Shown piece by piece: positions 1 to 64,000 of a stretch of DNA of 64,000 nt. The stretch is from Candidatus Eiseniibacteriota bacterium. Its GTDB lineage: Bacteria > Eisenbacteria > RBG-16-71-46 > CAIMUX01. The stretch spans positions 234,690-298,689 of the forward strand of contig JADJQY010000009.1 of assembly GCA_016712505.1 (NCBI GenBank). Reading direction: 5' to 3'. The notes beneath the pieces were generated by a model. That model did no database searches and had not been told where the DNA came from. It saw only the letters and a list, made by a program, of their open reading frames with translations. Numbering within the stretch: position 1 is the first letter of the stretch; each line of letters opens with the position of its first letter. Position numbers and translations under genes: made by a program.

Positions 1-114
1 CGCTCCTCGCCGCCCTCTGGGCCCTCCTTCGCCTGCGGCGCGAGGGATTGCTCGGTCAGGCCGGGTCCGCAGCCGCCAGTTGATCCGGGGTCGGGCAGAG
101 CGTAGGCTGCCCCG

Positions 115-1140
115 ATGCCAAGTCCCGGAGGGAGCCCCGTGCACCGTTTCAGCCCGATTCTGACTGCATTCTGTGCCCTCATGGCGGCCTCGTCCGCTCG
201 GGCCGGGGTTTGCGGCCGCCCGTCCGCGGACCAGGTCCCCACCGTCGCCACCTTCTCGATCGTCGCCTGCGACACCGCGGCCGGGATCTGGGGGGTTGCC
301 GTCGCCTCGAAGTTCTTCTCCGTCGGGTCGGTCGTCCCCTGGACGCAGGGGGATGTCGGTGCCGTGGCGACCCAATCCCAGGCCAACACGACCTACGGGC
401 CGGCGGGACTTGCGCTTCTCGCCGCGGGGAAGCCGGCGCAGGAGGCGCTCGACGCGCTGATCGCGGCGGACGAGGGGCGCGCGCACCGTCAGGTCGGCAT
501 CGTCGACGCCGCCGGGCGCGCCGCGACCTACACCGGCCCCGACTGCATCGCCTGGGCGGGCGGGAAGACCGGATACGCCTACGCCGTTCAAGGGAACATC
601 CTGACCGGACCGGAGGTGGTCGAAGCCATGGCCAGGACGTTCGAGTCGACCGAGGGCTACCTCGGCGAGCGCATGCTCGCCGCGCTCGAGGCGGGAGATG
701 CGGCCGGCGGGGACAGCCGCGGCCGTCAGTCCGCGTGCCTGAAGCTGGCCAAGACCGGCGCCGGTTTCGGCGGTTGGAACGACGTGCTCTGCGACCTCCG
801 GGTCGATGACCACGCCTCCCCGTTCACCGAGCTCAGGCGCCTCTACACCGTCTGGCGGCCCAACATGCTCGTCCTCGAAGGGTACCGTCGGGTCGAGGAG
901 GGTCGCTTCGCCGAAGCGTTCGCCGCCGGCGAGGCGGCCGCGCGGATCGACAAGGACTCCGGTGATCCCTTCTATCACCTGGCCTGCTACCACGCGCGGG
1001 CCGGCGACGCCGAACGCGCGATGCACTTTCTCTCCTGGGCGGTCGAACTGAACCCCAAGTTCAAGGCCCAGGCCCGAACCGACACCGACCTCGCCCCGCT
1101 CCGCGAGCGCGAGGATTGGAAGCGACTGATCGGATCGTGA
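115..1140 (+). CDS. DUF1028-family (Ntn-hydrolase-like) secreted protein with C-terminal helical/TPR-like region
   Basis: Signal-peptide-like N-terminus followed by 'ATFSIVACD' block characteristic of DUF1028 proteins; C-terminal alpha-helical repeat; complete ORF in supplied track. Confidence 0.6.
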   Translation: MPSPGGSPVHRFSPILTAFCALMAASSARAGVCGRPSADQVPTVATFSIVACDTAAGIWGVAVASKFFSVGSVVPWTQGDVGAVATQSQANTTYGPAGLALLAAGKPAQEALDALIAADEGRAHRQVGIVDAAGRAATYTGPDCIAWAGGKTGYAYAVQGNILTGPEVVEAMARTFESTEGYLGERMLAALEAGDAAGGDSRGRQSACLKLAKTGAGFGGWNDVLCDLRVDDHASPFTELRRLYTVWRPNMLVLEGYRRVEEGRFAEAFAAGEAAARIDKDSGDPFYHLACYHARAGDAERAMHFLSWAVELNPKFKAQARTDTDLAPLREREDWKRLIGS

Positions 1141-1198
1141 GCGGTCGTCGTGAAACCAGCCTGGGGCCGTGGCCCCGAAGCCCCAAGGAGTCGATGAG

Positions 1199-2071
1199 AT
1201 GACCGACCATGATCTGCCCGTTCTCCGTTTCGGCCACAGCCCCGACCCCGACGACGCCTTCATGTTCTACGGCTTCTCCACCGGGGCCGTGACCGTCGAG
1301 GGTCCCGGCGCCGCCGGCGAGGGACGTCGCTACCGGGTGGAGCATCTCCTGGAGGACATTCAATCGCTCAACGAGCGGGCGATGGGGGGCGAACTCGAGA
1401 TCACGGCCATCTCGGCCCACGCCTACCCTTACGTCGCCGATAAGTACGTCGTGATGCGCACCGGAGTGTCGATGGGAGACGGGTATGGTCCCCTGATCGT
1501 GACCCGCAAGGAAGCCAGCCTCGAGAGTCTGCGCGGCGCGCGGATCGCCATCCCCGGACTCATGACCACCGCCAGCCTCGCGCTCAAGTTCCATCTCGAC
1601 GCCTACAAGCCGGTGGTCACTCCCTTCGACCAGATCTTGGAGTCGGTGCGCGACGGCAAGGTCGACGCCGGCGTCGTGATCCACGAGGGACAGCTCACCT
1701 TCGATCGGGACGGTTTGTACAAGGTGGCCGATCTCGGCCAGCTCTGGAAGCAGGAGACCGGACTTCCGCTGCCGCTCGGTCTCGACGTCGTCCGTCGCGA
1801 CTTGGGCGCCGATCTCGGCGTCGCCTGTTCGCGCGCGTTGCGCGCATCGATCGAGTACGCCATGGCCAACCGCGAGGCAGCGATGCGCTACGCCCTGGAC
1901 TACGGCCGCGGCCTCGACATGCCGCTCGGGGATCGTTTCGTCGGCATGTACGTCAACGACTGGACCCTCGACATGGGCGAGAAAGGCCGTCTCGCCCTCA
2001 CCACCCTCCTCGACCGCGCCGCCGACCAAGGCTGGGTCCCTCGCCTGAACGAGGATCTGATGTTGGTCTAA
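1199..2071 (+). CDS. mqnD: 1,4-dihydroxy-6-naphthoate synthase (MqnD; MqnA/MqnD periplasmic-binding-fold family)
   Basis: 'LRFGHSPDPDDAFMFYGF' N-terminus and 'DAGVVIHEGQLTF...GLPLPLG' block typical of MqnD; start moved to ATG preceded by AAGGAG (8 nt spacer); paralogous MqnA present elsewhere in window. Confidence 0.65.
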   Translation: MTDHDLPVLRFGHSPDPDDAFMFYGFSTGAVTVEGPGAAGEGRRYRVEHLLEDIQSLNERAMGGELEITAISAHAYPYVADKYVVMRTGVSMGDGYGPLIVTRKEASLESLRGARIAIPGLMTTASLALKFHLDAYKPVVTPFDQILESVRDGKVDAGVVIHEGQLTFDRDGLYKVADLGQLWKQETGLPLPLGLDVVRRDLGADLGVACSRALRASIEYAMANREAAMRYALDYGRGLDMPLGDRFVGMYVNDWTLDMGEKGRLALTTLLDRAADQGWVPRLNEDLMLV

Positions 2072-2089
2072 CCCCCGCGCTCGCTAGCC

Positions 2090-2118
2090 CCCGCGCTCGC
2101 AGAGCGCGGGTGTCTTCC
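2090..2118 (+). terminator. Putative rho-independent terminator after mqnD
   Basis: Inverted repeat cccgcgctc/gagcgcggg with 3-nt loop followed by tgtcttcc; U-tract is weak. Confidence 0.3.
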
Positions 2119-2730
2119 GGGCGACGCGTGGCAGGACTCCGAGACGGCGAGGAGCCGGGGTGCGTTCGCGCTAAGGCCGCACCGAAGATCGATTCACTTT
2201 CCCCGCCCCGGCGCGGAGCCGCTATCTACGTCGACTGGCTCGGGATCCGCGGCAACGCCCGAACTCCCGGCCCTGGAAGGATCTTTGCTTGACTCCGCCC
2301 CGGTTCGCGCGCACGCTTTACAGCGTCCATTCCCGGCGACCTGTGAAAACAAGCGACTGTTGCCCGAAGGAGTGCTTGCCATGAATCCCCCCCCCGGAGA
2401 CGCTGAGCCAACCTGTCGGCGGGCGTCCCGCCCCCGCGGGCTGGCTGCGAGTTCCAAACCGACTACCTGCATAGCTCTGGATTCTGCTCTCCTTGCTGTC
2501 CGTCCAGAGGGACACCGATGCGCAGGCAGAGCGATGGATCGACGGCCGCGGCAATTGTGGCCTGTCGAAGTCGCTTCCTCGTTCAACGGAAATGCAGCGC
2601 CGGCCAGCCTGCGACCTGCCCCGATCCATGCGAGAAGTGGGAGTGTGACACGTACGATCCCTGCCTGTGCCTCTGACCCGCGGACCACAGATCGCGTGAG
2701 CACGTTCGGGGAAGCAAGAGGAGGACTCTC

Positions 2731-3468
2731 ATGACGCGTTCCAGAACTACACTGGCTGCTCTCTTCGCCGGGCTGTTCCTCACTGGTGTCCCCGGCGACT
2801 GTTGGGGCGATATCGAAATCGGGTCACTTTCGCACACCGGGCTGACGGCGACGTCTGATTCCCGCGGCGCCACTTGTGGCTCGCTTCTCTGGCATTCCGA
2901 CGGCACCTGGGAGAACGGGATCGCCTACTCCGCAACCTGGCCGCGGTACTACGGGGCATTTGCCGAGTGCTACTCGGGGACCGGCGAGGTGTGCTCGGTT
3001 CGCGCGGCCTTTGCTTGCTACTGGGAGTTCAGAGGATCGAAGGCGGACATCTTGGTCTGGGGGGACGCGGGGGGGATCCCCGGGGAAGTGCTGTGCCTCG
3101 TTCCGGACTGGCAGCCCGACTTCGTACCGCAGTGGCCGGAGGTGCGCGTGTTCGACATCCCGGTGACCGGCTGCTGTGTGGACGGGCCATTCTGGGTCGG
3201 CTTCTGGGGCAACTGGATAGGCGGGGGGCCAGAGGACTTCTACATCCTGATCGACAATAGTCCCGGGAGCACCGGCTGTTCGTACACGAACCCCCCGCCG
3301 GAGTGGGGATTTCCCGAGGGCTGGCAACCTGCGACGATCCTGGGCGTCCCGCTGAAGAATCTCGGGCTGGGGGTGGAGCTGAGAGAGTGCCTGCCGGTGG
3401 GCGCCGAACGGTCGACCTGGGGACGGGTGAAGAGTCTGTACCGAGGCTCGGGCGCAGTGCCTCGCTAG
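2731..3468 (+). CDS. Secreted Cys/Trp-rich hypothetical protein ending in conserved 'TWGxVKxLYR' C-terminal tail
   Basis: Strong RBS AAGAGGAGGA 5 nt upstream of ATG; signal peptide MTRSRTTLAALFAGLFLTGVPG; C-terminus ERSTWGRVKSLYRG shared with three other secreted proteins in window. Confidence 0.7.
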   Translation: MTRSRTTLAALFAGLFLTGVPGDCWGDIEIGSLSHTGLTATSDSRGATCGSLLWHSDGTWENGIAYSATWPRYYGAFAECYSGTGEVCSVRAAFACYWEFRGSKADILVWGDAGGIPGEVLCLVPDWQPDFVPQWPEVRVFDIPVTGCCVDGPFWVGFWGNWIGGGPEDFYILIDNSPGSTGCSYTNPPPEWGFPEGWQPATILGVPLKNLGLGVELRECLPVGAERSTWGRVKSLYRGSGAVPR

Positions 3469-3502
3469 AGGGGTCGTCCGCGGATCGCATCGTGTCTGGC
3501 GA

Positions 3503-3540
3503 AAGGGCTGCCGTCGGGGCGGCCCTTTCCGTTGCCCCCG
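3503..3540 (+). terminator. Rho-independent terminator downstream of 2731..3468
   Basis: 9-bp stem agggctgcc/ggcggccct (one mismatch), 5-nt loop, followed by tttccgtt. Confidence 0.45.
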
Positions 3541-3857
3541 GATTGTCTCCGGTAGGGCGCAGGGGCAGCAACCGGCTTGATCCGGGGCCACGGCGGCGAC
3601 CGGGCGCGAGGCCTCCCCGATGGCAATTGGGCCCGAAGGTACGGGCCCGGGAGTGCCGATAATGACGGCTGCGCCGGGTCCGCAGTGGACCGGCGCGGGC
3701 GCTTGTGCCAAACTTCACGAGTTCCGGGGCGACTTCAGAATTCGGCCTCCTCTCCGCAGCGGATCCGGAACCCAACCTGCCGGGAAGGCCATCCTGCGGG
3801 ACGCCACTGCTCGGGACGAGCCGCGCGCGAACCTGCGAGATAGAAAAGGAGCGATCA

Positions 3858-5351
3858 GTGAGCACGACTGCGTCGATGTCGATGCATGCCTTCGCCGCCG
3901 CCCGTGAGGCCGGCCGCGAGCCGTTCAAGGTCAAGGATCTGGCCGAAGCCCAGCTCGGGCGTCATGAGATCCGGCTGGCCGAGCAGGAGATGCCGGGCCT
4001 GATGGCGGTGCGCGAGGAGTACGCGGGCAAGAAGCCGCTCGCGGGCGCGAAGATCATGGGCTCGCTGCACATGACGATCCAGACGGCGGTTCTGATCGAG
4101 ACCCTGGTCGACCTGGGCGCCGACGTGCGCTGGGTCTCCTGCAACATCTTCTCCACTCAGGATCATGCGGCGGCCGCGGTCGTGGTGGGGCGCACTGGAA
4201 CGATCGAAAATCCGACCGGCACTCCGGTCTTCGCCTGGAAGGGGGAGACGCTGGAGGAGTACTGGTGGTGCACCGAGCAGGCGCTGCTCTGGCCGGACGG
4301 GTCCGGGCCGAACATGCTCCTCGACGATGGAGGTGACGCCACCCTCCTGGTCCATCTCGGCACCGACTGCGAGCGGAGCGGAAAGGTGCCGGAGTTCAAC
4401 CCGGCCGAGGACTCCGAGGAGTACGCGGTGATCCTGAACCTGCTCCGCGACCAGCTCAAGAAGAGCCCGGGCCGCTGGACCAAGGTCGGCGCCGCGATCA
4501 AGGGCGTGACCGAGGAGACGACGACCGGCGTGCACCGCCTCTACCAGCGCCAGGAGGCCGGGACGCTGCTCTTCCCGGCGATCAATGTGAACGACTCGGT
4601 GACCAAGTCGAAGTTCGACAATCTCTACGGATGTCGCCACTCGATCGTCGACGGTCTGAACCGCGCCACCGACGTGATGCTGGCGGGCAAGGTCGCGGTG
4701 GTGCTCGGCTACGGCGATGTGGGGAAGGGGTGCGCCCAGGCCCTTCGCGGCCAGGGTGCGCGCGTGATCGTGACCGAGATCGATCCGATCTGCGCTCTCC
4801 AGGCGGCCATGGCGGGCTACCAGGTGACGACGCTCGAGGATGTGATCGAGACCGCCGACATCTTCATCACCGCCACGGGCAACAAGAACATCGTCACTGC
4901 CGACCACATGCGGCGGATGAAGGACAAGGCGATCCTGGGCAACATCGGCCATTTCGACAACGAGATCGACATGGCCGGCTTGAAGAAGGTGCCGGGAGTG
5001 AAGCACGTCAACATCAAGCCGCAGTACGACGAGTGGGTCTTCCCCGACGGCCACTCGATCCTGGTCCTGGCCGAGGGGCGTCTGCTCAACCTGGGCTGCG
5101 CGACCGGTCACCCCAGCTTCGTGATGTCGGCCAGCTTCACCAATCAGGTCCTCGCCCAGATCGAGCTGTTCAACAACACGAAGAACTACGAGAAGAAGGT
5201 ATACACCCTCCCCAAGCTGCTCGATGAGAAGGTGGCCCGCCTCCACCTCGAGAAGCTCGGCGTGAAGTTGACTCCGCTCTCGAAGGATCAGGCCGACTAC
5301 CTCGGCGTCCCGGTGAACGGCCCCTACAAGCCGGATCACTATCGGTATTAG
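3858..5351 (+). CDS. ahcY: Adenosylhomocysteinase (S-adenosyl-L-homocysteine hydrolase)
   Basis: Near-identical conserved blocks '[12 protein letters not shown]', '[40 protein letters not shown]', NAD-binding '[35 protein letters not shown]'; GTG start with AAGGAG RBS 6 nt upstream (ORF track's upstream extension rejected). Confidence 0.9.
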
Positions 5352-5396
5352 CCGCCGCGCGGCTCTGCCGCGTGGCTGCCGCGCTGTGGTCTACTC

Positions 5397-5437
5397 GCGA
5401 AGCCCGAGGATTGAACCCCTCGGGCTTCGCGTTTCCT
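5397..5437 (+). terminator. Rho-independent terminator after ahcY
   Basis: Perfect 13-bp stem gcgaagcccgagg/cctcgggcttcgc with 8-nt loop followed by gtttcc. Confidence 0.6.
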
Positions 5438-5600
5438 CCCCGATAACGCCTTCCCCCGCCTGACTCTCCCGATCGTCGTCCGTGACCTCGCCTCCCGGTT
5501 CAGAACCCGTTCGCTCCGGCCGAAACAGCAGTGAACCCGCGCGCCCCCCGTCCTACAATGCTCTGGCGCGCTGCCGCGTCGTGACGAACCGGGAGTTGGC

Positions 5601-5987
5601 ATGCCGACCGAACGACCCAACTGGCTCCGCCTGATCTACGTTCTTGCCGGGCACCTCTGTGTCGCCATCGGCGTAATCGCGATCGTCGTTCCGTTGCTGC
5701 CCACCACACCGTTCCTCTTGCTGGCCGTGGCGAGCTATGCCCGCGGCTCGGACCGCTTCCATGACTGGCTGCTCCATCGGTCGTGGTTTGCCTCGCACAT
5801 CTCGAGCGTGCGTGAGCGTCGCGGAGTGAGCATCGAACTCAAGATCGCCACCGTTGTGATTTCGCTGATCGGCTGGGTCGGCTCGTTCTTCTTCCTGGTG
5901 CCGAAGGGCTGGGGGCAGATCGCGACCTCGGTCATCACGCTCTCGATCATCATCTCGGTGTTGCGGCAGCCGACGCGACGCGGGTAG
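5601..5987 (+). CDS. DUF454/YbaN-family inner-membrane protein
   Basis: 128 aa; 'VVPLLPTTPFLLLAVASYARGSDRFHDWLL' matches YbaN/DUF454 signature; multiple TM helices. Confidence 0.75.
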   Translation: MPTERPNWLRLIYVLAGHLCVAIGVIAIVVPLLPTTPFLLLAVASYARGSDRFHDWLLHRSWFASHISSVRERRGVSIELKIATVVISLIGWVGSFFFLVPKGWGQIATSVITLSIIISVLRQPTRRG

Positions 5988-6241
5988 CCCACCCGACTGC
6001 GGTGCGGCAGGCGGTTCCATCGAGGGGAAAAGTGCCTTGACTTCGAGAAGTGCGGGGAAGACCATAGTCTGCGTCAACGGTTCCTGACGCGGTCGACACT
6101 GCTGCAGACGTGGGAACGATGACTGGAGCCGGAGATCTGAGATTCACACCTGACCAGACCTTCGGATCGCCCCCACTGCGTCGTCAGTTGGCCGGTCGCG
6201 ATCAGTTCAATTCCGAACGTGAGCCACGTCGGAGGCCGAGA

Positions 6242-9216
<2,975 letters not shown>

Positions 9217-9220
<4 letters not shown>

Positions 9221-10647
9221 GCGTGGGCAGAGCGACTTGCCTGAGGGTGTTCCCCCGGCACCTGCGTGACACCGCAACGCTCGTGCCGGCCGTGTGGGCC
9301 GTTCGGGTTGCCAGCGTTTCCTTTCTGTCCTTGATGCTCCCCCCGATGCCCGCGTCCGCTGGCCGCCTGCTGGTGCCCGAGCAGTATCCCTCCATCGGTA
9401 GCGCGGTTGCCGCCCTCGGTGAGAGGGACACCGTCTCGATCGCTCCGGGGATCTATTCCGGAGAGGGGAATCGGAACCTTCTGATCGGGGCTATCGATGT
9501 GGCCCTCATCGCCCGCGATGGCCCCGGCACGGTCGAGATCGACTGCGAGGGCTCGTCCGGACCGAGTCGTCAGTTCCTCGCGTACTTCGGCAACGTCGGC
9601 TTTGGGCTCGTTCTGCGCGATCTCACGATCCGGAACTCCTGGCATCAGTACGGAGCGATCCGTCTGCAGGGCGGCGGCTCGGTTTCGATCATCGGGTGCG
9701 ACTTTCGGGACAATCGGGGAAGCACGGACGTGGGGTGCTTGTGGAGCCGTGGACCGTTCGATCTGGAGATCGTCGGCTGTACCTTCGAGAACAACCGCGG
9801 GGGGACGCATCGGGGGGCGGCTGGGGCGATTGTCAGCGGGGCCAGCACCGTGCGGGTGGAGCAGTGCTCCGTGCGAGCGAATCGAGGTGGGTTCATTCTT
9901 GCCTCCGAGTGCGAACTGCTCGAGGTCATCGAATCGACGATTGTGGACAATGACTTCGGAGTCTGGGAATCCGGCACGATGGTCGGGTTTCACTTCACCG
10001 ACATGACTGCGATCCGCGGGTCGCTCATTGCGTCCAACTCGGACGAGGCTGTGGGTGGCCTAGGCAACTGCCGGATAGAGGACAGCACGATAGCGGACAA
10101 CGCCGGAGGTGGGGTGGCGTTGATCGGGGATCTCACCGTTCGAGGCTCGGTGCTGGGGGGAAACTGCACGCCTGAGGGTTCCGGCTGGAGGGATCTCAAG
10201 TTGCTGTCAGGATCCTGTGAGATCGAGTGCAGCGTGATCGACTCAACCGGCATGGAGATCGACGGCGAGTTGGTCGTCGGTGAGGGGGTCGTGTTCGCGG
10301 CACCGAGCTACTGCGAGGCGGCGTGCGGGTCGTTCTTGCCCGCGGGCGACTACCGTCTGCAGGTGGGTAGCCCGGGGGCGAATGGCTGCAGCACGTGCGG
10401 CGATTTCGTGGGGTACACGGACGAGACGTGTGGTGGGGACAGCGTCGGGGCGTGTTGTCTGGGGAGCGATTGTGAGTTGTTGTCGGAGTCATGCTGCGCC
10501 TCGGCTGGGGGCGAGTTCGTAGGAAGTGGATCCGCCTGTAGTCCGTTTCTATGCGACCAACCAGTGCCGGTCGAACGCCGTACCTGGGGTGGGGTGAAAT
10601 CCAGGTGGCGGGGGCTTCCGCCCGGCGAGCGCTTGATCGAGGAGTAG
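9217..10647 (+). CDS. Secreted right-handed parallel beta-helix repeat protein with 'TWGxVKxxWR' C-terminal tail
   Basis: ATGA overlap with stop of upstream gene; repeated 'NNRGG/ANRGG' beta-helix turns; C-terminus 'VERRTWGGVKSRWRG'. Confidence 0.6.
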
Positions 10648-10699
10648 CTCTCGCGCGGGCGGTTCATGGCGTTCGACCGACGCTGCGATGTTCTCGGCT

Positions 10700-11405
10700 C
10701 TAGAAGGTAACTGTCGCGACCAGTCCCGTCTCGATTCCTCCCGCGGTGCCGTCCGGCTTGAAACTCGGGGCCAGAGCGAAGGAGCGGTGGCGGCTCTGGG
10801 TCTCGATGTGGACCCCCCAGGCAATCAGCCCGCCGCCAACCGCAACCAGCAGCACGTTCGCAGCGTTGTAGCTGCCGTCCCGCCAGGCGTCGCTCTGGTC
10901 ATCGTCCCACCGATCGTCGGACCAGCCGTCTCCGTCCCACTCGGGCGATTGGGGGTGCTCCGGCTCGCCGAGCGGCACCAGAAGGCCGAAGGCACAGATG
11001 GCCGCTCCGGCTCCGATCGCCGCGACACCGGAGAGTTCGTCGTCCCGGCATGAGTCGCGGCTTCGGCCGCGCCCGAGCTCGCGCCCTCGGTCTCGCCCGC
11101 GATCGGGGCGATCGCGATCGTCTCCGCGCCGGTGATCGAGTCGTCGGGAATTGCGCAGCGCGTGGCTCCCGGTGGGTGGGGCGTGCGTCCCGGCGAATTC
11201 TCCGCCGGCGTGGAGGGCGATTCCGACCCCGGCGCCGCGGCCGTCGAACGGCGTGGTGTCCGCAGCGCGGGGGGGGCCGAGGTCGGAGTCGGCGTGGGCG
11301 TCGGTGCTGGTCGCGATGCCGATGGTGGTCACGGCCGCGAGCTGCATGCCGAGGATGGTTGCGGTCAAGGTGGCTCGCTGGTGATGTGAACTGGGGCCGA
11401 GCATG
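10700..11405 (-). CDS. Putative outer-membrane beta-barrel protein (OmpA-like barrel domain) with charged D/R low-complexity insert
   Basis: AAGGAGG RBS 4 nt upstream of ATG; signal peptide ending AHA; alternating beta-strand pattern and C-terminal '...GLVATVTF' terminal Phe; upstream part of track ORF 10700..12034 rejected. Confidence 0.45.
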
Positions 11406-11761
11406 TGTCCTCCTTGGTCATCGAGCTCCGTAGGACGGTCCGGGCGGCGACGCGAACTGGTGTGATCGCCTAAACCGGCGTGCCAGGGGGCGGGGCTGAT
11501 GGGGATGGGGGAGGCTTCGGAGGAACGCGAGACGACGCGAGACGGCTCGGGACGACGCGGGTGCGTTGGGCGCGGCCTAACAGCGCGCTGTTGCGGAGAT
11601 CGGGGAGCTCGGTGGGCCGCGGGGGGCGTGGCGCGTGGGCCGCAGGGGCCGTGGGCCGCTGGTGTGCGGAGGATGGAGAGAGTGTCGCGCTGGTCACAGA
11701 GTGAGATCGGTGGGTGACGGGTCGGCCCTGAATTGACGGAGCGGCGCTTGGTGATCGAAAG

Positions 11762-11790
11762 CTGCCCCCGGGGGGAGTGCGGCGGGCGCG
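11762..11790 (+). repeat. Palindromic repeat copy D (ctgcccccggggggag + GTGcggcggg tail)
   Basis: Member of a family of at least 9 copies in window. Confidence 0.7.
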
Positions 11791-12219
11791 CGGGGTGGAT
11801 CCGATTGCGGCGGCAGGTTGATGACGTGAGTTGCGGTGCACTGGCCGTTGGGTCTTGGCGCGGCGATGCTGCGCCGCGGCGGATCCGGGTCGCCGGGGCG
11901 ATGCGCCGCCGTCGCGGAGGCGCGTCGATCGTGGAAACGCGGGCGCGGTCCAGCTGTGGCCGCAACGAATTCCGAATCTTCGTGCGAAAAACTGGTTGAC
12001 CACTTTTCCAACGACGCGATGCGTCCTCGCGCAATCGGCTTCGTATCCGCCTCGTGCCGCGATCGCGTGACCGCTCGCGCCCGAAAGCGCGCCACTCCTC
12101 GTTTCGAAACTCATTCGCCGATGTTCGTTGCGTGCGCGCGTGGAGAAGCCTGCGCGACGGGGGGCGCTATCGTTGCGTTGATGAGCAGGAAGTCTTCTTC
12201 ACGAACACGGAGGTGCCGC

Positions 12220-13710
12220 ATGCCGCTCGCACGTACTGAAGCCGAGAATCTCGAGATCGATCGCCCGACCGTCGCGCCAGATTCAGCGTCCTCTCTTGGC
12301 GCGACTCCACTCGCGCGCACACGACGCGTGGCGGAGCCCTCGGCCCTTTCAGACGCGGAACTGCTTCGATCGGTCGCCCGATGGGCCGCGCTCGAGCGCC
12401 GCACGACGGCGGAACTGCTCCGGCATCTGGCCGAGCTCGATCTACGACATTTGTACCTCGGCGCCGGCTGCGCCTCGACCTTTGCCTACTGCACCGAGCG
12501 GCTCCGCATGTCGGAGTCGGCCGCCTACCATCGCATCACCGCCGCGAGGCTCGGACGTCGCTTTCCCGAGCTGCTGGAGCGACTCGAGGCCTCCGACCTT
12601 CACCTGAGCGGCATCTGTCTGCTCGCGCCGGTGTTGACCGAGGCGAACCTCGCCGACTGGGTCGCGCGCGCGCGCGGTCAGTCGAAGCGCGCGATTGAGC
12701 GGATGCTGCAACGGGAACGAGAGACGGAGAGCGCGAAGGCGCACCTGCCGCGGGTCGACCCGGCCGGAGCGCTCTTCCGCGCGGCGATCGCGGGAGAGGG
12801 ACGCTCGGCCCCGATGGGTGGGCCCAAGGTGGACACGCAGAACGCAGAAGCGGCTCCGGCAGATCGGCTCGCAGTCGGGGACGCGGCTGCTGCCAGCTTC
12901 GTCCCGCGGGAGATCCGGGCTTCGGTCGTGCCTGGCCAGGAACATCGCACGCCCTCGGCGCGACAGGACCGAATCACGGTGACCGTCGATGCGGAGATGC
13001 ATGAGCTGATCGATCAGGCGCGGGACCTGGTGCGACACCGCAATCCCAGCGGGGATCTCGCGACCTTGCTGCGGCTCGCGCTGCGGACGCTGATCGCAGC
13101 GACCGAGCGGCGTCGGTTCGGGCTGCGGCCGAAGACGGAGAACGCGGGTGGCGTTGCTGCGGGTCCTGCCGAGGTGACTGTGGTGGCGACTGCTGCGGTG
13201 GCCTCCAGGGTGCCCCCGGAGGTGACTGCTGAGGTCGCTGCCGTGACGGCGCCGGCTACGGCCGCGAACCCTGCCTATCCGCGACGCAGGGCGCCGCGGC
13301 CGCAAGCACGGAACGCGGGCATCCGATCACGCTACATCCCGGCGGCCGTTCGCCGGGCGGTCTGGCAGCGCGATCGAGGGCGTTGCGCCTTCCGGTCACC
13401 CGATGGGCACCAGTGCGATGCCCGAGGGTTCCTGCAGTTCCATCACCTCGTTCCGTTCGCCCAGGGAGGCGCGCACACCGTGGAGAACCTCGCACTGCGC
13501 TGCGGACCCCACAATCGCTACGAGGCGAAAACGGACCTGGGCGGGATCGCCGTCCGGGTCGCGCGGGGCGACCGTGGGTGCATCCCGCACGGCGATCCGA
13601 CCGGCGAAAGCGATCGCCGAGTGGTGCTCGGCGTCCATACGATTGCGCTCTCCGCTCAACTCCCCGGGGGAGTTGGAGCCCAGGGAAGTCCGGGGAAAGG
13701 ACGAACGTGA
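12220..13710 (+). CDS. DUF222 domain + HNH endonuclease protein (REP13E12-family-like), paralog 1
   Basis: N-terminal 'ELLRHLAELDLRHLYLGAGCASTFAYCTERLRMSESAAYHRITAAR' (DUF222) and C-terminal 'CAFRSPDGHQCDARGFLQFHHLVPFAQGGAHTVENLALRCGPHNRYEA' HNH motif; GGAGG RBS 6 nt upstream of ATG. Confidence 0.8.
   Translation: MPLARTEAENLEIDRPTVAPDSASSLGATPLARTRRVAEPSALSDAELLRSVARWAALERRTTAELLRHLAELDLRHLYLGAGCASTFAYCTERLRMSESAAYHRITAARLGRRFPELLERLEASDLHLSGICLLAPVLTEANLADWVARARGQSKRAIERMLQRERETESAKAHLPRVDPAGALFRAAIAGEGRSAPMGGPKVDTQNAEAAPADRLAVGDAAAASFVPREIRASVVPGQEHRTPSARQDRITVTVDAEMHELIDQARDLVRHRNPSGDLATLLRLALRTLIAATERRRFGLRPKTENAGGVAAGPAEVTVVATAAVASRVPPEVTAEVAAVTAPATAANPAYPRRRAPRPQARNAGIRSRYIPAAVRRAVWQRDRGRCAFRSPDGHQCDARGFLQFHHLVPFAQGGAHTVENLALRCGPHNRYEAKTDLGGIAVRVARGDRGCIPHGDPTGESDRRVVLGVHTIALSAQLPGGVGAQGSPGKGRT
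13657..13700 (+). repeat. Palindromic repeat copy G (caactcccc-g-ggggagttg, 19-nt near-perfect palindrome) at 3' end of HNH gene 1
   Basis: Read directly; followed by 'gagcccagggaagt' resembling intron 5' region. Confidence 0.7.
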
Positions 13711-13836
13711 GTCGCGGGTGAGGCCAGGAGCCTACGTGCTGGATCCTCCTGGTCGCGCCAACCCACTGTCTCCAGCCCCGGCACTCCACCCCGGCCATCG
13801 CGCCACGTGGCCCCTCGCCGCCTGCGCGCGCGCTTC

Positions 13837-14709
13837 TTACCCGCGGTCGGCCTCCTCCGCCCCGAACGGGGGCTGGAAGATCATCGTGACCTGCGATCCG
13901 TAGATCGGGTAGTCGATCGCGCAGCGGTAGCCGCGAAAGGCAGATGGTTCCCAGCCGAGCTGGCTGCAGGCGAGGCGCAGGATCTCGGCGTAGCGGGGAA
14001 CTCCGGTCGCGCGGAAGCGGTCGAGGCCGGCGCCGAGCGGGCGGATCGACTCCTCGAGATGGAGACGGTCGAGGTCGCGGCCGGGATCGTTCACGGATGC
14101 GACCCCTTCGAGCACCGTGTCGTAGATGGCGAGGGTAGGGTCGCCTCCCGGGTAGACATCACGATGCACCAGCACATCGAAGATCAGCCGGACGGCCGGT
14201 GTGGTCACCTCGGCAAAGAAGTACGAGCGACGGCCGGAGCGGGGGGGCACGGTGGCGTCCAGCTCGTCGAGGTTGGCCTCGGCGAAGACCAGATCGCTGA
14301 CCGCGTTGGGGCCGAAGCCGTGGTCGGCCAGAGTGTAGCGCACCACCTCACCCGACTCGTGCACCTCGAGCTCCGGTGGAGGGACGGAACAGAACGCGTC
14401 GAGTCGGAGCCCGCGAAAGTCATGGACCGCCTTCCCCTCGAGGGTGCGCGGGGCACGGGGAGCGCCGGGGCCGGCGATGCGCCGCGAGGTGAGGCGCACG
14501 CGGCTGCCGGGGCGGTGACGCCGCAGGCCGAGCATGCCGAAGAGCCAGGCGACGTCGAGGCGTCCGGTGCGTGCCGCCGGGTGCAGGAGCACCGTGGCGA
14601 CCGAGGTCTCGACCGAAGCGCCGATCAGCTCGCTCATGGCGCGGAACGCGGCCTGCTTGCGCCGGAGTTCGAACTCGCGACGGGAATCAGGGAGCCAGGC
14701 GCTCATCAT
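13837..14709 (-). CDS. Hypothetical protein (290 aa), unknown function
   Basis: Complete ORF with coding-like composition, co-directional and 38 nt downstream of 14748..15104; no family recognised. Confidence 0.4.
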   Translation of the reverse strand: MMSAWLPDSRREFELRRKQAAFRAMSELIGASVETSVATVLLHPAARTGRLDVAWLFGMLGLRRHRPGSRVRLTSRRIAGPGAPRAPRTLEGKAVHDFRGLRLDAFCSVPPPELEVHESGEVVRYTLADHGFGPNAVSDLVFAEANLDELDATVPPRSGRRSYFFAEVTTPAVRLIFDVLVHRDVYPGGDPTLAIYDTVLEGVASVNDPGRDLDRLHLEESIRPLGAGLDRFRATGVPRYAEILRLACSQLGWEPSAFRGYRCAIDYPIYGSQVTMIFQPPFGAEEADRG

Positions 14710-14747
14710 CGCCTCGAGCGCACTGCGATCACCGGCTTCGACGCGAA

Positions 14748-15104
14748 TCAGGCGATCAAATGCGTCGATGGCGGCAATCGCACGGGCCGCGTGTTCGGGG
14801 AGACGCGGCCCGCGCGACGGGCGGACTGGACGACGCGACGGAGCGGGGCCGGGCCGGGCGCGAGATGGATGACCGCCAGCGGCTCACTCGCCCGCAGCAT
14901 CTTCATCACCCGCGTGGCCAGCACCTTGTCGAGCGAGAGCTCGGCGGCCAACTCTCCGGGCGCGCGCGGCGGCCGGGGAAGCGCGTCGAGGAGCTGCTGC
15001 AGCGCCTCGCGGAGCTCAACCCCGACGTCGCCGATCCTCCCCTCGAGGAGACGCGCCCGATGTTCATTGGAACCGTACTCGAGCGATCGTTCCGCGCTCT
15101 TCAT
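14748..15104 (-). CDS. Hypothetical protein, possible HTH-type regulator (118 aa)
   Basis: Start trimmed to internal ATG (MKSAERS...) to remove overlap with 15131..15850; 'ELAAELSLDKVLATRVMKMLRASEPL' helix-turn-helix-like segment (weak). Confidence 0.3.
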   Translation of the reverse strand: MKSAERSLEYGSNEHRARLLEGRIGDVGVELREALQQLLDALPRPPRAPGELAAELSLDKVLATRVMKMLRASEPLAVIHLAPGPAPLRRVVQSARRAGRVSPNTRPVRLPPSTHLIA

Positions 15105-15130
15105 CGAGGCTGATTCCTGCGCGCTCGGCT

Positions 15131-15850
15131 CTACGGCCGGTACAGCCGCTTCACCGCGCCCCAGCTTCCGCGCTCGGTCGCGACCGGCTGATCGACGTAC
15201 TCGACCGAGAGATTGTCCACGCCCACGTTCCATTGCTGGAAGATGGCAAAGTTGCACGGCTCGAGCCAGTGAATCTCCACCCGATCGACGCTGCTCACCA
15301 CGTCGTTCCAGGTGACTCCGGGACGAAACGCGGCGCAGTCACCGACCCACCCGCCGCTCCAGCCGGCCGGGACCGGATCGCTCGACAGACTGGGCACATC
15401 GACCTCGTAGTGCTGCCACCCCGCGCCGACCAGCGGCACGTTGGGTCCGATGAAGTAGGCGAAATCGTCGTCATCGACGTCGTTCGGCGTGCCATGGGTG
15501 TTGCGCAGCAGCAGGACGACGTTGAAGCCGGAACCGTCGCCGAAGTCCATGTGATGGTTGATCAGGTCGAACGAGATCCGGCTCACTCCCGAGAGGGTGT
15601 AGTCCCCCTTGAACGGGTTGTCGTTCGCCCAGGAACTCTGCACAGCGGGATCGAAGGTGTCGTACTGCGGCTGGTGCAACCACCACCCCGGATTCCCGCC
15701 GCTCGACTCGAGCAGGTCGCCTCCAGGGATGAAGGTCCATCCGGCCTGGTTGGCGCCGCCTTCGAAGTCGTCGACGAAGGTGACGGCATGCGCGGAGGTG
15801 GCGAGGTAGGCGGCGAGAGAAACGGTGATCCATGCGAGCTGCGATTTCAT
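15131..15850 (-). CDS. Secreted hypothetical protein ending in 'SWGAVKRLYRP' tail
   Basis: GGAGG RBS 5 nt upstream of ATG; signal peptide MKSQLAWITVSLAAYLATSAHA; C-terminal motif shared with 3 other proteins. Confidence 0.65.
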   Translation of the reverse strand: MKSQLAWITVSLAAYLATSAHAVTFVDDFEGGANQAGWTFIPGGDLLESSGGNPGWWLHQPQYDTFDPAVQSSWANDNPFKGDYTLSGVSRISFDLINHHMDFGDGSGFNVVLLLRNTHGTPNDVDDDDFAYFIGPNVPLVGAGWQHYEVDVPSLSSDPVPAGWSGGWVGDCAAFRPGVTWNDVVSSVDRVEIHWLEPCNFAIFQQWNVGVDNLSVEYVDQPVATERGSWGAVKRLYRP

Positions 15851-16101
15851 CGGTGCCTCCGGATTGCTGAGTCCGCTTCCGCGGCTGGTCCTGCGACTTG
15901 CGACCAGCATCAGATCGCTCCTGACACGAGTCAAGATAGTTTCCTGGAAATTTCCGGCGTTCTTAGTATTCACTCCGACCTGCTATATAATATATTGTTT
16001 AATATATAGTTAGCCGGTCCCCATGCGCACTTCATTGGTGCGATCGTCGGTATCAAAGCGGGGCCGAAAGGCTCGGCGAGCGGGCAGGGGGACGAGGCCC
16101 C

Positions 16102-18558
16102 CTACCGGAGAATCGTCACGCGCTTGGTGCCGTACAGTCCGTCCGTGCCCCGAGCCTGGAGCAGATAGACTCCGCCGGGCAGAGGCGCACCGGTGACCAG
16201 GTCCTCGATCACGATTTCGCCCGCGCCGCTCGCGGTGGATTGAGTGATCCGACCGAGCTCGCGCCCGGAAATGTCGTGGAGCGAGAAGGTGATCGGTCCC
16301 GACGCCGCTGCCTCGAGGTGGAATCGGATTGGACGCTGCTGGGGAACGGGATTGGGGTAGAGGGAGAATTCTCCGTCGCCGCCCTCGCCCGGAGTGGGAC
16401 CAGATTCCACACCGTCCACCCCGACCGGCGCGCTGAACTCCGCGACCGCGCACGCCTCCGATATGGCGCTGATCCATAGGCGTCCCTGGCCATCGAACTC
16501 GACATCGCCGAGCTGGTAGTGGGGGATCGGGTGCGTTCCGTAGCGGTAGACGTGCCAGTTCGCGGGAAGGCTTGGGCTCCCCGAGATCACGCAGACTCCA
16601 TTTGGGTACGGCGGCTGGCCCGAGAGATCGTCACACGCGAGCGCAACCAGTCCGTCCTCACGCACATCGATTCCCTCGATGCGGCGGGCGGGGAGGGGGG
16701 AGTTCGCGACCTTCCAGACCTGCGCCAGGCCATTCTGGGAGCGAACCAGACCGTCGTTCGTACCGATCCAGAACACGTCGTCCGGTCCGATCGCCATGCA
16801 GGTCGGGCCGAGATCGTTGAGGTCGATGCCGAGGTTTACGTTGCTCCACGCGGTGCCGTCCCAGCGGCGCGCCAGGGTCTCCCCTTCGATCGGCAGGCCG
16901 CCGATGGAGTAGACGTTTCCGGCCGAATCGCGGTGCAGACCGAAGTGGGCGTTGTACTGGTCGATGTCCCAGTTCGTGCCGTTGAATCGGTAGATCCAGG
17001 CATCCTCGCTCGCGCCGAAGACGGTGCCGTTCATGTCCTCGGTGAAGTGGCGGAAGATGGTCACCCCCATCGGTGGGTTGTTCTGCCAATTCCAGAAGCC
17101 GGAGAATTGACCGGTGCCCGGAACCCACCGCCCGATTCCGTTGCCGCCCATCCAACCGACACCCGCCTGGTCGAGATAGAAGCTCCCCATCGGCTCGTTC
17201 CCGGCCCAGGGATACGGTTCACTCCCCTTGTTGTGATTTCCCCAGTTCCGCCACCGCGTGCCGTCGAAGCGGGAGATTCCTCCTTCACCGGTGGCGATCC
17301 AGAGCGCGCCGCTCCGATCGAGATCGATCTTACTCACGAAGTAGTCGGGCATGCCGGTGTTGAAGCGGTTGAGCCAGGCCAGTCGAGTTCCATCGGCCGT
17401 GATGTGCTTCAGGTAGCCGGTGTCGAGGTTCACCCCGCTGTGCCAGAGCCAGAAGTCGCCGCCGGGGCGAGGCAGGACGTTGTTTACCCAGACACCGTTG
17501 TTGAAGTAGCGAAGACTCCAGGTCGAGCCGCCAGAGGCGCTCTGCTGGATCACCTGCCCGATCACGTTGGAGGCCCAGACCCGGCCGCTGGAGTCGAGCG
17601 CGATCCCCATCACCTCGTTGTTGGTGAACGGAGTGTTGCTCGCACCGAAAAACTCGAGGGTATCGTTCCGATAGCGGATGATCGGGGCGCCCACCAGCCA
17701 GAGGTCACCCTGGGGATCGACGAACTTCGGTTTCAGGTTGGCGACCTCCTGCCCGAATCCATCGACCGTCGGGTGAAGGCTCCAGGCCGAGCCGTCCCAC
17801 TCCGCCAGGCCGGAGTGCAAGAACGCCGCGACCCACACATGCCCGGTCGCCGGGTCGATCGCGGGACCGCGCAGCGGCGTGATCGAGGGCCACGGGAGAC
17901 CTGCGCCCCCACGCCAGGTCGTCCAGGTGGTGCCGTCGAATCGGTGCAATGCACCGTCGGTGAAGTTCAACCGCGTGTTGTTGACCCAGACCGCGCCGCT
18001 CGGGTCAACCGCCACCGACTCGATCTCGTTGTGCTGGAACGGAGCGTTCCCGGTCGTGTAGAGGGTCCAGGCGCCGCCGACGAGATGGGCCAATCCGTCG
18101 TTCGTGGCCGCCCACACCGATCCATCGGGGGAGAAGGCGATCTGATTCACCAGCGCGGAGGGGAAATCGATCGTCAGGCTGTTGGGCACATTGCTGTGCA
18201 CTTCCCACGAATTGGTTCCTGGGTCGTAGACCCCGATACCTCCATCCGACCAGAAAGGGTGGCGCGCGCCGACCCAGATCCTCCCGTCCGGCCCCAGGGC
18301 CGCAGTGCGAACTTCTTCGCCGGGCAGACCGGTGGTGCCGGGCGAGACGGTGTCCCACTGCGGGGTGTCGTACTGCGCACCGGCGGGGAAGACGCTGGTC
18401 GCCAGTGCGGTGCAGGTCGCGAAGATGAGACAGGTGGCCCGCGCGGGACGGGAGTGAGGGCGGCCGGTCGCGGCGTCGATCTGCGGTCGCCGGTTGGCGC
18501 CGTGGTCTCCGAATTTGCCTCTGTCCTTAGCAATCGAGCGAAAGTGAGCGTGGGTCAT
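16102..18558 (-). CDS. Secreted multi-bladed beta-propeller protein with T9SS/FlgD-Ig-like C-terminal sorting domain
   Basis: Many W/G-rich propeller-blade repeats (two-component-regulator-propeller-like); C-terminal tail 'GGVYLLQARGTDGLYGTKRVTILR'; N-terminal start uncertain (long n-region before hydrophobic signal). Confidence 0.5.
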   Translation of the reverse strand: MTHAHFRSIAKDRGKFGDHGANRRPQIDAATGRPHSRPARATCLIFATCTALATSVFPAGAQYDTPQWDTVSPGTTGLPGEEVRTAALGPDGRIWVGARHPFWSDGGIGVYDPGTNSWEVHSNVPNSLTIDFPSALVNQIAFSPDGSVWAATNDGLAHLVGGAWTLYTTGNAPFQHNEIESVAVDPSGAVWVNNTRLNFTDGALHRFDGTTWTTWRGGAGLPWPSITPLRGPAIDPATGHVWVAAFLHSGLAEWDGSAWSLHPTVDGFGQEVANLKPKFVDPQGDLWLVGAPIIRYRNDTLEFFGASNTPFTNNEVMGIALDSSGRVWASNVIGQVIQQSASGGSTWSLRYFNNGVWVNNVLPRPGGDFWLWHSGVNLDTGYLKHITADGTRLAWLNRFNTGMPDYFVSKIDLDRSGALWIATGEGGISRFDGTRWRNWGNHNKGSEPYPWAGNEPMGSFYLDQAGVGWMGGNGIGRWVPGTGQFSGFWNWQNNPPMGVTIFRHFTEDMNGTVFGASEDAWIYRFNGTNWDIDQYNAHFGLHRDSAGNVYSIGGLPIEGETLARRWDGTAWSNVNLGIDLNDLGPTCMAIGPDDVFWIGTNDGLVRSQNGLAQVWKVANSPLPARRIEGIDVREDGLVALACDDLSGQPPYPNGVCVISGSPSLPANWHVYRYGTHPIPHYQLGDVEFDGQGRLWISAISEACAVAEFSAPVGVDGVESGPTPGEGGDGEFSLYPNPVPQQRPIRFHLEAAASGPITFSLHDISGRELGRITQSTASGAGEIVIEDLVTGAPLPGGVYLLQARGTDGLYGTKRVTILR

Positions 18559-18847
18559 CTCAGCCTCCCCCAGGAACCGAGCGCACCACCCGGGCCATGC
18601 GAAGGTCGGAGGGCGCGGACTCGAAGTGGATCAGTTCGCCGGAAACGGTCGGGGCGGATCGGGGGGAGATACAGCGCAGGTCGCACGAAACGCTTGGGGC
18701 TCGAAGCCAGGTCTGGCAATGCGTTCCAGGACAAACGACTAGGGGATGTCCCAAACTCCCTCCCCAAAACGGGGGAGGGAGGCAGGAGCGGGGCTCGCGA
18801 CCGGGCGGTGCCTATCCTCCCCGACGGCGGCCGCGTGCGGTCGACGC

Positions 18848-20407
18848 CTAGCGCATCTCCGCCAGCGACTCGACCATCTTCCGGCTGCCCTGGAGCGCCA
18901 CCCGTCGGGTGTAGAACTCGAGTCCGCGAAGTCCGCCCAGTTCTTCGCCCCCGCCAGCGCGGCCCGGCCCGCCGTGGATCGACTGCGGAAGCACCAGTCC
19001 GGAGCCCATCGCCTGCTCGGCCATCTTGGAGCTGCCGAGGTAGAGGCGACCGGTCCAGGCCCCGCCTGCTTCGACGAAGCGCGAGACCCAGGCGTCGTCG
19101 TCGCTGTAGACCGAGGTGACGAGTGTCCCCTGCCCAAGGGCGACGAGCGCCGCCGCGTCCGCGGCCGAATCATCGTGGGTCATGATGGTGGCGACCGGTC
19201 CGAACACCTCATGATTGTGCACCGCGGTCGCGGCGCGCGCCTCCGGGGCATGGAGCAGCGTCGGGGCGAGGAAGAAGCCGGTGCCTGCGGGATTGCCGAC
19301 GCCATCGATGCGATGGCCACTCCCGAGCACCAGCCGCGCCTGGGCTTGCAGCGTGGTGATGCCGGCCAGCCCGTCCTCGAGCTGGCGCGCGGAGGTCAGC
19401 GGTCCCATGGTGACGCTGGGGTCGGCAGGATTCCCGGTGACCACACGGCCGAGCCGGTCGGCTAGCTCGGACAGCACCGTGTCGAGCATCGAAGCGGGCA
19501 CGAAGACACGCCGGACCGCGGTGCACTTCTGCCCGGTCTTCTGGGTGATCTCGCGCTCGACGTCTTTCAAGAAGAGGTTCCAGGTGTCGGAACCGACCGC
19601 GACATCAGGCCCAAGAACCGCGGCATTCAGGCTGTCCGCCTCGATGTTCACCCGAGTGCTGGAGGCGAGCAGGTTCTCGGTGCGGCGGAGCTTCAGCGCA
19701 GTTGCGGCCGAACCGGTGAACGCGAGTGCGTCCTGTGGTCCGAGGTGCGAGAGGAGATCTCCCGCCTCGCCGCAGATGAACTGGAGCACCCCATCGGGGA
19801 GGATGTTTGCCTCGACCAGGATCTCGACGCACCGCGCCGTGACCATGGCCGTGGAACTGGCCGGCTTCGAGATCGCGGGCACGCCGGCGAGAAGCGAGCA
19901 GGCCGCCTTCTCGGCGAAGCCCCAGGCGGGGAAGTTGAACGCGTTGATCTGGATCGCGGCGCCGAGAAGGGGAACGCGCATGTGCCGCCCGTAGAAGCGC
20001 TCCGTCCTTCCGAGGGCCAGCCCTTCACCGTCGACCAGCACGCGGCGGTTCCCGAGTTCCTTCCCCAGATTCGCATAGAAGGCGAGGGTCGCCGTCGCCC
20101 CGTCGAGATCGAACTTCGCGTCCTTCCTGGTCGTCCCGGTCGTCTGGAGCGAAAGCTCGATCAGCGCGTCGCGATCGGCGTAGAGCGCCTTCGACATCGA
20201 CTGGAGGAGGTCACCGCGCTGGGCGAAGGTCAGCTGCCGAAGCGTCGGTCCCCCCTTCGATCGAGCATGCTCGAGGGTCGCGCGAAAGTCGATCCCGACG
20301 CTCGACACCCGTGCCACCACCTGCTCGCTGCACGGATCGTGCAGCTCGGTGAACCCGGTCGTGGCCTCATGCCAGTGCCCGCAGACATGCGATCTCAGCG
20401 TCTTCAT
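18848..20407 (-). CDS. paaZ: PaaZ-type aldehyde dehydrogenase domain protein (oxepin-CoA hydrolase/3-oxo-5,6-dehydrosuberyl-CoA semialdehyde dehydrogenase family, ALDH domain only)
   Basis: Blocks 'IQINAFNFPAWGFAEKAACSLLAGVPAISKPASSTA', 'QKCTAVRRVFVP', 'IHGGPGRAGGGEELGGLRGLEFY' align with E. coli PaaZ N-terminal domain; no MaoC domain. Confidence 0.8.
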   Translation of the reverse strand: MKTLRSHVCGHWHEATTGFTELHDPCSEQVVARVSSVGIDFRATLEHARSKGGPTLRQLTFAQRGDLLQSMSKALYADRDALIELSLQTTGTTRKDAKFDLDGATATLAFYANLGKELGNRRVLVDGEGLALGRTERFYGRHMRVPLLGAAIQINAFNFPAWGFAEKAACSLLAGVPAISKPASSTAMVTARCVEILVEANILPDGVLQFICGEAGDLLSHLGPQDALAFTGSAATALKLRRTENLLASSTRVNIEADSLNAAVLGPDVAVGSDTWNLFLKDVEREITQKTGQKCTAVRRVFVPASMLDTVLSELADRLGRVVTGNPADPSVTMGPLTSARQLEDGLAGITTLQAQARLVLGSGHRIDGVGNPAGTGFFLAPTLLHAPEARAATAVHNHEVFGPVATIMTHDDSAADAAALVALGQGTLVTSVYSDDDAWVSRFVEAGGAWTGRLYLGSSKMAEQAMGSGLVLPQSIHGGPGRAGGGEELGGLRGLEFYTRRVALQGSRKMVESLAEMR

Positions 20408-20544
20408 CGATGGCTTCCTTTCGCGGATCCGGATCCGGGCGCGCTCGCGACGCGCCGTGGGCAGAGGGGGAATACTAGCGGAGGCCGGAGAGGAATCCGA
20501 GGGGGTGTTGCACCGGGAGTGGTGGGCGGCGGGCGTCCCGCCTC

Positions 20545-20566
20545 GGTGAACTTCCCCCGGGGGCAG
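20545..20566 (+). repeat. Palindromic repeat copy A (gaacttcccccgggggcag) forming 5' exon junction of group II intron
   Basis: Immediately followed by GTGTGCG (group II 5' consensus GUGYG). Confidence 0.7.
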
Positions 20567-22506
20567 TGTGCGCCAGGCAAAGCCTGGGAAGGGAGGATGG
20601 TGAGCCTCTGCGGCTCACTTGAAACTCATCGATAGCGACCCGGTGGGTCCGAGTCCCACCCGGCAAAGCTGGCCAGCAGCCGGAACCGAGTGTTGCGTGG
20701 TCCCGAGGCAACTCGGACTGCGAAGCGTACACAGGGAACGAGCAGGCCGTGTGATCGAGCCTCGAAATCGGGCACTTGCGGGAGCCGGCGCTCTACTGTC
20801 AAGCGACGGCAGCAGGTGGACGGTGATTGGCCTTCCGCCCACCTCCCGCCGGGGTCAAAGAGCAGGGCGTGCTCGTGCAAGGGTCGTCCAGGAACCTGGG
20901 AGATCCCGCCTCCTCCTCGCCTCGGGTGAGGCGCCAACGCCGAGGAAACGAAGGCTCTGGTGTGCGGAGTCGGGAAGTCAGAGTGCCTGCGTAGTACCGG
21001 AGAAAGCGGGGAACCGGACCCTTCCGGGACCCGCTGGAGGGAAGGCGGGCGCCGGATCATGGAACCGATGGAAGGAAAGACGCATGGGAACTCTGAGTCC
21101 CCGCAACGTCTCAACGACACTCCAACGGATAGCGGACATGGCCCGGGAATCTCCGGACCGAGTCTTCACCAGCATCCACCATGCGGTGGATCTCGAGCTT
21201 CTGCGGGAAGCGTACCGGCGCACGCGAAAGGACGGGGCAGTAGGGGTAGACGGGCAAGGGTCGGAAACGTTTGCGGCGAACTTGGAGCAGAACCTCCGGT
21301 CCCTCCGCGATCGGCTCAAGCTCGGCACCTACCATGCACCGCCGGTGCGCCGAGTGCACATCCCAAAGGGAGACGGGGCGAAGACGCGCCCGATCGGCAT
21401 CCCGACCTTCGAGGACAAGGTACTTCAAAGGGCGGTGACCATGGTGTTGGAAGCGATCTACGAGCAGGACTTCAAGGACTGCTCCTATGGCTTCCGCCCC
21501 GAACGGTCAGCTCATCAGGCACTGGAAGAGATCTTTCAACGCATGATGAAGATGCACGGCGGGTGGGTGATCGAACTCGACATCGAGAAGTTCTTCGACC
21601 GACTCGACCACCGGAAGCTGCGGGAATTTCTGGACCAAAGGGTGCGTGACGGTGTGCTACGCCGCGCTCTCGACAAGTGGTTGAAAGCGGGGGTTCTGGA
21701 AGAGGAACGGCTGAGTCGCCCTCGGGAAGGAACCCCACAGGGAGGCGTGATCTCTCCGCTTCTCGCCAACGTCTACCTTCATGAAGTGCTCGACCGATGG
21801 TTCCTGGAGCAGATCGTGCCCAGGCTGCGAGGCAACTCCTTCCTGGTTCGGTACGCCGATGATGCCATCCTGGTCTTCTCCTCGGAGGCGGACGCTCGCC
21901 GGGTGCTCGCGGTTCTAGCCCAGCGGTTCAATCGCTTCGGCCTGACCCTGCATCCGGAGAAGACCCGACTGGTTCGGTTCCTCTGTCCACCCTACTTGCG
22001 AAAGGAACGACTCCTGCCTCGCGATGGTGGACCGGAGAGCTTCGACTTCCTCGGCTTCACCCACTACTGGGCGAAGTCGCAGCGAGGCCGGTGGTTGGTG
22101 AAGAAGAAGACCGCGAGTGAGCGTCTTCGGCAGGCCCTCAAGCGGGTCTCTGCCTGGTGCCGACGCGACCGACACCAGAAAGTCGCCTGGCAACACGGTC
22201 GACTGGTTCGAAAGATCCTCGGTCACTTTGCCTACTATGGCGTCACCGGGAACGATCCGCAGCTCTCGCGCTTTCGTGACCGGGTGACCCGCATCTGGCA
22301 ACAGTGGCTGAGTCGCCGATCCCAATCGACCCCCATGCCGTGGGACCGCTTTCACCGCCTGCTCGATCGGTACCCTCTACCGATGCCGCGGATCGTACAC
22401 AGGGTGGGTCACGCAGCCAACCCATGACCGAGGAGCCGGATGCGCGAATCGCGCACGTCCGGATCTGTGGGGGGGGGGCGCCCGCGGGGGTGGCCCCTAT
22501 CCCGAT
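20566..22506 (+). mobile_element. Group II intron (~1.9 kb) with ORF in domain IV
   Basis: 5' end GTGTGCG; 34-nt domain V 'GAGCCGGAUGCGCGAAUCGCGCACGUCCGGAUCU' (AGC triad, AC bulge) at ~22433..22466; DVI-like hairpin with bulged A and ...gat 3' end; boundaries +/- few nt. Confidence 0.7.
21084..22427 (+). CDS. Group II intron-encoded reverse transcriptase/maturase (RT + X domains, no HNH/En domain)
   Basis: RT motifs 'RPIGIPTFEDKVLQ', 'FLVRYADDAILVF' (YADD), 'FLGFTHYW'; RBS GAAGGAAAG upstream of ATG. Confidence 0.9.
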   Translation: MGTLSPRNVSTTLQRIADMARESPDRVFTSIHHAVDLELLREAYRRTRKDGAVGVDGQGSETFAANLEQNLRSLRDRLKLGTYHAPPVRRVHIPKGDGAKTRPIGIPTFEDKVLQRAVTMVLEAIYEQDFKDCSYGFRPERSAHQALEEIFQRMMKMHGGWVIELDIEKFFDRLDHRKLREFLDQRVRDGVLRRALDKWLKAGVLEEERLSRPREGTPQGGVISPLLANVYLHEVLDRWFLEQIVPRLRGNSFLVRYADDAILVFSSEADARRVLAVLAQRFNRFGLTLHPEKTRLVRFLCPPYLRKERLLPRDGGPESFDFLGFTHYWAKSQRGRWLVKKKTASERLRQALKRVSAWCRRDRHQKVAWQHGRLVRKILGHFAYYGVTGNDPQLSRFRDRVTRIWQQWLSRRSQSTPMPWDRFHRLLDRYPLPMPRIVHRVGHAANP

Positions 22507-22523
22507 TCCGGGGGAAGTGCCTG

Positions 22524-23789
22524 CTAGTCCCCCCTCCCGTACTCCGGCACCGACCCGCGGGCGTGGGAGTACTTCGGTGCGTTCACTTCCTGAACGCGTC
22601 GCAAGTACTCCTGCTCGGAGATCTCGGTGCGCCAGTAGCCGGCCAGCCTGGCGGCGTTGATCCCGCCGAAGAAGAGGACGACGACCAGGGCGGCGAACAC
22701 CGTTGGGCGGACCGCGCGCCGCCAGGGGGCGGGCGTTTCGACCGCGAGGGCCGAAGGGACGGGGCAGGCGGCGACACAGGAGAGGCAGCCGAAGCACTCA
22801 TCGGACGACACGCGGGTCGCACGATCGACCGCGAGATTCGACGGACACGCCTTGGCGCAGAGACCGCAGTCGATGCAGTTCTTCGGCGTCCGGGTGATCT
22901 TTAGCGGTGAGAGCAGCGAGGTCACGCCAAGCAGTGCGCCGTAGGGGCAAAGATACCGGCACCAGAAGTAGGGCACGACGATCGAGAGGCCGATCAGCAC
23001 GACCAGCGTCTTCAAGGCAAGGGTCGAGATCTGAGCGAAGAAGAGCATCATCTTGACGTCGGCCACCTTGTTGTACGGCGAGCCGAGGAAGAGCGCCACG
23101 TCGCGCGGGGTCATCTTGACGAAGATGGCGTAGACGAAGAAGGCGAGGAGCAGATACTTGATGCTCCTGAGCGGAAGATCGGCCCAGCGAGGAAGTCGCA
23201 CCCGCGGTGCGCGCATCCGCCGGAGCAGCGGCGCGAACAGGTTCCGACCGATGGCGGCCAGCGACTCGGAGAGGGTGCCGATCGGGCAGAGCCAGGAGCA
23301 GAACGCTTTCTTGAGCAAGAGGCCGGTGGCGACCACCAGGCCGAGAATCACGAAGCCGGCGGGATGGACGCGACTCACCTCGCCGGTCTCGAGCCAATGG
23401 CGGAAGGTGAGGAGGGCGGAGATGGGAAGGAACCCTTCGATGCCGGGGGGACGCGTTCCTTCCAGGCGCCCGGCTTGCAGCGCGAAGACCCAGCGCGTGA
23501 ATTGCCACCCGATCCAGACGATCACGGCGAGGGAGGCGAGCTGAACCCCGAGGCGGAGGTTCTCGATCCGCGCGCGGCGCGCGCGGTACGCAGGTCCCTT
23601 CAGCACCAGCGGCTTCAACGCGGCGCGCAGGGCAGCGCGGTCCGTGCCACGTTCGTCGTTGGGGTCGCTTGCGCGGACGACCGCGCGGTCGTCCGCGCCG
23701 TCGTTCGCGGGATTGCCCGGGGAGAGATCGTCTTGGCCTTCGGCCGGCGCGGTGATCGTGGCTTCGGAGAGAAGAGGATTCGTCGACAT
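22524..23789 (-). CDS. Membrane-bound 4Fe-4S polyferredoxin (NapH/MauN-like)
   Basis: Multiple TM helices with CxxC motifs ('FCSWLCPIG', 'WCRYLCPYG') and two ferredoxin motifs 'CIDCGLCAKACP', 'CFGCLSCVAACP'; start set at internal ATG (MSTNPLL). Confidence 0.55.
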   Translation of the reverse strand: MSTNPLLSEATITAPAEGQDDLSPGNPANDGADDRAVVRASDPNDERGTDRAALRAALKPLVLKGPAYRARRARIENLRLGVQLASLAVIVWIGWQFTRWVFALQAGRLEGTRPPGIEGFLPISALLTFRHWLETGEVSRVHPAGFVILGLVVATGLLLKKAFCSWLCPIGTLSESLAAIGRNLFAPLLRRMRAPRVRLPRWADLPLRSIKYLLLAFFVYAIFVKMTPRDVALFLGSPYNKVADVKMMLFFAQISTLALKTLVVLIGLSIVVPYFWCRYLCPYGALLGVTSLLSPLKITRTPKNCIDCGLCAKACPSNLAVDRATRVSSDECFGCLSCVAACPVPSALAVETPAPWRRAVRPTVFAALVVVLFFGGINAARLAGYWRTEISEQEYLRRVQEVNAPKYSHARGSVPEYGRGD

Positions 23790-23956
23790 CTCGATTCCCT
23801 TTCCGAGTTCATAAGAAGACATTCGGACCAAAAGATCCTAATAGCAGTATCGGATCTGATGCCACGGTGGTCAATCAGAATATGGAGCTTATGCGGGCGA
23901 GCTGCTCAATCCAGCTAACGCAAAGTCTTACATATTGTTGACGAATCGAGGTTCGG

Positions 23957-25060
23957 TCATCCGATTGGCGTGTAGTGGGTCGTCCGCTGCACCGGCGTGA
24001 ATCCGGCTTCCCGGATCAGGGTCCGGATCTCCTCGACCGTGGTCTTCACTTCGTGTCCGGTCGCGAGGTGGACGTTCTCCTCGAAGATCGTTCCCCCGAA
24101 GTCGTCGGCGCCGTAGTGGAGCGCGATCTGACCGGTCTTCTTTCCCTCGCTGAACCACGAGGCCTGCACGTGGTCGAAGTTGTCGAGGTAGAGGCGGCTG
24201 GCGGCGAGGATGCGGCAGTAGCGTGCGGCTCCGGCGGGCTTGCGGCCGAGCGCGTCGATCCGAGCCTGCATCGGCGTGTTCCCCTTCTTGTAGGACCAGG
24301 GGACGAAGGCGGTGAAGCCGCGGGTCTCGTCCTGGAGCTCGCGGATCCGCTCGAAGTGCTCGATCAGGTCCTCGTCCTCTTCGATGTGGCCATACATCAT
24401 CGTCGCGGTCGAACGGTAGCCGAGCTGGTGCGCCGTGCGGTGCACTTCGAGCCAGGTGTCGGCGCCCCCCTTCTTGGCCGCGACCTTGAGGCGGATTCGA
24501 TCCGAAAGCACCTCGGCGCCACCGCCGGGGATGCTGCTCTGTCCGGCGTCCTTCAATTGCTGCAGCACTTCGCGGACGCTCAGGTTCGAGACCTTGGCCA
24601 TCTGGTGGATCTCGCTCGCGGTGAAGTAGTGCGGGGTCACGTCGGGAAAGCGGCGACAGGTCTCGCGCACCAGCGAGACGTAGTAGTCGAGTGGTAGATC
24701 CGGATTGTGACCGCCCTGGAGCAGGACCGTGGTTGCGCCCAACTCCGCCGCGCGCCCCACCCGCTCCATCACCTGCTCGACCGAGAGGGTGTATCCCTCG
24801 GAATGGCCCGGCTTCCGATAGAAGGCGCAGAAGGCGCAGTCAGTGGTGCAGATGTTGGTGTAGTTGGGGTTCGAGTCGATGACGTAGGTGACCTGATCCG
24901 CCGGAGCGCGGCGCGTGCGCAATTCGTGCGCGACCTGACCTAGCTCGGAGAGGGGAGCGTCCTGGAGGAGGACCAGCCCGTCCTGGCGATTCAGGCGGGC
25001 TCCGCCGCGGCATTTCTCGACGATCTCGTTCCAGCTCGAGCGGGTCATGGTGGCGTTCAT
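23957..25060 (-). CDS. mqnC: Radical SAM enzyme of the futalosine pathway, probably cyclic dehypoxanthine futalosine synthase (MqnC)
   Basis: 'YVIDSNPNYTNICTTDCAFCAFY' CxxxCxxC radical SAM motif in MqnC/MqnE-like context; MqnC vs MqnE assignment by motif resemblance only. Confidence 0.55.
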   Translation of the reverse strand: MNATMTRSSWNEIVEKCRGGARLNRQDGLVLLQDAPLSELGQVAHELRTRRAPADQVTYVIDSNPNYTNICTTDCAFCAFYRKPGHSEGYTLSVEQVMERVGRAAELGATTVLLQGGHNPDLPLDYYVSLVRETCRRFPDVTPHYFTASEIHQMAKVSNLSVREVLQQLKDAGQSSIPGGGAEVLSDRIRLKVAAKKGGADTWLEVHRTAHQLGYRSTATMMYGHIEEDEDLIEHFERIRELQDETRGFTAFVPWSYKKGNTPMQARIDALGRKPAGAARYCRILAASRLYLDNFDHVQASWFSEGKKTGQIALHYGADDFGGTIFEENVHLATGHEVKTTVEEIRTLIREAGFTPVQRTTHYTPIG

Positions 25061-25160
25061 GGGTCTCTTCGTTGTGGTGCGAGGGGTGGTGGAAGCGGGC
25101 AGCGCCAGATCGGACGCTGCCCGATTGGGCACTGCCCGATCGGACACTGCCCGCGTGCGA

Positions 25161-25790
25161 CTAGTGGTAGATGTCGACCGTGACCGTCCCCACGATGTTG
25201 AGGTCGACCCGGAGTTCCCAGTCGAAGCTGGTCGAGGCCCCGGTCGGTTGCGAGACCCCGGCCGCGGCGTACTTCAGCGTGATGTCCGAATCGACGCCCG
25301 CCTTGAGGTCGGCGAGCAGATCGTCGAGCGCGTCGTTCAGCACCGAGACTCCGGCGGGGGCGAGCGAGACTTCGGTCCAGTCGGTCGCGGTGTCGACGTC
25401 GAGTTCGAAGTCGGACACGAGCGAGGCGAGCGCGCCGCCGTCCCGCCCGACCGCGACCGTGCCGTCGGCGATGTGACGGCCAGGGTTGGGGTCTGGGACG
25501 GTGCAGCGGACATAGACGGCGGCCAGACTCAGATCGGTCAGGTCGGCGACGTCCACCCCGTTGTCGTCCAGGATCTCACGAATGTCGATGTCCTGGCCGA
25601 GGTTGAACTCCTCTTCCTGGGCGTAGGTATTGATGATGCCGCGGGCCTGGAACTCCTGAACGGCGGAGCCGACGACCGCGAGCTCCACGGTCCGCTCTTC
25701 CGCCTCCGGAATGAGCGGACAGCCGCTGCCGGCGAGCAGCATCCAGGCGCACGCGAGTGCCGCAGATGAAGCAAAGATACGGGCACGCAT
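25161..25790 (-). CDS. Hypothetical lipoprotein
   Basis: Signal peptide ending ...LLAGSGC (lipobox-like); acidic; no family recognised. Confidence 0.45.
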   Translation of the reverse strand: MRARIFASSAALACAWMLLAGSGCPLIPEAEERTVELAVVGSAVQEFQARGIINTYAQEEEFNLGQDIDIREILDDNGVDVADLTDLSLAAVYVRCTVPDPNPGRHIADGTVAVGRDGGALASLVSDFELDVDTATDWTEVSLAPAGVSVLNDALDDLLADLKAGVDSDITLKYAAAGVSQPTGASTSFDWELRVDLNIVGTVTVDIYH

Positions 25791-25803
25791 TACTGGATCC
25801 TCC

Positions 25804-26748
25804 TCAGTTTCCGAAGCTCAGGCCGAGCGCGACGGTGTTGGCCGCGGCGAGGTTGAACTCGATGTGGGCCTTCACGACCGGCAGGTTGGCGAGCAACCCG
25901 ACCGTTCCGTGCAGGTTGGTTTCCTTCTCGAAGTCGACCGAGATCTCGTCCACCGTCTCGATCCCGTCGGTCAACTCGTAGACCAGGTCCATCTCGAACG
26001 AGTCGTAGCCGACGCCGACGTAGGGCTGGAGCAGGCCGAAGTGCTTGCTCCCGGTGACGTCGAGGTGCAGCGCCTTGGTTTCGAGCAGATGGTCGCCCAG
26101 GTTGAAGGTCTGGTAGAACCCACCCACCGCGAGGTCGACCGGAAGATCCGGGATGTACTGGGTGATCGAGTGCTGTGCGCCGAGGCCGAGGAGTTCCAGG
26201 TCGCCCAGGTCCTCGCTCTCGTCGCCGAGCTTGACCGCGATCCAGCGGGCCGTGATCCGGGTGCCGAGCAGGTTGCCGATCGTGAGCTGCGGGACCGCGA
26301 TGCTGAAGTCGTCGATGTCGAACCCGCCGGAGAAGTAGTGCTGCGTGCCCGCCTCCCCGGGACGCAGTACGGCTTCCGTATCGCCGATGACCGTCGGGAC
26401 GATCGCCTCGTCCGCGTCACCTGGGCCATAGACCGCAGTGTAGGTCCGGTCGGCATCGTCGAACTGGGCCGACATGAGCTGAACCCCGAACTTGATGTTG
26501 AGGCCCTCCTTCGGCACGTCACCGGTCTGGAAGATCGACGTGTTGAGTGTGCTCGAGAGCGCGGTCGGGAGCGGGGAGAGATACCCCTCGGCGTTCTTGC
26601 CGGTGAGCCCGCTCACCCCGGCCGAGAGCTGTGCCTGTGAGACCTGCGTGAGTGTGAGCGTTGCGACCAGCGCCAACGCCGCCCTGACCAGGATTCCGGT
26701 CAGAGCGGAGCGGCGGGCGCCTCCTTGACGACAGTTCATGGGAGCCAT
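25804..26748 (-). CDS. Putative outer-membrane beta-barrel/porin-like protein
   Basis: RBS GGAGAAAGG directly upstream of ATG; signal peptide ...TQVSQA; alternating amphipathic strands, aromatic near C-terminus (...LSFGN). Confidence 0.4.
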   Translation of the reverse strand: MAPMNCRQGGARRSALTGILVRAALALVATLTLTQVSQAQLSAGVSGLTGKNAEGYLSPLPTALSSTLNTSIFQTGDVPKEGLNIKFGVQLMSAQFDDADRTYTAVYGPGDADEAIVPTVIGDTEAVLRPGEAGTQHYFSGGFDIDDFSIAVPQLTIGNLLGTRITARWIAVKLGDESEDLGDLELLGLGAQHSITQYIPDLPVDLAVGGFYQTFNLGDHLLETKALHLDVTGSKHFGLLQPYVGVGYDSFEMDLVYELTDGIETVDEISVDFEKETNLHGTVGLLANLPVVKAHIEFNLAAANTVALGLSFGN

Positions 26749-26787
26749 CCTTTCTCCGGGACAACAGGCGAACACTGATCGCGCAGA

Positions 26788-27705
26788 TTATCCGCCCTTT
26801 TTGGGGGGTGTCAACGCGCCGCCCGGCCAGACGCTGACCGCGATCCCACCGAGAATCATCGCCCCGAACCCGAGCACGGTTGCGTGCAATCGATCCGTGC
26901 CCCAGATCGGGCCGAAGGCGACGGCCAGCGGCGGGTTCAGAAGGACGAAGGCGGCCACGCTGCTGGCCGGCAGGTGGCGCAGCGCGGCGTACCAGATCGC
27001 GAACCCCACGATGGTGCAGAGCAGCCAGAGGTGGATCCAGGCGACGTGGTCCGCGACCGCGAAGGCAAGGAACTCCGCGCGCACCGAAGATTGGAACAAC
27101 GGGGCAAAGAGAAACGGAAGGCTGCCGATCCCGAGCGAGATGTAGGTGACCCGGACCGGCGACTCCCGCTGCACCAAGGGGCGCCCCAGGAGCGTGGCGA
27201 CCGCCCAGGAGAGCGGGGCAAGAAGCGTCACCAGGGCGTGGGTGGTGTAGCTGGCCCCGAGGTCACGCCCCTGGCTCCGCAGGAGCAGGAAGACGCCGGT
27301 GAAGGCGACGGCGAGCCCGATCGCCTTCCGGGCCTGGAATCGCTCCTGCCGGATGAGCAGTGCGATGCCGTAGGTGAGGATCGGGTTGGTCGCGATCAGA
27401 AGAGCCGCGGTCCCGGCGGCGACCAGTCCCTGGCCCCAGTTGAGGCAGAGGTTGTAGATCGGCACCATCAGGAGGCCCATCAGGACAAGTCTCAGCGGAT
27501 GGGCGCGCAGGATGCGGAGATTCTCACTCGGGCGAGACAGGCCCGCCCAGATTAGGCAGAAGAGCCCGACCGGGGCGAAGCGCAGCGTGATCAGATCCCA
27601 GGCGGAAACGGTGCGTCGGAGCCAGCCGATCGCGTGGAACGAGTTCGACCAGAAGAGGAAGAGGATCAGGATCGCCGCGAACCAGGCGAGGGGGCGATCC
27701 TTCAC
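26788..27705 (-). CDS. EamA/DMT-family transporter
   Basis: 10 predicted TM helices, duplicated EamA-like halves; GTG start overlapping mqnA stop (GTGA). Confidence 0.7.
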   Translation of the reverse strand: MKDRPLAWFAAILILFLFWSNSFHAIGWLRRTVSAWDLITLRFAPVGLFCLIWAGLSRPSENLRILRAHPLRLVLMGLLMVPIYNLCLNWGQGLVAAGTAALLIATNPILTYGIALLIRQERFQARKAIGLAVAFTGVFLLLRSQGRDLGASYTTHALVTLLAPLSWAVATLLGRPLVQRESPVRVTYISLGIGSLPFLFAPLFQSSVRAEFLAFAVADHVAWIHLWLLCTIVGFAIWYAALRHLPASSVAAFVLLNPPLAVAFGPIWGTDRLHATVLGFGAMILGGIAVSVWPGGALTPPKKGG

Positions 27706-28715
27706 GGGGCGGTGAAGCGAGGCGGCGTTGTGACCGGCCCCGGCTCGGTCAGGAGACCGTGCCGGCGCACGAGGCGCTGGTACTCGGCCGCGGCCTCCTC
27801 CTCGGGCGCGCCGAGGCGATAGGTGAATCCGCGGAGATAGGACGTCAGGTGTTCGCGGTCGCCCAGATCGGCCGGGAGGTCGCGGGTCAGTTCCGGCAGG
27901 CGCGAGAGGCCGCGACTCAGCGATTCCCCGAGGAAACGGCCGAGCCAGACCTTGGCCTCGTCGGGCAGTTCGCGCCGCACCGACCAGCGGGCGAAGACGA
28001 ACGGCAGGTCTTTCCAGTCGCGCCAGGCGGCGGAGAGATCGATTGCTTGCACGAAGCCGGCAGGCGGCCGGTGTTGCCAGCGGAGCGCGAGGTCGCCGAT
28101 CACCAGGGCGGCGTCGAGCGCGTCGGGTCCGCTCGCCGTGATGGCGTCATCGAGGGCCAGCGGCAGACGGCGGTAGCTCTCGGGCTGGACTCCGTAGCGC
28201 ACCTCGAGCAGGAGCCGCAGCAGCCGGAAGGAGGTCGAGGTCTCGCCGGTCACCCCGATCGTCGCGCCGTCGAGGCGGTGTGCCTCGGCACGACTCAGAT
28301 CCTGGCCGGCGGCGAAGCGCGGGCTGGGCGAGTGGGTGCCGGAAGGAGACTCGAGAACCCGCGCCGCGCGTACGAAGAGGAGCACGCTCTCGACCCGATC
28401 TTGGTTGGCGATCCCGAAGGTTTCGCGCTCCGGCTGCGCGGGGACGACGATCGGCTCGAACTGATCCTCCAGCCGCGTCAGGTCCGCCAGGGCCATCAGC
28501 CCGGCGTCGATTTCTCCCGCTTCCGCCGCCTGTCCGAGCTGTCGTGGCGGGAGGTCGACCGAGGTCCAGAGCCCCTCGCTCCGGGGCTCCAGTTCCGACC
28601 AGGAAACGTAGAAGGGAGCGGAGTTGAGGTAGGGGATCCGCGCCACCCGGGCCGGTCGGAGCAATCCGGCGACCGAGGTCCGTTCACCGCGGGCGTCGTG
28701 CCGCGCGTCCGTCAT
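27702..28715 (-). CDS. mqnA: Chorismate dehydratase (MqnA), futalosine pathway
   Basis: 'RIPYLNSAPFY' N-terminal motif typical of MqnA; GGGAGAG RBS 7 nt upstream. Confidence 0.7.
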   Translation of the reverse strand: MTDARHDARGERTSVAGLLRPARVARIPYLNSAPFYVSWSELEPRSEGLWTSVDLPPRQLGQAAEAGEIDAGLMALADLTRLEDQFEPIVVPAQPERETFGIANQDRVESVLLFVRAARVLESPSGTHSPSPRFAAGQDLSRAEAHRLDGATIGVTGETSTSFRLLRLLLEVRYGVQPESYRRLPLALDDAITASGPDALDAALVIGDLALRWQHRPPAGFVQAIDLSAAWRDWKDLPFVFARWSVRRELPDEAKVWLGRFLGESLSRGLSRLPELTRDLPADLGDREHLTSYLRGFTYRLGAPEEEAAAEYQRLVRRHGLLTEPGPVTTPPRFTAP

Positions 28716-28757
28716 GAGCCTGCTCTCCCTGGCGTCCCGTCCGGGCCGCGCCCACGA

Positions 28758-30095
28758 CTACGCCCCCGCGACGACCTGGCCGGGGGCTGTGACCTGTCCT
28801 GTCGATGCGATGTCTCCGGTCGCGGTGCCCGGCTCCGACGCGCGGATCGGGTAGCGGTCCACGATGTTGTAGAGCGCGTCGCGCTCGACCGGGATCTTCC
28901 CGGCCTCCCGGATCATCTGCAGAATCCGTTCGCGCGCCAAGCCTACCGGACTCTCGGCCAGCGCGGCGTGGGCGATCTTCTCCTCGAAGATCGTGCCGTC
29001 GATGTCCGAGGCGCCGAAGTTGAGTCCGACCGAGGCGGTGTCCTCGCCGAGCATCACCCAGTACGACTTGATGTGGGGCATGTTGTCCATCAGCAGGCGG
29101 GCCGCCGCGATCGTCTTCAAGTCCTCCACCGCCGAGGGGCCGCGCTTCACGATGTCGGAGTATCCGGTCTGGAAGGCGAGAGGGATGAAGGCGAGGAATC
29201 CAGGTGCCTCGTCCTCCAGCTCGCGGAGGAGCAGCATGTGGTCGACCCGTTCTTCGTGGGTCTCGATGTGCCCGTAGAGCAGGGTGGAGTTGGTCGGAAT
29301 TCCCATGCGATGGGCGATGCGGTGGACATTGAGCCACGCCTCGGCGCCGATCTTCTTCGGGAAGAGCTCCGCGCGGACCCGTTCGGAGAAGACCTCCGCT
29401 CCGCCGCCCGGCATCGAGTCGAGCCCCGCCTCGACCAGGGTCTCGAGTACCCGTTCGATCGAGAGCTTCGCGATCTTGGCGAAGAAGTCGATCTCGACCG
29501 CCGTATAGGCCTTGATCTGGATGGTGGGGAAGGCGCGCCGGATCTGCCGCACCACGTCGACGTAGTAGTCGAAGCGCCACTGGTGGTGCAGTCCGCCCAC
29601 GATGTGCACCTCGCGCAGCTCCGGGCTCAGCTTGGCCAGCACCTGGTCGATCGACATCGCGTACCCCTTCGGATCGAGCGGGTGGTGCGCGTAGTCACAG
29701 AACTTGCAGTCGAGCACACAGAGGTTGGTCGGGTTCACCTGCCGGTTGAAGACGAAGTAGGCCTGGTCGCCGTGGAGTTGGGTCTTCCGCCAGTCCGCCA
29801 TCGCGCCCAGGCCATTCAGGTCGGGGGAGGCGAAGAGGGTCAGGCCGTCGGACCTGGTCAGGCGTTCGCCCGTTTGCACCTTGCGCCAGATCGGCTCGAG
29901 CGCCGGGTCGCGGAAGCGGAGGTCCGGCTCCGGGCGCGGTTGGCCGTTGAGAAAGGCAGCGCTTTCAGGCTGGCCGTCCGGCAGGTGACTCCGCGCGCGA
30001 TTCCGTTCCGGGGCGCGTGCGGCGGCCGCGGTCAGGTCGGCCTCCGCCAGCTCCTTGGTCGACTGCCAGAGCGAGTCTTGCGTGGGTTCGGTCAT
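28758..30095 (-). CDS. mqnE: Radical SAM enzyme, probably aminodeoxyfutalosine synthase (MqnE)
   Basis: 'FVFNRQVNPTNLCVLDCKFCDYA' radical SAM motif; start set at MTEPTQ with GAGGA RBS, track N-terminal extension is R/P-rich and rejected. Confidence 0.55.
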   Translation of the reverse strand: MTEPTQDSLWQSTKELAEADLTAAAARAPERNRARSHLPDGQPESAAFLNGQPRPEPDLRFRDPALEPIWRKVQTGERLTRSDGLTLFASPDLNGLGAMADWRKTQLHGDQAYFVFNRQVNPTNLCVLDCKFCDYAHHPLDPKGYAMSIDQVLAKLSPELREVHIVGGLHHQWRFDYYVDVVRQIRRAFPTIQIKAYTAVEIDFFAKIAKLSIERVLETLVEAGLDSMPGGGAEVFSERVRAELFPKKIGAEAWLNVHRIAHRMGIPTNSTLLYGHIETHEERVDHMLLLRELEDEAPGFLAFIPLAFQTGYSDIVKRGPSAVEDLKTIAAARLLMDNMPHIKSYWVMLGEDTASVGLNFGASDIDGTIFEEKIAHAALAESPVGLARERILQMIREAGKIPVERDALYNIVDRYPIRASEPGTATGDIASTGQVTAPGQVVAGA

Positions 30096-30243
30096 CGTCC
30101 TCTTCCGTTGGTCGTTGGGCCGGCGGGCGTCTGGTTGCCGGGAGAATAGCGGCTTCGCGGGCGGCTGTCGACCGGGTGCGGGGGACGGGGGCGAGGTGCC
30201 CGCGCATGGTCCGGAGTGTGACTGGGCCGCCTCGACGCGGGTG

Positions 30244-30300
30244 GGGTGGTCGAACTGTCCCCGGGGGGAGTGTGCGGCGCGGCGACGATGGCTGCGGGCG
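30244..30300 (+). repeat. Palindromic repeat copy C (gaactgtccccggggggag + GTGTGCGGCG...GGTTGGATGGTCGAGC tail)
   Basis: Read directly; tail shares 'ggttggatSgtcgagc' with copies B and D. Confidence 0.7.
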
Positions 30301-30329
30301 GGTTGGATGGTCGAGCGGGCGGGAGGCGG

Positions 30330-30520
30330 GGGCGCGAGACGGGAGGCGCGAGGCGCGAGGCCGCGCGGGTGGCGGGACGTGAGGCGCGCGACGCGGGGCG
30401 CGGGGTGCGGGGCGCGCGGCGCGAGGCGCGGCGGCGCAGGCGGTTGGTAAGACGGGAGACGAGGCACGCGGGGCGAGGGCGACGGGAAAGCCGGGGAAGT
30501 GAAAGGTGAGTTGCGAGGAG
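30330..30520 (+). repeat. Cryptic purine/GC-rich simple repeat (gaggcgcg/ggcgcgg units)
   Basis: Degenerate tandem 'gaggcgcgaggcgcgaggccgcg...' tract upstream of HNH paralog 2. Confidence 0.6.
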
Positions 30521-30866
30521 TGAGGTGCGAGGGGTGAGAAGCTAGAGGGGAAAGGTGAGGCGCAAGGCGACGGGCGCAAGACGCGAGGCTTGCCGCGAAG
30601 TCCGTCGAGACGGCCGCAGAAAGTGAGTGTCGTGGCGATTTTGAGTTGACGGAGTCTGCGGATCAGCGTTCCGGACATTGCCGTGCGACCGCAGGACTGG
30701 TCGGTGATGCCGTCGGGTGGGACCACACGGGAGATCGCGTTGCTCTGGTCGCTCGCTGGTGCAACGGACCCAGTTCGTCGTGCCTTGGGCAACCCACAGG
30801 CTCGAAAGGAGCGGGCCTATCATTCCTGAAGCACGGTAGGTGAAGGGCAGCACGGGGAGGTTGCGC

Positions 30867-32354
30867 ATGATCGGAGGAAGAATGGAGCGATCGGAGCTGG
30901 ATTCGAGCGTTGATTCCCTGGTCGCGAATGGCCGGGAGTTGTCGTCACGCGGAGAGGTGGAACGCTTGGCCGATCACGACCTGATCCGTGCGGTCATCGC
31001 GCTTGCCGGGCGGGCGCGAGCGGTTACCGCCGAGTTGCTGGTGCACCTGGGCGAGCTGGATGCTCGTCGCCTGCACCTTGCCGCCGGGTGCGCATCGACC
31101 TTTGCGTACTGTATCGAAGTTCTCCGGATGTCTGAACCTGCCGCGTACCATCGCATCACCGCCGCCCGCGCTGCTCGGAAGTTCCCCGCGCTGGTGCGCC
31201 ATCTCCGGTCCGGGGAACTCCATCTGAGCGGCGTCTGCTTGCTCGCTCCTGTCCTGACCGAGGCGAACGTCGATCACTGGATCGCGCGGGCGCGCGGACA
31301 ATCGAAGCGCGCCCTCGAGCGACTCCTGGGTGCTTCGCAGGCTGCCCGCATGTCGGCCGCCCACGACACCGCCCGTGACGCCACGGCCAGAAAGGCGTCC
31401 GAAGAGGGGGCGACCGGCTCGGACTCCTCGGCCCTCATTGCTGGGGTGGAGGCGACAGCGGGCGACCGCGGGGAGCGAGCTGAGCAGCAGGTTCGACCTG
31501 GCCAAGTCGGACCAGAGCCAGCTCGCGCGCGCGACGCTCGCGATCGGAGCGACTGGGACGACGGAGGTAACGGAGCTGGGTCGCGAGAGCAGGCCGCCGC
31601 GGTGAAGGTCGGTGCCGGCTCCTCGGCTGTGGCGCCGCTACGCGCGCTGCGTGACCTGCGCGTGCCGGTAGATCCTGAGTTCCTCGATCTGCTCGATGCC
31701 GCACGCGACCTCGCTCGGCATCGCAATCCCTCGGGTGACCTGACGACCTTGCTGCGCCTCGCCCTTCAGGCGCTGATCCAGCAGACGGAGTCACGGCGGT
31801 GCGGCCGCGCGGTGACGGCGACGAAAGGCGAGCCACCGAGCGAAACGCCGAGGCAAGAAGAGGCTTCCGCCCGTGGAGATTCGGTCGCTGCGGTGAGTGT
31901 CCAGCGTGATGTTGCCGGATCACCGCCTCGCGCCGCGACGGAACCCTCCGGTATCACTCGGGCTTGTCCTCAGGTTCACCCGTCGCGGTCCCGCTACATC
32001 CCTGTTGCCGTCCGACGCGAAGTATGGCGACGCGACGGCGCTCGCTGCGCCTTCGTCGCGGAGGACGGCCGACGCTGCACGTCGCGAGCCTTCCTCGAGT
32101 TTCATCACCTGGTGCCGTTCGCTCTCCGCGGCGACCACTCCGTTCCGAACCTCGCCCTCCGCTGCCAACCGCACAACAAGTACGAAGCGGAACTCGCGTT
32201 CGACCTGGGTGCACAGCGGACGCGCGAACTTCCCCCGGGGGGAGTGTGCGGCGGGCAAAGCCCGGGAAGTTGGGATGTCGAGCCCCCAAGGCTCGCTTGT
32301 GGCGCAGCGACGGCGACTCGAGACCCCGCGGCGGCGCTCCTGGCTTTCGCTTGA
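30867..32354 (+). CDS. DUF222 domain + HNH endonuclease protein, paralog 2
   Basis: Same N- and C-terminal blocks as paralog 1 ('HLGELDARRLHLAAGCASTFAYCIEVLRMSEPAAYHRITAAR', 'CAFVAEDGRRCTSRAFLEFHHLVPFALRGDHSVPNLALRCQPHNKYEA'); 3' end of ORF reads through palindrome/intron-like repeat B. Confidence 0.8.
   Translation: MIGGRMERSELDSSVDSLVANGRELSSRGEVERLADHDLIRAVIALAGRARAVTAELLVHLGELDARRLHLAAGCASTFAYCIEVLRMSEPAAYHRITAARAARKFPALVRHLRSGELHLSGVCLLAPVLTEANVDHWIARARGQSKRALERLLGASQAARMSAAHDTARDATARKASEEGATGSDSSALIAGVEATAGDRGERAEQQVRPGQVGPEPARARDARDRSDWDDGGNGAGSREQAAAVKVGAGSSAVAPLRALRDLRVPVDPEFLDLLDAARDLARHRNPSGDLTTLLRLALQALIQQTESRRCGRAVTATKGEPPSETPRQEEASARGDSVAAVSVQRDVAGSPPRAATEPSGITRACPQVHPSRSRYIPVAVRREVWRRDGARCAFVAEDGRRCTSRAFLEFHHLVPFALRGDHSVPNLALRCQPHNKYEAELAFDLGAQRTRELPPGGVCGGQSPGSWDVEPPRLACGAATATRDPAAALLAFA
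32226..32300 (+). repeat. Palindromic repeat copy B followed by ~75 nt closely matching the group II intron 5' end
   Basis: 'gtgtgcggcgggcaaagcccgggaagttgggatgtcgagcc...ggctcgcttg' vs intron 'gtgtgcgccaggcaaagcctgggaagggaggatggtgagcc...ggctcacttg'. Confidence 0.7.
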
Positions 32355-32630
32355 CGTGCTCATGGCCCCGGAGGGATCGTTCGCCAGGTCGGGCGAGGTC
32401 TTGCGGTTCCATCCGCGCCCTGATGCGCACCGAAGGACCCTCGGTTCTCGACTCCGGAATCCACGAACCAGCGATGACGTGCCGTTGCTGCTCGCGGACC
32501 GTATCGCCACCGGGAATTGCACGACTCGAAGGCGCCCGTAGGCCGGCGCTGAGCCGGTCAGACGAGGGATCTACTTCGCCCGATTGGAGGGAGGCGGGAC
32601 GGCGGGCACCAGGCGCCTCGTGATTCTCCG

Positions 32631-33991
32631 ATGACGACTCGAATTCGAACCATACAGCCCAGGTTGCCCTTGAGGTGTCTCTGGCGGCTCGGCGTCCGAT
32701 GGCTCCTCCTCGCCGCCAGCCTGGCCACGGGCACCGTCCATGCCCGAACCCTCGTCGTGGAGGGCAACCCCACCGGAGCCCGAGATGTCGTGAAGGCAGT
32801 GCTGGCGGAGGCACAAGATGGCGACACCATCCAGATCAACGCCGGGACCTACTACGAGAACCTCGACATCACCCAGCGCAGTCTGACGATTCTCGGCGCT
32901 GGCGCTTCGGTCACGACGCTCTACGGGGAGGACGGCGTCACCATCCTCCCCGGAGCCGTCATCCGAAATGCCGACATGACAGCGCGCGACCTGGTGCTCG
33001 AAGGGATCACCTTCGCCGAGGGAACATCGTGGCGTGGACTTGTCGAAGGCGACGGTGTCGGTGGTAACGTCTGTTGGTCCAACGAGGAATGCTCGGGGTC
33101 GTTCGCGATCCAGAAACTGCGTCCTCGAGCGTGGCACGGCGGCCTACGGGGGCGGCCTGTATGTCCACGGTCTGCGAAATGTCGTGGTCGAGTCCTGCGA
33201 GTTCCGGAATAACCACGCATCGCGCAACGGGGGGAATGTCTTTCTCGCTGGGTGCCTGTCGCGGAGGGGCGAAATCGTATTCGCGGGGAACACCGATCGA
33301 GATCGGTGGCATCTCAGGTCGAGATGCCGGTGGCTTCTTCGCAAGGGATGCAGACCGGATCGAATTCTCCGGGAATAGAGTCTCCTCGACTCCGAACCCG
33401 GAACCATGTCGCGGCATCATCCTCCTAGACGTGAAGGAGATCCGGATCGACGGCAACCTCGTCGAGGACGATGGCGGCGACTGCGCGTCCTACATTACGG
33501 CGGAGAACTTCACCCACGGAGCCGTAAAGGTCGAGTTCACGAACAACACCGTTCGGAGGTCAGGGGCAGGCGTTCCTCGGGAGCCGGTTCTCATGGGGAG
33601 TTCTCGCGATCTCATCGTCACCGGAAACACGGTCTGGGGGACAAAGCTTGTCTGTAGCACAGGGTTCGGAACTGGCATGGTTACGCACAATGTGGTCAGC
33701 GGAGGCCTGCTCCACGCGGACTTCACCGGCACGGGGGAAGCGTCCTGCAACGTGACCTGGCCGGATCCGATCCTGGTGACGGGGCAACGTCCGGTGATGT
33801 CGGACAACGTCGTGGCCGATCCGTTGTTCTGCGATCCGGAAGGAGGTGACCTCCGGGTGGCGGCAAGTAGTCCATGCGTGACGAATCCGGCCTGCGCGCG
33901 GATCGGGGCGTACACGGTAGGTTGTGGGGACACCCCGGTGCTGAAGCAGAGCTGGGGAGCGATCAAGGCGCGCTGGGGCGTCGCGCGATAG
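32631..33991 (+). pseudogene. Secreted beta-helix protein gene (class with 'SWGAIKARW' tail) disrupted by two +1 frameshifts
   Basis: Protein continues across three frames (ORFs 32631.., 33034.., 33074..33991); shifts map to a cc run (~33110) and a gggg run (~33285); N-terminal signal peptide and C-terminal tail both present. Confidence 0.6.
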
Positions 33992-34066
33992 GGGAGCGCG
34001 CGGCGTGAGCGGGATCATCGGCATCTTCCTGCGCCCGCGCTTCGAGGTGCACGTGGTGAGCCCTTC

Positions 34067-34456
34067 CTACTTCCCGATCCCATACTCCCGCCAGCGGCGG
34101 TCGACCAGGCGGATCGTCTCGTCGTTCGAACGGACGGGGGCGGGATAGCCGGGCTTCCAGGTGGCGTCGATGCCGAGCGTGCCGCGGTGGGTGGGGCAGG
34201 CCTGGACGAGCTTCGACTCGCGGAAGCGAAGGTCGCGGGCGGCGTCGAAGCGGGTGAACATCCCCCAGAGAAGATGGGTCTCGTCGTCGAGGCGGACGTC
34301 GTCGCTCACCAGGATGAGCATCGGCAGCCGCTCGAGGGGCTCGCGGGCTCCCTGCGTGCCGGCCCAGGCGAGGAACGCGTCAGACTGGAATGCGCTCGAG
34401 TAGCGCACGCCCGTCGCTGCCGGCGCGAAGCGCGACGACCAGGCAGCTTCCGGCAA
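34067..34456 (-). pseudogene. UbiD-family C-terminal fragment (remnant of second UbiD-like gene)
   Basis: 'LILVSDDVRLDDETHLLWGMFTRFDAARDL...GTLGIDATWKPGYP' matches only the last ~120 aa of UbiD; overlaps 3' end of intact UbiD-like gene by 77 nt. Confidence 0.5.
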
Positions 34457-35903
34457 AGAGTCGCTGCGCGGTCACCGCGGGATCGAAACCGCGGAGATCG
34501 GGCAGGCCGCGCTCCTCGAGGAGCGCGCGCGCGGGGCGGCTGCGCTTGGGCGTGGCGTCCAGGATCATCTTGCTGCCGAGATTCATCTTGAACGAGGTGA
34601 AATCGAGCGTGTCGAGGGCGGTGCCGGGGAGCAGCGTGAAGTCGTGCTCGGGCTGGAAGTGTCGTCCGATGGCGGCGAAGACGCCGCTGGCGCTCCTGGC
34701 GTCGACGTCGGGGCCGACCGTGACCACCACCTTGCTGAGTGAGACCTGCCCGGTGCCGAGGAGGCCGAAGGCGGCCTTCATCGCCTCCTTCTCGTACCGC
34801 TCATGCACGCGGATCGAGAGGAGGTTGTGGAAGCCGGCCTCGAAGAAGGCCCAGAGGTCTTTCACTTCGGGGTGGATCATCCCGGCGAGAGGAGCCATCA
34901 GCTCCTGCAGCGCATCCCCGATCCAGCGATCCTCCTGCGGAGGTTGGCCGACGACCGAGGCGGGGTAGATGGCGTCACGGCGCCGGGTGATCTTCTTCAG
35001 ATGGAAGACCGGGAACTCCGAGGCGTGCGAGTAGTGGCCGAAGTGATCGCCGAACGGTCCCTCCATCCGACGCTCGCGCGGCGGGACCTCGCCTTCGAGC
35101 ACGAACTCTGCCGAGGCGGGGACCAGGTGGGGCACGCTGACTGCCCGGGCGACGGGCAGCGTGTCGCCGCGGAGGTAGGCGGCAAAGGCGAACTCGTCGA
35201 TGTCCTCGGGCAGCGGGGCGATCGAGGCGAGCATCAACACGGGATCGCCGCCGAGCACGACGCAGAGGGGCAAGGCCTGTCCGCGGGCCTCGGCCTCGTG
35301 GTAGTGGAAGCCGCCCCCCTTCTGGATCTGCATGTGCATGCCGGTGGTGCGTCCGTCGAAGACTTGCATCCGGTAGGTGCCGAGGTTACGGCCGCCGGTC
35401 ACTGGGTGGCGGGTGAGCACCATCGGCCAGGTGACGAAGGGGCCGCCGTCGAGTGGCCAGGAGGTGAGGATCGGCAGGCGGGTCAGGTCGGGCTCCTCCA
35501 CGACCTGCTGCGCTGGGGCCCCGGAGACGATGCGCGGCCGGGAGCGTCCGACCCGGAGCAGCACCTCGCGGCTCTTCCAGAGGCCGCCGAGCGACGGGGG
35601 CTGGAGGCGATGTGCGACCTCGACCAACTCGCGACCGATCTGCTCCGGCTTCCGGCCGAGCGCGAGTTCGATTCGACGGGCGCTGCCGAGGAGATTGCTC
35701 ACGATCGGGAAGTCGTACCCTTCGACCTGCTCGAACAGGACCGCCGGACCGTAGGCGGCGGAGACGCGGGAGATGATCTCGGCGACTTCATACCGCGCGC
35801 TGACCGGAACCTTCACCCGGGCCAGCTCGCCGCTGCGTTCCAGCACGGAGAGGAAGCTCCGCAGATCGCGGACCGCTCCGGTGCCGCCCGGCGCGGCGCT
35901 CAC
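34380..35903 (-). CDS. UbiD-family (de)carboxylase (3-octaprenyl-4-hydroxybenzoate carboxy-lyase-like; futalosine-pathway-associated)
   Basis: Full-length alignment to UbiD blocks ('VVVTVGPDVDARSASGVFAAIGRHFQPEHDFTLL', 'GSKMILDATPK'); GTG start with GGGAGGG RBS; overlaps ubiX stop (GTGA). Confidence 0.8.
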   Translation of the reverse strand: MSAAPGGTGAVRDLRSFLSVLERSGELARVKVPVSARYEVAEIISRVSAAYGPAVLFEQVEGYDFPIVSNLLGSARRIELALGRKPEQIGRELVEVAHRLQPPSLGGLWKSREVLLRVGRSRPRIVSGAPAQQVVEEPDLTRLPILTSWPLDGGPFVTWPMVLTRHPVTGGRNLGTYRMQVFDGRTTGMHMQIQKGGGFHYHEAEARGQALPLCVVLGGDPVLMLASIAPLPEDIDEFAFAAYLRGDTLPVARAVSVPHLVPASAEFVLEGEVPPRERRMEGPFGDHFGHYSHASEFPVFHLKKITRRRDAIYPASVVGQPPQEDRWIGDALQELMAPLAGMIHPEVKDLWAFFEAGFHNLLSIRVHERYEKEAMKAAFGLLGTGQVSLSKVVVTVGPDVDARSASGVFAAIGRHFQPEHDFTLLPGTALDTLDFTSFKMNLGSKMILDATPKRSRPARALLEERGLPDLRGFDPAVTAQRLFAGSCLVVALRAGSDGRALLERIPV

Positions 35904-36460
35904 TCCGTCCCTCCCAGGCTCTCCTCGCGCCAGCCGGCGGCGGTGGGTGCTCCGATCAGGCCGAGCAGCTTCTGGGTGTAGCCGTGCACCATCTCCTCCA
36001 GCGTGGCGGGGCGATTGTAGAACGGGGGCATGATCGGGGCGACGATAGCGCCGTCTCTGGTCACGCGCAGCGCATTCTCGAGCATGGTGGCCGAGAGCGG
36101 AGTCTCCCGCAGGGCGAGGATGAGCCGCATCCGTTCCTTGAGCGCCACCAGTGCGGCTCGTGTGATCAGCGTGTCGGCCAGCCCGGCGGCGATCTTGGCC
36201 ATGGTCGAGGCGCTGCACGGCACGATCACGAAAGCGTCGTACCGATTCGAGCCGGAAGAGAACGGCGCGGCAAGATCCTTGTCGGAGAAGATACCGCTGA
36301 CGTGGGGCCGGAGCGCGTCGAGCTTGAGATCGAGCTCGTCCTGCAGGACCGCGCGTCCCCAATCGGAGACGATGAGGTATTTCTCGCCGGGGCAACTCCG
36401 GACGAAGTCGACCCCGAAGGCGGCGCCCGAGGCGCCGGTGATGCCGATCAGTACACGCAC
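35900..36460 (-). CDS. ubiX: Flavin prenyltransferase UbiX-like
   Basis: 'VRVLIGITGASGAAFGVDFV' N-terminus typical of UbiX/Pad1; GTG start with GGGAGAG RBS. Confidence 0.8.
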   Translation of the reverse strand: MRVLIGITGASGAAFGVDFVRSCPGEKYLIVSDWGRAVLQDELDLKLDALRPHVSGIFSDKDLAAPFSSGSNRYDAFVIVPCSASTMAKIAAGLADTLITRAALVALKERMRLILALRETPLSATMLENALRVTRDGAIVAPIMPPFYNRPATLEEMVHGYTQKLLGLIGAPTAAGWREESLGGTE

Positions 36461-36486
36461 GGAACTCTCCCGCTTTCCGCGCCGAT

Positions 36487-37353
36487 TCAGCGCAGGAAGA
36501 CCCCGATCGCGACCATTGCCGCGACCGCGAAACCGATCACCAGGTTGATGCGAAAGAAGGCCAGGTCCACGTTTTCCGCGCAGCGTTGCTCGAGCAGGAG
36601 CAGCAGTCCGCAGAGAACGAGGGGAACGAGGGTCCACCGCGACCACTGTTGCACGATCACGAGCTGGACCAGCGCGGCGAAGGCGAGCAGGTGGAGCAGG
36701 GCGGAAGCACGAAGGGCGCCGGTGCGGCCGAGGGCGGCGGGCATCGAGTGGATGCCCGCTCGTCGGTCGAACTCCTCATCGAGCGTGGCATAGATGATGT
36801 CGAACCCGGCGACCCAGGCGACGCCGAAGAGACCGAGCGGCAGCACCGAGAGCCAGCCGTCGAAGCTCTGACGAACGGCGAGCCAACCGCCGAGCGGGGC
36901 GAGACCGAGGGCGATCCCGACGCCGAAGTGGCAGAATCGGGTGAACCGTTTGAGGAAGGGATAGAGGGCGAAAACGGCGAGCGGGATCGGCGCCAGGGCG
37001 AGGGTCACCCGGCCGAGCAGCCCGGCGCCGAGGAAGTAGAGCAGCCCTCCGACCAGCGCCACCCCCCAGGCCTGCGCGAGGGAAAGCGCGCCCCGCGGCA
37101 GCTCGCGCGAGGCGGTTCGCGCGTTCTGCGCGTCGATCTTCCGGTCGATGATCCGGTTGAGGGCCATGGCGGCGGTACGGGCCCCCACCGCCGCGAGCAG
37201 CCCGCAGGCGAAGACCCGTGCCGTCGGCCAGCCGCCGGCGCCGATCCAGAGCCCCGCGACGACCAGCGGGAGTGAGAACAGCGTGTGCGACACCCGGACG
37301 AACCGGCCCAGGTTCGTCAGGTTGAGACCGGGTTCCACCGCGGCCTGGGTCAT
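36487..37353 (-). CDS. UbiA-family aromatic prenyltransferase (MqnP-like)
   Basis: 8-9 TM helices; 'NRIIDRKIDAQNARTASRELP' and 'DIIYATLDEEFDRRAGIHSMP' Asp-rich motifs of UbiA superfamily; AAGGAGGTG RBS. Confidence 0.75.
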   Translation of the reverse strand: MTQAAVEPGLNLTNLGRFVRVSHTLFSLPLVVAGLWIGAGGWPTARVFACGLLAAVGARTAAMALNRIIDRKIDAQNARTASRELPRGALSLAQAWGVALVGGLLYFLGAGLLGRVTLALAPIPLAVFALYPFLKRFTRFCHFGVGIALGLAPLGGWLAVRQSFDGWLSVLPLGLFGVAWVAGFDIIYATLDEEFDRRAGIHSMPAALGRTGALRASALLHLLAFAALVQLVIVQQWSRWTLVPLVLCGLLLLLEQRCAENVDLAFFRINLVIGFAVAAMVAIGVFLR

Positions 37354-37649
37354 CGAGAACACCTCCTTGGTCCGAACGGCGGATTATCGGGGATTCGGCG
37401 GGGAAATCCACCGAGAGTTGCCGCGCGAGGGTTCGATCCGGGAAATCACAGTTGCGGCGTATTTTCCGGCTCCCGGACGCGACTGTCTCAACAGCAGGGG
37501 GCGGAGTGCCTTCGGGCAGGGGAGGTGCAGGCGGGCGACCTCGCTCCACCCAACCCCCGCCGTGCCGGCTCCCGATTCGTCGGTTTTCATTTGCACAGCC
37601 TTTCAGGATCGCTTGAAAGGCCGTGCCATCACTCAGGGAGGGTTCGCTG

Positions 37650-39578
37650 ATGAAGGTTTCGATTCCCGCTTACCTGCTCGCGCTGGCGCTGGCAGCGCCG
37701 GTGGCCCACGCCCAGACGATCACCGTCACCGCCGGCACCGATCCGATCGACATCGACCCGGCGACCGCGACCATCGCGGATCTCCCGGGTCCAGACGGTC
37801 TGGTCTCGTTCTCGGAGGCGATGATCGCCTCAAACAACACGCCGGGGCATCAGACGATCGGCTTTGCGATCCCGCAGTCGGATTGGCAGATGCAGTGGCT
37901 CTATCCCGGTCGGGCCGTGGTCTGGACCAGCTACTCGTTCTATTGGACCGGGTATGACTCGGTCACGATCGACGGCACCACACAGACCGCCTTCACCGGA
38001 GATACGAACCCGAACGGCGCCGAGGTCGCGTTCTTCGGCGGGCAGTTCTATCTGCTGGCGGATGACTGTGTGATCCGGGGACTGGACAGCACGCCGCTCT
38101 ACGTCAACGGATCCCGGGCGCACATCTACGAGAACTCCGCCGTGGGGGTCGAGATCTACGACGGGTCCGGCAGCCTGGTCGAGCGGAACACCGGCCACAC
38201 GCTGCAGTTTCGGGAGTCGAACGACAACGTCGCGATCGGAAACACCTTCGACCGGGTACGGATCATCGGTTGGTTCGCCAACGGGCGCCAGGCGACGAAC
38301 AATCGGATCGGCGGGCCGGCACCGTCGGATCGCAACTACCTCCTCGGCACTGGCACCTGGACCGAGGAGGGATCCCCGGGCGGCTTTGCCGTGCAGCTCT
38401 TTGACACCGATCAGACGGTGATCGAGAACAACTCGATCGGCAGCACGCCGGACGGGATGTCCCAGGGGCATCTGGCCACCACGATGGGGATCATGATCGA
38501 ATCGAAGAACACCCAGGTCACGGTGCGCGGAAACCGGATCGCGGGGATCCTCGGTCAGGGGATCGGGCCCCACCATGCGGGGCAGCTCTATGGCTGGGCC
38601 ATCCACATCTCGGGCGAAGGGAACGGATTCGACTTCGTCGGCAACACGGTCGGACTGAATGCGAACGGGGAGCCGCTGCTCGGCAGCATCTACGGCTTCG
38701 AGATCGGATCGAGATACAGCCCGAGCTTGCTGAACGTTCGTATCGGCGGGGAGAACCCGGGTGAGGGGAACACCATCGCCGGGCACCGCTTCAGCGGTGT
38801 GGTGGTCGGACGCGAGGCCCAGCAGGTGCGATTGAGCGGCAACTCCATCTATGCGAATCAAGCGATCGGTATCGATCTGGTAACCAGCGCGTTTGGCTAT
38901 GGAGTCACCGCGAACGACGCGATGGACACCGATGCCGGGGGGAACGGGCTGCAAAACTTCCCGCTACTCACCGCGGCGACCACCGCCGGCGGCTTCGTTC
39001 ACCTTACGGGCACCCTGGGCAGCGCCGCCTCGGCGGCCTACCGGATCGACGTCTTCGCGTCGCCGGGCTGCGATGCCTCGGGATTCGGGGAGGGGCAGAT
39101 CTACCTCGGGTCGACCAGCGTGTCGACCAACGCCGCCGGAAACGCCGCCTTCGACGTCTCACTCCCGGCGGAAGTGCCGGTCGGCTGGGTGCTGACCTCG
39201 ACGGCGACGCGTCAGAGCACGGGAGCGACCTCGGAGTTCTCGGCCTGCCAGGTGCTCACTGCGGGCACGACCGACGCGGCGGAGCTGGTCGAGCCGGGCC
39301 TCGGTTTGGTCCTCGATCCGGGCGCGCCGAATCCGTTCGTGACCGGGACCGCCATCCGGTTCCGCCTGGCCGAGTCAGGCCCGGTTCGAATCGAGGTTTT
39401 CGATATCGGTGGCCGGCTGGTGCGGACGCTGCTGGCAGGCACGCAGCCGGCGGGAGCGCATGTGATCGAGTGGGATGGACTGGACGCCGAAGGGCACGCG
39501 GTAGCCGGCGGGATCTATCTGGTCAGCTTGCAAGGGGGCGGCGCGGCGGTGACCCGTCGCGTGGTTCGCGTGCGCTGA
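37650..39578 (+). CDS. Secreted right-handed beta-helix (pectin-lyase-fold) protein with T9SS/FlgD-Ig-like C-terminal domain
   Basis: GGGAGGG RBS; signal peptide MKVSIPAYLLALALAAPVAHA; C-terminal 'GGIYLVSLQGGGAAVTRRVVRVR'. Confidence 0.6.
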   Translation: MKVSIPAYLLALALAAPVAHAQTITVTAGTDPIDIDPATATIADLPGPDGLVSFSEAMIASNNTPGHQTIGFAIPQSDWQMQWLYPGRAVVWTSYSFYWTGYDSVTIDGTTQTAFTGDTNPNGAEVAFFGGQFYLLADDCVIRGLDSTPLYVNGSRAHIYENSAVGVEIYDGSGSLVERNTGHTLQFRESNDNVAIGNTFDRVRIIGWFANGRQATNNRIGGPAPSDRNYLLGTGTWTEEGSPGGFAVQLFDTDQTVIENNSIGSTPDGMSQGHLATTMGIMIESKNTQVTVRGNRIAGILGQGIGPHHAGQLYGWAIHISGEGNGFDFVGNTVGLNANGEPLLGSIYGFEIGSRYSPSLLNVRIGGENPGEGNTIAGHRFSGVVVGREAQQVRLSGNSIYANQAIGIDLVTSAFGYGVTANDAMDTDAGGNGLQNFPLLTAATTAGGFVHLTGTLGSAASAAYRIDVFASPGCDASGFGEGQIYLGSTSVSTNAAGNAAFDVSLPAEVPVGWVLTSTATRQSTGATSEFSACQVLTAGTTDAAELVEPGLGLVLDPGAPNPFVTGTAIRFRLAESGPVRIEVFDIGGRLVRTLLAGTQPAGAHVIEWDGLDAEGHAVAGGIYLVSLQGGGAAVTRRVVRVR

Positions 39579-39620
39579 CCAGTTTCGGCGTCACCGCGGT
39601 GGCGCCTCGAGCATGGGCGG

Positions 39621-39643
39621 GATTGTCCCCGGGGGCAGTCCCC
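39621..39643 (+). repeat. Palindromic repeat copy I (gattgtccccgggggcagtcccc) downstream of 37650..39578
   Basis: Read directly; resembles the inferred uninterrupted intron target. Confidence 0.6.
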
Positions 39644-39844
39644 AGGCACGAATTGCGGGCCGTCGACCTCTGCGGGGTCGGCGGCCCGCGGCTGCATCAA
39701 TCCGGCGTCTGCCTGGCTCGACTTGATCAGGCGCCGCGCCGATGCGACAATGCGACGTTTGCCGCGACGTTTGGTGGTGACGGCCCTGGGCGACGGGTCG
39801 GAACCGCAACGGATCGACGCTGGAGTTCGGTTGGGGAGACCTGC

Positions 39845-40060
39845 ATGATCGTGTGCCTGTGCAAAGGGGTGTCGGACCAGCGGATCCTGGCGGCGATCCG
39901 GGATGGTGCCCGGACCCCGGCCGAGGTGGGGCGCGCCACCGGGGCCGGCACCGACTGTGGAACCTGTCGCGAAACGGTCGCGGACATCCTGCGACGTGCC
40001 CTGAGTCCCGAAGGCGGTCCGGGCGACCCCGGCCCCGACAACGTAGCGGCGCAACCGTAG
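39845..40060 (+). CDS. bfd: Bacterioferritin-associated ferredoxin (BFD-like [2Fe-2S] protein)
   Basis: 'MIVCLCKGVSDQRILAAI...GTDCGTCRE' four-Cys BFD motif; immediately upstream of bfr. Confidence 0.75.
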   Translation: MIVCLCKGVSDQRILAAIRDGARTPAEVGRATGAGTDCGTCRETVADILRRALSPEGGPGDPGPDNVAAQP

Positions 40061-40080
40061 CCGCAAAGGAGACCGCTTCC

Positions 40081-40557
40081 ATGAAGGCGAAAGACCCGAA
40101 GATCGTCGAGATCCTGAACGACGTGCTCACCGCGGAGCTGACCGCGATCAATCAGTACTTCGTTCATGCGGAGATGTGCCGGAACTGGGGCTATCAGAAG
40201 CTCTACGGCTTCATCCGCAAGGAAGCGATCGAGGAGATGAAGCATGCGGAGCAGGTGATGGAGCGGATCCTGTTCCTCGATGGGATTCCGAACGTCCAGA
40301 AGCTCTCGAAGATCAACGTGGGCGAGACCGTCCTCGAGCAGTTCAAGTCGGACCTGGCGCTGGAGCTGCTGGCGATCCCGCGCCTGAACGACGGACTGGA
40401 GCACTGTCGCGCCACCGGAGACAACGGGACCCGCTCGCTGCTCGAGCGGATCCTGGTCAACGAGGAAGAGCATGTCGATTGGCTGGAGGCCCAGCTCACG
40501 TTGATCGAGCAGGTGGGCGAGGCGAACTACCTTGCGCAACAGATTCAGAACGACTGA
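40081..40557 (+). CDS. bfr: Bacterioferritin
   Basis: 158 aa; 'ILNDVLTAELTAINQYFVHAEMCRNWGY' and 'EEEHVDWLEAQL' ferroxidase/heme-Met motifs; AAAGGAGA RBS. Confidence 0.9.
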   Translation: MKAKDPKIVEILNDVLTAELTAINQYFVHAEMCRNWGYQKLYGFIRKEAIEEMKHAEQVMERILFLDGIPNVQKLSKINVGETVLEQFKSDLALELLAIPRLNDGLEHCRATGDNGTRSLLERILVNEEEHVDWLEAQLTLIEQVGEANYLAQQIQND

Positions 40558-40607
40558 ACGACGGGAGCGGATGGGGCATGAGGGGGTGTGAGGGAGTGGG
40601 ACGGTCG

Positions 40608-41303
40608 ATGCTCGCGGGCCTCGCCGTGCTGTCGCTGCTTCTCCTGGGGACTGCATCCTCGTGCGGAAAGCCGGGGGAGACCGGGGCATCGAGCAGCGGG
40701 AAGGGGGCGAAGGGGAAGCCGACCCGATCGAAGGCCGAGGAACTCAAGATCCTCGATCCGGCCTTCCAACCGTTTCGCCGGGACTTCGAGGAGGCGGCGG
40801 GCAAGGTGCGGCTGGTGCTCGTCGTCGCTCCGACCTGCGGTGAGTGCAACGAGAACACCTTCGAGATCCATGATCAGCTTCTCTACCGGGTGAAGGACGA
40901 GGATCTCGCGCTCTTCGTGGTCTGGAACTCGATCCTGCCGACCGACGTCGAGCCGCGGGCGCGCCAGAACTCGCAGCGCTGGACCGACCCACGGGGGCAG
41001 AACTACTGGGACGACAGCGGGCAGATCGCTCGCGCGTTCGGACGGATGCTCGATCTGGAACCGGGGGCTCCGGCCTTCGACTGCTACTTCCTCTATGATC
41101 GCGATGCCACCTTCGATCCGAACAACACCATGGAGTCGGAACCGCCGGACTTTCGCGCGCTGAAGGAGGGGTGGGTCCCCACCGCCCCGGTCGGCCGTTG
41201 GACCTCGAACCGGAACGTGCGTCTGCCGGGCTTCGACTGGCGAAAGATCGAGGTGCGGGTGCTCGAAGTGCTCGGTTCCGCGGGAGAACCAGAGGCTCCG
41301 TAG
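40608..41303 (+). CDS. Lipoprotein with CxxC motif (thioredoxin-fold-like?), unknown function
   Basis: Lipoprotein signal MLAGLAVLSLLLLGTASSCG; 'VVAPTCGEC'; co-directional with bfd-bfr. Confidence 0.5.
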   Translation: MLAGLAVLSLLLLGTASSCGKPGETGASSSGKGAKGKPTRSKAEELKILDPAFQPFRRDFEEAAGKVRLVLVVAPTCGECNENTFEIHDQLLYRVKDEDLALFVVWNSILPTDVEPRARQNSQRWTDPRGQNYWDDSGQIARAFGRMLDLEPGAPAFDCYFLYDRDATFDPNNTMESEPPDFRALKEGWVPTAPVGRWTSNRNVRLPGFDWRKIEVRVLEVLGSAGEPEAP

Positions 41304-41349
41304 CGCGAACCACTTGCCTCACCGGGCGGCTGAACCCGGCCGGTATGCC

Positions 41350-41384
41350 AACGGCGGAGCGGGCTTCCCCTCCGCCGTTTCTTC
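41350..41384 (+). terminator. Rho-independent terminator after bfd-bfr-lipoprotein operon
   Basis: Perfect 10-bp stem aacggcggag/ctccgccgtt, 10-nt loop, followed by tcttc. Confidence 0.55.
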
Positions 41385-41597
41385 AGTTGAACGGCCAGGT
41401 TGCGCCGTTGACCCGCGGGAGAAACCGGCCCGGGGCACGTTTTCCGGATGGATGTTGGCGACGGCCGCCGAAACCTCTCCTGGGTTTGAGCGCGGCCGAT
41501 CAGCGGGCCGCGCGGTCGCTCCGCTCTGGAGGTCGAACTGTTCGAGAACTACCCGAAGGCGCGCCCGCCACTCCCGCCCGCGATCGAGGCGATCTAC

Positions 41598-42299
41598 GTG
41601 GAGCACTATCGGGCGAATCGCCGAGGCAGAACCGTCGCTTCCGGCTGGAGTCAACGCCTGGAGGGGTGGCTGCATCGCCAGGTGGCATCTGATCTGCGCG
41701 GCGTTACCAGGGCGAGCACGGCGACGCTCGAGCTGGGCGCCGGGACACTCAACCAACTGCCGTACGAACCCGAGGGCGAGGCGTACGATATCGTGGAGCC
41801 GTTCGTCGCGCTCTATGCGGACTCACCCCTCCGCGCGCGGGTCCGGACCATCTATGCCGACATCACGGAGATCGAGCCGGAGCGCCGTTACGATCGGATC
41901 ACCTCGGTGGCGACTCTGGAGCATGCCTGTGACCTGCCGGGCCTGATCGCGCTCTCCGGTCTTCACCTGGCCGCGGGGGGAGTGTTTCGAGCGAGCATCC
42001 CGAGCGAGGGTACGCTGCTCTGGACCTTGGGGTGGAAGCTGACCACGGGCTTGGAGTTCCGTTTGCGTCGGGGGCTGGACTACGGGGCGTTGATGCGGCA
42101 TGACCATGTGAACACCGCCGACGAGATCGAGGAGGTGCTCGGCCACTTCTTCGCTCGCCGCATCTGTCGGGTGCTGGGGTTCAGCCGACGCTTCTCGCTC
42201 TACCGCTACTACGAGTGCCGCGACCCCGATCTCGGTCGCTGCCGCGCCTTCCTGGCCGCGCGCGAATCCAGCCTCGCGCCCTCGCGCCGCGCCGCCTGA
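41598..42299 (+). CDS. Class I SAM-dependent methyltransferase-like protein
   Basis: 'ATLELGAGTLNQ' motif I-like; GTG start; in-frame upstream 25 codons lack a start codon. Confidence 0.45.
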   Translation: MEHYRANRRGRTVASGWSQRLEGWLHRQVASDLRGVTRASTATLELGAGTLNQLPYEPEGEAYDIVEPFVALYADSPLRARVRTIYADITEIEPERRYDRITSVATLEHACDLPGLIALSGLHLAAGGVFRASIPSEGTLLWTLGWKLTTGLEFRLRRGLDYGALMRHDHVNTADEIEEVLGHFFARRICRVLGFSRRFSLYRYYECRDPDLGRCRAFLAARESSLAPSRRAA

Positions 42300-42305
42300 C
42301 CGAGG

Positions 42306-45300
42306 CTAATCCACGACCTGCGCGGCCGGGGGAGCCGGACGTGCCCAGGGCAACGGGCCACGGCCAAGACCCCAGCGCAGAGTCGCCCGCACGCGGGCGA
42401 GATCGTCCTCCGCCAGGACGTAGAAGGTGGGGAGGAGGATCAGGGTCAGCACGGTGCCGACGGTGAGGCCGCCCATCAGGGTCATGGCCATCGGGGCGTA
42501 GCGGGCGTCGCCAATGTTGCTGTCGCCGAGGGCCAGCGGCACCAGCCCGAGCACCGTCGTGCCGGCGGTCATGAGCACCGGGCGGAATCGCTCGCGGCAC
42601 CCTTCGAGCACCGCATCGGAACGACTACGACCCGCCCGCCGCAACTGGTTGATGTGGTCGATGAGGACGATCCCGTTGTTCACGATCACGCCGATCAGGA
42701 TGACGATGCCGATCATCGCCATGATGTTCATCGGAGTGCGGGTCAGGATCAGAGTCCAGACCACCCCCACGCCGGCCAGCGGGACGGTGTTCATGATCAC
42801 CAGGGGGTGAAGGAACGACTCGAAGAGTGCCGCCATGACGAAGTAGACGCAGGCCAGAGCGAGGAGGATGTCCCACCCGAGTCGGCTCTGCTGTTCCTGG
42901 CTGTCTCGCATCTCACGCCCGAACGACCACGAGTAGCCGGTGGGGAGCGCGAGGTTCTTCATCGTCCCCTCGACCGCACGGGTGACGTCCTTCATCTCCT
43001 CCCCCTCGTAGCTCGCGCGGACGGACGCGGCGGTGCGCTGCTCCTCCCGGTTGATGCTGCCGGGAGTGCGGCGCATCTCGAAATGGGCAACCTGATCGAG
43101 CTGGATGCCGCGGCCGTCGACCATGGTGACCGGGAGCATGGCCAGACTCTCGAGGTTTCGCCGGTCCGAGGGTTCGAGGAGGATCCCCATCTCGACCTCG
43201 CGGTCGCGGGCCTGGAACTCGCGCAGGGAAACACCGCGGAAGGTGAGGCCGAGCAGACTGGCCAACCCGCCAGGGTTCACGTCGAAACGGCCGGCGCGGG
43301 CGCGGTCGAGGATGACCTGCACCTCTTCCCGTCCGTCGTCAGCGTCGGTGCGCACGTCCTGCAGGTCCGGGATCTGGGCCAGGCGCCGCTTAGCCTCCTC
43401 GGCGTAGGTGCGGAGCAGCTTGCTGTCCTCTCCGAAGAGAGTGACCGAGATCGTCTTCGCCCCCTTGCCCGCCTCCTGGTCCTCGCCCAGGCGATAGTCG
43501 AGTCCGGCCTGCTCGGGGAGGTGCTTGCGCAGCCACTTTCGCATCTCGCGAAGGTCGCGCTCGCCGGTCTTCCGTCCGGGCTGGAAGTAGATCCGCGTGG
43601 CGGCGGCGTTCGCCTCGTACACCGAATAGAGCGACTCGATCCCGAGCGAGTCCTTGCGGGCGGAGAGGACGGCCTCGACCGGGAGGACGTACTCCTCGGC
43701 CCGCTCCATGCTCACGTTGTCGGTGAACTCGTAGTTGATCCGGAGGAACTCGACCTTCATGCCGCGTTCGGAGTCGGCCTCGGGGGAGAACTTGGTCACG
43801 GCGATCAACCCCACGGTGAGGAGCAGGGCTGCCGGCACCAGCAGATAGGCGGTGTGGCGCGGGTGGGTGACCGCGGTCCAGCGCAGGATGCGGACGTACC
43901 GGTCCTTCATCCGGGTGAGGAACCCGAACTCCGGCACCTGGCGCATCTGCTTGAGCCGCGAGGCGAAGATCGGCACCAGGGTGAGGCAGACGATCAAGGA
44001 GAGGATGAGCGTGACCGTGATGGTGACCCCGACCTCGCCGAGATAGACCGCGATCTCCTCCCCCTTGGAGAGGATGACCGGGGCGAAGACGATCACCGAG
44101 GTGAGGGTGGAGGCGCTGACGGCCAGCGCGACCTCGCGGGTCCCGCTTCGTGCCGCCTCGAAGGCGGAGTCGCCGCGTTGTTGGCGTTGAAAGATCGCTT
44201 CGAGGACCACGATCGCGTTGTCGACCAGCATGCCGACCGCGAGCATCAGTCCCATCATGGTGAGGACGTTGAGCGAACGGCCGGTGAGGTAGAGGAACGC
44301 ACAGGTGCCGATGACCGAGATGGGAATCGCAATCGAGACGATCAGGGTCTGGCGCACCTGCCGGAGGAAGAGGAGCAGCACGCCGAGGGCGAGCACAGAT
44401 CCCATCCACCCGCTGGAGAGGAGTCCATTGAGCGAGTTCTTGATCTGTTCTGCCTGATCGAAGAAGAGCACGACGTCGATACCCTCGAGGGCCGGGTCGT
44501 TGTTCATCTCGGCCAGGACGGCGTTGACTCGCCGTGAGACCTCGACGATGTTCGCTCCCGACGCCTTCTGGATCCAGAAGGCGACCGCGGGCTCGCCGTT
44601 CAGGCGCCGCCGGTAGGTGGGGGCGGGCTCGCGGTAGACCACCTCGGCGATATCGCGGAGGCGAACCCCGGGGCTGATCTGCATCGCCTCGACTTCGGTG
44701 AAGTCCTTGAACTGCCCCAGCGCCCGGACCGAGACCTCCTGCCGACCGGCGCGGACGTGACCGATCGAGAGATCGACGTTGTTTCCGTTCAGCAGGGCGA
44801 AGACCCGATCGACCTCCACCTTGTGCTCCATGATCTTGTCCATGCGGAGGTAGATCGTGAGCTGCTTCGGCGTGATGCCGTCGGCCTCCACCCGTCCGAC
44901 TCCCTCGATCCGCCTCAGAGGATTGAGGATGCGCCGTTCGAGGAGGTCATAGGAGTTCGAGAGGTCCCGGCCCCGCGAACTGATGCGTCCCTCCATGATC
45001 GGGATGTCGTTCGAGTTGAAGGTGAAGAGGAACGTCTCCTCCAGGTCGTTGGGCAGGAGGGGACGGACCTGATCGATTCGCTCTTTGACCTCGACCCGGA
45101 GCAGATCGACCGGCTGACCGAAGTCGAATTGCACGCCGACGAAGGCGCCGTTCTGGTCGCAGTTGGCGAAGATGTGCTTCACCCCGCCGAGGGTCGCCAT
45201 CACCTCCTCGATCGGCCGTACCACCTCGCGCTCCACTTCCTCCGGTACGGCGTTGGGATAGGGAGCCCAGACGCCGATGAAGGGGAACTCCATCTGGGGG

Positions 45301-45410
45301 AGGAAATCGAGGCGGAGCTTCCAGATGCTCACCGCGCCGAGCAGCATGGCAGCCAGGGTCACGACCAGGATGGTGACCGGGCGGCGCAGCGAGAGATCGG
45401 AGAGGCTCAT
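42306..45410 (-). CDS. RND efflux permease (AcrB/MdtC-like)
   Basis: 1034 aa, 12 TM + two large periplasmic loops; 'MSLSDLSLRRPVTILVVTLAAMLLG' N-terminus. Confidence 0.9.
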   Translation of the reverse strand: MSLSDLSLRRPVTILVVTLAAMLLGAVSIWKLRLDFLPQMEFPFIGVWAPYPNAVPEEVEREVVRPIEEVMATLGGVKHIFANCDQNGAFVGVQFDFGQPVDLLRVEVKERIDQVRPLLPNDLEETFLFTFNSNDIPIMEGRISSRGRDLSNSYDLLERRILNPLRRIEGVGRVEADGITPKQLTIYLRMDKIMEHKVEVDRVFALLNGNNVDLSIGHVRAGRQEVSVRALGQFKDFTEVEAMQISPGVRLRDIAEVVYREPAPTYRRRLNGEPAVAFWIQKASGANIVEVSRRVNAVLAEMNNDPALEGIDVVLFFDQAEQIKNSLNGLLSSGWMGSVLALGVLLLFLRQVRQTLIVSIAIPISVIGTCAFLYLTGRSLNVLTMMGLMLAVGMLVDNAIVVLEAIFQRQQRGDSAFEAARSGTREVALAVSASTLTSVIVFAPVILSKGEEIAVYLGEVGVTITVTLILSLIVCLTLVPIFASRLKQMRQVPEFGFLTRMKDRYVRILRWTAVTHPRHTAYLLVPAALLLTVGLIAVTKFSPEADSERGMKVEFLRINYEFTDNVSMERAEEYVLPVEAVLSARKDSLGIESLYSVYEANAAATRIYFQPGRKTGERDLREMRKWLRKHLPEQAGLDYRLGEDQEAGKGAKTISVTLFGEDSKLLRTYAEEAKRRLAQIPDLQDVRTDADDGREEVQVILDRARAGRFDVNPGGLASLLGLTFRGVSLREFQARDREVEMGILLEPSDRRNLESLAMLPVTMVDGRGIQLDQVAHFEMRRTPGSINREEQRTAASVRASYEGEEMKDVTRAVEGTMKNLALPTGYSWSFGREMRDSQEQQSRLGWDILLALACVYFVMAALFESFLHPLVIMNTVPLAGVGVVWTLILTRTPMNIMAMIGIVILIGVIVNNGIVLIDHINQLRRAGRSRSDAVLEGCRERFRPVLMTAGTTVLGLVPLALGDSNIGDARYAPMAMTLMGGLTVGTVLTLILLPTFYVLAEDDLARVRATLRWGLGRGPLPWARPAPPAAQVVD

Positions 45411-45441
45411 TGGCGAATTCCTGTCCTTCCGGCGGCGGAGC

Positions 45442-47019
45442 CTAGGCCTTGCGATCGACCAGCGAGTAGACGGTCGGGATGACGATCAGGGTGAGCAGCG
45501 TGGCCAGACTCAGCCCTCCGATCACCCCGATCGCCATCGGGGTGCGGATCTCCGCCCCTTCGCCGATCCCCAGGGCCATCGGCACCAGGCCGAGCACCGT
45601 TGTTATGGTAGTCATCAGGATCGGACGCAGGCGGATCGGTCCGGCCTCGAGCAACGCCTCGAGCTTCGTCCGGCCCTCCTTCCGGAGCTGGTTCACATAC
45701 TCGATCAGGACGATGGCGTTATTGACCACGATGCCCACGAGCAGGATCACGCCGATCAGGACCACGATCGAGACCGACGTGCCGGTCGCGGCGAGCGCGA
45801 GCACCACGCCCACCAGGCCGAGCGGGACCGCGAGCATGATCACCAACGGGTGGAGGAACGATTCGAACTCGCTCGCCATGCACATGTAGACCATGAAGAT
45901 GGCCAGCGCTCCGGCCAGCAACAGGCTCTTGAACGAAACCGCCACCTCCTCGTTCTGTCCCCCGAGGGCGGCGGATAGGGTGGCCGGTGGCGGTACCCGC
46001 TGGAGGAGCGAGCGAACCTCGCGCATCACCGTGCCGAGGTCGCGTCCGGCGAGGTCGGCGGAGATGACCGCGACCCGCTGCTGGCTGTCGCGCGTGATCT
46101 GGGCCGGGCCTTCTCCCACCCGTACCTCCGCCACGGAGGAGAGCGGAACCGGCACGCCATCGTGCGAGGAGATCACCACGTTACGGACATCGTCGGTGGT
46201 CAGGCCCCGGGCGTCCGCGGTGCGCACGACGATGTCGAGTTGTCGGTCACGCTCCTTGAGTCGGGTGGCGACGTCTCCGCGGATCTTGCTCCGCAGTCCG
46301 CGCGCAATCGACTCCAGATCGAGGCCGAGGGAGGCGACGCGGTCGCGATCGAAAAGGATCTGAACCTCGGGCGTTCCTTCCTCGATGCTGGTGCGGAGGT
46401 CGCGCAACCCCGGAATCGCGCGCATTTCCGCCACCAGCTTCGTGCTGTAGTCGCGCATCTCCTCGAGATCGTGACCGTAGACCAGGACCTCTACCGGGGT
46501 CTGGAAGCTGAAGTAGGTGGGGCGGCGGAAGGTGGTGCGGAGATCGGGATACTGCGCGAGCAGGCCGCGCACCGATTCGATCACCGCGGCCTCTTCCTTC
46601 CGGTCGCCGGGGTGGGCCAGGGCGATCGAGATCTGGGCCACGTTGTCCCGTCTCTGGGTGCGGGCACTCCCGAGTTCCGGGCTCTCGCCGACGCTGGAGA
46701 AGAAGACGCGGATCCGGCGATCCCCCTTGAGCTGGTTCTCGATCTGGGTGGTGACGGTCTGCGTGGCCTGGAGGGGCGTGCCGGCCGGCAGTTCGAGGTC
46801 GAAGGCGAACTCCCCTTGCGAGAACTGGGGGACCAGCTCGGTCCCGAGGGTGGGAATCAGTGCCGCCGCGGCGCCGGTGATCAGCGCCACGACGAGTAAC
46901 GTGCGCCAGGGTCGGAGCAACGAGGCGCGAAGCATCGGCGGGTAGAGCGCGGCAAATCGGTTCCAACCCTGGTCGAATCCTTTTTGCACTGGCCAGAGCA
47001 GGAGATCGATCCCCTGCAT
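45442..47019 (-). CDS. RND efflux permease, C-terminal half (TM7-12 + PC1/PC2) of split MdtB-like gene
   Basis: Begins with TM7-like helix then PC1 loop; ATG lies one codon after in-frame TAA of the N-half ORF. Confidence 0.8.
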   Translation of the reverse strand: MQGIDLLLWPVQKGFDQGWNRFAALYPPMLRASLLRPWRTLLVVALITGAAAALIPTLGTELVPQFSQGEFAFDLELPAGTPLQATQTVTTQIENQLKGDRRIRVFFSSVGESPELGSARTQRRDNVAQISIALAHPGDRKEEAAVIESVRGLLAQYPDLRTTFRRPTYFSFQTPVEVLVYGHDLEEMRDYSTKLVAEMRAIPGLRDLRTSIEEGTPEVQILFDRDRVASLGLDLESIARGLRSKIRGDVATRLKERDRQLDIVVRTADARGLTTDDVRNVVISSHDGVPVPLSSVAEVRVGEGPAQITRDSQQRVAVISADLAGRDLGTVMREVRSLLQRVPPPATLSAALGGQNEEVAVSFKSLLLAGALAIFMVYMCMASEFESFLHPLVIMLAVPLGLVGVVLALAATGTSVSIVVLIGVILLVGIVVNNAIVLIEYVNQLRKEGRTKLEALLEAGPIRLRPILMTTITTVLGLVPMALGIGEGAEIRTPMAIGVIGGLSLATLLTLIVIPTVYSLVDRKA

Positions 47020-47022
47020 GGT

Positions 47023-48684
47023 TTACGCTCCGCCCACCGTCACGATACGAATCAGTGCTCCCGGGAGCAAGACCGAGACGAAGCGCCCTACCCAGCGAAA
47101 ACCGATTCCGGCCGGGCGAAGCACGGGGGTGAGGCGGTGGGTCGGCTTGCTCGGTCGGACCTGTACCGGTGACGCCGGGTCGATGGCCGGAGAGGGGTCG
47201 CCCGGGATGGCCTGATCGTTCCGCAGGTGTCCGAGGGCGGCCATGATCGGGATGATGGTCAGCGCCATGAGCAGGGAGATGATCTGCGCCGCGGTGATGG
47301 TGATCGCCTGGTCGCGGAAGATCTGGCCCGCGATCCCTTCGACGAAGATGATCGGGAGGAACACCGCCACCGTGGTGGCGGTCGAACCGGTGACCGGAAC
47401 TGCCACCTCGTTGGTCCCGTCGAGTGTGGCCTGCCACACTCCCTTCCCCTGCGCGCGGTGGCGCGCGATCGCTTCCAGCACCACGATGGCATTGTCCATC
47501 ATGTTGCCGACCCCGAGGGCCAGACCCCCGAGCGACATGATGTTCAGCGTCACTCCGAGCTGCTGCATGACCAGGAAGGTCGCGACGATGGAGATCGGGA
47601 TGGTCGTCGCGGTGATCAGGGTGCTCCGTCGATCCTTGAGGAAGAGATAGAGCACGATGACCGCCAGGAGACCGCCCTGGATCGCGTTCGCCTTGACCTC
47701 GTCGACCGCGCTCTCGATGAAGGTCGACTGGTCGAAGAGAATCTCGGTGCCGACTCCTTTGGGTAGAGTCTCCTCCAGGCGCTTCAGCTTGGCCTTGACC
47801 CGGCGGGCCACTTCGACGGTGTTGGCATCCCCTTCCTTGAAGAGGGCGATCTCGACCGCTTCCTCGCCGTGCACCCGGGTGATGACGTCGCGATCTTTGT
47901 ATCCGCGGTGGATCTCGGAGACATCGGCCAGGGTGACGCGACGCCCCTCCTGTTCGATCAGGACGGTGCGTCCGATCTCGTCCGCGTCGGCGAACTCATT
48001 CAAGGTGCGGACCAGGAACTCGGCGTCGCGGTCGCGCAGCGATCCGCCGGAAGCGTTGATGTTCTGGCTGGCGAGGAAGTTGTTCACCGCGGAGATCGGG
48101 ATGCCCAGGAGGGCGAGCTTCCCCTCATCGACCTGAACCTGGATCTCTTCCTCGAGGCCTCCCTTGATTCGGGCGGAGGCCACGCCGTCGATCGATTCCA
48201 GTTCCTTCTTCACGATCCGATCGGCGAGGTAGCGGAGCGTGACCAGGTCCTTGTCCCCATGCAGACCGAGCCTGAGCACCGGGTCGAGGTTGGGGTCGTA
48301 GCGGAGCAGGACCGGCGGCTGGATTCCGTCCGGCAGGTTGATCAGATCGATCTTCTCCCGTACGTCGAGGGCGGCGTAGTCCATGTCGGTGTTCCAGGCG
48401 AACTCGAGCGTGATCTCGGAGACGCCGGATCGGGAGACCGAGCGCAGGTGGCGTAGCCCCTGAACCACCGCCACCGACTGTTCGAGCGGTTCGGTGACCA
48501 GGTTCTCGATCTCCGCCGGTGCGGCATCGGGGTACTCGGTACGCAGGGTCAGCGAGGGGTAGGAGATGTCCGGCAGGAGGTTCCAGGGAAGGCGCCAGAG
48601 TGAGACCCAGCCGAAGAGGAGCGCCGCGATGGTGACCATGGTCACGGTGACCGGGCGTGTCATGGAGAAGCCGACGATTTTCAC
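47023..48684 (-). CDS. RND efflux permease, N-terminal half (TM1-6 + PN1/PN2)
   Basis: 'VKIVGFSMTRPVTVTMVTIAALLFG' AcrB-type N-terminus; GTG start with AGGAG RBS; ends at TAA in cytoplasmic TM6-TM7 linker. Confidence 0.8.
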   Translation of the reverse strand: MKIVGFSMTRPVTVTMVTIAALLFGWVSLWRLPWNLLPDISYPSLTLRTEYPDAAPAEIENLVTEPLEQSVAVVQGLRHLRSVSRSGVSEITLEFAWNTDMDYAALDVREKIDLINLPDGIQPPVLLRYDPNLDPVLRLGLHGDKDLVTLRYLADRIVKKELESIDGVASARIKGGLEEEIQVQVDEGKLALLGIPISAVNNFLASQNINASGGSLRDRDAEFLVRTLNEFADADEIGRTVLIEQEGRRVTLADVSEIHRGYKDRDVITRVHGEEAVEIALFKEGDANTVEVARRVKAKLKRLEETLPKGVGTEILFDQSTFIESAVDEVKANAIQGGLLAVIVLYLFLKDRRSTLITATTIPISIVATFLVMQQLGVTLNIMSLGGLALGVGNMMDNAIVVLEAIARHRAQGKGVWQATLDGTNEVAVPVTGSTATTVAVFLPIIFVEGIAGQIFRDQAITITAAQIISLLMALTIIPIMAALGHLRNDQAIPGDPSPAIDPASPVQVRPSKPTHRLTPVLRPAGIGFRWVGRFVSVLLPGALIRIVTVGGA

Positions 48685-48826
48685 CTGCGCTCCTGTGGTT
48701 GGTTGGCGCCACCCGAGGTGGCGATCGTCTGGTTCACCGCCGTTCGGTGCACGACGAGATGACGGGCCGGACAGCGCTTTGTGCGCGACCCCCCCGGGGC
48801 GCGCCCGTGCCGCGGCCCGATCGCGC

Positions 48827-50161
48827 CTATTGCGTCTCCCGCGCGGCCGAGGTGGAGTCGGCGGCTGCCTTGCGGACTTCGCGGAACTTCGAGCCATTAC
48901 GCAGAGCGCCATGCCCGACCGCGACCACCCGGTCTCCCGCCTCGATGCCGGAACTGATCTCGATCCAGTTGCCGTCCACTGCGCCGGTCAGCACCGGAAG
49001 TTTGAGTACGCTGTCGGCGACCGCTTTCCAGACGTAGTTCTCGCCCCCTTCGATCACCACCGCGCGCTTGGGCAGTACGCGCACGTCCTCGTGAACTGCG
49101 GTGGGGAGCTTTACCCGCACGAACGATCCGGGTCGGAGGGCGGCACCTTCGGCCGTGACGCGGCAGGTGACCTTGATGGTGCCGGTGCGGTCGTCCACCA
49201 CCGGCGAGACGCGCAGGATCGCGCCGCGCACGTCCCGGTCGGGGTCGGTGTCCGGGCTGATCAGCACTTCCTGTTCCGGGCGGAGCCGGCGGACCTCACG
49301 CTCGGGCAGGTGAATCGCGGCGAGCAGGGGATCGGGGTCGACGATCTGGAACAGCGGAGTCCCCATGGTGACGTTCTGTCCCCGGTCGATCGTGCGTCGT
49401 GCGATCTGTCCGGCGAAGGGAGCGGTGATGCGGGTGTAGTCGAGATTGAGTTGTGCCGTCTTGCGCGAGGCTTCGGTCTGTTCCCAGGCCGACTGGGCGT
49501 CGGAGAGATCCTTGTCGCTGGCCAGCTGTTTGCCGTGGAGGGCCTTGACCCGATCGAAATCCGAAGCCAGCTTGCGTGTCCGGGCCGTCGCTTCTTCCAG
49601 AGCTACGGCCTGCGCGTCGCTCTCGAGGCGCGCAAGGACCTGGCCCTCTTTGACCCAGTCGCCTTCTTCGACCCGTAGTTCGACGATTTGCCCGGAGGCC
49701 TTGGAGAGGATCTCGGCCTTGCGCTCCGCCTCCAGAGTGGCGGTCGAACCGAGGTAGGTGGGGAGGTCGCGGACCTCGACGCTCGCCAGCTCGACCGGGA
49801 CCGGCTCCTCCTCGGCCTTCTCGTCTTTCTTGTTCTTGTTGAGGAAGGCGAAGGGGGACTTCTTGTCGGACCCTTTCTTGTCGTGTTTCGCGTTCGGTTG
49901 GTTCGTACCGGAGCCGGAGGTGTCGGCCACGACGGTCGAGTCGGCCGCGTTGGCCACCGCGGGGCTCGACGACTTGCGCTCACAGGCCTGGAGGCAGATG
50001 AGTCCCAGGGCAAGGGCGAGGAGGAGGTGTGCCGGTTGTCGGATACGGAGAACCTGCCCCTTGGGAAGGACATTCGGGCGGTCACCGATCCGCGGATGGT
50101 GCTCGATGGGACTGCGGTCGCGCGAACCGTGCGCGCACGAGCGGGGGCTGGTTGGAATCAT
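48827..50161 (-). CDS. RND efflux membrane-fusion (periplasmic adaptor) protein, HlyD/MdtA-like
   Basis: N-terminal TM anchor, coiled-coil and beta-barrel MFP blocks; AAGGAG RBS 8 nt upstream of ATG. Confidence 0.85.
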   Translation of the reverse strand: MIPTSPRSCAHGSRDRSPIEHHPRIGDRPNVLPKGQVLRIRQPAHLLLALALGLICLQACERKSSSPAVANAADSTVVADTSGSGTNQPNAKHDKKGSDKKSPFAFLNKNKKDEKAEEEPVPVELASVEVRDLPTYLGSTATLEAERKAEILSKASGQIVELRVEEGDWVKEGQVLARLESDAQAVALEEATARTRKLASDFDRVKALHGKQLASDKDLSDAQSAWEQTEASRKTAQLNLDYTRITAPFAGQIARRTIDRGQNVTMGTPLFQIVDPDPLLAAIHLPEREVRRLRPEQEVLISPDTDPDRDVRGAILRVSPVVDDRTGTIKVTCRVTAEGAALRPGSFVRVKLPTAVHEDVRVLPKRAVVIEGGENYVWKAVADSVLKLPVLTGAVDGNWIEISSGIEAGDRVVAVGHGALRNGSKFREVRKAAADSTSAARETQ

Positions 50162-50404
50162 CCCGGTAACTCCTTTGACCTGGTCGGACGTGGGCTCGAC
50201 AGCCGATCGATCGTTCTTCAACGTTCGTGCGCCGGCCTGCAGTACGGCCCCCCCGCCGACGAGGTTCCTCGCGAATTTGCGTCCCTGCAGAATTGTTCGC
50301 TCCGGGCCCCTGTTGCTCTCCGTTGCACGGGTGCCTGTGCCGGTGCCAGTGCCAGCGTTGGTGTTGGCAGCGCCCGCGCAGGTGACTGCACCGGTGCGGG
50401 TGTC

Positions 50405-50575
50405 GGCACCAGCTCAGGTGTCGGCATGGGCTCGGGAGTCGGTACCGGCTCTGCTGTCGGCGTGGGCTCGGGAGTCGGTACCGGCTCTGCTGTCGGCATG
50501 GGCTCGGGAGTCGGTACCGGCTCTGTCGTCGGCATGGACTCGGGAGTCGTCACCGGTTCGGGACTCTGCGTCGGC
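50405..50575 (+). repeat. Tandem 36-nt repeat (about 4 units; encodes PT/PEP-rich 12-aa repeats on minus strand)
   Basis: 'gtcggcatgggctcgggagtcggtaccggctctgct' repeated with 1-3 substitutions. Confidence 0.85.
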
Positions 50576-51008
50576 GCGGGATCGCGGCCGTGCTGTCCGA
50601 ACCGTAACCGGACCCGATCGCTGCCTTGACCGGAATGTACCTCATTGGGCGTTGGCTGTCCCCCCTGCAGGGGAGCTCGGGGTGGCGTCCAGCTCAGTTG
50701 AAGGTCGGCCGGCATCGGGGAGAGAGGCCAGGGCGCGGCGCGGGAGTCTGCCCGGCGTTGCGCAGCTCGGCGGCAGGCACGGGCGCGCCGGCTGTGTGGC
50801 CGTGCCCGGTGGTCCGGCCCTCTTGCGGGTCGGGCGGTTTCGGGTACCGCGGCGCGCGATGGGCCGGAGCTGGGTCAGAGACTGCTCGTGGTGTCCTCCA
50901 CCGTGAGTTCCGAGGAGCGAGTTGGGCGTCGTCTGGCGCTTAGGGCGAGCGAGCTCGCGATCTTCGACCGGGAGGTTCGCGAGCTGCCATTGCGAGTGAA
51001 CCGTGGGG

Positions 51009-51040
51009 CAACTCTCCCCGGGGAGAGAGTCGGCGGCGGG
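51009..51040 (+). repeat. Palindromic repeat copy H (caactctccccggggagagagt + cggcggcggg tail)
   Basis: Near-perfect 22-nt palindrome. Confidence 0.7.
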
Positions 51041-51519
51041 ATCGTCGATGAGAGGTCATCCGCGGGGCGGGGGGGGGGACGAGCCTGCGCCGACGATGCG
51101 GACCCGGTTGTCGCTGCCGTGCGCGGGTGATGGCGTCGAGGCCCGCGCGAAGAAAGGTACAACGACGCGGGGTCTGGTCTTGACCGCATTCGCGAAAGGT
51201 GGCGTTGGCGAGCAGGCGCACGCACGTGGTCGGCCTACGAGACGCAATGGAGCTTGCGGTGAGGGTTCGCTCGCGTCGAGGGCCGATTCGAGGGAAGGCA
51301 GCATGGGATCGGCGAGGCGTTCCGCGCGCACGGCGATTCGTCGAAGTGGGGAGATATCCTCGGGCGGGGGGAAGGCGCCCTCGCAGAGAGCCGATGCTGC
51401 GAGGAACCGGCAGCGTGACTCTTGCGCCTCCGGGAACCGCGTCGGAGCGGTTGGGGACTCGGTCTGGAGGAGTGGAGTTGGCTCGGCGTTGGGGTGGGAC
51501 GGCGTGGCGTGAGCGAGAT

Positions 51520-51730
51520 CCTGCGTTGGTGCGCTGGTGCGCTGGTGCGTTGGTGTGCCGGTGCCCCGGTGTTCGGGTGCGCGGGCGCGCGGGCGCGCGG
51601 GTGTGCGGGTGCGCCGGCGCGCGGGGGCGAGGGTGTGCCGGTGCGACTGCGCGTCGGTGCGTTGGCCTAGAGGTGCGGCGGTATTGCGGCGCGACGGTGC
51701 GTCCACCTGGAGGTGCGACCGCGCAGAGGT
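51520..51730 (+). repeat. Cryptic G-rich heptamer repeat tract ((C/T)GGTGCG)n
   Basis: 'gcgctggtgcgctggtgcgttggtgtgccggtgccccggtgttcgggtgcgcgggcgcgcggg...' degenerate tandem units. Confidence 0.7.
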
Positions 51731-52131
51731 GCGACGCTGTGGCAGCACGAAGGGTCCCCTCGGTCCCGACGCTACAGGGGGGCGGCGTGCGACCGGCGGT
51801 CCGCGTCGAGAGAAAGTGTGGCTGCGGAGAAAAACGGATTGACCGTTCTACGAAGGGTACGAAGCAGCGTTGCGGAACGGATCTCTCGCCTCGCGCGTGA
51901 TCGCACCTGGAGCCCTTAGGGGAGATCCGCGGCCAGAGGTGTCGATTCGAAGCGTCTGTTCAGGCGCTGGGTGCTCCCGGCCGCTCGCTGGCCCTCCGGA
52001 AGTGGCGGAGTATCGTTCGTTCGAGGCGTGAGGTGCGCGCATTGCACGCGACACGCGACACGCGACACGTTGCGCGGAGCGCAGGCGCGTGGAATCAGCG
52101 AACGAACCTCAACGAAGGCACGGAGGCCGAT

Positions 52132-53802
52132 ATGCGCAGCAACATGACAGAACTGGTGTCCCAGGTTCCCCAGACGACGGATCTTGCGTCGCTCAGCGAC
52201 GTGGAGGTCCTTCGCGCGGTTGCCGGTTGGGCACGGGCAGAGCGGCGCGTCACGGCGGAGCTGCTCCGGCATCTGGGCGAGCTGGACGCGCGGCGTCTCT
52301 ATCTCGGGGCCGGTTGCTCGTCGACCTTTGCCTACTGCACCGAGATCCTCCGCATGTCGGAGCCCGCTGCCTACCACCGGATCACCGCCGCCCGCGCCGG
52401 GCGCCGGTTCCCGGAGCTGCTCGCGCGGCTCGCCGCGGGGGAACTGCATCTGAGTGCGATCTGCCTGCTCGCGTCGGAGTTGACGGAAGAGAATGTGGCC
52501 TCGTGGATCGCGCGCGCGTGCGGGCAGTCCAAGCGTGCGGTCGAGCGGATGCTGTTTGATGAGAGGCGGGGGCAGAGTGTCGCGCCGGTGATGGCAGTGG
52601 GCGGTGCGGTGGGCGAGGTCGTGGGCGATGCGGCCGTCGGTGCGGGTGTTGTCGCTCGTGGTGCGGCGGTCGACGGGGATGGTCGTTCTGGGCAGACGGC
52701 GTTTGCCGAAGCTCGGCCCGGTCCGGGGAGTGTCGCGCAGGGCGGGCGAACTTCCGGGCAGGGCTCGTTGCTGACCGATGGCGCGATGGCCGATTCGGTA
52801 TCGGCCTCCGGCCCGGGTTCCGAGGCCGCGTCGCTCCCGGATCGCGCGGCGCCCGCGCCCGTCGGTCCCGCGCGCGCCGGCGCGGCGTTCAGCCTGCCGA
52901 AGCTCTCGTTCGTGGCCGATCGCGAGCTTCAAGATCTGCTCGCCCGGGCGCGGGATCTCGCGAGTCACAGCAATCCGAATGGAGATCTCGCGACGCTGCT
53001 TCGGCTCGCGCTCCGGGCGTTGATTGCGAGTACGGAGCGGCGGCGGTTCGGGCAGCGGGTCTCGGAGCGGGCTGCGCGGTCGGACGGGGGGCAGACGACG
53101 GGGCGGTCGCTGGTGCGGTCGACGGAGCGCGCTGTGCACCGTGCGGTGGCGCATTTCAGGTCGGCGGTGTCGCCGGAGGTCGGGAAGGCTTTGTCGCCGG
53201 AGGCAGGGACGGCTGTGTCGCCGGAGGCGGGGCCGATCGGCTCGCCGAGCGCGCCGTCGCAAAGCGGAGGAGGTCACGCGAGAGCGACGGGGCGTCGCCG
53301 TGCTCCGCGCTGGCGTTCGCGCTACATCCCGATCGCCGTGCGTCGTGCGGTCTGGCAGCGCGATGGCGGGCGGTGCGCGTTCATGTCGCGCCAAGGGCAT
53401 CGTTGCGGCACGCGAGCCTTCCTCCAGTTCCATCACCTGATCCCGTTCGCTCAGGGTGGGGCGCACACGGTGGAGAACCTCGCCCTGCGCTGCGGCGCGC
53501 ACAATCGGTACGAGGCGCGGAGCAGCGTCGGGTCGGCGGACCGGTCGGTAGACCGGGCCGTTGTCCGGTCGGCAGGCGAGGATGGCTGGTTGGAGATCGG
53601 CCCGCTCGAACCGGCAGGCGCTACGAGTCCCTCGTCTGACTTGGCGTCTGGTTGCGTTCCGCGAGGAAGCTCCGCGGACCCGCGCAACTCTCCCCGGGGG
53701 GAGGAGTGTGGGCTAGGCGCGGTGGTCGCGCAGGCCGTCGTGTGGGAGGCCGGGTGCCATGCTGGGGTGCCGGGTCGGCAGCGTGTGGGTTCACCGGCCT
53801 AG
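52132..53802 (+). CDS. DUF222 domain + HNH endonuclease protein, paralog 3
   Basis: 'HLGELDARRLYLGAGCSSTFAYCTEILRMSEPAAYHRITAAR' and 'CAFMSRQGHRCGTRAFLQFHHLIPFAQGGAHTVENLALRCGAHNRYEA'; GGAGG RBS. Confidence 0.8.
   Translation: MRSNMTELVSQVPQTTDLASLSDVEVLRAVAGWARAERRVTAELLRHLGELDARRLYLGAGCSSTFAYCTEILRMSEPAAYHRITAARAGRRFPELLARLAAGELHLSAICLLASELTEENVASWIARACGQSKRAVERMLFDERRGQSVAPVMAVGGAVGEVVGDAAVGAGVVARGAAVDGDGRSGQTAFAEARPGPGSVAQGGRTSGQGSLLTDGAMADSVSASGPGSEAASLPDRAAPAPVGPARAGAAFSLPKLSFVADRELQDLLARARDLASHSNPNGDLATLLRLALRALIASTERRRFGQRVSERAARSDGGQTTGRSLVRSTERAVHRAVAHFRSAVSPEVGKALSPEAGTAVSPEAGPIGSPSAPSQSGGGHARATGRRRAPRWRSRYIPIAVRRAVWQRDGGRCAFMSRQGHRCGTRAFLQFHHLIPFAQGGAHTVENLALRCGAHNRYEARSSVGSADRSVDRAVVRSAGEDGWLEIGPLEPAGATSPSSDLASGCVPRGSSADPRNSPRGEECGLGAVVAQAVVWEAGCHAGVPGRQRVGSPA
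53685..53712 (+). repeat. Palindromic repeat copy E (gcaactctccccgggggg aggagtgtggg) at 3' end of HNH paralog 3
   Basis: Read directly. Confidence 0.65.
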
Positions 53803-54045
53803 CTGACGGCTCCGGAGTTGAATGCGGCACGCGCCGCTTAGGCCCCTCAGGTGGTTGATCGAAGGTCGATCGCCCCGGTTCGCCGCCGGGCATCCGAACA
53901 CCGGTAAACCCCCGACCAGGCAGAAGCGCTGCCCCGAGAATCTCGTTGCCTGCCCTTAGCCAGGCTTCTATCATTTCCGCGCTGAACTGTCAGGGGGCCG
54001 GCCGCCGAATGCCCAGCTCGGCGTTACCCAACCGGGGGTAGCCGA

Positions 54046-54423
54046 ATGTCTCGAACTCGCCCATCGCGCGCCGCCGCTCGCACTCTGCGTCTGCTGCTGC
54101 TTGCGTCGCTTGTGATGTTGGGCCCGCTCGCCGCCACGCCCTCCCACGCCTGGACTCCACCGCCGGCGCCGCTGTCGATCGAGCCGGGGGATACGGATGG
54201 GATGGATGACGATCTGCTCAACGATCGGCCGCGACCGGGAACGCACGGGTTGGTGGGAGCACGCGTCTCGGGGGCACCTGATCGGCTGACACCGGTCCAA
54301 CCTGCGCCGCCACAGGAGAGCGCTTCTCCTTCGAAGGGAACGATTCGGTCCGACTTGCGGCAATTCGTGACGAGCTTTGCCTGGATCAAAGCCCTCTTCA
54401 ACCTGATAAGGCTTCGGTGGTGA
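54046..54423 (+). CDS. Small secreted hypothetical protein (125 aa)
   Basis: Signal peptide ...LVMLGPLAATPSHA; Pro-rich; immediately upstream of sigma54 activator. Confidence 0.4.
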   Translation: MSRTRPSRAAARTLRLLLLASLVMLGPLAATPSHAWTPPPAPLSIEPGDTDGMDDDLLNDRPRPGTHGLVGARVSGAPDRLTPVQPAPPQESASPSKGTIRSDLRQFVTSFAWIKALFNLIRLRW

Positions 54424-54460
54424 CCGGCATGGCCGAACCTGGCGATCCAAGGGGCTGATT

Positions 54461-57004
54461 ATGACGGACGACCGCGGCAGGTTTTCTGATGACAGGTGGG
54501 CTGGGATGTACTCCCGTGCCTATGCTCAGTCGCTGCTCGAATCTGGCCGCCTTGACTTGCTCGCGCAGGAGTTCGCGGATCTTGAAGGCGGCTCGCGCGT
54601 CGACAGCTCGCGCGCGACGGAGTATCTGGAGTTCTTGTGGAGGAGCAGACGGTATCCGGACCTCGAGGGTGTGATCCACGGGATCCTAAGTGACCCGCTC
54701 TCAGATCCCATTCTGAATGCGCGGGCGCGACTGTATCAGGCGAAGCTCGGAATCTCGCGCGCAGAGTACGCGTCGGTGCTCGAAATGCTTTCCCCGACAC
54801 TCGAGGACGCGACTCAGGCGAATCTGCCCATCGATCTTCGGGCGGATCTCTACGGTAGGGTGGGCCGCTGTTGGTACCGACTGCGGAACTTCCGTTCGGC
54901 TACGGCCTGCCTCAAACGTTCCGTTGCGCTGGCGGAGTCCTGCGCGTGGAGTGAAGGCGTTGCAGATGGGTTGCAGCTCCTCAGCCTGGTTGCCAAGGCG
55001 CAGGTCGACTGGAATCTGGCCGAGTCGCTCCAGCGCAGTGGACTGCAGATCTACCTGGGGTTGTCAGACATCAGACGGGCAGCAGGGGCCTTGCTGAACC
55101 TAGTAACGCTCCGGTTGTTTCGGGGTGCATTCGTCACCGCCGAGTTGGCACTCGCGCGAGCGACTGCGCTCGCTGACGAGAGCGGAGACGGCGGGAGGAT
55201 TGCGCGCCCGGCGCGGCTTGGGGCATTGCTCGCCGCACGCCAGAAGGGGAAGGGTTCCAGGAGGTGCTTTGTGCACGCTCTGGGGGCGACCCTCAGCACC
55301 TCCGACCCTCGCGGCCGCGCCCTCCTCTGCGAATACACCGGCGAATTCCGCCTCGCCGGCGGCTACCTCTCCCGCGCCCGCCGCTGGCTGCAGCGCGGCT
55401 ACGCCCTCGCTTACCGGATCCCCGAGCGCGATATCATGGGCGAGACGCAACGCCTGCTTGCCGAGGTGGAGTTCCAATCGAAGAACACCAACCGCGCTCT
55501 CGAACTTGCCGAGGAGTCGCTCGCCGCGTTCGAGAAGATGGAAGACCTCTACGAACTCGCCGTCTGCCGCCGCGTCCGCGGAGGCATCCTCCTCCACCTC
55601 GGTCGCACGGCCGAAGCGATCCACGACCTCGAGCGCGCGGTCGATTTCTTCACCCAGATGGGCGAGCGGTTCGAGATCTACCGCGCCCAGCGGCTGCTCG
55701 CGCTGGCCCGTGGCGAAGCGATCGACGATGCAGATACCTTGCTCGCCACCCTGGGACGTTCCTACGACGCCGAGGGAGCGCGCCTGCGCGCCGAACTCGA
55801 AGCGAACGAGGTCGACCCGATCGCCGACTTGCTCAACCAGCCGTTTCCCGCGAACGGGAGTCGACTCCCAGCCGGGAGTCGCGGCGCGGACGGCCACGGC
55901 GCCGATACCTCCTCCGACACCGACACCGACACCGGCACCGACGACACCCGCGACCCCGCCGCGAACACCGACCCGACCCGCGTCTCCCCCAACCCCACCT
56001 GGCCCCTGACCCGCGAACAGATCGAGGAATCGATCTCCCTCGCGCGCCTGCGGACGATCCAGGTCCTCCGCACCGCCACCAACCCGGGCTTCCCCGAGCT
56101 CCACGGCAAGAGCCCGCTCCTCCGCGCCGCGCTCCAGCAAGTGCGCGAAGCAGCGCCGACCGATCAGCCGATCCTGATCCAGGGGGAGACCGGCACGGGA
56201 AAGGAACTGGTCGCGCGCGCGGTGCACGATCTGAGTCGACGGGCGCGAGGTCCGTACGTCCCGGTCAACTGCGGCGCGCTCAGCCCGGAGATGCTCGACA
56301 GCGAGGTGTTCGGACACCAGAAGGGGGCGTTCACCGGGGCGATCACCGAGCGCGCTGGGCTGGCCCGCACCGCCTCCGGAGGCACGCTGTTCCTCGATGA
56401 GATCGCGGAGCTAGGTCCGGGCTCGCAACCGCGCATTCTCCGCATGCTCGACTCGGGCGAGATCCGGCCGGTGGGCGCGGACCGCGCGATCAAGGTCGAT
56501 GTTCGCCTGGTGACCGCGACGCACAAGGATCTGCGCCAGGCGGTCGAAGCGAACGAGTTCCGTCGCGATCTGTATCACCGGCTCTGCGGCCTGACGATCT
56601 ATCTCCCCGCGCTGCGCGATCGAATCGACGATCTCCCGATCCTGATCGAGCACTTCGCGCAGCAGTTGCGCGAGCGAGGGATCGAGTTCGTGGGGGTGAG
56701 CGACGCGGTCATGACCGCGATGTCGGCCTACGACTGGCCGGGAAACGTACGCGAGCTACGGAACCAACTCTTCGCCCTCACGAGCCGCTTCCTGCCGGGA
56801 CGGCGGGTGACCCAGTGGTCGGCGCCGGTCGACCCGCGCCAGGCGATCGCGACCGCACTCGAACTGACCGAGGCGCAGATCGACGCGGCGCTCCGCCTGC
56901 ATCAGGGACGGGTGCTGCCGGCGGCCGCGACTCTGGGCATCAGCAAGCAGGCGCTCTACCGCCTGTGCGAGCGCTACGGTATCGACTACGGGAACTACCG
57001 GTAG
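54461..57004 (+). CDS. Sigma54-dependent transcriptional activator (bEBP) with large N-terminal TPR-like domain and C-terminal Fis-type HTH
   Basis: AAA+ sigma54 interaction domain: Walker A 'GETGTGKELVARAVH', 'GAFTGA' loop, 'ESELFGH'-like; HTH 'LGISKQALYRLCERYGI'; ~540 aa helical-repeat N-terminus, no receiver or GAF domain. Confidence 0.85.
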   Translation: MTDDRGRFSDDRWAGMYSRAYAQSLLESGRLDLLAQEFADLEGGSRVDSSRATEYLEFLWRSRRYPDLEGVIHGILSDPLSDPILNARARLYQAKLGISRAEYASVLEMLSPTLEDATQANLPIDLRADLYGRVGRCWYRLRNFRSATACLKRSVALAESCAWSEGVADGLQLLSLVAKAQVDWNLAESLQRSGLQIYLGLSDIRRAAGALLNLVTLRLFRGAFVTAELALARATALADESGDGGRIARPARLGALLAARQKGKGSRRCFVHALGATLSTSDPRGRALLCEYTGEFRLAGGYLSRARRWLQRGYALAYRIPERDIMGETQRLLAEVEFQSKNTNRALELAEESLAAFEKMEDLYELAVCRRVRGGILLHLGRTAEAIHDLERAVDFFTQMGERFEIYRAQRLLALARGEAIDDADTLLATLGRSYDAEGARLRAELEANEVDPIADLLNQPFPANGSRLPAGSRGADGHGADTSSDTDTDTGTDDTRDPAANTDPTRVSPNPTWPLTREQIEESISLARLRTIQVLRTATNPGFPELHGKSPLLRAALQQVREAAPTDQPILIQGETGTGKELVARAVHDLSRRARGPYVPVNCGALSPEMLDSEVFGHQKGAFTGAITERAGLARTASGGTLFLDEIAELGPGSQPRILRMLDSGEIRPVGADRAIKVDVRLVTATHKDLRQAVEANEFRRDLYHRLCGLTIYLPALRDRIDDLPILIEHFAQQLRERGIEFVGVSDAVMTAMSAYDWPGNVRELRNQLFALTSRFLPGRRVTQWSAPVDPRQAIATALELTEAQIDAALRLHQGRVLPAAATLGISKQALYRLCERYGIDYGNYR

Positions 57005-57048
57005 CGCGACTCGCGCGACCCGCGACCCGCGATCCGTGACCCGCGCGG
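57005..57048 (+). repeat. (GACCCGC)n heptamer repeat immediately after bEBP stop
   Basis: 'gcgcgacccgcgacccgcgatccgtgacccgcgcg'. Confidence 0.7.
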
Positions 57049-57193
57049 TCCCCACTCACGATCGCCCGGCCGACAGCGGATCCGCATCCGGTGGACGGCG
57101 TGACGGCGAGAACGCCCGAGACGGTCCGGTCCCCACCCTGATTCCCACTTCAATCTTGACTACGTCCCTGACTCCGCACCGCACCGCACCTCT

Positions 57194-57217
57194 CAACTTC
57201 CCCCGGGGACAGTGCGA
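57194..57217 (+). repeat. Palindromic repeat copy F (caacttcccccggggacagtgcga)
   Basis: Read directly; solo copy. Confidence 0.6.
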
Positions 57218-57345
57218 CATCGAATGATCCGCCGCGCACCCCGAGCGGAGCGCGCTCGCGAAGGGCGTTGGAATCGGTCTCGCCGGCGGCGCGCACGCAA
57301 TTGGCGGGGGTCAGTCGACGGGCGCGCGGTCGGCAGAGCGCGGGG

Positions 57346-58605
57346 TTACGGCCTTCCGCGGACCTGTCCCTTCGCGTAGTCGAGCACCAGGTTCTTGTTC
57401 GGGTCGCCTGCCGTCACGTCGTACTTGACCACGACGTCGACACCGGCGTCGGCGTTCACCAGACGGAAGACGTGGCGCCCTGGGGTCAGCTCCAGGAAGA
57501 AGAACGGCTTCTTCTCCTGGTTGACGGGCCGACCGTCGAGATAGATGTCGGCGTAGCCGGGGGCGGGGCTGACGCGGTAGCGGCGTGCAGCTCCGCCGGA
57601 GGGAAGCGGGTCCTCGGTGCGCGCAGGGACGGGGTCTTTCTTGACCTCTGACCTGGTGTCCGACTTCCCATCCGACCTCCCATCCGACTTGCCGTCCGAC
57701 CTTGGCTCCGTCCTCGCGGCGTCCTTCTGGGGGTCCTTCTTCGTCGGTTTGGTTGTCTGGCCCTGCGCGCCGGTGTTCTGAGCCGTTCCCTTGGGATCAA
57801 GCAGGCCGCTGACCATTCCGCTCCCGCCCGCGCGCAGGGGTACCGCCTGCTCGTAGGCGACGAAGCCGTCCTTCTCCAGGCGGATGCGGTGCGATCCGGC
57901 GGTGAGGCCCTTGAATTCGGCGGGAGTGACGCGACCGGTGGGGGCACCGTCGAGAATGACCCGCGCGCCGCTCGGATCCGAGGTCACGGAGAGGTTGGCG
58001 GTAGTCACCTCAGCCGGAGTGAGCGTGTCGATCTTCGAAAACTCCTCGGCCTGAAGTACCAGCTCTTCGCGCACGGGGTGGTAGCCAGGGAGCTTCAACT
58101 CGAGACGGACACGTCGCGGGGTGAGATCGCTCAGCACGATCGGAGTACGACCGACCGACTCGTCATCGAGCATCACCTCGGCGCCGGGCGGCACAGTCAC
58201 GATCTTGAGCTGCGCCTTTCCCGCCAGGGCGAGCGAATCGGCCTCCAGGGGAAACGCGCGGACAAGCAGCACTCCGGCCTTGAGGCGCGCGTCGTCCACC
58301 TCGATCGGGCCTTCATAGCGATAGAGGGTGCGGTCCGCTGGTTCCCGCACCTCGAGGCGAAGCCGAGTCCCTTTCTTGATTTCGACGGTGAAATTCGCCC
58401 GTCCGCCCGGGGCGGTCACGGCGAGCTTGTTGCGGGTGCCCGCCTCGTAAATCTCGGCGCCGCGAACCCCTAGCTGCCCCTCCTTGACCTCCACCGTGAG
58501 GCGCTTCTTCTGCGCGCAGCCGATCAACGCGACCGCGACCAAGATCGACACCAGGGACAGGCCCAGGAGCGACCGGAACGACTCCCAGAGACTCTTCCGC
58601 ATCAA
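57346..58605 (-). CDS. PEGA-domain lipoprotein
   Basis: Lipobox ...VALIGC; at least three PEGA-like repeats ('PPGAEVMLDDESVGRTP', 'SDPSGARVILDGAPTGRVTP', 'PAPGYADIYLDGRPV'); K/D/S-rich linker. Confidence 0.7.
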   Translation of the reverse strand: MMRKSLWESFRSLLGLSLVSILVAVALIGCAQKKRLTVEVKEGQLGVRGAEIYEAGTRNKLAVTAPGGRANFTVEIKKGTRLRLEVREPADRTLYRYEGPIEVDDARLKAGVLLVRAFPLEADSLALAGKAQLKIVTVPPGAEVMLDDESVGRTPIVLSDLTPRRVRLELKLPGYHPVREELVLQAEEFSKIDTLTPAEVTTANLSVTSDPSGARVILDGAPTGRVTPAEFKGLTAGSHRIRLEKDGFVAYEQAVPLRAGGSGMVSGLLDPKGTAQNTGAQGQTTKPTKKDPQKDAARTEPRSDGKSDGRSDGKSDTRSEVKKDPVPARTEDPLPSGGAARRYRVSPAPGYADIYLDGRPVNQEKKPFFFLELTPGRHVFRLVNADAGVDVVVKYDVTAGDPNKNLVLDYAKGQVRGRP

Positions 58606-59591
58606 AGTCCAAGTTCCTTTCGCGCCGCCGGACTCAACGGAGGGAAGGCTGGCGCCCGGCGTTCCAGTTCGTCGTCGAAGTTCACGCGCACCGAGGCGCC
58701 TGAACGGCCAAAGGAGATCTCGCGGTCCGACCAGGTGGCGAGCGTGAGGCGCAACTCGTCGACCACGCGATACGGCTCTCCCGGGCGGCGCTCCAGATCG
58801 GTGAGCACCAGGAGCGCGCCCTCCTCGATCGGTAGCTGAAAACGCGCTCCGGCTTGAAGCGCGGCGGTCTCGGTGCGAGTAGCGCCATCGCTACCGATGA
58901 CGCTGAGGATCACGGCATGGTCCGAGGTGGTCGAGCGCACGACCCCGCGCAGGGGCGGCAGGGCTCCGCTGCCGCGGACCAGGTACGGGGCGAGCGCCGC
59001 CTGCATTTCCTTCCACGAGGTGGTCTCCTGGTGCCAGAACGAGCTCACCCGAGACAACGAGGACGCGAGTGGTCCGACTCGCTCCGCCCCGTGGGCGAGT
59101 CGACCCGCCAGCCCGAACTGGTTGACCGACTCCGCAACCTCGGCATAGGCGCGGGCGGCAGTGCGCAGGGGTTCAGTGCCCTCCCGAACCTTCTGCGCCA
59201 TCCGGTCGAGTCGGGGTGGGTATCCGGGATAGAGGAAGCTGACCGGCCCCCGCGCTCCGACCTCGATCTGCTCCGCCACCTCAGTCAGCGACATGCTCCC
59301 GGGACTGATCTGGAACCGATCGCGTAGCTCGACGTTGGCCTTCTTTTGCAGTGCCCCGATCCCCAGGACGGCCCCAGCCAGGAGCAGCCCGATCCAGAAG
59401 CCGATGCGCGTGAGTGGACCGAGGACCGGGTGCCCCTGTTCGCGGACGATCGGCGTCTGGTCTCCATCGAGCGCGGGGACGGGAAGAGTCTCGGGCTTCG
59501 CCTTGGACCAGATCCAAAGTCCGAGCACGCGGGTCCATACACTCCAAGGGGAAAGCGGCGGGATCCGCCGGGGTTGTGATTCGGAGATCAC
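58602..59591 (-). CDS. Membrane-anchored hypothetical protein (329 aa)
   Basis: Single N-terminal TM helix; start/stop overlaps with flanking genes suggest operon. Confidence 0.45.
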   Translation of the reverse strand: MISESQPRRIPPLSPWSVWTRVLGLWIWSKAKPETLPVPALDGDQTPIVREQGHPVLGPLTRIGFWIGLLLAGAVLGIGALQKKANVELRDRFQISPGSMSLTEVAEQIEVGARGPVSFLYPGYPPRLDRMAQKVREGTEPLRTAARAYAEVAESVNQFGLAGRLAHGAERVGPLASSLSRVSSFWHQETTSWKEMQAALAPYLVRGSGALPPLRGVVRSTTSDHAVILSVIGSDGATRTETAALQAGARFQLPIEEGALLVLTDLERRPGEPYRVVDELRLTLATWSDREISFGRSGASVRVNFDDELERRAPAFPPLSPAARKELGL

Positions 59592-59830
59592 GGCGCCTGG
59601 ATCTCCGGGGCGCGCTCGAGCTCGAGCGCCTGTTCCAGGGCCCTCAGCGGCTCCTCCGGCCAGAGGTGGCCGAGGATCACCGAGGCCAGCAGCAGGACGA
59701 TGGCCAGACCGAACCGTCCCCAGGCGGGTGTGCTGCCCCGACTTCGGTCGCTCGGCCCCCGCCGCGGTGCGGAGAGACGCAGACGGTGCGTATCGAGTTC
59801 GGATCGCTCAACCTTCGGGCTCAATGGCAT
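59588..59830 (-). CDS. Small membrane protein (80 aa)
   Basis: One TM helix 'FGLAIVLLLASVILGHLW'; 4-nt overlap with downstream gene. Confidence 0.35.
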   Translation of the reverse strand: MPLSPKVERSELDTHRLRLSAPRRGPSDRSRGSTPAWGRFGLAIVLLLASVILGHLWPEEPLRALEQALELERAPEIQAP

Positions 59831-59938
59831 GCATCCTTGCGCCTGTATCGTCGGATCGCGGGAGGAACGGATCGTCCGATCGCCCGCGCGAGGCTTGACC
59901 CCACCGGATCAAGGCAGTACGAATAGTAGCCGCGTGTT

Positions 59939-59973
59939 CCGGGGAGGTCAAACGACCTCCCCGGGAGCTTTTG
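59939..59973 (+). other. Strong hairpin (11-bp perfect stem ccggggaggtc/gacctccccgg, aaac loop) followed by cuuuug in divergent intergenic region
   Basis: Read directly; terminator-like on + strand although no + gene lies immediately upstream. Confidence 0.5.
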
Positions 59974-60088
59974 CGCGCCGGACCGACCGGACGACGGAGC
60001 GGCGTGGTCGCGCGAGGACCAGGGAACGGTGGCGCCAGCAGCCAGGGAGTTGCGGTTTGGATCCGATGGTGTCGGAAGCTGGTGGGCG

Positions 60089-60688
60089 ATGAGCGCGGGG
60101 GACGATCCGCAGGCAGCGGGACCGGGCACGGGAGCACCTCAGGGGGAGGCTCCACCGCTGCGGGCCGCCGATCGAGTGGAGCGCGAACTGCACCGAACCC
60201 TGCTTCACTCGCTGCTCGAACTTGAACGCGGAGTTCTCGAGTTCCGAAGGGTCTACGGGATCGCGTCGGACGAACTGCCGCTCCCCGATCCGGATGACCT
60301 GGCACGCCGGCTGGCCCATCCGGTCGAGGCCGCTCAGGCACGGATGGAGCTGGATCGGATTCTGCAGGACCTGAAGGTGCATCAGATCGCATTGCTCGAG
60401 GGGTACACCGAGGCCACCCAGGTCGGCTCGCAGCGCCTGATCGAGAGCCTCGATCCGGAGAAGGTGCGGGATCAGTTCGATCGCGGTTCGGTACAGGTTG
60501 GGCCGCTCAAAGTGTCCGCACGGTTCCGCCCGGTCCTGATCCAGGCAATCTGGGAAGAGATCCTGCGCCGATGTCAGCAGTATCGGGCGCTCGACCCGGT
60601 GCAATTCGAGCGTTTCTATCGAGAGGGATTCCAGCGCGGATATCGCCGGTTCTGGGAAGCGCGACGCGGCCGCGGCGCGGGGAACTGA
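60089..60688 (+). CDS. Hypothetical protein adjacent to T6SS genes
   Basis: 200 aa, helical, no family recognised; weak RBS. Confidence 0.35.
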   Translation: MSAGDDPQAAGPGTGAPQGEAPPLRAADRVERELHRTLLHSLLELERGVLEFRRVYGIASDELPLPDPDDLARRLAHPVEAAQARMELDRILQDLKVHQIALLEGYTEATQVGSQRLIESLDPEKVRDQFDRGSVQVGPLKVSARFRPVLIQAIWEEILRRCQQYRALDPVQFERFYREGFQRGYRRFWEARRGRGAGN

Positions 60689-60716
60689 GCTCGGGGTCGG
60701 AATGGATGGAGAAACG

Positions 60717-61331
60717 ATGAACGTCCGAGTGCAAGTGGCGAGCTGTTCCCGGCCCAGGACGCGCGGGAAAAGGTGTCCGACACGGGACTGGGGCCGGTGG
60801 TTCCGCGCGGTGTTGATTTCAGCCGTGAGCGTCGCGCTGGTCGGCCCGATGGCGGGCTGCGGAATCCTCGGCATCGGTGGCGGCAAGCCGGCTCCCGCGG
60901 GCGGGATCGAGCGGGTGGAGAACGCGGCTGCCCTGACCATGAAGGCCGGCGAGGAAGAGACCAAGATCGTCCTCAAAGCGGCCGATCGCCTGAATACCTG
61001 CGGCGGGGAGCAATCGAACATCCTGGTCGTCCGGCTCTACCAGTTGAAGAGCGACGGGGCGCTGATCGGCGTGTCGCTTTCGCAGCTCTGGGATCACGAA
61101 GCGGACGAGCTGAAGGGCGACCTGCTCGAGCAGGCGGAGTTCGTGATGGAGCCGGGACAGGAGCAGGAGATCACCATCTCCTCCAAGTCGGGAGCGAGTT
61201 ACCTCGCCGTGGTGGCCGATTTCTGCCGGGCAGACGGCGAGTGTTGGCGCTGGATCCGCCCCTGGAAGAAGGTCGGTTCGGACAAGATATTGACCTTCGG
61301 CGAGAATTGCATCGTGGAGGCGAAGAGGTAG
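60717..61331 (+). CDS. tssJ: Type VI secretion system lipoprotein TssJ-like
   Basis: GGAGA RBS; lipobox ...GPMAGC; 'ILVVRLYQLKSDGAL' resembles TssJ/SciN conserved block; position directly upstream of tssK-tssL-tssM. Confidence 0.55.
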   Translation: MNVRVQVASCSRPRTRGKRCPTRDWGRWFRAVLISAVSVALVGPMAGCGILGIGGGKPAPAGGIERVENAAALTMKAGEEETKIVLKAADRLNTCGGEQSNILVVRLYQLKSDGALIGVSLSQLWDHEADELKGDLLEQAEFVMEPGQEQEITISSKSGASYLAVVADFCRADGECWRWIRPWKKVGSDKILTFGENCIVEAKR

Positions 61332-61383
61332 ATCGAAGGCGGTGGCCGCGGTTTCACGGAACCGGCGGTCGCGAGAGGAGAGC

Positions 61384-62736
61384 ATGAGCAAGCGCGCACG
61401 CGTGGTCTGGAACGAGGGACTGCTGCTCACCCCGCAGCATTTTCAGCAGCAGGATCGGTATCATGAGGAGCAGAGCGTCGATCTACTCCGCGCGAGCCGC
61501 TCGTTTTTCTACGGGTTCACCTCGCTCACGCTGCAGCTCGATGCGATCCACAACGGGCAGGTGCTGATCGAGGAAGCGACCGGGGTGCTCCCGCACGGGA
61601 CGCCGTTCTCGGTTCCGGATCGCGACGCCCCGCCGGTCGGCCGCAACGTGGAGTCGATCTTTCCGCTGCGCGAAGCGGTCCTGCCGGTCTATCTCGGACT
61701 TCGGGTGCATCGCCCGGGGCAGCCGGAGATGCTGGCCCCCGGAAGCGGGGAAGCCGAGCTGGCGCGGTACCACACCGGCACGATGGAGCAGGCCGATGCC
61801 ACCACCGGTCAGGGGGATCGCGTGATGCAGGTCGCGCGACCGAACCTGCGCATCCTCTTCGCCGGCGAAGATCTCGGCGACTACGAGGTGCTGCCCCTGG
61901 CCGAGGTGGTGCGGAAGCCCGAAGGGGGCTTCGCTTACCGCACGGAGTTCGTGCCGCCCTGCCTTTCGATCGGAGCCTCGCCGTTCATTCTGCGCACCCT
62001 GCGGCGGCTGCTCGAGATCCTGGTCGCGAAGTCGACCGAGCTCTCCGATCGACGTCGGCAGAGTGGCAAAGGGGTGGCGGAGTTTGGTCGTGACGACGTG
62101 GCCGGGTTCTGGCTCCTGGGCTGCGTCAACGGATACATCCCGCTGCTCAGTCACTTCCTGCGCGCCCCGGGGGCGCATGCCGAGACGGCGTACTTCACCC
62201 TGGCCCGTCTGGCGGGCGAGCTGACCACGATGAGCGACTCGTTCGTGCGCGACATCCCGTCGTTCGACCACGATCACCCGGAGGCGGCGTTCGCCGACCT
62301 CGGGCAGCGGGTGCCGAAGTTGCTCGAGACGGTGCTGCCGCGAAACTACACGCGCATTCCGCTGACCAAAGGGGCAGACGGGGCATTCCAGGGGCGGATC
62401 AACGACGATCGGGTTCTCGACCCGGCCATGGTCTGGTACCTGGGAGCCTACGCCAATGTCGCCCAGGCGCAGCTTCAGTCCGAGCTGCCGGATATGATCA
62501 AGATCAGCGCCCCGGATCGGATCGACTTCCTCGTGGCCCACGCGCTGATGGGGGTTGGGATCCGGTTGACGCAGAATCTGCCTGCGGCCCTGCCGATCCA
62601 GTCCGGGTACGTCTACTTCCAGGTCGATCGGGTGGGGGACATGTGGGACGGCGTGGCCGGTAGTCGCGCCATTTCGCTCTATGCCCCGCCGGAGTTCCCA
62701 GGCATGTTGCTCGAGCTGATTGCCGTGCGGGACTGA
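61384..62736 (+). CDS. tssK: Type VI secretion system baseplate protein TssK
   Basis: 'MSKRARVVWNEGLLLTPQHFQQQDRYHEE' hallmark TssK N-terminus; 450 aa; GAGGAG RBS. Confidence 0.85.
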   Translation: MSKRARVVWNEGLLLTPQHFQQQDRYHEEQSVDLLRASRSFFYGFTSLTLQLDAIHNGQVLIEEATGVLPHGTPFSVPDRDAPPVGRNVESIFPLREAVLPVYLGLRVHRPGQPEMLAPGSGEAELARYHTGTMEQADATTGQGDRVMQVARPNLRILFAGEDLGDYEVLPLAEVVRKPEGGFAYRTEFVPPCLSIGASPFILRTLRRLLEILVAKSTELSDRRRQSGKGVAEFGRDDVAGFWLLGCVNGYIPLLSHFLRAPGAHAETAYFTLARLAGELTTMSDSFVRDIPSFDHDHPEAAFADLGQRVPKLLETVLPRNYTRIPLTKGADGAFQGRINDDRVLDPAMVWYLGAYANVAQAQLQSELPDMIKISAPDRIDFLVAHALMGVGIRLTQNLPAALPIQSGYVYFQVDRVGDMWDGVAGSRAISLYAPPEFPGMLLELIAVRD

Positions 62737-62822
62737 GAGTGCGTCGTCGCGCGCCCCTCGGGGGCGCGGCGATCCACCGCGAAAAAAACTAACCGAGTCG
62801 TTTGAGAGGAGCTTCACTTCCC

Positions 62823-63581
62823 ATGGCACCCCTCTTCAAGAAGAAGCCGAAGGACGCGCCGCCGTCGGTCTATCGCCCGGGCGATGTCCTGCCCGCGAGC
62901 GCGTCGACCCGCGTCCCGCTTCTGACCGAGCTTGCCACCGAACTCCTCACCGTGGCGATGAGCCTCAAGGGGAACGCCGACATCGGTGATCCCCAGGAAG
63001 TGCGCCGGCGCATCTTGCAACTGCTCGAACGATTCGAGCAGGAGGCGCGGGACCACGGCTACTCCACGGCTCACGTCGACGCCTGTCGCTTCGCCCTGGT
63101 CGCTCTGATGGACGAGGCGGTGCTCTCGTCCACCTGGACGGGGAAGGATCTCTGGCGCTCCAATCCTCTTCAGCGCGAGCTCTACAAGATCAACATCGCG
63201 GGCCAGGAGTTCTTCACCCGGCTGGAGGCGCTGCGGGCCAACCTGCCCGAGAACCGGCGGGTGCTCGAGCTCTATCACGCTTGCCTCGCCATGGGGTTCG
63301 AGGGACAGTTCAAGCTGCTTGGCCGGGAGAAGCTCGAAACCGCGATCCGCGATCTCTCGAGCAGCCTGGCCGAGGGACGGGCTCCCCGGGCCGACCAGCT
63401 CTCCCCGCACTGGAAACGACCGGACGACTTCCCGGAGACGGTCGGCGGCAATGTCCCGATCTGGATGACGGCCGCCATCTTCATCCCGGCCGCGCTCCTG
63501 TTGCTCGTGCTGTTCGGAGCGATTGCCCGCATCTCGTCCGACCGGACGGCCGATGCGATCCAGCGGCTCCTGACTCGCTGA
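62823..63581 (+). CDS. tssL: Type VI secretion system membrane protein TssL (DotU/IcmH family)
   Basis: DotU blocks 'CRFALVALMDEAVLSSTW', 'QEFFTRLEAL', 'LELYHACLAMGFEGQF' plus C-terminal TM helix. Confidence 0.8.
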   Translation: MAPLFKKKPKDAPPSVYRPGDVLPASASTRVPLLTELATELLTVAMSLKGNADIGDPQEVRRRILQLLERFEQEARDHGYSTAHVDACRFALVALMDEAVLSSTWTGKDLWRSNPLQRELYKINIAGQEFFTRLEALRANLPENRRVLELYHACLAMGFEGQFKLLGREKLETAIRDLSSSLAEGRAPRADQLSPHWKRPDDFPETVGGNVPIWMTAAIFIPAALLLLVLFGAIARISSDRTADAIQRLLTR

Positions 63582-63662
63582 TGTTCTCGTGGAGCGCCGC
63601 CTTGGGCGGATGCTCCCGAGCGGACCACTTCTCGCAGTGAAGGGACTCCCGTGGGAAACTCG

Positions 63663-64000
63663 ATGATCTTCACGCTTCTCCTGAAGCTCATGAATCCGGC
63701 GGCGCTCCTCTCGGGCGGCGCGATCGGCCTGGCAGCGCTCGCGGTGCTGGTCGGCCGGAGCTTTGGCTGGCCATGGTACGTGACGCTGATCGTGGTCCTG
63801 ACCATCGTCATCCTCTACTTCGTCATCCTCTTCGTCGTGAAGACGATGCAGGCCAAGAAGGCGAAGGCGCTCGAGCAGTCGATCGAGCAGCAGGCGCAGG
63901 CCCAGATCGCCACTTCTCGCCCCGGGCGGGAAGGGGAGATCGAACACCTGAAGTCGCAGCTCGTGGAGGCGGTGGGCGCGCTCAAGAGCTCGAAACTCGG
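63663..64000 (+). CDS. tssM: Type VI secretion system protein TssM (IcmF), N-terminal fragment truncated by window end
   Basis: Two N-terminal TM helices then 'ALEQSIEQQAQAQ...' as in IcmF N-terminus; follows tssL. Confidence 0.6.
   Translation, partial: MIFTLLLKLMNPAALLSGGAIGLAALAVLVGRSFGWPWYVTLIVVLTIVILYFVILFVVKTMQAKKAKALEQSIEQQAQAQIATSRPGREGEIEHLKSQLVEAVGALKSSKL

What the first reader, a model, noticed from the sequence alone, without database searches (positions are those of the whole stretch)
2731..33991. Unrecognised C-terminal tail P-V-x-x-[EK]-[RQ]-x-[ST]-W-G-x-[VI]-K-x-x-[YW]-[RG] shared by four secreted proteins
Four proteins (2731..3468, 9217..10647, 15131..15850(-), 32631..33991) have clear signal peptides and very different mature regions (Cys/Trp-rich, beta-helix, unknown). 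All four terminate within about 10 residues of the same ~18-aa motif (ERSTWGRVKSLYRG, ERRTWGGVKSRWRG, ERGSWGAVKRLYRP, KQSWGAIKARWGV). Three other secreted proteins in the window use a different, longer T9SS-type CTD. The short tail has no TM segment, so it is not a PEP-CTERM, LPXTG or GlyGly-CTERM type signal. I could not match it to any sorting signal I know. It may be a new anchoring, secretion or partner-docking tag.
Basis: seen in the sequence. Interest (0 to 1): 0.7.

Follow-up and report, generated by a model that had tools for sequence, protein, structure and literature searches.

The report
New short tail tag on secreted proteins
Four exported proteins in this Eisenbacteria genome end in the same ~17-residue peptide (…P-V-x-V-E-x-[ST]-[ST]-W-G-x-[IV]-K-x-L-Y-R), which recurs on hundreds of unrelated exported proteins of uncultured FCB-group bacteria, matches no catalogued signal, and sits where related proteins carry a type IX secretion domain, so it is probably an undescribed targeting or docking tag.

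Summary
The motif is real. [ST]WGx[VI]K occurs four times in the six-frame translation (0.03 expected), each 10-20 codons before a stop. One of the four "genes" (32631..33991) is frame-disrupted. The window belongs to a Candidatus Eisenbacteria MAG.

The tail is a widespread module. Positions the pattern did not force were also conserved. A 24-position tail HMM found 581 cluster representatives (E<=1e-3) among 1.84 billion, 125 of the top 150 within 12 residues of the C-terminus, on at least 44 unrelated cargo families.

No Pfam, NCBIfam, PDB or literature match was found. AlphaFold leaves the tail detached from the folded domain.

Orthologues of one cargo domain carry, at the same junction, this tail, a T9SS type A CTD, PEP-CTERM or a dockerin-like module. 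Tail and CTD never co-occur on one protein. Some lipoproteins carry 2-5 tandem copies or a copy at each end.

Best reading: a modular peptide tag read by a conserved envelope partner for surface targeting or retention. The partner is unknown and T9SS is the leading candidate. The mechanism is inferred, not shown.

The parts
2731..3468 (+). P1: 245-aa exported Cys/Trp-rich protein of unknown family. The tail motif PVGAERSTWGRVKSLYR is at 3394..3444, followed by GSGAVPR and the stop.
   Evidence: All 7 homologues found carry the tail. In the AF2 model the core is a moderate-confidence beta-sandwich and residues 222-245 have pLDDT below 50.
9217..10647 (+). P2: 476-aa right-handed beta-helix protein with a Cys-rich module. 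The tail motif PVPVERRTWGGVKSRWR is at 10561..10611, followed by GLPPGERLIEE and the stop.
   Evidence: PF13229, 1.2e-15. The same protein, called from M44, is in NCBI as a Candidatus Eisenbacteria protein (P0138).
15131..15850 (-). P3: 239-aa exported CBM/lectin-like jelly-roll protein. The tail motif PVATERGSWGAVKRLYR is at 15137..15187, followed by P and the stop.
   Evidence: AF2 gives a core with pLDDT above 90, a linker at 219-229 and a tail helix at 230-237 with pLDDT about 52. The fold resembles CBMs and reelin repeats. Orthologues swap the tail for a T9SS CTD, PEP-CTERM or a dockerin-like module.
33074..33991 (+). P4, C-terminal fragment: the tail-bearing part of a frame-disrupted beta-helix gene. 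The motif DTPVLKQSWGAIKARWG is at 33929..33979, followed by VAR and the stop.
   Evidence: tblastn with tail-bearing beta-helix proteins aligns only from about 33323 in this frame. P0177 is a 99.5%-identical fragment.
32631..33212 (+). P4, N-terminal fragment: signal peptide plus the start of the beta-helix, in a different frame from the tail-bearing part.
   Evidence: (weak beta_helix_1/NosD hits).
8963..9220 (+). Comparator: T9SS type A-like CTD at the end of the S8 subtilase 6110..9220. This is the alternative C-terminal module in the same genome.
   Evidence: TIGR04183 17.7 bits, below cut-off. N-terminal domain homologues in other MAGs carry the tail instead.
16102..16359 (-). Comparator: T9SS type A CTD of the beta-propeller protein 16102..18558.
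   Evidence: TIGR04183 27.8 bits, cut-off 23.
39321..39578 (+). Comparator: T9SS type A / FlgD-Ig CTD of the beta-helix protein 37617..39578.
   Evidence: PF13860, 4e-13; TIGR04183 34.5 bits.

Best explanation
The tail is a self-contained, roughly 17-residue peptide module with consensus (C-G)-P-[TV]-P-V-E-x-[TS]-[ST]-W-G-x-[IV]-K-[AS]-[LM]-[YF]-R. It usually ends exactly at the C-terminus. It is attached by a short Pro/Thr/Val linker to the end of Sec-exported proteins and lipoproteins in Candidatus Eisenbacteria and allied FCB-group phyla. It most likely works as a linear recognition tag. It is unstructured on its own and folds (probably as a short helix) onto a conserved envelope partner, which delivers or holds the protein at the cell surface. 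In domain architecture it occupies the slot that the T9SS type A CTD occupies in the same genomes, and that PEP-CTERM or dockerin modules occupy in other phyla. The reader protein is unknown. A T9SS-associated outer-membrane component (a PorV-like shuttle or a PorP/SprF-like anchor) is the leading candidate. Shown: the motif's reality, its conservation, its positional bias, its modularity, its lineage range, its absence from curated libraries, and its mutual exclusivity and interchangeability with known sorting modules. Inferred: that it is read by a protein partner, that the destination is the cell surface, and any link to T9SS.
For: (1) The motif is not chance: 4 observed against 0.03 expected in the window.
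(2) It is widespread. Essentially every hit is the end of a long ORF. Positions the pattern did not constrain are conserved: -1 is T/S in 93%, -7 is V/T, -6 is P, -5 is V/T, -4 is E/R.
(3) The tail-only HMM found 581 representatives at E<=1e-3 in 1.84e9 proteins. In the top 150, 125 have the W within 12 residues of the end, although the HMM does not model termini. They fall into at least 44 BLAST-unrelated cargo families.
(4) About 60 of 73 full-length hits have a signal peptide or a lipobox.
(5) The module is swapped in orthologues. After the last core strand (VGxDNxxIEY…PTxVE) the protein continues either with the tail, with a FlgD/T9SS CTD (P0023, P0025, P0033, P0036, P0043), with PEP-CTERM (Planctomycetota) or with a dockerin-like module. 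A second case is the N-terminal domain of the window's S8 protease.
(6) Tail and CTD are mutually exclusive: 0 of 50 CTD ORFs in the same loci carry a tail.
(7) AF2 puts the tail outside the fold for two unrelated cargos, with pLDDT about 52 and below 50 and a short helix.
(8) Conservation is near-invariant: W and K 100%, G 96-98%, plus a small-xxx-small pair (G at +1, A/S at +5 in 88%). This fits tight packing against a protein better than loose lipid binding.
(9) Lipoproteins with 2-5 tandem copies, a copy at each end, or a copy after each duplicated domain show an autonomous, avidity-compatible binding module.
(10) Named hits are almost all FCB-group MAGs: about 35 Eisenbacteria, 9 labelled Fibrobacteraceae or Fibrobacter, 5 Latescibacterota, 4 Gemmatimonadota, plus Krumholzibacteria. 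Other high-GC phyla are far more numerous in the collection. This points to a lineage-specific reader.
Against: No partner has been identified. No conserved neighbour gene was found in 120 loci or in the window; recurrent neighbours were only generic families. The cell-surface destination is inferred only from the module swaps and the cargo types (beta-helix, CBM-like, subtilase). The AF2 helix is low-confidence, and hydrophobic-moment analysis does not separate helix from strand. The strong preference for ending exactly at YR-COOH (136/150, partly forced by the search pattern; 74/150 in the unforced HMM set) would suit a true C-terminal export or processing signal as well. All carriers are uncultured MAGs, so there is no experimental anchor of any kind.
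Confidence: 0.45

Rival explanations
1. The tail is a minimal T9SS export signal. It would be the functional equivalent of only the last strand or strands (motifs D/E) of a type A CTD, and would be required for crossing the outer membrane through the T9SS translocon rather than for later retention.
For: It occupies the same C-terminal slot as the type A CTD and is mutually exclusive with it in the same genomes. Its range is FCB-restricted, like T9SS. CTDs in these same genomes end in [RK]-PhiPhiPhiPhi-[RK]-COOH, and the tail ends in K-[AS]-[LM]-Y-R-COOH, so both have a basic residue 4-5 from the end, hydrophobic -1/-2 and a basic terminus. [quoted passage not shown]
Against: There is no HMM similarity to TIGR04183, PF18962 or PF13860. 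The register of the basic and hydrophobic residues differs from the CTD end, and the invariant W-G has no CTD counterpart. About 20% of carriers are lipoproteins. Copies occur just after the signal peptide, internally and in tandem. In this window all four tails are followed by 1-12 extra residues. The tail lacks the Ig-like fold.
Confidence: 0.25
2. The tail is a non-covalent binding motif for an envelope polymer (LPS or O-antigen, exopolysaccharide or peptidoglycan). Its aromatic and basic residues (W, Y, K, R) would contact sugars or phosphates, and tandem copies would give avidity, as with choline-binding or LysM-type repeats.
For: There are tandem arrays of 2-5 copies with about 19-residue spacing, and copies at both ends of small lipoproteins. 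The composition (W, Y/F, K, R) suits binding of sugars and anionic groups. The tail is flexible and detached.
Against: Near-invariance of W-G and K, and the requirement for small residues at +1 and +5 across phyla, is stricter than usual for low-affinity polymer-binding peptides. A 9-10 residue core is very short for an autonomous carbohydrate-binding unit. Most proteins have a single copy (127/150).
Confidence: 0.13
3. The tail is a covalent attachment site. The invariant Lys would be the acceptor or nucleophile linked to peptidoglycan or a surface glycan by a transpeptidase, analogous to the C-terminal ...YRK of Braun's lipoprotein (own knowledge) or to the Lys of Gram-positive pilin motifs.
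For: Lys is 100% conserved in a flexible, exposed segment ending in ...K-x-L-Y-R. Lipoproteins with an N-terminal lipid anchor plus C-terminal tails would be Lpp-like tethers.
Against: The Lys is not terminal. The cargo families and their T9SS, PEP-CTERM or dockerin orthologues suggest an extracellular rather than periplasmic location. No transpeptidase gene is associated in the neighbourhoods.
Confidence: 0.07
4. The tail is an in-plane amphipathic membrane anchor that partitions into a membrane leaflet without a protein partner, like the C-terminal helices of PBP5 or MinD (own knowledge).
For: AF2 predicts a short helix. As a helix, W, I/V, L and Y cluster on one side with K and R flanking (inference). 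The helical hydrophobic moment is 0.45-0.66 for some copies.
Against: Only about 9 residues (2.5 turns). The hydrophobic moment is low or strand-like for other copies (0.17-0.26). Sequence invariance is far higher than lipid-binding helices need. An invariant Gly at helix position 2 is unfavourable.
Confidence: 0.05
5. The tail is not a signal at all. It would be a shared structural end of related domains, a DNA repeat, or an annotation or translation artefact.
For: None found. It was considered only because short motifs can recur by common descent.
Against: At least 44 unrelated cargo families carry it. The tail lies outside the fold. Nucleotide sequences are not conserved. It is replaced by other sorting modules in orthologues.
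Confidence: 0.02

Closest known systems
T9SS type A C-terminal domain (TIGR04183 / PF18962, FlgD-Ig-like PF13860)
   Same: It sits at the C-terminus of Sec-exported proteins in FCB-group bacteria. It is appended to many unrelated cargos. It is present in the same genomes and is interchangeable with the tail in orthologues. Both end in hydrophobic residues plus a terminal basic residue with a Lys/Arg a few residues upstream. The literature reports that the last 22 residues of one CTD suffice for secretion (PMC10202324).
   Different: The CTD is a 70-100-aa seven-strand Ig-like domain with motifs A-E, whereas the tail is about 17 residues with no fold. There is no profile similarity. The tail has an invariant W-G. 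The tail also occurs on lipoproteins, in tandem, and at N-termini.
T9SS type B CTD with PorP/SprF-like anchor proteins
   Same: Both are uncleaved C-terminal elements proposed to hold cargo on the surface by binding an outer-membrane protein. This is the kind of mechanism favoured here.
   Different: Type B CTDs are about 100 residues or more (PF13585/TIGR04131), and their cognate PorP/SprF genes are clustered with the cargo gene. No conserved neighbour accompanies tail genes.
PEP-CTERM/exosortase, LPXTG/sortase and GlyGly-CTERM/rhombosortase tripartite signals
   Same: Each is a short C-terminal sorting signal shared by many unrelated exported proteins of one lineage. PEP-CTERM replaces the tail in Planctomycetota orthologues of P3.
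   Different: Those signals consist of a signature motif, a transmembrane helix and a basic cluster. The tail has no hydrophobic segment, and no candidate sorting enzyme is known.
Dockerin-cohesin docking modules
   Same: Both are modular C-terminal tags on diverse secreted enzymes and binding proteins that dock to a partner. A dockerin-like module replaces the tail in some P3 orthologues.
   Different: A dockerin is a roughly 70-aa duplicated Ca-binding fold. The tail is a linear peptide, and no cohesin-like receptor has been identified.
Secretin S-domain / pilotin interaction (own knowledge)
   Same: Both are short, intrinsically disordered extreme C-terminal peptides that fold into a helix on binding a partner, which determines envelope localisation.
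   Different: The S-domain is restricted to secretins and does not share this sequence. The comparison is an analogy of mechanism only.

Membership tests
T9SS type A CTD (TIGR04183/PF18962/PF13860) | Match to the curated domain models | tested here: not met
   No hit for the window tails or for canonical tails, even at E<=10. The window's real CTDs do hit.
T9SS type A CTD (TIGR04183/PF18962/PF13860) | A 70-100-aa seven-strand Ig-like beta-sandwich | tested here: not met
   The tail is about 17 aa. AF2 shows a linker plus a short low-confidence helix or coil outside the fold.
T9SS type A CTD (TIGR04183/PF18962/PF13860) | C-terminal position on Sec-exported cargo of FCB bacteria | tested here: met
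T9SS type A CTD (TIGR04183/PF18962/PF13860) | Motif E-like terminus (conserved Lys, hydrophobic residues, basic end) | tested here: inconclusive
   The CTD end is [RK](-5)-PhiPhiPhiPhi-[RK](0). The tail end is K(-4)-[AS]-[LM]-[YF]-R(0). They are similar in kind but differ in register.
T9SS type A CTD (TIGR04183/PF18962/PF13860) | Secretion depends on the T9SS, and PorU cleaves the CTD | not testable with these tools
   Requires genetics or proteomics. No T9SS core gene lies in the window.
PEP-CTERM / LPXTG / GlyGly-CTERM type tripartite sorting signals | Signature motif followed by a hydrophobic transmembrane helix and a basic cluster | tested here: not met
   No hydrophobic stretch follows the motif, and most tails stop at YR. 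No NCBIfam sorting-signal model hits.
Outer-membrane protein beta-signal | C-terminal aromatic residue (usually Phe) ending an amphipathic beta-strand of a beta-barrel | tested here: not met
   The terminal residue is Arg in 71-94% of tails. The cargos are soluble beta-sandwich or beta-helix folds.
Dockerin | Duplicated Ca-binding loop-helix module of about 70 aa | tested here: not met
   The sequence and length are incompatible. Dockerin-like ends (DTDGDG…) are a distinct alternative in orthologues.
Lpp-type peptidoglycan attachment | C-terminal Lys linked to mDAP by an L,D-transpeptidase | tested here: not met
   The conserved Lys is at -4 and the terminus is Arg. The chemistry itself is not testable here.

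The most novel reading that the evidence does not exclude
The tail is the address label of a so-far unknown envelope sorting or display system of uncultured FCB phyla (Eisenbacteria, Latescibacterota, Krumholzibacteria, some Gemmatimonadota and Fibrobacterota). In this reading a dedicated receptor or enzyme, distinct from the T9SS, reads a 9-10-residue W-G-x-[IV]-K-x-L-Y-R core. It then secretes, docks or covalently fixes a large share of each organism's exported proteins. Multivalent lipoproteins carrying tandem tails could serve as adaptors.
Probability: 0.3. Interest if true: 0.85.

Novelty: new variant of a known kind. Interest (0 to 1): 0.68.

Why it matters
C-terminal sorting signals such as LPXTG, PEP-CTERM and the T9SS CTD have each led to the discovery of a dedicated envelope machine, and they are routinely used to predict secretomes. 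This tail marks a large, so-far unannotated class of exported proteins. It was found on at least 581 clusters at 50% identity and at least 44 cargo families, including beta-helix proteins, CBM-like modules, proteases and small lipoproteins. The carriers are entire candidate phyla that are common in soil, groundwater and wastewater and have no cultured members.

A curated HMM would immediately improve annotation of these 'hypothetical proteins' and give a handle for phylogenetic profiling to find the partner. If the tail proves to be a minimal T9SS signal, it would bear on the open question of what part of a CTD the T9SS actually reads. If it is a docking peptide, a 17-residue portable surface-display tag would also be of practical use.

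Tried and rejected
- A tail-only alignment in the word-indexed protein search found nothing, because the query was too short for the index.
- Exact look-ups of P1 and P3 failed. One of them used a wrongly trimmed minus-strand reference. Only the M44 version of P2 is on record.
- I searched for a conserved neighbour (a candidate sortase, peptidase or receptor) by clustering all ORFs of 120 loci plus the window. Only generic families recurred: PD40 propellers, Ser/Thr kinases, ABC ATPases, aminotransferases and sensor kinases. The window itself has no T9SS core, sortase-like or PDZ-protease gene near the tail genes.
- A PDB profile search gave one insignificant hit.
- Literature searches for the motif string, and for Eisenbacteria with secretion or T9SS, found nothing relevant.
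- A DNA repeat or mobile element was rejected.
- 'N-terminal edge of the T9SS CTD' was rejected: no CTD protein carries the motif.
- Hydrophobic-moment analysis to decide helix versus strand was inconclusive.
- A proper per-genome count of tail proteins could not be obtained, because no whole genome could be fetched.

Full report
**Observation**

Translating the four stated ORFs shows the motif at each C-terminus. A six-frame regular-expression scan finds exactly four [ST]WGx[VI]K sites in the window. They lie at nt 3418, 10585 and 33953 (+) and at 15163 (-), each 10-20 codons before a stop. Residue frequencies predict 0.03 such sites in the whole six-frame translation. Shuffles give 0.05 sites, and none at the end of a long ORF.

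Aligning the four DNA segments shows little nucleotide identity beyond what the conserved amino acids impose. This is protein-level conservation, not a DNA repeat.

One correction is needed. 32631..33991 is not a single ORF. The signal-peptide and first beta-helix part (32631..33212) and the tail-bearing part (33074..33991, with homology from about 33323) are in different frames. A 99.5%-identical database entry exists only as a 186-aa fragment (P0177). The gene is therefore disrupted, or the frameshift is shared by the assemblies.

The three comparator proteins do end in T9SS type A-like CTDs. Two score above the TIGR04183 cut-off and one below it.

**Source organism**

P2, P3 and P1 have 95-100% identical counterparts annotated as Candidatus Eisenbacteria bacterium proteins (MBK8232191/96, MCC7143793/97), with the same gene order. 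The window otherwise carries housekeeping genes: futalosine-pathway menaquinone genes, AdoHcy hydrolase, RND efflux, a sigma-54 activator and T6SS tssK/tssL. It has no T9SS core, sortase-like or tail-specific protease gene.

**The tail beyond the window**

In these loci 154 tails sit at the ends of long ORFs, including about 35 the pattern had not seeded.
- *Unforced positions.* Positions that the pattern did not constrain are conserved: T/S at -1 (93%), V/T at -7 and -5, P at -6, E/R at -4. In this set 136 of 150 end exactly at YR-COOH.
- *Taxonomy.* Named records are about 35 Eisenbacteria, 9 labelled Fibrobacteraceae or Fibrobacter, 5 Latescibacterota, 4 Gemmatimonadota, and one each of Krumholzibacteriia and Effluviviaceae. 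Three outliers sit on tiny contigs or are false positives. All are MAGs.
- *Tail-only HMM.* A 24-position HMM built only from window and tails was run against 1.84 billion representatives. It found 581 proteins at E<=1e-3. In the top 150 the W lies 9-12 residues from the C-terminus in 125 cases and within 25 in 147, although an HMM knows nothing about termini.
- *Cargo diversity.* After removing the tail, 98 sufficiently long hits fall into at least 44 BLAST-unrelated families. The largest are right-handed beta-helix proteins (23) and small NTF2-like lipoproteins (18).
- *Export signals.* About 60 of 73 full-length hits have an N-terminal signal peptide or a lipobox.

**Is it known?**

- Neither the window tails nor canonical tails hit any NCBIfam (June 2026) or Pfam model, even at E<=10.
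- A profile search of all PDB sequences gave one insignificant hit.
- Full-text searches for the motif, or for Eisenbacteria with secretion or T9SS, returned nothing relevant.
- The tail has no hydrophobic segment, so it is not a PEP-CTERM, LPXTG or GlyGly-CTERM type signal.
- It ends in Arg, so it is not an OMP beta-signal.

**Anatomy and behaviour**

AlphaFold2 models P3 with a deep alignment as a high-confidence jelly-roll (pLDDT above 90, residues 23-218). Its nearest solved folds are CBMs, reelin repeats and lectins. An unstructured linker follows (219-229), then an 8-residue helix at pLDDT about 52. In P1 the last 24 residues are below pLDDT 50. The tail is therefore not part of the cargo fold.

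Homologues of the P3 domain show module swapping at one junction. After the last core strand and a short …P-T-x-V-E linker, the protein continues in one of four ways:
- with [ST][ST]WGx[IV]KxLYR-COOH, in about 40 proteins including named Eisenbacteria;
- with a FlgD/T9SS CTD;
- with VPEP…RRRR, a PEP-CTERM signal, in named Planctomycetota and Phycisphaerales;
- with a dockerin-like DTDGDG… module.

The N-terminal domain of the window's CTD-bearing S8 protease likewise has tail-bearing homologues. With a crude CTD HMM, 50 ORFs in 39 of the same loci carry a CTD, and none carries both a CTD and a tail.

The exceptions to strict C-terminal position are informative:
- NTF2-like lipoproteins with a CGDD-type lipobox carry 2-5 tandem tails spaced about 19 residues apart.
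- Others carry one copy right after the signal peptide plus one at the end.
- Others carry one copy after each of two duplicated domains.

In this window all four tails are followed by 1-12 extra residues. The module therefore works autonomously and does not strictly need a free carboxylate.

**Mechanism**

W and K are invariant, G is 96-98%, the aromatic position is Y/F and the terminal R is 71-94%. Position +5 is A or S in 88% of cases, so G(+1)…[A/S](+5) forms a small-xxx-small pair.

Almost every position is constrained, the segment is intrinsically flexible, and multivalent versions exist. Together these fit a peptide that folds into the groove of a conserved protein partner. They fit loose lipid or polymer binding less well.

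The swaps with CTD, PEP-CTERM and dockerin modules, and the cargo types, point to the cell surface as the destination. The restriction to the FCB group points to a lineage-specific reader. T9SS-associated outer-membrane proteins are the obvious candidates.

A stricter version, that the tail is itself a minimal T9SS export signal, is kept as the main rival. CTDs in the same genomes end in [RK]-PhiPhiPhiPhi-[RK]-COOH, which is similar in kind to K-[AS]-[LM]-Y-R-COOH but in a different register. A review reports that the last 22 residues of the HBP35 CTD suffice to secrete GFP and that the motif E lysines are required (PMC10202324). Against this rival are the lipoprotein carriers, the N-terminal and tandem copies, and the absence of any profile similarity.

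Polymer binding, Lys-mediated covalent attachment and an in-plane membrane helix are less likely rivals. Hydrophobic-moment analysis was inconclusive. No neighbour gene gives a clue to the partner.

**Verdict**

The tail is an uncatalogued, widespread, modular C-terminal tag of exported proteins in uncultured FCB phyla. It is architecturally equivalent to the T9SS CTD and mutually exclusive with it. What reads it, and whether it secretes, anchors or docks, is inferred and not shown. I rate it a new variant of a known kind (C-terminal sorting or docking signals), with interest about 0.68.

Noticed in passing
window 20619..22427 (+): A group II intron-type reverse transcriptase ORF (PF00078, 8e-38) lies between the aldehyde dehydrogenase gene (18848..20407 -) and the Fer4 gene (22524..23831 -). 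In the syntenic relative L125 these two genes are adjacent without it, so this looks like a recent mobile insertion.
   Followed up: partly
window 11836..13710 (+) and 51901..53802 (+): Two paralogous ORFs of about 625 aa (50% identical over 400 aa), each with a weak HNH endonuclease motif near the C-terminus. Their function is unknown.
   Followed up: partly
window 45442..48987 (-): An AcrB-type RND transporter is split into two adjacent ORFs (profile positions 1-488 and 505-1020). They are separated by a TAA stop, with an ATG two codons later. The split gene lies next to a complete AcrB gene (42306..45485) and a membrane-fusion protein gene (48827..50413).
   Followed up: partly
window 61294..63581 (+): Type VI secretion genes tssK (VasE) and tssL (DotU) lie at the window edge of an Eisenbacteria genome that also has T9SS-type cargo.
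   Followed up: no
window 32631..33991 (+): A beta-helix gene with at least one frame disruption between about 33000 and 33320. The relative's database entry is also only a fragment (P0177). It is either a pseudogene or a shared assembly error.
   Followed up: partly
P0121, P0126, P0184, P0124, P0141, P0144, P0213, P0247; L056 1646..2908: A family of small NTF2-like lipoproteins (lipobox followed by acidic residues) carries 2-5 tandem tails, tails at both ends, or one tail after each duplicated domain. In L056, seven tail-bearing paralogues lie in a row.
   Followed up: partly
tail family at large: A Cys lies 9-11 residues upstream of the W in about half of all tails (44% at -10 among the HMM hits), often as C-G-P-T-P-V-E. 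In the window this holds for P1, P2 and P4. It may close the last disulfide of the cargo or be part of the signal.
   Followed up: no
window 9217..10647; L024, L071: A Cys-rich module of about 40 aa (…GACCxxxxxCxxxxxxxCCxxxGGxxxGxGxxCxPxxC…) directly precedes the tail in P2 and in unrelated tail proteins. It was not identified further.
   Followed up: no
window 25804..26775 (-) and 25161..25790 (-): A DUF6588 protein (9e-34) lies next to a 209-aa ORF with no family match. Both sit inside the menaquinone gene cluster and were not examined further.
   Followed up: no

What the first reader, a model, noticed from the sequence alone, without database searches (positions are those of the whole stretch)
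11762..53712. Three ~2 kb REP13E12-like elements (DUF222+HNH genes) each bounded by the same palindromic repeat
Three paralogous DUF222-HNH genes (12220..13710, 30867..32354, 52132..53802) lie within 42 kb. They share a conserved leader ('gcacggagg...ATG'). Each has divergent but homologous upstream regions with cryptic GC-rich simple repeats. Each is flanked upstream and downstream by a copy of the 'aacTYtccccggggggag' palindrome followed by a GTGYG-led tail, all in direct orientation. This fits a mobile or recombinogenic ~2-2.7 kb unit like the REP13E12 repeats of Mycobacterium, which encode DUF222/HNH proteins and serve as phage attB sites. Here the density is unusually high and the host appears non-actinobacterial. 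Direct terminal repeats could mediate excision or serve as integration hotspots.
Basis: partly seen in the sequence, partly recalled or inferred. Interest (0 to 1): 0.75.

Follow-up and report, generated by a model that had tools for sequence, protein, structure and literature searches.

The report
Palindrome-flanked HNH nuclease genes, intron-invaded
Three diverged copies of a DNA-cutting (HNH) gene in an Eisenbacteria genome are each bracketed by the same 19-base palindrome, a layout also found in relatives from several other MAG lineages, and the "GTGYG tails" after the palindromes are, where they can be identified, the front end of a group II intron that homes to that palindrome.

Summary
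Three intact paralogous genes (45-54% aa identity) sit at the stated coordinates. The palindrome AACTYYCCCCGGGGRRAGT occurs at 8 sites in the window against 0.23 expected matches; six of them bracket the three genes. Pfam DUF222 is not detected. The proteins have a helical N-terminal domain with a ParB/KorB-like DNA-binding fold, a putative ribbon-helix-helix motif and an HNH nuclease.

Nucleotide similarity among the three units is confined to CDS blocks, the palindrome and a few short motifs. The "GTGYG tail" is the 5' end of a group II intron. An intact En-less intron (20568-22506) starts on the base after a solo palindrome, and its EBS1 loop pairs with the palindrome's 3' arm. In-register 5' stubs follow two other palindromes. 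A sister element from a metagenome has intron remnants after both of its palindromes.

Distant homologues in Acidobacteriota, Myxococcota and Bdellovibrionota MAGs carry lineage-specific palindromes at the same two positions.

Best reading (about 0.45): a compact selfish unit whose nuclease recognises its own flanking palindrome, secondarily parasitised by a palindrome-homing intron. Mobility itself is inferred, not shown.

The parts
11759..11778 (+). P1, upstream palindrome of unit E1 (AAGCTGCCCCCGGGGGGAGT)
11996..12001 (+). A-rich + TTGACC box of E1 (promoter -35-like), conserved in all lineages between the upstream palindrome and the ORF
   Evidence: function inferred
12220..13710 (+). E1 gene, 496 aa. 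Helical ParB/KorB-like domain (aa 45-175), putative RHH motif (aa ~250-300), HNH (aa 370-448; HNH motif at nt 13438-13515), then an unconstrained tail
13657..13675 (+). P2, downstream palindrome of E1 (perfect: CAACTCCCCGGGGGAGTTG), inside the ORF tail
13676..13712 (+). Tail after P2 that resembles intron positions 6-37 in register (a decayed intron 5' stub)
   Evidence: 1 of 500 shuffles reach the score; weak
20549..20567 (+). P3, solo palindrome that forms the 5' exon of the intron; its last 6 nt (GGCAGT) are IBS1
20568..22506 (+). Intact group II intron: 5' GTGCG at 20568, D1-D4 RNA 20650-20864, EBS1 loop ACTGTC at 20795-20800, RT/maturase ORF 21084-22427 (no En domain), D5/D6 22431-22506
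22507..22519 (+). 3' exon TCCGGGGGAAGTG, a second copy of the right half of the palindrome
   Evidence: unexplained
30253..30271 (+). P4, upstream palindrome of unit E2. With its right flank it forms a 29-nt direct repeat (93%) with P5
   Evidence: D10
30318..30538 (+). G-rich simple repeats (GGCGCGA x17.6; GTGAGGTGCGAGGA x2.4) filling the space between P4 and the TTGAC box
30646..30651 (+). TTGACG box of E2
30867..32354 (+). E2 gene, 495 aa (HNH motif at nt 32100-32177)
   Evidence: (P0010)
32227..32245 (+). P5, downstream palindrome of E2, inside the ORF tail
32246..32320 (+). 5' stub of the group II intron, starting on the base after P5
   Evidence: D5, 77% over 95 nt; E 4.5e-15; 15.4 bits, E 0.02; 0 of 500 shuffles
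51010..51030 (+). P6, upstream palindrome of unit E3
51528..51645 (+). G-rich simple repeat GGTGCGCG x14.8 in the 0.8-kb filler between P6 and the TTGAC box
51839..51844 (+). TTGACC box of E3
52132..53802 (+). E3 gene, 556 aa (HNH motif at nt 53428-53505)
53686..53707 (+). P7, downstream palindrome of E3, inside the ORF tail
57195..57213 (+). P8, solo palindrome between convergent genes. It ends in GACAGT, a perfect complement of the resident intron's EBS1, and is unoccupied

Best explanation
Each unit is a compact, probably selfish gene cassette with the layout [palindrome] - TTGAC-type promoter box - 5' leader - gene - [same palindrome inside the last codons of the ORF]. The gene encodes a site-specific nuclease built from a ParB/KorB-like helix-turn-helix DNA-binding domain, a putative ribbon-helix-helix motif and an HNH catalytic domain.

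Inferred mechanism. The protein binds the 18-22 bp palindrome as a dimer and nicks or cuts there. The palindrome therefore acts both as the ends of the unit and as its genomic target. Spread would occur by cutting a solo palindrome and then either (a) repairing the break from a copy whose two flanking palindromes supply the homology, or (b) joining an excised fragment into the cut site. Either route regenerates a full palindrome on both sides. Solo palindromes (P3, P8) would be targets or deletion footprints.

Shown second layer. In this Eisenbacteria lineage an En-less group II intron has retargeted its EBS1 to the 3' arm of the palindrome and inserts on the base after it. One intact copy follows P3. 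Degraded 5' stubs follow P5 and P2. In a sister element (L122) remnants follow both palindromes. In L122 the filler begins with an internally deleted intron; whether any of the window's G-rich filler is intron-derived is only a possibility.

Status of each step. Shown: the anatomy, the positional conservation across lineages, the domain folds, purifying selection on the domains, the intron's identity and its pairing with the palindrome. Inferred: that the protein binds or cuts the palindrome, and that the unit is mobile.
For: (1) The palindrome is strongly over-represented: 8 sites in 64 kb against 0.23 expected matches. Six of the eight bracket the three HNH genes; none follows any of the other genes I called by codon-position GC.

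(2) The same architecture occurs in relatives at 30-40% aa identity from Acidobacteriota/Vicinamibacteria, Myxococcota and Bdellovibrionota MAGs. Matching upstream and downstream copies are seen in L003 (31-nt direct repeat), L009, L016, L024, L026, L036 and L124; downstream copies alone in L007, L011, L014, L019, L021, L025, L028, L029 and L034. Palindromes of at least 10 pairs occur in 12 of 40 downstream windows, against 31 of 625 background windows. ACT...AGT 16-21-mers are almost confined to that position.

(3) The palindrome sequence differs between lineages (CTYCCCCGGGGRAG, CTCCTCCCGGGAGGAG, CTCGGTCCGGACCGAG, CCTTGGCTAGCCAAGG, TCCCCGGCGCCGGGGA), but the two copies of one unit match each other.

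(4) The layout is compact and IS-like. A TTGAC box follows the upstream palindrome by about 45-150 nt in the lineages where it was found (L003, L016, L026, L036, L124). The ORF runs through the downstream palindrome, and the stop codon falls 10-66 nt after the palindrome's start in at least 11 loci. The tail evolves neutrally (dN/dS 0.79) while the domains are constrained (0.16, 0.37 and 0.27).

(6) The window palindromes are not unusually stable as ssDNA hairpins; z-scores are near 0 to -1 except for P2. That favours a duplex protein site over a hairpin.

(7) Related gene segments at about 89-93% identity sit in non-syntenic contexts, both within one genome and between genomes (L001/L004, L002/L017). 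Many family members lie on contigs of 1-3 kb, as is typical of repeats.

(8) Intron layer. Rfam RF02005 scores 134.7 bits and RF00029 44 bits. The ORF has an RVT_1 domain (E 8e-38) and no En domain. The 5' end at 20568 is fixed by about 35 relatives that have unrelated 5' exons. EBS1 was verified by covariation with the 5' exon in more than 25 relatives; in the window it reads ACTGTC against GGCAGT. Stubs: P5, P2 and L122 on both sides (49.7 and 42.2 bits; 84-89% identity).
Against: There is no direct evidence that the protein binds or cuts the palindrome, and none for mobility. No empty site or presence/absence polymorphism was found. Eight metagenome contigs carrying one element (L124-L131) show the same neighbouring genes wherever their flanks overlap.

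The three window copies are old paralogues (45-54% aa, dS >1), so there has been no recent transposition here. Several family members lack any palindrome (for example L001, L002, L004, L022). In two of them homology stops at the CDS ends, which suggests gene conversion rather than movement of a palindrome-bounded unit.

Confidence: 0.45

Rival explanations
1. The gene is stationary and domesticated, with the palindromes as its own control elements. The upstream copy would be an operator for autoregulation through the HTH/RHH domains. The downstream copy would be a transcription or mRNA 3'-end hairpin. The three copies would be ancient duplications kept for a cellular role, for example a damage-induced nuclease like the SOS-induced 13E12 proteins of M. 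tuberculosis.
For: The paralogues are old and under purifying selection. There is no polymorphism evidence. RHH and ParB/KorB-type proteins are classic operator binders (established knowledge). The downstream palindrome sits at the 3' end of the transcript. Orthologous loci in different genomes keep the gene in place (L013/L024, L006/L023, L014/L028).
Against: The upstream palindrome lies 45-150 nt (460-1120 nt before the ATG in the window) upstream of the TTGAC box and does not overlap it. No U-tract terminator is detected in the one unit scanned (E1), and the hairpins are weak. It is unclear why an operator and a terminator should be the identical sequence and co-vary between lineages. The family is multi-copy within genomes, and near-identical segments occur at non-syntenic sites. 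Solo copies P3 and P8 have no gene.
Confidence: 0.25
2. One reading: these are REP13E12-type DUF222-HNH repeats, and their terminal direct repeats serve as phage attB sites or mediate excision and recombination.
For: It is a multi-copy HNH gene with an uncharacterised helical N-domain. Two of 59 relatives touch PF02720 (best E 1.9e-5). The M. tuberculosis 13E12 loci are recombination, gene-conversion and inversion hotspots of undefined function (PMC13061034, PMC13157036).
Against: PF02720 is not detected in the three proteins, nor in the top 120 hits of an N-domain profile search. There are no phage or plasmid relatives. No integrase or prophage lies adjacent. The 'tail' is intron sequence.
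Confidence: 0.1
3. The palindrome is primarily the homing site or by-product of the group II intron, or a generic genomic repeat. On this view its association with HNH genes is incidental.
For: Every palindrome in the window is followed by at least GTG or GCG. Three sites (P3, P5, P2) are followed by demonstrable intron sequence. The EBS1-IBS1 match is shown.
Against: Relatives in other lineages have the flanking palindromes with no intron sequence after them (L124, L009, L026, L003 and others). The roughly 35 intron relatives whose 5' junction could be read lie in unrelated 5' exons with no such palindrome. So the palindrome belongs to the HNH unit, and the intron adapted to it.
Confidence: 0.05
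4. An RNA-guided system of the IscB/HEARO type, in which the long conserved-position leader between the TTGAC box and the ATG encodes a guide RNA for the HNH protein.
For: NCBIfam IscB matches the HNH part (22-24 bits). A leader of 170-330 nt starts at a conserved TTGAC box, and in some lineages a -10-like hexamer abuts the ATG.
Against: The IscB hit is far below its cut-off (175 bits) and covers only the HNH part, with no RuvC. No HEARO or other Rfam hit appears at E<=10. The leaders are not conserved between relatives beyond about 15-45 nt before the ATG.
Confidence: 0.03

Closest known systems
REP13E12 / 13E12-repeat (DUF222-HNH) family of Mycobacterium tuberculosis
   Same: Multi-copy genes of about 1.4-2 kb that end in an HNH domain and begin with an uncharacterised helical domain. 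They are scattered in the chromosome. As of 2026 their function is undefined, and they are known as gene-conversion and inversion hotspots (PMC13061034, PMC13157036).
   Different: The Pfam DUF222 model does not match the three proteins and matches only 2 of 59 relatives. The host lineages differ (Eisenbacteria, Acidobacteriota, Myxococcota, Bdellovibrionota). The copies here are 45-54% identical rather than near-identical. In the 28 papers that mention 'DUF222' or similarly prefixed names and the 22 that mention REP13E12 I found no description of flanking palindromes, but I read passages from only four of them.
Free-standing HNH homing endonuclease genes
   Same: A single selfish ORF that encodes a sequence-specific HNH nuclease whose target is adjacent to or created by its own insertion site. 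Spread is by break repair.
   Different: Known examples are mostly in phages, introns or inteins and recognise asymmetric sites in conserved genes. Here the presumed site is an 18-22 bp perfect palindrome duplicated on both sides of a chromosomal intergenic cassette. The DNA-binding module is ParB/KorB-like. No homing has been demonstrated.
REP/RAYT (REPIN) systems and IS200/IS605 elements
   Same: A nuclease or transposase gene is bracketed by the short palindromes it is thought to act on. The palindrome sequence co-varies with the gene lineage, and solo palindromes occur elsewhere.
   Different: Those systems use HUH Y1 enzymes acting on ssDNA hairpins, and REPs are abundant genome-wide. Here the enzyme is HNH with a duplex-type HTH domain. 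The palindromes are rare (2 solo copies in 64 kb) and fold weakly.
Group IIC and IIC-attC introns (insertion after terminator or attC inverted repeats)
   Same: An En-less intron that inserts directly after an inverted-repeat motif belonging to another genetic element; multiple sites are used (PMC4424553).
   Different: This intron has an AGC (not CGC) D5 triad and long D1-D3. Its close relatives home into ordinary sequence-specific sites. Recognition here is explained by ordinary EBS1-IBS1 pairing with the palindrome arm, not by a stem-loop requirement.
ParB/KorB/Noc DNA-binding domains
   Different: No ParB N-terminal CTPase domain is present. The domain is fused to an HNH nuclease. Sequence similarity is undetectable.

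Membership tests
REP13E12 / DUF222-HNH | N-terminal Pfam DUF222 (PF02720) domain | tested here: not met
   No hit in E1, E2 or E3 at E<=0.01, nor at E<=10 on the N-terminal parts. Two of 59 relatives hit (best E 1.9e-5). None of the top 120 N-domain profile hits carries PF02720.
REP13E12 / DUF222-HNH | C-terminal HNH endonuclease domain | tested here: met
REP13E12 / DUF222-HNH | Dispersed multi-copy repeat of high nucleotide similarity | tested here: inconclusive
   Three copies lie within 42 kb, but only 67-80% nt identity in three CDS blocks and nothing alignable elsewhere except the palindrome.
REP13E12 / DUF222-HNH | Contains a phage (phiRv1-type) attB site | not testable with these tools
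   No prophage or integrase at the three loci. No relatives in the phage collection.
Group II intron (20568-22506) | 5' GUGYG and D1-D4 ribozyme structure | tested here: met
   RF02005 134.7 bits against a gathering score of 49. The 5' end is fixed by about 35 homologues. Own CM gives 84.4 bits.
Group II intron (20568-22506) | Domain V/VI at the 3' end | tested here: met
   RF00029 44 bits against a gathering score of 40, at 22431-22506.
Group II intron (20568-22506) | Reverse transcriptase/maturase ORF in domain IV | tested here: met
   RVT_1 E 8.4e-38. At least 402 confirmed metagenomic relatives; the 80 kept share 55-63% identity.
Group II intron (20568-22506) | EBS1-IBS1 pairing with the 5' exon | tested here: met
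   The loop aligned to 20795-20800 co-varies with the last 6 exon nt in more than 25 relatives. In the window ACTGTC pairs with GGCAGT (one G-U).
Class C (IIC) group II introns | En-less IEP and insertion directly after an inverted-repeat motif | tested here: met
   The IEP ends after the X/thumb region. The intron starts on the base after the palindrome.
Class C (IIC) group II introns | IIC ribozyme features (CGC triad in D5, short D1) | tested here: not met
   D5 reads GAGCCGG..., an AGC triad. D1-D3 is about 520 nt. The criterion itself comes from my own knowledge of IIC introns.
IscB / HEARO (omega-RNA-guided HNH-RuvC) | RuvC domain plus full-length IscB model | tested here: not met
   NF040563 scores 16-24 bits against a cut-off of 175, and only model positions 182-241 (the HNH part) match.
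IscB / HEARO (omega-RNA-guided HNH-RuvC) | HEARO/omega RNA upstream of the ORF | tested here: not met
   No Rfam hit at E<=10 near the genes. The leaders are not conserved.
REP/RAYT | HUH Y1 transposase gene | tested here: not met
   Only HNH was found by Pfam, NCBIfam and structure search.
REP/RAYT | Gene bracketed by lineage-specific palindromes | tested here: met
Homing endonuclease gene | Presence/absence polymorphism with an intact target at empty sites | not tested
NCBI MAG proteins could not be looked up.
Homing endonuclease gene | Nuclease cleaves the site next to its own gene | not testable with these tools
   Needs biochemistry.
ParB/KorB DNA-binding domain | HTH-containing helical fold that reads palindromes | tested here: inconclusive

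The most novel reading that the evidence does not exclude
Palindrome-bracketed HTH-RHH-HNH cassettes are a previously unrecognised class of autonomous selfish elements, present in Eisenbacteria and in Acidobacteriota, Myxococcota and Bdellovibrionota MAGs. Their nuclease recognises an 18-22 bp palindrome and re-creates it on both sides when it spreads. The mycobacterial 13E12 repeats would be the actinobacterial branch of the same principle, which would explain their recombination-hotspot behaviour. A sharper variant is that the En-less group II intron which homes onto the palindrome uses the cassette's HNH nuclease in trans as its missing endonuclease for target-primed reverse transcription.
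Probability: 0.3. Interest if true: 0.8.

Novelty: new variant of a known kind. Interest (0 to 1): 0.62.

Why it matters
HNH genes with a DUF222-like N-terminal domain are among the commonest "hypothetical/HNH endonuclease" annotations. In M. tuberculosis the 13E12 repeats are leading hotspots of gene conversion and large inversions, yet "lack defined biological function" (PMC13061034, 2026).

Three findings here turn an opaque annotation into a concrete hypothesis that can be tested in vitro: a conserved, lineage-specific palindrome at both ends of a sister family; a fold-level link of the N-domain to palindrome-reading ParB/KorB domains; and purifying selection on all three domains. The hypothesis is a palindrome-specific nuclease that marks its own borders.

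The nested group II intron is a clear natural case of an ordinary (non-IIC) En-less intron retargeted, through EBS1, to the terminal repeat of another element. It also warns annotators that "GTGYG after a hairpin" in high-GC genomes may be an intron stub.

Tried and rejected
(1) DUF222 membership. Pfam at E<=10 on the N-terminal parts gave nothing. A profile search with the N-domain found 641 proteins; none of the 120 listed carries PF02720.

(2) Homology of the upstream regions. blastn, MAFFT and local alignment against shuffles found only short boxes and low-complexity repeat.

(3) An intron-like shell around the HNH genes (ORF-swapped intron). There is no D5/D6 anywhere except 22431-22506 at E<=10. 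tblastn with the IEP finds no pseudogene remnants in the window.

(4) Intron stubs after every palindrome. A covariance model and shuffled alignments support only P5 and, weakly, P2. P1, P4, P6, P7 and P8 are not distinguishable from chance.

(5) The palindrome as a stable hairpin or terminator. The DNA folds are not better than shuffles, except for P2. No terminator-like site was found in the E1 unit, the only one scanned.

(6) A guide-RNA or conserved 5' leader. No conservation between relatives and no Rfam hit.

(7) Defence-system membership: PADLOC gave none. Phage or plasmid carriage: none. The one plasmid hit that I opened is an unrelated small HNH gene.

(8) Exact-protein look-ups of the MAG's own genes and of P0003 failed, so the rest of the 434.9-kb contig could not be read.

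(9) The afdb50 fold library was unavailable.

(10) tRNA or tmRNA as an attB candidate: none in the window.

Full report
OBSERVATION

The three ORFs exist at the stated coordinates: 12220-13710, 30867-32354 and 52132-53802, all on the + strand. They are paralogues with 45-54% amino-acid identity. Conservation is concentrated in an N-terminal block, a short central block and a C-terminal block.

The pattern AACTYTCCCCGGGGGGAG with up to 3 mismatches gives 11 matches at 7 sites, against 0.23 +/- 0.45 expected. An eighth, shorter and perfect copy, CAACTCCCCGGGGGAGTTG, lies at 13657-13675.

I call the copies P1 to P8:
- P1 11759-11778
- P2 13657-13675
- P3 20549-20567
- P4 30253-30271
- P5 32227-32245
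- P6 51010-51030
- P7 53686-53707
- P8 57195-57213

P1/P2, P4/P5 and P6/P7 bracket the three genes. P3 and P8 are not next to an HNH gene.

The host is a Candidatus Eisenbacteria MAG. The E1 protein is 100% identical to an NCBI entry named 'HNH endonuclease' on a 434,901-bp contig, and E2's counterpart is on the same contig.

WHAT DID NOT HOLD UP

- Pfam finds only a weak HNH match and no DUF222, even at E<=10 on the isolated N-terminal parts. Only 2 of 59 family members touch PF02720. None of the top 120 hits of an N-domain profile search carries it.
- All-against-all blastn shows that nucleotide similarity among the three units is confined to three CDS blocks plus the palindrome.
Any further similarity is low-complexity G-rich repeat.
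- The downstream palindromes lie inside the 3' tails of the ORFs, not beyond them.

THE 'GTGYG-LED TAIL' IS A GROUP II INTRON 5' END

Rfam finds a group II intron immediately after P3: D1-D4 at 20650-20864 (134.7 bits) and D5/D6 at 22431-22506 (44 bits). Its ORF has an RT domain (E 8e-38) and no endonuclease domain.

Eighty metagenomic relatives of the intron-encoded protein were fetched. In about 35 of them homology to the window begins exactly at 20568 (GTGCGCCAGGCRAAGCCTGGG...), with unrelated sequence upstream. So the intron starts on the base after the palindrome.

The hairpin loop aligned to window 20795-20800 co-varies with the last six exon bases in more than 25 relatives, which identifies it as EBS1. 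In the window it reads ACTGTC against the palindrome's GGCAGT. It is a perfect complement of P8's GACAGT, and P8 is unoccupied. The intron therefore reads the 3' arm of the palindrome by ordinary base pairing.

It is not a class C intron by ribozyme features, because the D5 triad is AGC. The literature restricts insertion after terminator or attC motifs to class C (PMC4424553).

Evidence for intron stubs at the other palindromes is uneven:
- The 75 nt after P5 are a 5' stub. With the palindrome they are 77% identical to the intron start over 95 nt. A covariance model of the intron's first 105 positions scores 15.4 bits, E 0.02, starting exactly at 32246. No shuffle out of 500 reaches the alignment score.
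- The tail after P2 matches intron positions 6-37 in register (1 of 500 shuffles).
- The tails after P1, P4, P6, P7 and P8 are not distinguishable from chance beyond GTG(Y)G.

A sister element from a Logan metagenome (L122; its gene is 76-80% identical to E3 in the conserved blocks) makes the picture explicit.
- Its upstream palindrome is followed by intron positions 1-100 (89% identical to the window intron, palindrome included). These are joined by an internal deletion to the domain IV/IEP-start region (82% identical), and then by G/T-rich simple sequence.
- Its downstream palindrome is followed by intron positions 1-113 (84% identical, palindrome included).
- Both stubs share a G1-to-C change that should kill splicing. 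They are therefore copies of one another, or homogenised by gene conversion, rather than independent retrohoming events.

So in L122 the filler between the upstream palindrome and the promoter box begins with a decayed intron. That the same holds for any of the window's filler is inference only.

THE PALINDROME BELONGS TO THE HNH GENE, NOT TO THE INTRON

Forty loci encoding relatives at 30-40% identity were fetched from MAGs labelled Acidobacteriota/Vicinamibacteria, Myxococcota/Polyangia and Bdellovibrionota, often with several per genome.

Many carry a perfect 16-26 bp palindrome 50-190 nt after the HNH motif. A subset carries the same palindrome 140-550 nt before the ORF:
- L003: a 31-nt direct repeat
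- L009: TTTCGTTCCGGAACGAAA twice
- L016
- L024 and L026: ACCTTGGCTAGCCAAGGT
- L036: ATCCCCGGCGCCGGGGAT
- L124, a closer Logan-metagenome relative rather than one of the forty: CAACTCCTCCCGGGAGGAGTTG, 235 nt before the ATG and again in the ORF tail

Palindromes of at least 10 pairs occur in 12 of 40 downstream windows, against 31 of 625 control windows from the same loci. ACT...AGT palindromes are almost confined to that position. The common form is AACT-N4-CCGG-N4-AGTT. The inner bases differ between lineages, but the two copies of one unit agree. None of these loci has intron sequence after the palindrome, and the intron relatives whose 5' junction could be read are not preceded by such palindromes.

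ANATOMY OF THE BASIC UNIT

The unit is [palindrome] - 45-150 nt - A-rich/TTGAC box - 170-330 nt leader - ORF - [palindrome], with the stop codon 10-66 nt after the start of the second palindrome. In L026 the stop is the TAG at the palindrome's centre.

In the window the upstream palindrome is pushed 220-810 nt away from the TTGAC box by G-rich filler (43-49% G).

THE PROTEIN

AlphaFold2 with a 59-sequence alignment gives three confident domains (pLDDT >90) joined by disordered linkers: residues 45-175, about 255-300 and 370-448.
- The central two-helix motif gives weak ribbon-helix-helix hints.

Comparing E1 with a 68%-identical relative (L121), dN/dS is 0.16 (N-domain), 0.37 (central motif) and 0.27 (HNH). 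It is 0.7-1.06 in the linkers and in the tail that contains the palindrome. The genes are therefore functional, and the palindrome is a DNA-level feature.

As single-stranded DNA the window palindromes do not fold better than shuffles, except P2. Together with a ParB/KorB-type domain, this favours a duplex recognition site for a dimer. The compensatory look of the variation would equally fit a hairpin.

INTERPRETATION

I read each unit as a compact selfish cassette whose nuclease recognises the palindrome that marks both of its borders. Spread would occur by cleavage of a solo palindrome, followed by repair from, or ligation of, a palindrome-bounded copy. Either would regenerate the palindrome on both sides. 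P3 and P8 would be targets or deletion footprints. An intron lineage has then specialised on this multi-copy, presumably harmless, site.

- Shown: the anatomy, the cross-lineage positional conservation, the co-variation of the two copies, the domain folds, the selection pattern, the intron's identity and its pairing with the palindrome.
- Inferred: binding and cleavage at the palindrome, and mobility.
- Against: no empty site or polymorphism was found. The window copies are ancient (dS >1). Some relatives lack palindromes and show homology confined to the CDS (L001/L004, L002/L017), which looks like gene conversion. The rightward extension of the direct repeat (29 nt in E2, 31 nt in L003, more than 100 nt in L122) is not cleanly predicted.

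The main rival is a stationary gene with an operator and a 3' hairpin. It is weakened because the upstream copy does not overlap the promoter box, because no terminator signal was found in the one unit scanned, and because the two elements are identical and lineage-specific.

COMPARISON WITH KNOWN SYSTEMS

The nearest named family is the mycobacterial 13E12/DUF222-HNH repeat. Its function is still undefined, and it is a hotspot of gene conversion and inversions (PMC13061034, PMC13157036). Membership fails the Pfam test here, so I treat these genes as a sister family.

Functionally the closest analogies are free-standing HNH homing endonuclease genes and REP/RAYT or IS200/605-type 'nuclease bracketed by its own palindromes'. 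The enzyme type differs from the latter, and homing is unproven. IscB/HEARO was excluded. No defence-system, phage or plasmid link was found. In the passages I read from four of the papers that mention DUF222 or REP13E12 I found no description of palindrome-bracketed DUF222-like HNH genes.

VERDICT

The finding is a new variant of a known kind: an HNH selfish-gene or 13E12-like repeat with a nested group II intron. It is moderately to highly interesting because it offers a testable mechanism for a very common but unexplained gene family.

Noticed in passing
window 22507-22519: The 3' exon of the intact intron is TCCGGGGGAAGTG, a second right half of the palindrome. Without the intron the site would read AACTTCCCCCGG-GGGCAGTT-CCGGGGGAAGT, an 11-bp stem with the intron inserted in its loop. 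This may be a relic of an imprecise earlier event at this palindrome.
   Followed up: partly
window 57195-57213: Solo palindrome P8 lies between convergent genes (sigma-54 activator 54461-57004 on +, PEGA-domain protein 57346-58890 on -). It ends in GACAGT, a perfect complement of the resident intron's EBS1 (ACUGUC), yet it is unoccupied, so it is a candidate empty homing site.
   Followed up: partly
L122 1-240 and 2324-2457: Both intron remnants that flank the sister HNH element share a G1-to-C change at the intron's first base (CTGCG instead of GTGCG). That implies DNA-level duplication or gene conversion of [palindrome + stub], not two independent retrohoming events.
   Followed up: partly
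window 11440-11758: The 320 nt upstream of P1 are 49% G and contain a short tandem repeat (ACGCGAGACG x3.5 at 11525-11559) and a TTGACGGAG motif at 11731-11739, identical to the E2 promoter-box motif. This could be the remnant of an older unit abutting E1. Alignment support is limited to low-complexity sequence.
   Followed up: partly
L024 5019-5263; L003 5527-5636; L019 2953-4958: Tandem or hairpin repeats sit next to the flanking palindromes in other lineages as well: a 13-nt unit spanning about 245 nt between two upstream palindromes in L024, two 43-nt hairpin repeats before the upstream palindrome in L003, and four copies of GGCGAAGCTTCTGCTTCGCC around the L019 gene. Repeat expansion beside the palindrome seems to recur.
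   Followed up: no
L001/L004 and L002/L017: Segments of about 0.4-0.8 kb at 89-93% identity occur at non-syntenic sites. L001 and L004 are in the same Acidobacteriota genome; L002 and L017 are in different genomes. Homology ends at or within the CDS and there is no palindrome. This suggests gene conversion, or mobility of the coding sequence alone, in some branches.
   Followed up: no
L003, L009, L013, L016, L024, L026, L124 (6-8 nt before the ATG): In the Acidobacteriota and Myxococcota loci, and in L124, a TANNNT hexamer lies 6-8 nt before the start codon (for example CGTATAATGGGCTATG in L016). That suggests leaderless transcripts in addition to the distal TTGAC box. The window copies instead have a TATCRTT box plus a GGAGG SD.
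   Followed up: no
window 50355-50570: An 18-nt (6-codon) tandem repeat with at least 9 copies lies inside an ORF with no Pfam match (49758-50906, +), just upstream of P6 and overlapping the start of the HlyD-family gene on the opposite strand. Which ORF is real was not resolved.
   Followed up: no
window 1-64000: Cumulative GC skew rises across the whole window. The three HNH genes, all eight palindromes and the intron are co-oriented with the G-rich (presumed leading) strand. The three highest skew values (0.15-0.19) coincide with the G-rich fillers at 10-12, 30-32 and 50-52 kb.
   Followed up: no
window 42306-50221 (- strand): There is an RND-type efflux operon: large transporter ORFs at 42306-45410, 45442-47019 and 47023-48912, and a HlyD-family adaptor at 48827-50221. 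Internal direct repeats lie between the transporter genes (family D4). It is unrelated to the finding.
   Followed up: no

What the first reader, a model, noticed from the sequence alone, without database searches (positions are those of the whole stretch)
20545..32300. Palindrome-plus-GTGYG repeat family: group II intron homing site and intron 5'-end-like footprints flanking the HNH elements
At least nine copies of a motif are present: a near-perfect palindrome (aacttccccc/gggggaagtt type) immediately followed by 'GTGTGCGGCGGG...GGTTGGATGGTCGAGC'. One copy (20545) is the 5' exon junction of a full-length group II intron. Copy B (32226) then matches the intron's first ~75 nt closely ('caaagcccgggaag...ggctcgcttg'). 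Copies C, D, H and G share progressively weaker similarity to the same region. So the sequence flanking the HNH elements resembles the intron's domain-I 5' terminus. Either the intron repeatedly invaded this palindrome and decayed to 5' stubs, or the intron captured or evolved from the element terminus. The inferred uninterrupted target 'cttcccccgg-gggcagt-ccgggggaag' is a 10-bp-stem hairpin, which recalls class C introns that home to terminator-like stems.
Basis: seen in the sequence. Interest (0 to 1): 0.7.

Follow-up and report, generated by a model that had tools for sequence, protein, structure and literature searches.

The report
Group II intron homing into palindromes
A mobile group II intron in a Candidatus Eisenbacteria genome is aimed by RNA-DNA base pairing at a short palindromic repeat that also caps a family of selfish HNH nuclease genes, and at least one decayed intron head sits beside such a repeat; this is normal retroelement behaviour at an unusual target.

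Summary
The window has nine copies of an 18-20 bp palindrome (ACT-NN-CCCCGGGG-NN-AGT), against 1.2 expected by chance. One copy (20550-20567) abuts an intact group II intron at 20568-22506, which starts GTGCG, not GTGTG. The intron's EBS1 (ACUGUC, 20795-20800) and EBS2 (UCGGG, 20768-20772) pair with the right arm and centre of the palindrome. Across 25 related introns both pairings track the cognate exon (0 of 5000 permutations each). So this is sequence-directed, IIB-like homing, not class C hairpin recognition. A 95%-identical intron sits directly after the same palindrome at four or more other sites in metagenomes. Only copy B (32246-32320) is a statistically secure intron 5' stub. Copies at 30272 and 13674 are suggestive. 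The other five palindromes have no detectable intron sequence. All seven HNH loci examined carry the palindrome just after the HNH motif. In two other genomes it is followed by a decayed or partial copy of this intron. The intron 5' end is ancestral to a wide intron family, so it was not captured from the HNH element. Loss of the 3' end is a published decay pattern. Verdict: real, largely explained, moderately interesting.

The parts
20550..20567 (+). Palindrome P3 (ACTTCCCCCGGGGGCAGT). It is the 5' exon end and homing site, holding IBS2 (CCCGG, positions -12 to -8) and IBS1 (GGCAGT, -6 to -1).
20568..22506 (+). Full-length group II intron, 1939 nt, from GTGCG to CCCGAT.
   Evidence: Rfam hits. 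Boundaries fixed by relatives in other sites.
20768..20772 (+). EBS2 (UCGGG), in the internal loop of domain I.
   Evidence: Cognate against non-cognate exon pairing, 0/5000 permutations.
20795..20800 (+). EBS1 (ACUGUC), in the terminal loop of domain I.
   Evidence: Complementary to GGCAGU. Covaries with the exon across 25 introns, 0/5000 permutations.
21084..22427 (+). Intron-encoded reverse transcriptase/maturase, 447 aa. YADD is intact and there is no endonuclease domain.
   Evidence: TIGR04416 at 351.8 bits against a cut-off of 300; Pfam RVT_1 only.
22431..22506 (+). Domains V and VI, ending at the 3' splice site.
   Evidence: RF00029 at 44 bits; coordinates.
22508..22518 (+). 3'-exon segment CCGGGGGAAGT, complementary to the left arm of P3. 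This feature is specific to this site.
   Evidence: It is absent at the other occupied sites.
32228..32245 (+). Palindrome P5, at the 3' end of the HNH2 gene.
32246..32320 (+). Copy B: a decayed 5' stub (intron nt 1-75) from a diverged member of the same intron lineage.
30254..30271 (+). Palindrome P4, upstream of HNH2.
30272..30316 (+). Possible eroded stub of the B type (GTGCGGCG...GGTTGGATGGTCGAGC). The evidence is only suggestive.
   Evidence: Anchored alignment to B, p = 0.0013 (random windows) and 0.009 (shuffles).
13659..13673 (+). Palindrome P2, at the 3' end of HNH1.
13674..13715 (+). Possible eroded intron 5' stub. The evidence is only suggestive.
   Evidence: Anchored alignment to the intron, p = 0.002 and 0.0013.
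11761..11778 (+). Palindrome P1, upstream of HNH1. Its flank shows no significant intron similarity.
39622..39639 (+). Solo palindrome P6, between convergent genes. It is an unoccupied perfect IBS2/IBS1 target.
51011..51030 (+). Palindrome P7, upstream of HNH3. Its flank is not intron-like.
53687..53707 (+). Palindrome P8, at the 3' end of HNH3. Its flank similarity is not significant.
57196..57213 (+). Solo palindrome P9, between convergent genes. It is an unoccupied perfect target.
12220..13710 (+). HNH1 gene, identical to MBK8232193.1.
30867..32354 (+). HNH2 gene, identical to MBK8232207.1. The annotated ORF reads through P5 and stub B.
52180..53802 (+). HNH3 gene (MBK8232223.1 belongs to the same 90% cluster).
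30318..30442 (+). A 7-nt tandem array (GGCGCGA, 17.6 copies) in the HNH2 leader.
51528..51645 (+). An 8-nt tandem array (GGTGCGCG, 14.8 copies) in the HNH3 leader. It offers a non-intron source of GTGCG-like strings.

Best explanation
An active retroelement sits at 20568-22506. It is a group II intron with a IIB-like domain I and a reverse transcriptase/maturase that has no endonuclease domain. Its homing site is a dispersed 18-20 bp palindrome.

The palindrome is recognised by base pairing. EBS2 (UCGGG) pairs with the CCCGG centre, and EBS1 (ACUGUC) pairs with the GRCAGU right arm. The intron RNA therefore reverse-splices exactly at the 3' edge of the palindrome.

The same palindrome is a fixed feature of the 3' end of a family of DUF222-like HNH genes. 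It also occurs upstream of them, alone and as doublets. So the HNH genes and the solo palindromes supply many safe, non-essential target sites.

Intron copies that land there later decay by losing internal and 3' sequence. This leaves the palindrome plus 45-140 nt of the intron's 5' end. Copy B is such a remnant, derived from a diverged sister intron.

Shown: boundaries, EBS/IBS pairing, multiple independent insertions, one secure stub in the window, and decayed copies beside HNH genes elsewhere.

Inferred: that the intron is currently active, that it inserts into the lagging-strand template, and that the weak flanks at 30272 and 13674 are older stubs.
For: - **Intron identity:** Rfam D1D4-6 and D5/D6 hits, and an intact RT/maturase with YADD.
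- **Boundaries:** relatives sitting in different sites fix both ends.
- **EBS1:** cognate exons pair over a mean run of 5.56, against 3.11 for non-cognate exons.
- **EBS2:** 4.82 against 3.52. Both pairings give 0/5000 permutations.
- **Independent insertions:** a 95%-identical intron lies directly after AACTNNCCCCGGGGNNAGT at four or more distinct sites with unrelated 3' exons. A second intron subtype follows the same palindrome in L019.
- **Copy B:** 0/3000 controls reach its score. By eye, it keeps both 5' hairpins through paired changes (A-U to G-C, U-A to C-G).
- **Decayed copies beside HNH genes elsewhere:** in L103/L104 an HNH gene is flanked by the palindrome plus intron nt 2-128 and 470-594 upstream, and by the palindrome plus nt 2-140 downstream.
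- **Second MAG:** the tail of MCC7142592.1 is the translated palindrome plus intron nt 2-100, with 24 of 36 residues identical.
- **Palindrome at the HNH 3' end:** present in all seven loci examined.
- **Published decay pattern:** bacterial group II introns decay by fragmentation with loss of the 3' terminus (PMC4496777).
- **Strand:** the intron and every stub are on the + strand, which has positive GC skew. This fits the known lagging-strand-template preference of endonuclease-less introns (the preference itself is from established knowledge).
Against: - Only one stub in the window is statistically secure.
- Three perfect IBS2/IBS1 targets in the window are empty (39639, 57213, and 30254 on the - strand), so occupancy is low.
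- No 3' fragment of the intron or its RT was found in the window. The 5' bias is therefore not explained beyond the literature precedent. It may partly reflect ascertainment or selection on the palindrome.
- No splicing or mobility data exist.
- The source genome could not be surveyed beyond the 64 kb window.
Confidence: 0.75

Rival explanations
1. Class C-like structural targeting. The intron recognises the palindrome as a DNA stem-loop, as IIC introns recognise terminators and attC sites, with only a short IBS1.
For: - Every occupied site has the intron directly after an inverted repeat.
- The ligated exons of the window site fold into an 11-bp hairpin at -13.5 kcal/mol, and the L001 site folds at -12.2.
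- The IEP lacks an endonuclease domain, as IIC IEPs do.
- IIC reverse transcriptases are among the top PDB hits.
Against: - EBS2 is present and covaries with the exon. IIC introns lack EBS2 (the IIC property is from established knowledge).
- IBS1 is 6 nt and lies inside the arm, not after the stem.
- IEP relatives at 69-74% identity home to hairpin-free coding sites by the same EBS loops.
- The palindrome at P3 alone folds weakly, at -2.1 kcal/mol.
- PDB scores do not separate IIC from the IIA protein LtrA: 168.8 against 167.2 bits.
- The review PMC4424553 lists hairpin targeting for class C only.
Confidence: 0.08
2. The intron's 5' terminus was captured from, or evolved out of, the terminus of the HNH or palindrome element.
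For: The palindrome followed by GTGCG recurs at HNH flanks, and HNH leaders carry GGTGCG-type arrays.
Against: - The first 100 or so nt (GUGCGCCAGGCAAAGCCUGG...) are conserved in more than 30 relatives from Acidobacteriota, Planctomycetota, Gemmatimonadota and Proteobacteria, which have unrelated exons and no palindrome.
- GUGYG is universal in group II introns.
- The stubs stop inside domain I, and L103 retains later intron and IEP-start sequence, as decay products would.
Confidence: 0.03
3. Apart from copy B, the 'GTGYG' flanks are not intron footprints. They are G+C-rich element sequence, from the HNH leaders and their 7-8 nt GGTGCGCG/GGCGCGA arrays, or they are chance. This reading is compatible with the main explanation but denies a stub family in this window.
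For: - Five flanks are non-significant.
- The family profile finds none of them.
- blastn and tblastn with the whole intron and IEP find only B.
- Tandem arrays with a GGTGCG core lie in HNH leaders here and in L102.
- B against C gives p = 0.009 with composition-matched shuffles. That does not survive correction for about 28 tests.
Against: - P4_R shares its first 8 nt exactly with B, and also a 13-of-15 block (GTTGGATGGTCGAGC) in the right register.
- P2_R aligns from position 1 with the intron, p = 0.0013.
- Other HNH loci clearly have intron remnants on both sides.
Confidence: 0.45
4. The palindrome is the cis-acting end or target of an uncharacterised mobile element driven by the HNH nuclease. 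Full copies would be palindrome-leader-HNH-palindrome, and palindrome doublets would be MITE-like derivatives. The intron would be a secondary parasite of that element. This is compatible with the main explanation.
For: - Six of the nine palindromes in the window bracket HNH genes.
- The palindrome lies at the 3' end of all seven HNH loci examined, and in the protein tails of four further homologues.
- HNH2 is flanked by 29-nt direct repeats with two mismatches.
- Doublets occur in L016, in frame inside an HNH gene linker, and in L021, in an intergenic region.
Against: - No empty site was recovered and there is no evidence of transposition.
- The paralogues are only 70-80% identical, so none is a recent copy.
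- No biochemical link between the HNH protein and the palindrome is known.
- The solo palindromes lie between convergent genes, as ordinary REP or terminator-like repeats do.
Confidence: 0.25

Closest known systems
Bacterial class C (IIC) group II introns that insert after intrinsic terminators or into attC stem-loops (B.h.I1, S.ma.I2; PMC1702495, PMC4424553)
   Same: The IEP has no endonuclease domain. The intron lands immediately 3' of an inverted repeat, in non-coding and gene-distal positions, giving many safe sites per genome.
   Different: This intron has an EBS2 and a 6-nt EBS1 that read the palindrome sequence itself. Its close relatives use ordinary homing sites. There is no T-run and no spacing between the stem and the insertion point. 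The RNA matches Rfam D1D4-6, and the 516-nt 5' part is longer than I would expect for a IIC ribozyme (from my own knowledge; not checked here).
RmInt1 (class D) of Sinorhizobium meliloti, which homes into the insertion sequence ISRm2011-2
   Same: It is an endonuclease-less intron that targets another repeated selfish element by EBS/IBS pairing. It shows replication-strand bias. Its genomic copies decay by fragmentation with loss of the 3' terminus, leaving persistent remnants (PMC4496777, PMC4181065).
   Different: The target here is a short palindrome at the end of an HNH gene or standing alone, not a site inside a transposase gene. The IEP lineage is different (class not determined).
REP / BIME palindromic repeats, the elements that target them (IS1397, ISPpu10; PMC1525189), and RAYT 'REPtrons'
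   Same: A short G+C-rich palindrome is dispersed in intergenic regions, often between convergent genes. It occurs solo and as doublets, is used as a landing pad by mobile elements, and flanks a nuclease-type gene.
   Different: The flanked gene is an HNH protein, not a Y1 RAYT transposase. Copy number beyond this window is unknown. The mobile element using the repeat is a retroelement guided by RNA pairing.
REP13E12 / DUF222-HNH repeat family of Mycobacterium (Gordon et al. 1999, cited in PMC10589994)
   Same: Multi-copy genes of about 1.4-1.6 kb encode a helical N-terminal domain plus a C-terminal HNH motif. They are presumed selfish and their mechanism is unknown.
   Different: The window proteins do not reach the Pfam DUF222 threshold. 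To my knowledge, a conserved terminal palindrome and association with group II introns have not been described for REP13E12.

Membership tests
Bacterial ORF-containing group II intron | Domain V/VI and domain I-IV RNA structure | tested here: met
   RF00029 scores 44.0 bits (gathering score 40) at 22431-22506. RF02005 scores 134.7 bits (gathering score 49) at 20650-20864.
Bacterial ORF-containing group II intron | RT/maturase ORF in domain IV | tested here: met
   TIGR04416 scores 351.8 bits against a cut-off of 300. Pfam RVT_1 has E = 3.9e-38. YADD is present.
Bacterial ORF-containing group II intron | GUGYG 5' end, AY 3' end, and EBS1-IBS1 pairing with the 5' exon | tested here: met
   The intron runs from GTGCG at 20568 to GAT at 22506. 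EBS1 ACUGUC pairs with GGCAGU, and the pairing tracks the cognate exon across 25 introns.
Class C (IIC) group II introns | No EBS2-IBS2 pairing; only a short (3-4 nt) IBS1 | tested here: not met
   The EBS2 loop tracks the cognate exon at positions -7 to -15 (0/5000 permutations). IBS1 is 6 nt.
Class C (IIC) group II introns | Lineage-wide insertion after stem-loops (terminators, attC) | tested here: not met
   IEP relatives at 69-74% identity sit in LVIVD-repeat coding genes and other sites with no palindrome. More distant ones sit at IS3 orfA-like ends.
Class C (IIC) group II introns | IEP falls in the class C clade | tested here: inconclusive
   phmmer against PDB gives IIC reverse transcriptases 168.8 and 165.3 bits, LtrA (IIA) 167.2 and GsI-IIC 140.1, so there is no discrimination. 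No reference class sequences were available for a tree.
REP elements / REPtrons | Short, imperfect palindrome repeated in intergenic DNA | tested here: met
   Nine copies against 1.24 expected. Three solo copies lie downstream of genes, two of them between convergent genes.
REP elements / REPtrons | Association with a RAYT (Y1 transposase) gene flanked by inverted REPs | not tested
   The genes flanked by palindromes in the window are HNH genes. The window's other ORFs were not screened for a Y1 transposase, and the rest of the genome could not be searched.
DUF222-HNH (REP13E12-type) proteins | C-terminal HNH motif | tested here: inconclusive
   Pfam HNH scores 24.4 bits for HNH3 and 21.2 for HNH1, against a cut-off of 21.4. 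HNH2 has no hit. The aligned motif HH...N...H/N is invariant in 12 homologues.
DUF222-HNH (REP13E12-type) proteins | N-terminal DUF222 (PF02720) domain | tested here: not met
   None of the three window proteins hits PF02720 at E <= 0.001. One distant homologue (P0216) carries it. The resemblance otherwise rests on my recollection of the family.

The most novel reading that the evidence does not exclude
The palindrome is not a generic REP. It is the functional end or target of a previously undescribed mobile element driven by an HNH (DUF222-like) nuclease: palindrome, tandem-array leader, HNH gene, palindrome. Palindrome doublets would be its MITE-like derivatives. A group II intron lineage has retuned EBS1/EBS2 to parasitise that element's terminus. 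This would be a three-layer nest of selfish elements, and a non-IIC route to the niche of living behind a hairpin.
Probability: 0.22. Interest if true: 0.65.

Novelty: new variant of a known kind. Interest (0 to 1): 0.42.

Why it matters
Group II introns are said to choose DNA sites in three ways: ordinary homing sites, terminators and attC sites. The last two are confined to class C (PMC4424553). This intron shows that a non-IIC intron can occupy the same niche, landing behind a repeated palindrome outside essential genes, simply by tuning EBS1/EBS2 to the palindrome sequence. It is therefore a natural example of retargeting towards a multi-copy safe site.

It also ties the intron's spread to a poorly understood family of HNH selfish genes in an uncultured phylum. 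It gives those genes a defined, conserved terminal motif that can be tested. In practice, annotated HNH ORFs in these MAGs read through the palindrome and intron stubs, so their C-terminal tails are artefacts.

Tried and rejected
- **Genome scan for the motif.** I scanned 185,579 species genomes for AACTNNCCCCGGGGNNAGTGTGCG and found nothing, so the source lineage is not among the representatives.
- **Metagenome scan.** The same pattern gave six loci. It was biased by requiring GTGTGCG, so it cannot show how often GTGCG follows the palindrome.
- **Viral-contig scan.** The bare palindrome gave 13 unrelated hits in contigs of widely varying G+C content, which were uninformative.
- **Rfam at E <= 10 over 29800-33200.** No further intron domains lie near HNH2. 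This rejects the idea that the HNH gene sits inside an intron shell with its own D5/D6.
- **Four look-ups of NCBI-only HNH proteins** returned no DNA. One IEP look-up also returned no DNA.
- **Intron class.** I could not assign it from PDB scores, from Rfam family names or from papers.
- **HNH element inserted into an intron.** L103 has intron nt 1-128 and 470-594 upstream of the HNH gene. The downstream side restarts at intron nt 2 instead of continuing from 595, so a simple insertion is rejected.
- **Stubs as conserved functional RNAs.** The HNH2 orthologue in a second MAG carries an A-type, not a B-type, intron head. The flank is therefore not retained by orthology.

Full report
**What is in the sequence**

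The window is 66.8% G+C. It matches a 434,901-nt contig of a Candidatus Eisenbacteria MAG. Two of its HNH proteins are identical to MBK8232193.1 and MBK8232207.1.

A flexible pattern for the palindrome ACT-N(1-3)-CCC..GGG-N(1-3)-AGT finds nine copies, at 11761, 13659, 20550, 30254, 32228, 39622, 51011, 53687 and 57196. A hundred dinucleotide-preserving shuffles give a mean of 1.24 and a maximum of 5. The repeat family is therefore real. It spans the whole window, with only three copies inside the stated coordinates.

**The intron and its boundaries**

Rfam places a D1-D4 model (RF02005, 134.7 bits) at 20650-20864 and domains V/VI (RF00029, 44 bits) at 22431-22506. The ORF at 21084-22427 encodes a 447-aa group II RT/maturase. 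It scores 351.8 bits on TIGR04416 against a cut-off of 300, has RVT_1 as its only Pfam domain, and keeps YADD.

Relatives in other sites fix the ends.
- An IEP 69% identical sits in three paralogous LVIVD-repeat genes, with the junctions ...CTACTGGTT|GTGCGCC and ...CGCGAT|.
- An IEP 95% identical has the junctions ...AGT|GTGCGCC and ...CCCGAT|.

The intron is therefore 20568-22506. It begins GTGCG, and the whole palindrome belongs to the 5' exon.

**How the target is read**

I aligned domain I of 29 related introns. The terminal loop that holds ACUGUC in the window intron (20795-20800) is complementary to the last six or seven exon bases in almost every case. Examples are AACCAGU with ACTGGTT, GGGACG with CGTCCC, and UACCAU with ATGGTA.

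An internal loop holding UCGGG (20768-20772) is likewise complementary to exon positions around -8 to -13. Examples are UCCACU with AGTGGA and GUACCG with CGGTAC.

I compared cognate with permuted intron-exon pairs.
- EBS1: mean pairing run 5.56 for cognate pairs against 3.11 for non-cognate pairs.
- EBS2: 4.82 against 3.52.
- No permutation out of 5000 reached the cognate value for either pairing.

In the window, EBS1 pairs with GGCAGU (20562-20567) and EBS2 pairs with CCCGG in the palindrome centre. It also shows IIB-like recognition through two pairings, which class C introns lack.

The review PMC4424553 states that hairpin or terminator and attC targeting is confined to class C. PDB comparison of the IEP does not discriminate between classes. 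All relatives tested match the same Rfam model, and I could not map that model to a named class.

**Is the palindrome a real homing site?**

The 95%-identical intron occurs in metagenome contigs from several samples. In each it lies directly after AACTGCCCCCGGGGGCAGT or AACTCTCCCCGGGGAGAGT. The contigs have at least four different upstream sequences and unrelated 3' exons: TCGGAGCATG, TCGGAGCGGC, TCGAC and AGCATC. A different intron subtype follows AACTGTCCCCGGGGACAGT in L019.

The complementary 3'-exon arm in the window (CCGGGGGAAGT, 22508-22518) is absent at those sites.
- In the window it lets the ligated exons form an 11-bp hairpin at -13.5 kcal/mol with IBS1 in the loop.
- P3 on its own folds at only -2.1 kcal/mol.

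**The stubs**

Copy B (32246-32320) is secure.
- It shows 77% ungapped identity over 95 nt including the palindrome.
- Its local alignment score is 45, against a null of 20.9 +/- 2.6.
- blastn gives E = 5.7e-5 for the 75 nt alone.
- In anchored alignment, 0/3000 controls reach its score.
- By eye, its differences from the intron include paired changes that keep both 5' hairpins. It therefore derives from a diverged sister intron, not from decay of this copy.

Two flanks are suggestive.
- The flank at 30272 shares its first 8 nt and a 13-of-15 block with B (p = 0.0013 or 0.009, depending on the null).
- The flank at 13674 aligns with the intron from position 1 (p = 0.002 or 0.0013).

With about 28 comparisons made, neither is safe on its own.

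The flanks of P1, P6, P7, P8 and P9 are not significant. A family-level profile finds only B. Sensitive blastn and tblastn with the whole intron and IEP find nothing else in the window.

HNH leaders contain tandem arrays of GGTGCGCG (51528-51645) and GGCGCGA (30318-30442), which also occur in L102. These give a non-intron source of GTGCG-like strings to the left of the HNH genes.

**The link with the HNH genes**

Three diverged paralogues, 70-80% identical in blocks, are each bracketed by palindromes. The palindrome lies 40-175 nt after the HNH motif in all three. The same holds in L102, L103/L104 and L120/L121, and in the translated tails (NSPRGQ/E) of four further homologues.

In L103/L104, whose HNH protein is 53% identical (best local alignment to HNH3), the gene is flanked as follows.
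- Upstream: the palindrome plus intron nt 2-128 joined to nt 470-594.
- Downstream: the palindrome plus nt 2-140.

In a second Eisenbacteria MAG, the last 36 residues of the HNH2 orthologue MCC7142592.1 are the translated palindrome plus intron nt 2-100, with 24 of 36 identical.

The simplest reading is that the palindrome at the end of each HNH gene attracts the intron, which then decays.

Loss of the intron's 3' terminus, with fragments persisting, is a described pattern for bacterial group II introns (PMC4496777).

The reverse idea, that the intron took its terminus from the element, fails. The same 5' sequence is conserved in relatives from several phyla that have unrelated exons.

**Other features**

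The intron and all stubs lie on the + strand, which has positive GC skew throughout the window. Three perfect IBS2/IBS1 targets are empty:
- 39639 (+ strand, position +1 = C);
- 57213 (+ strand, position +1 = G);
- 30254 (- strand).

Four of the five occupied sites have T at +1, and the fifth has A. This fits a requirement at +1. It also fits the preference of endonuclease-less introns for the lagging-strand template, which is established knowledge. Both points are inferences.

The solo palindromes lie downstream of ordinary genes, two of them between convergent genes.

**What remains open**

- The intron's class is not determined.
- The reason for the 5' bias of the remnants is not explained.
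- The nature of the palindrome itself is unresolved.

Six of the nine copies bracket HNH genes, and HNH2 has near-identical 29-nt direct repeats. Palindrome doublets exist elsewhere, one of them in frame inside an HNH gene linker. This leaves room for the palindrome being the end or target of a mobile element driven by the HNH nuclease. I could not recover an empty site, because the collection scans and contig look-ups were exhausted.

**Verdict**

This is a real and mostly explained feature: a group II intron homing by base pairing into a palindromic repeat that caps HNH selfish genes. The window holds one secure and two possible decayed copies. It is a new variant of known retroelement behaviour, of moderate interest.

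Noticed in passing
window 30318-30442 and 51528-51645; L102 314-445: The leaders upstream of the HNH genes carry 7-8 nt G+C-rich tandem arrays (GGCGCGA, 17.6 copies; GGTGCGCG, 14.8 copies). They are followed by about 500 nt that is 70% conserved between HNH3 and L102. This could be a protein-binding array or a regulatory region.
   Followed up: partly
L016 521-601; L021 442-521: Two palindromes about 45 nt apart form a doublet unit that occurs in both orientations. In L016 it lies in frame within the variable linker of an HNH gene, where each palindrome reads LAPGPV. In L021 it is intergenic. It looks like a MITE.
   Followed up: partly
L011, L012, L013 (one metagenome sample, three long contigs) and L105: Introns with a 69%-identical IEP occupy the same conserved position in LVIVD-repeat genes. 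Three paralogous genes from one sample carry one, so this is multi-copy homing within a gene family.
   Followed up: partly
L030 2379, L032 2378: More distant relatives begin UUGCG rather than GUGCG. They sit right after a ...ILKKA/ILKKG coding end, typical of IS3-family orfA. That is another case of an intron living inside a mobile element.
   Followed up: no
window 30867-32354, 11836-13710, 52033-53802: The annotated or longest HNH ORFs read through the palindrome and, for HNH2, through intron stub B. The C-terminal tails in database entries such as MBK8232207.1 and MCC7142592.1 are therefore probably translation artefacts.
   Followed up: yes
window 39639 (+), 57213 (+), 30254 (-): These are perfect IBS2/IBS1 matches to the intron that remain unoccupied. 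On the + strand, position +1 is C or G instead of the T seen at most occupied sites.
   Followed up: partly
window 50388-50581: An 18-nt tandem repeat, about 10.8 copies with 36- and 72-nt superperiods, lies inside a long ORF. It probably encodes a hexapeptide-repeat segment.
   Followed up: no
window 23957-25147 and 28758-30100, with 27702-28715: Two CofH/MqnC-type radical SAM genes and a VitK2_biosynth (MqnA-like) gene form a futalosine-pathway menaquinone cluster. HNH2 and its palindromes lie immediately upstream of it, in divergent orientation.
   Followed up: partly
window 42306-47019: Adjacent long ORFs on the - strand share blocks that are 61-78% identical (repeat families D5, D8, D13). 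They appear to be tandem paralogues of a large membrane protein.
   Followed up: no
window 11750-11788 vs 30245-30284: Similarity between the left flanks of HNH1 and HNH2 begins about 10 nt before the palindrome (GGTGRTCGAA). If these are element ends, the palindrome is subterminal.
   Followed up: no
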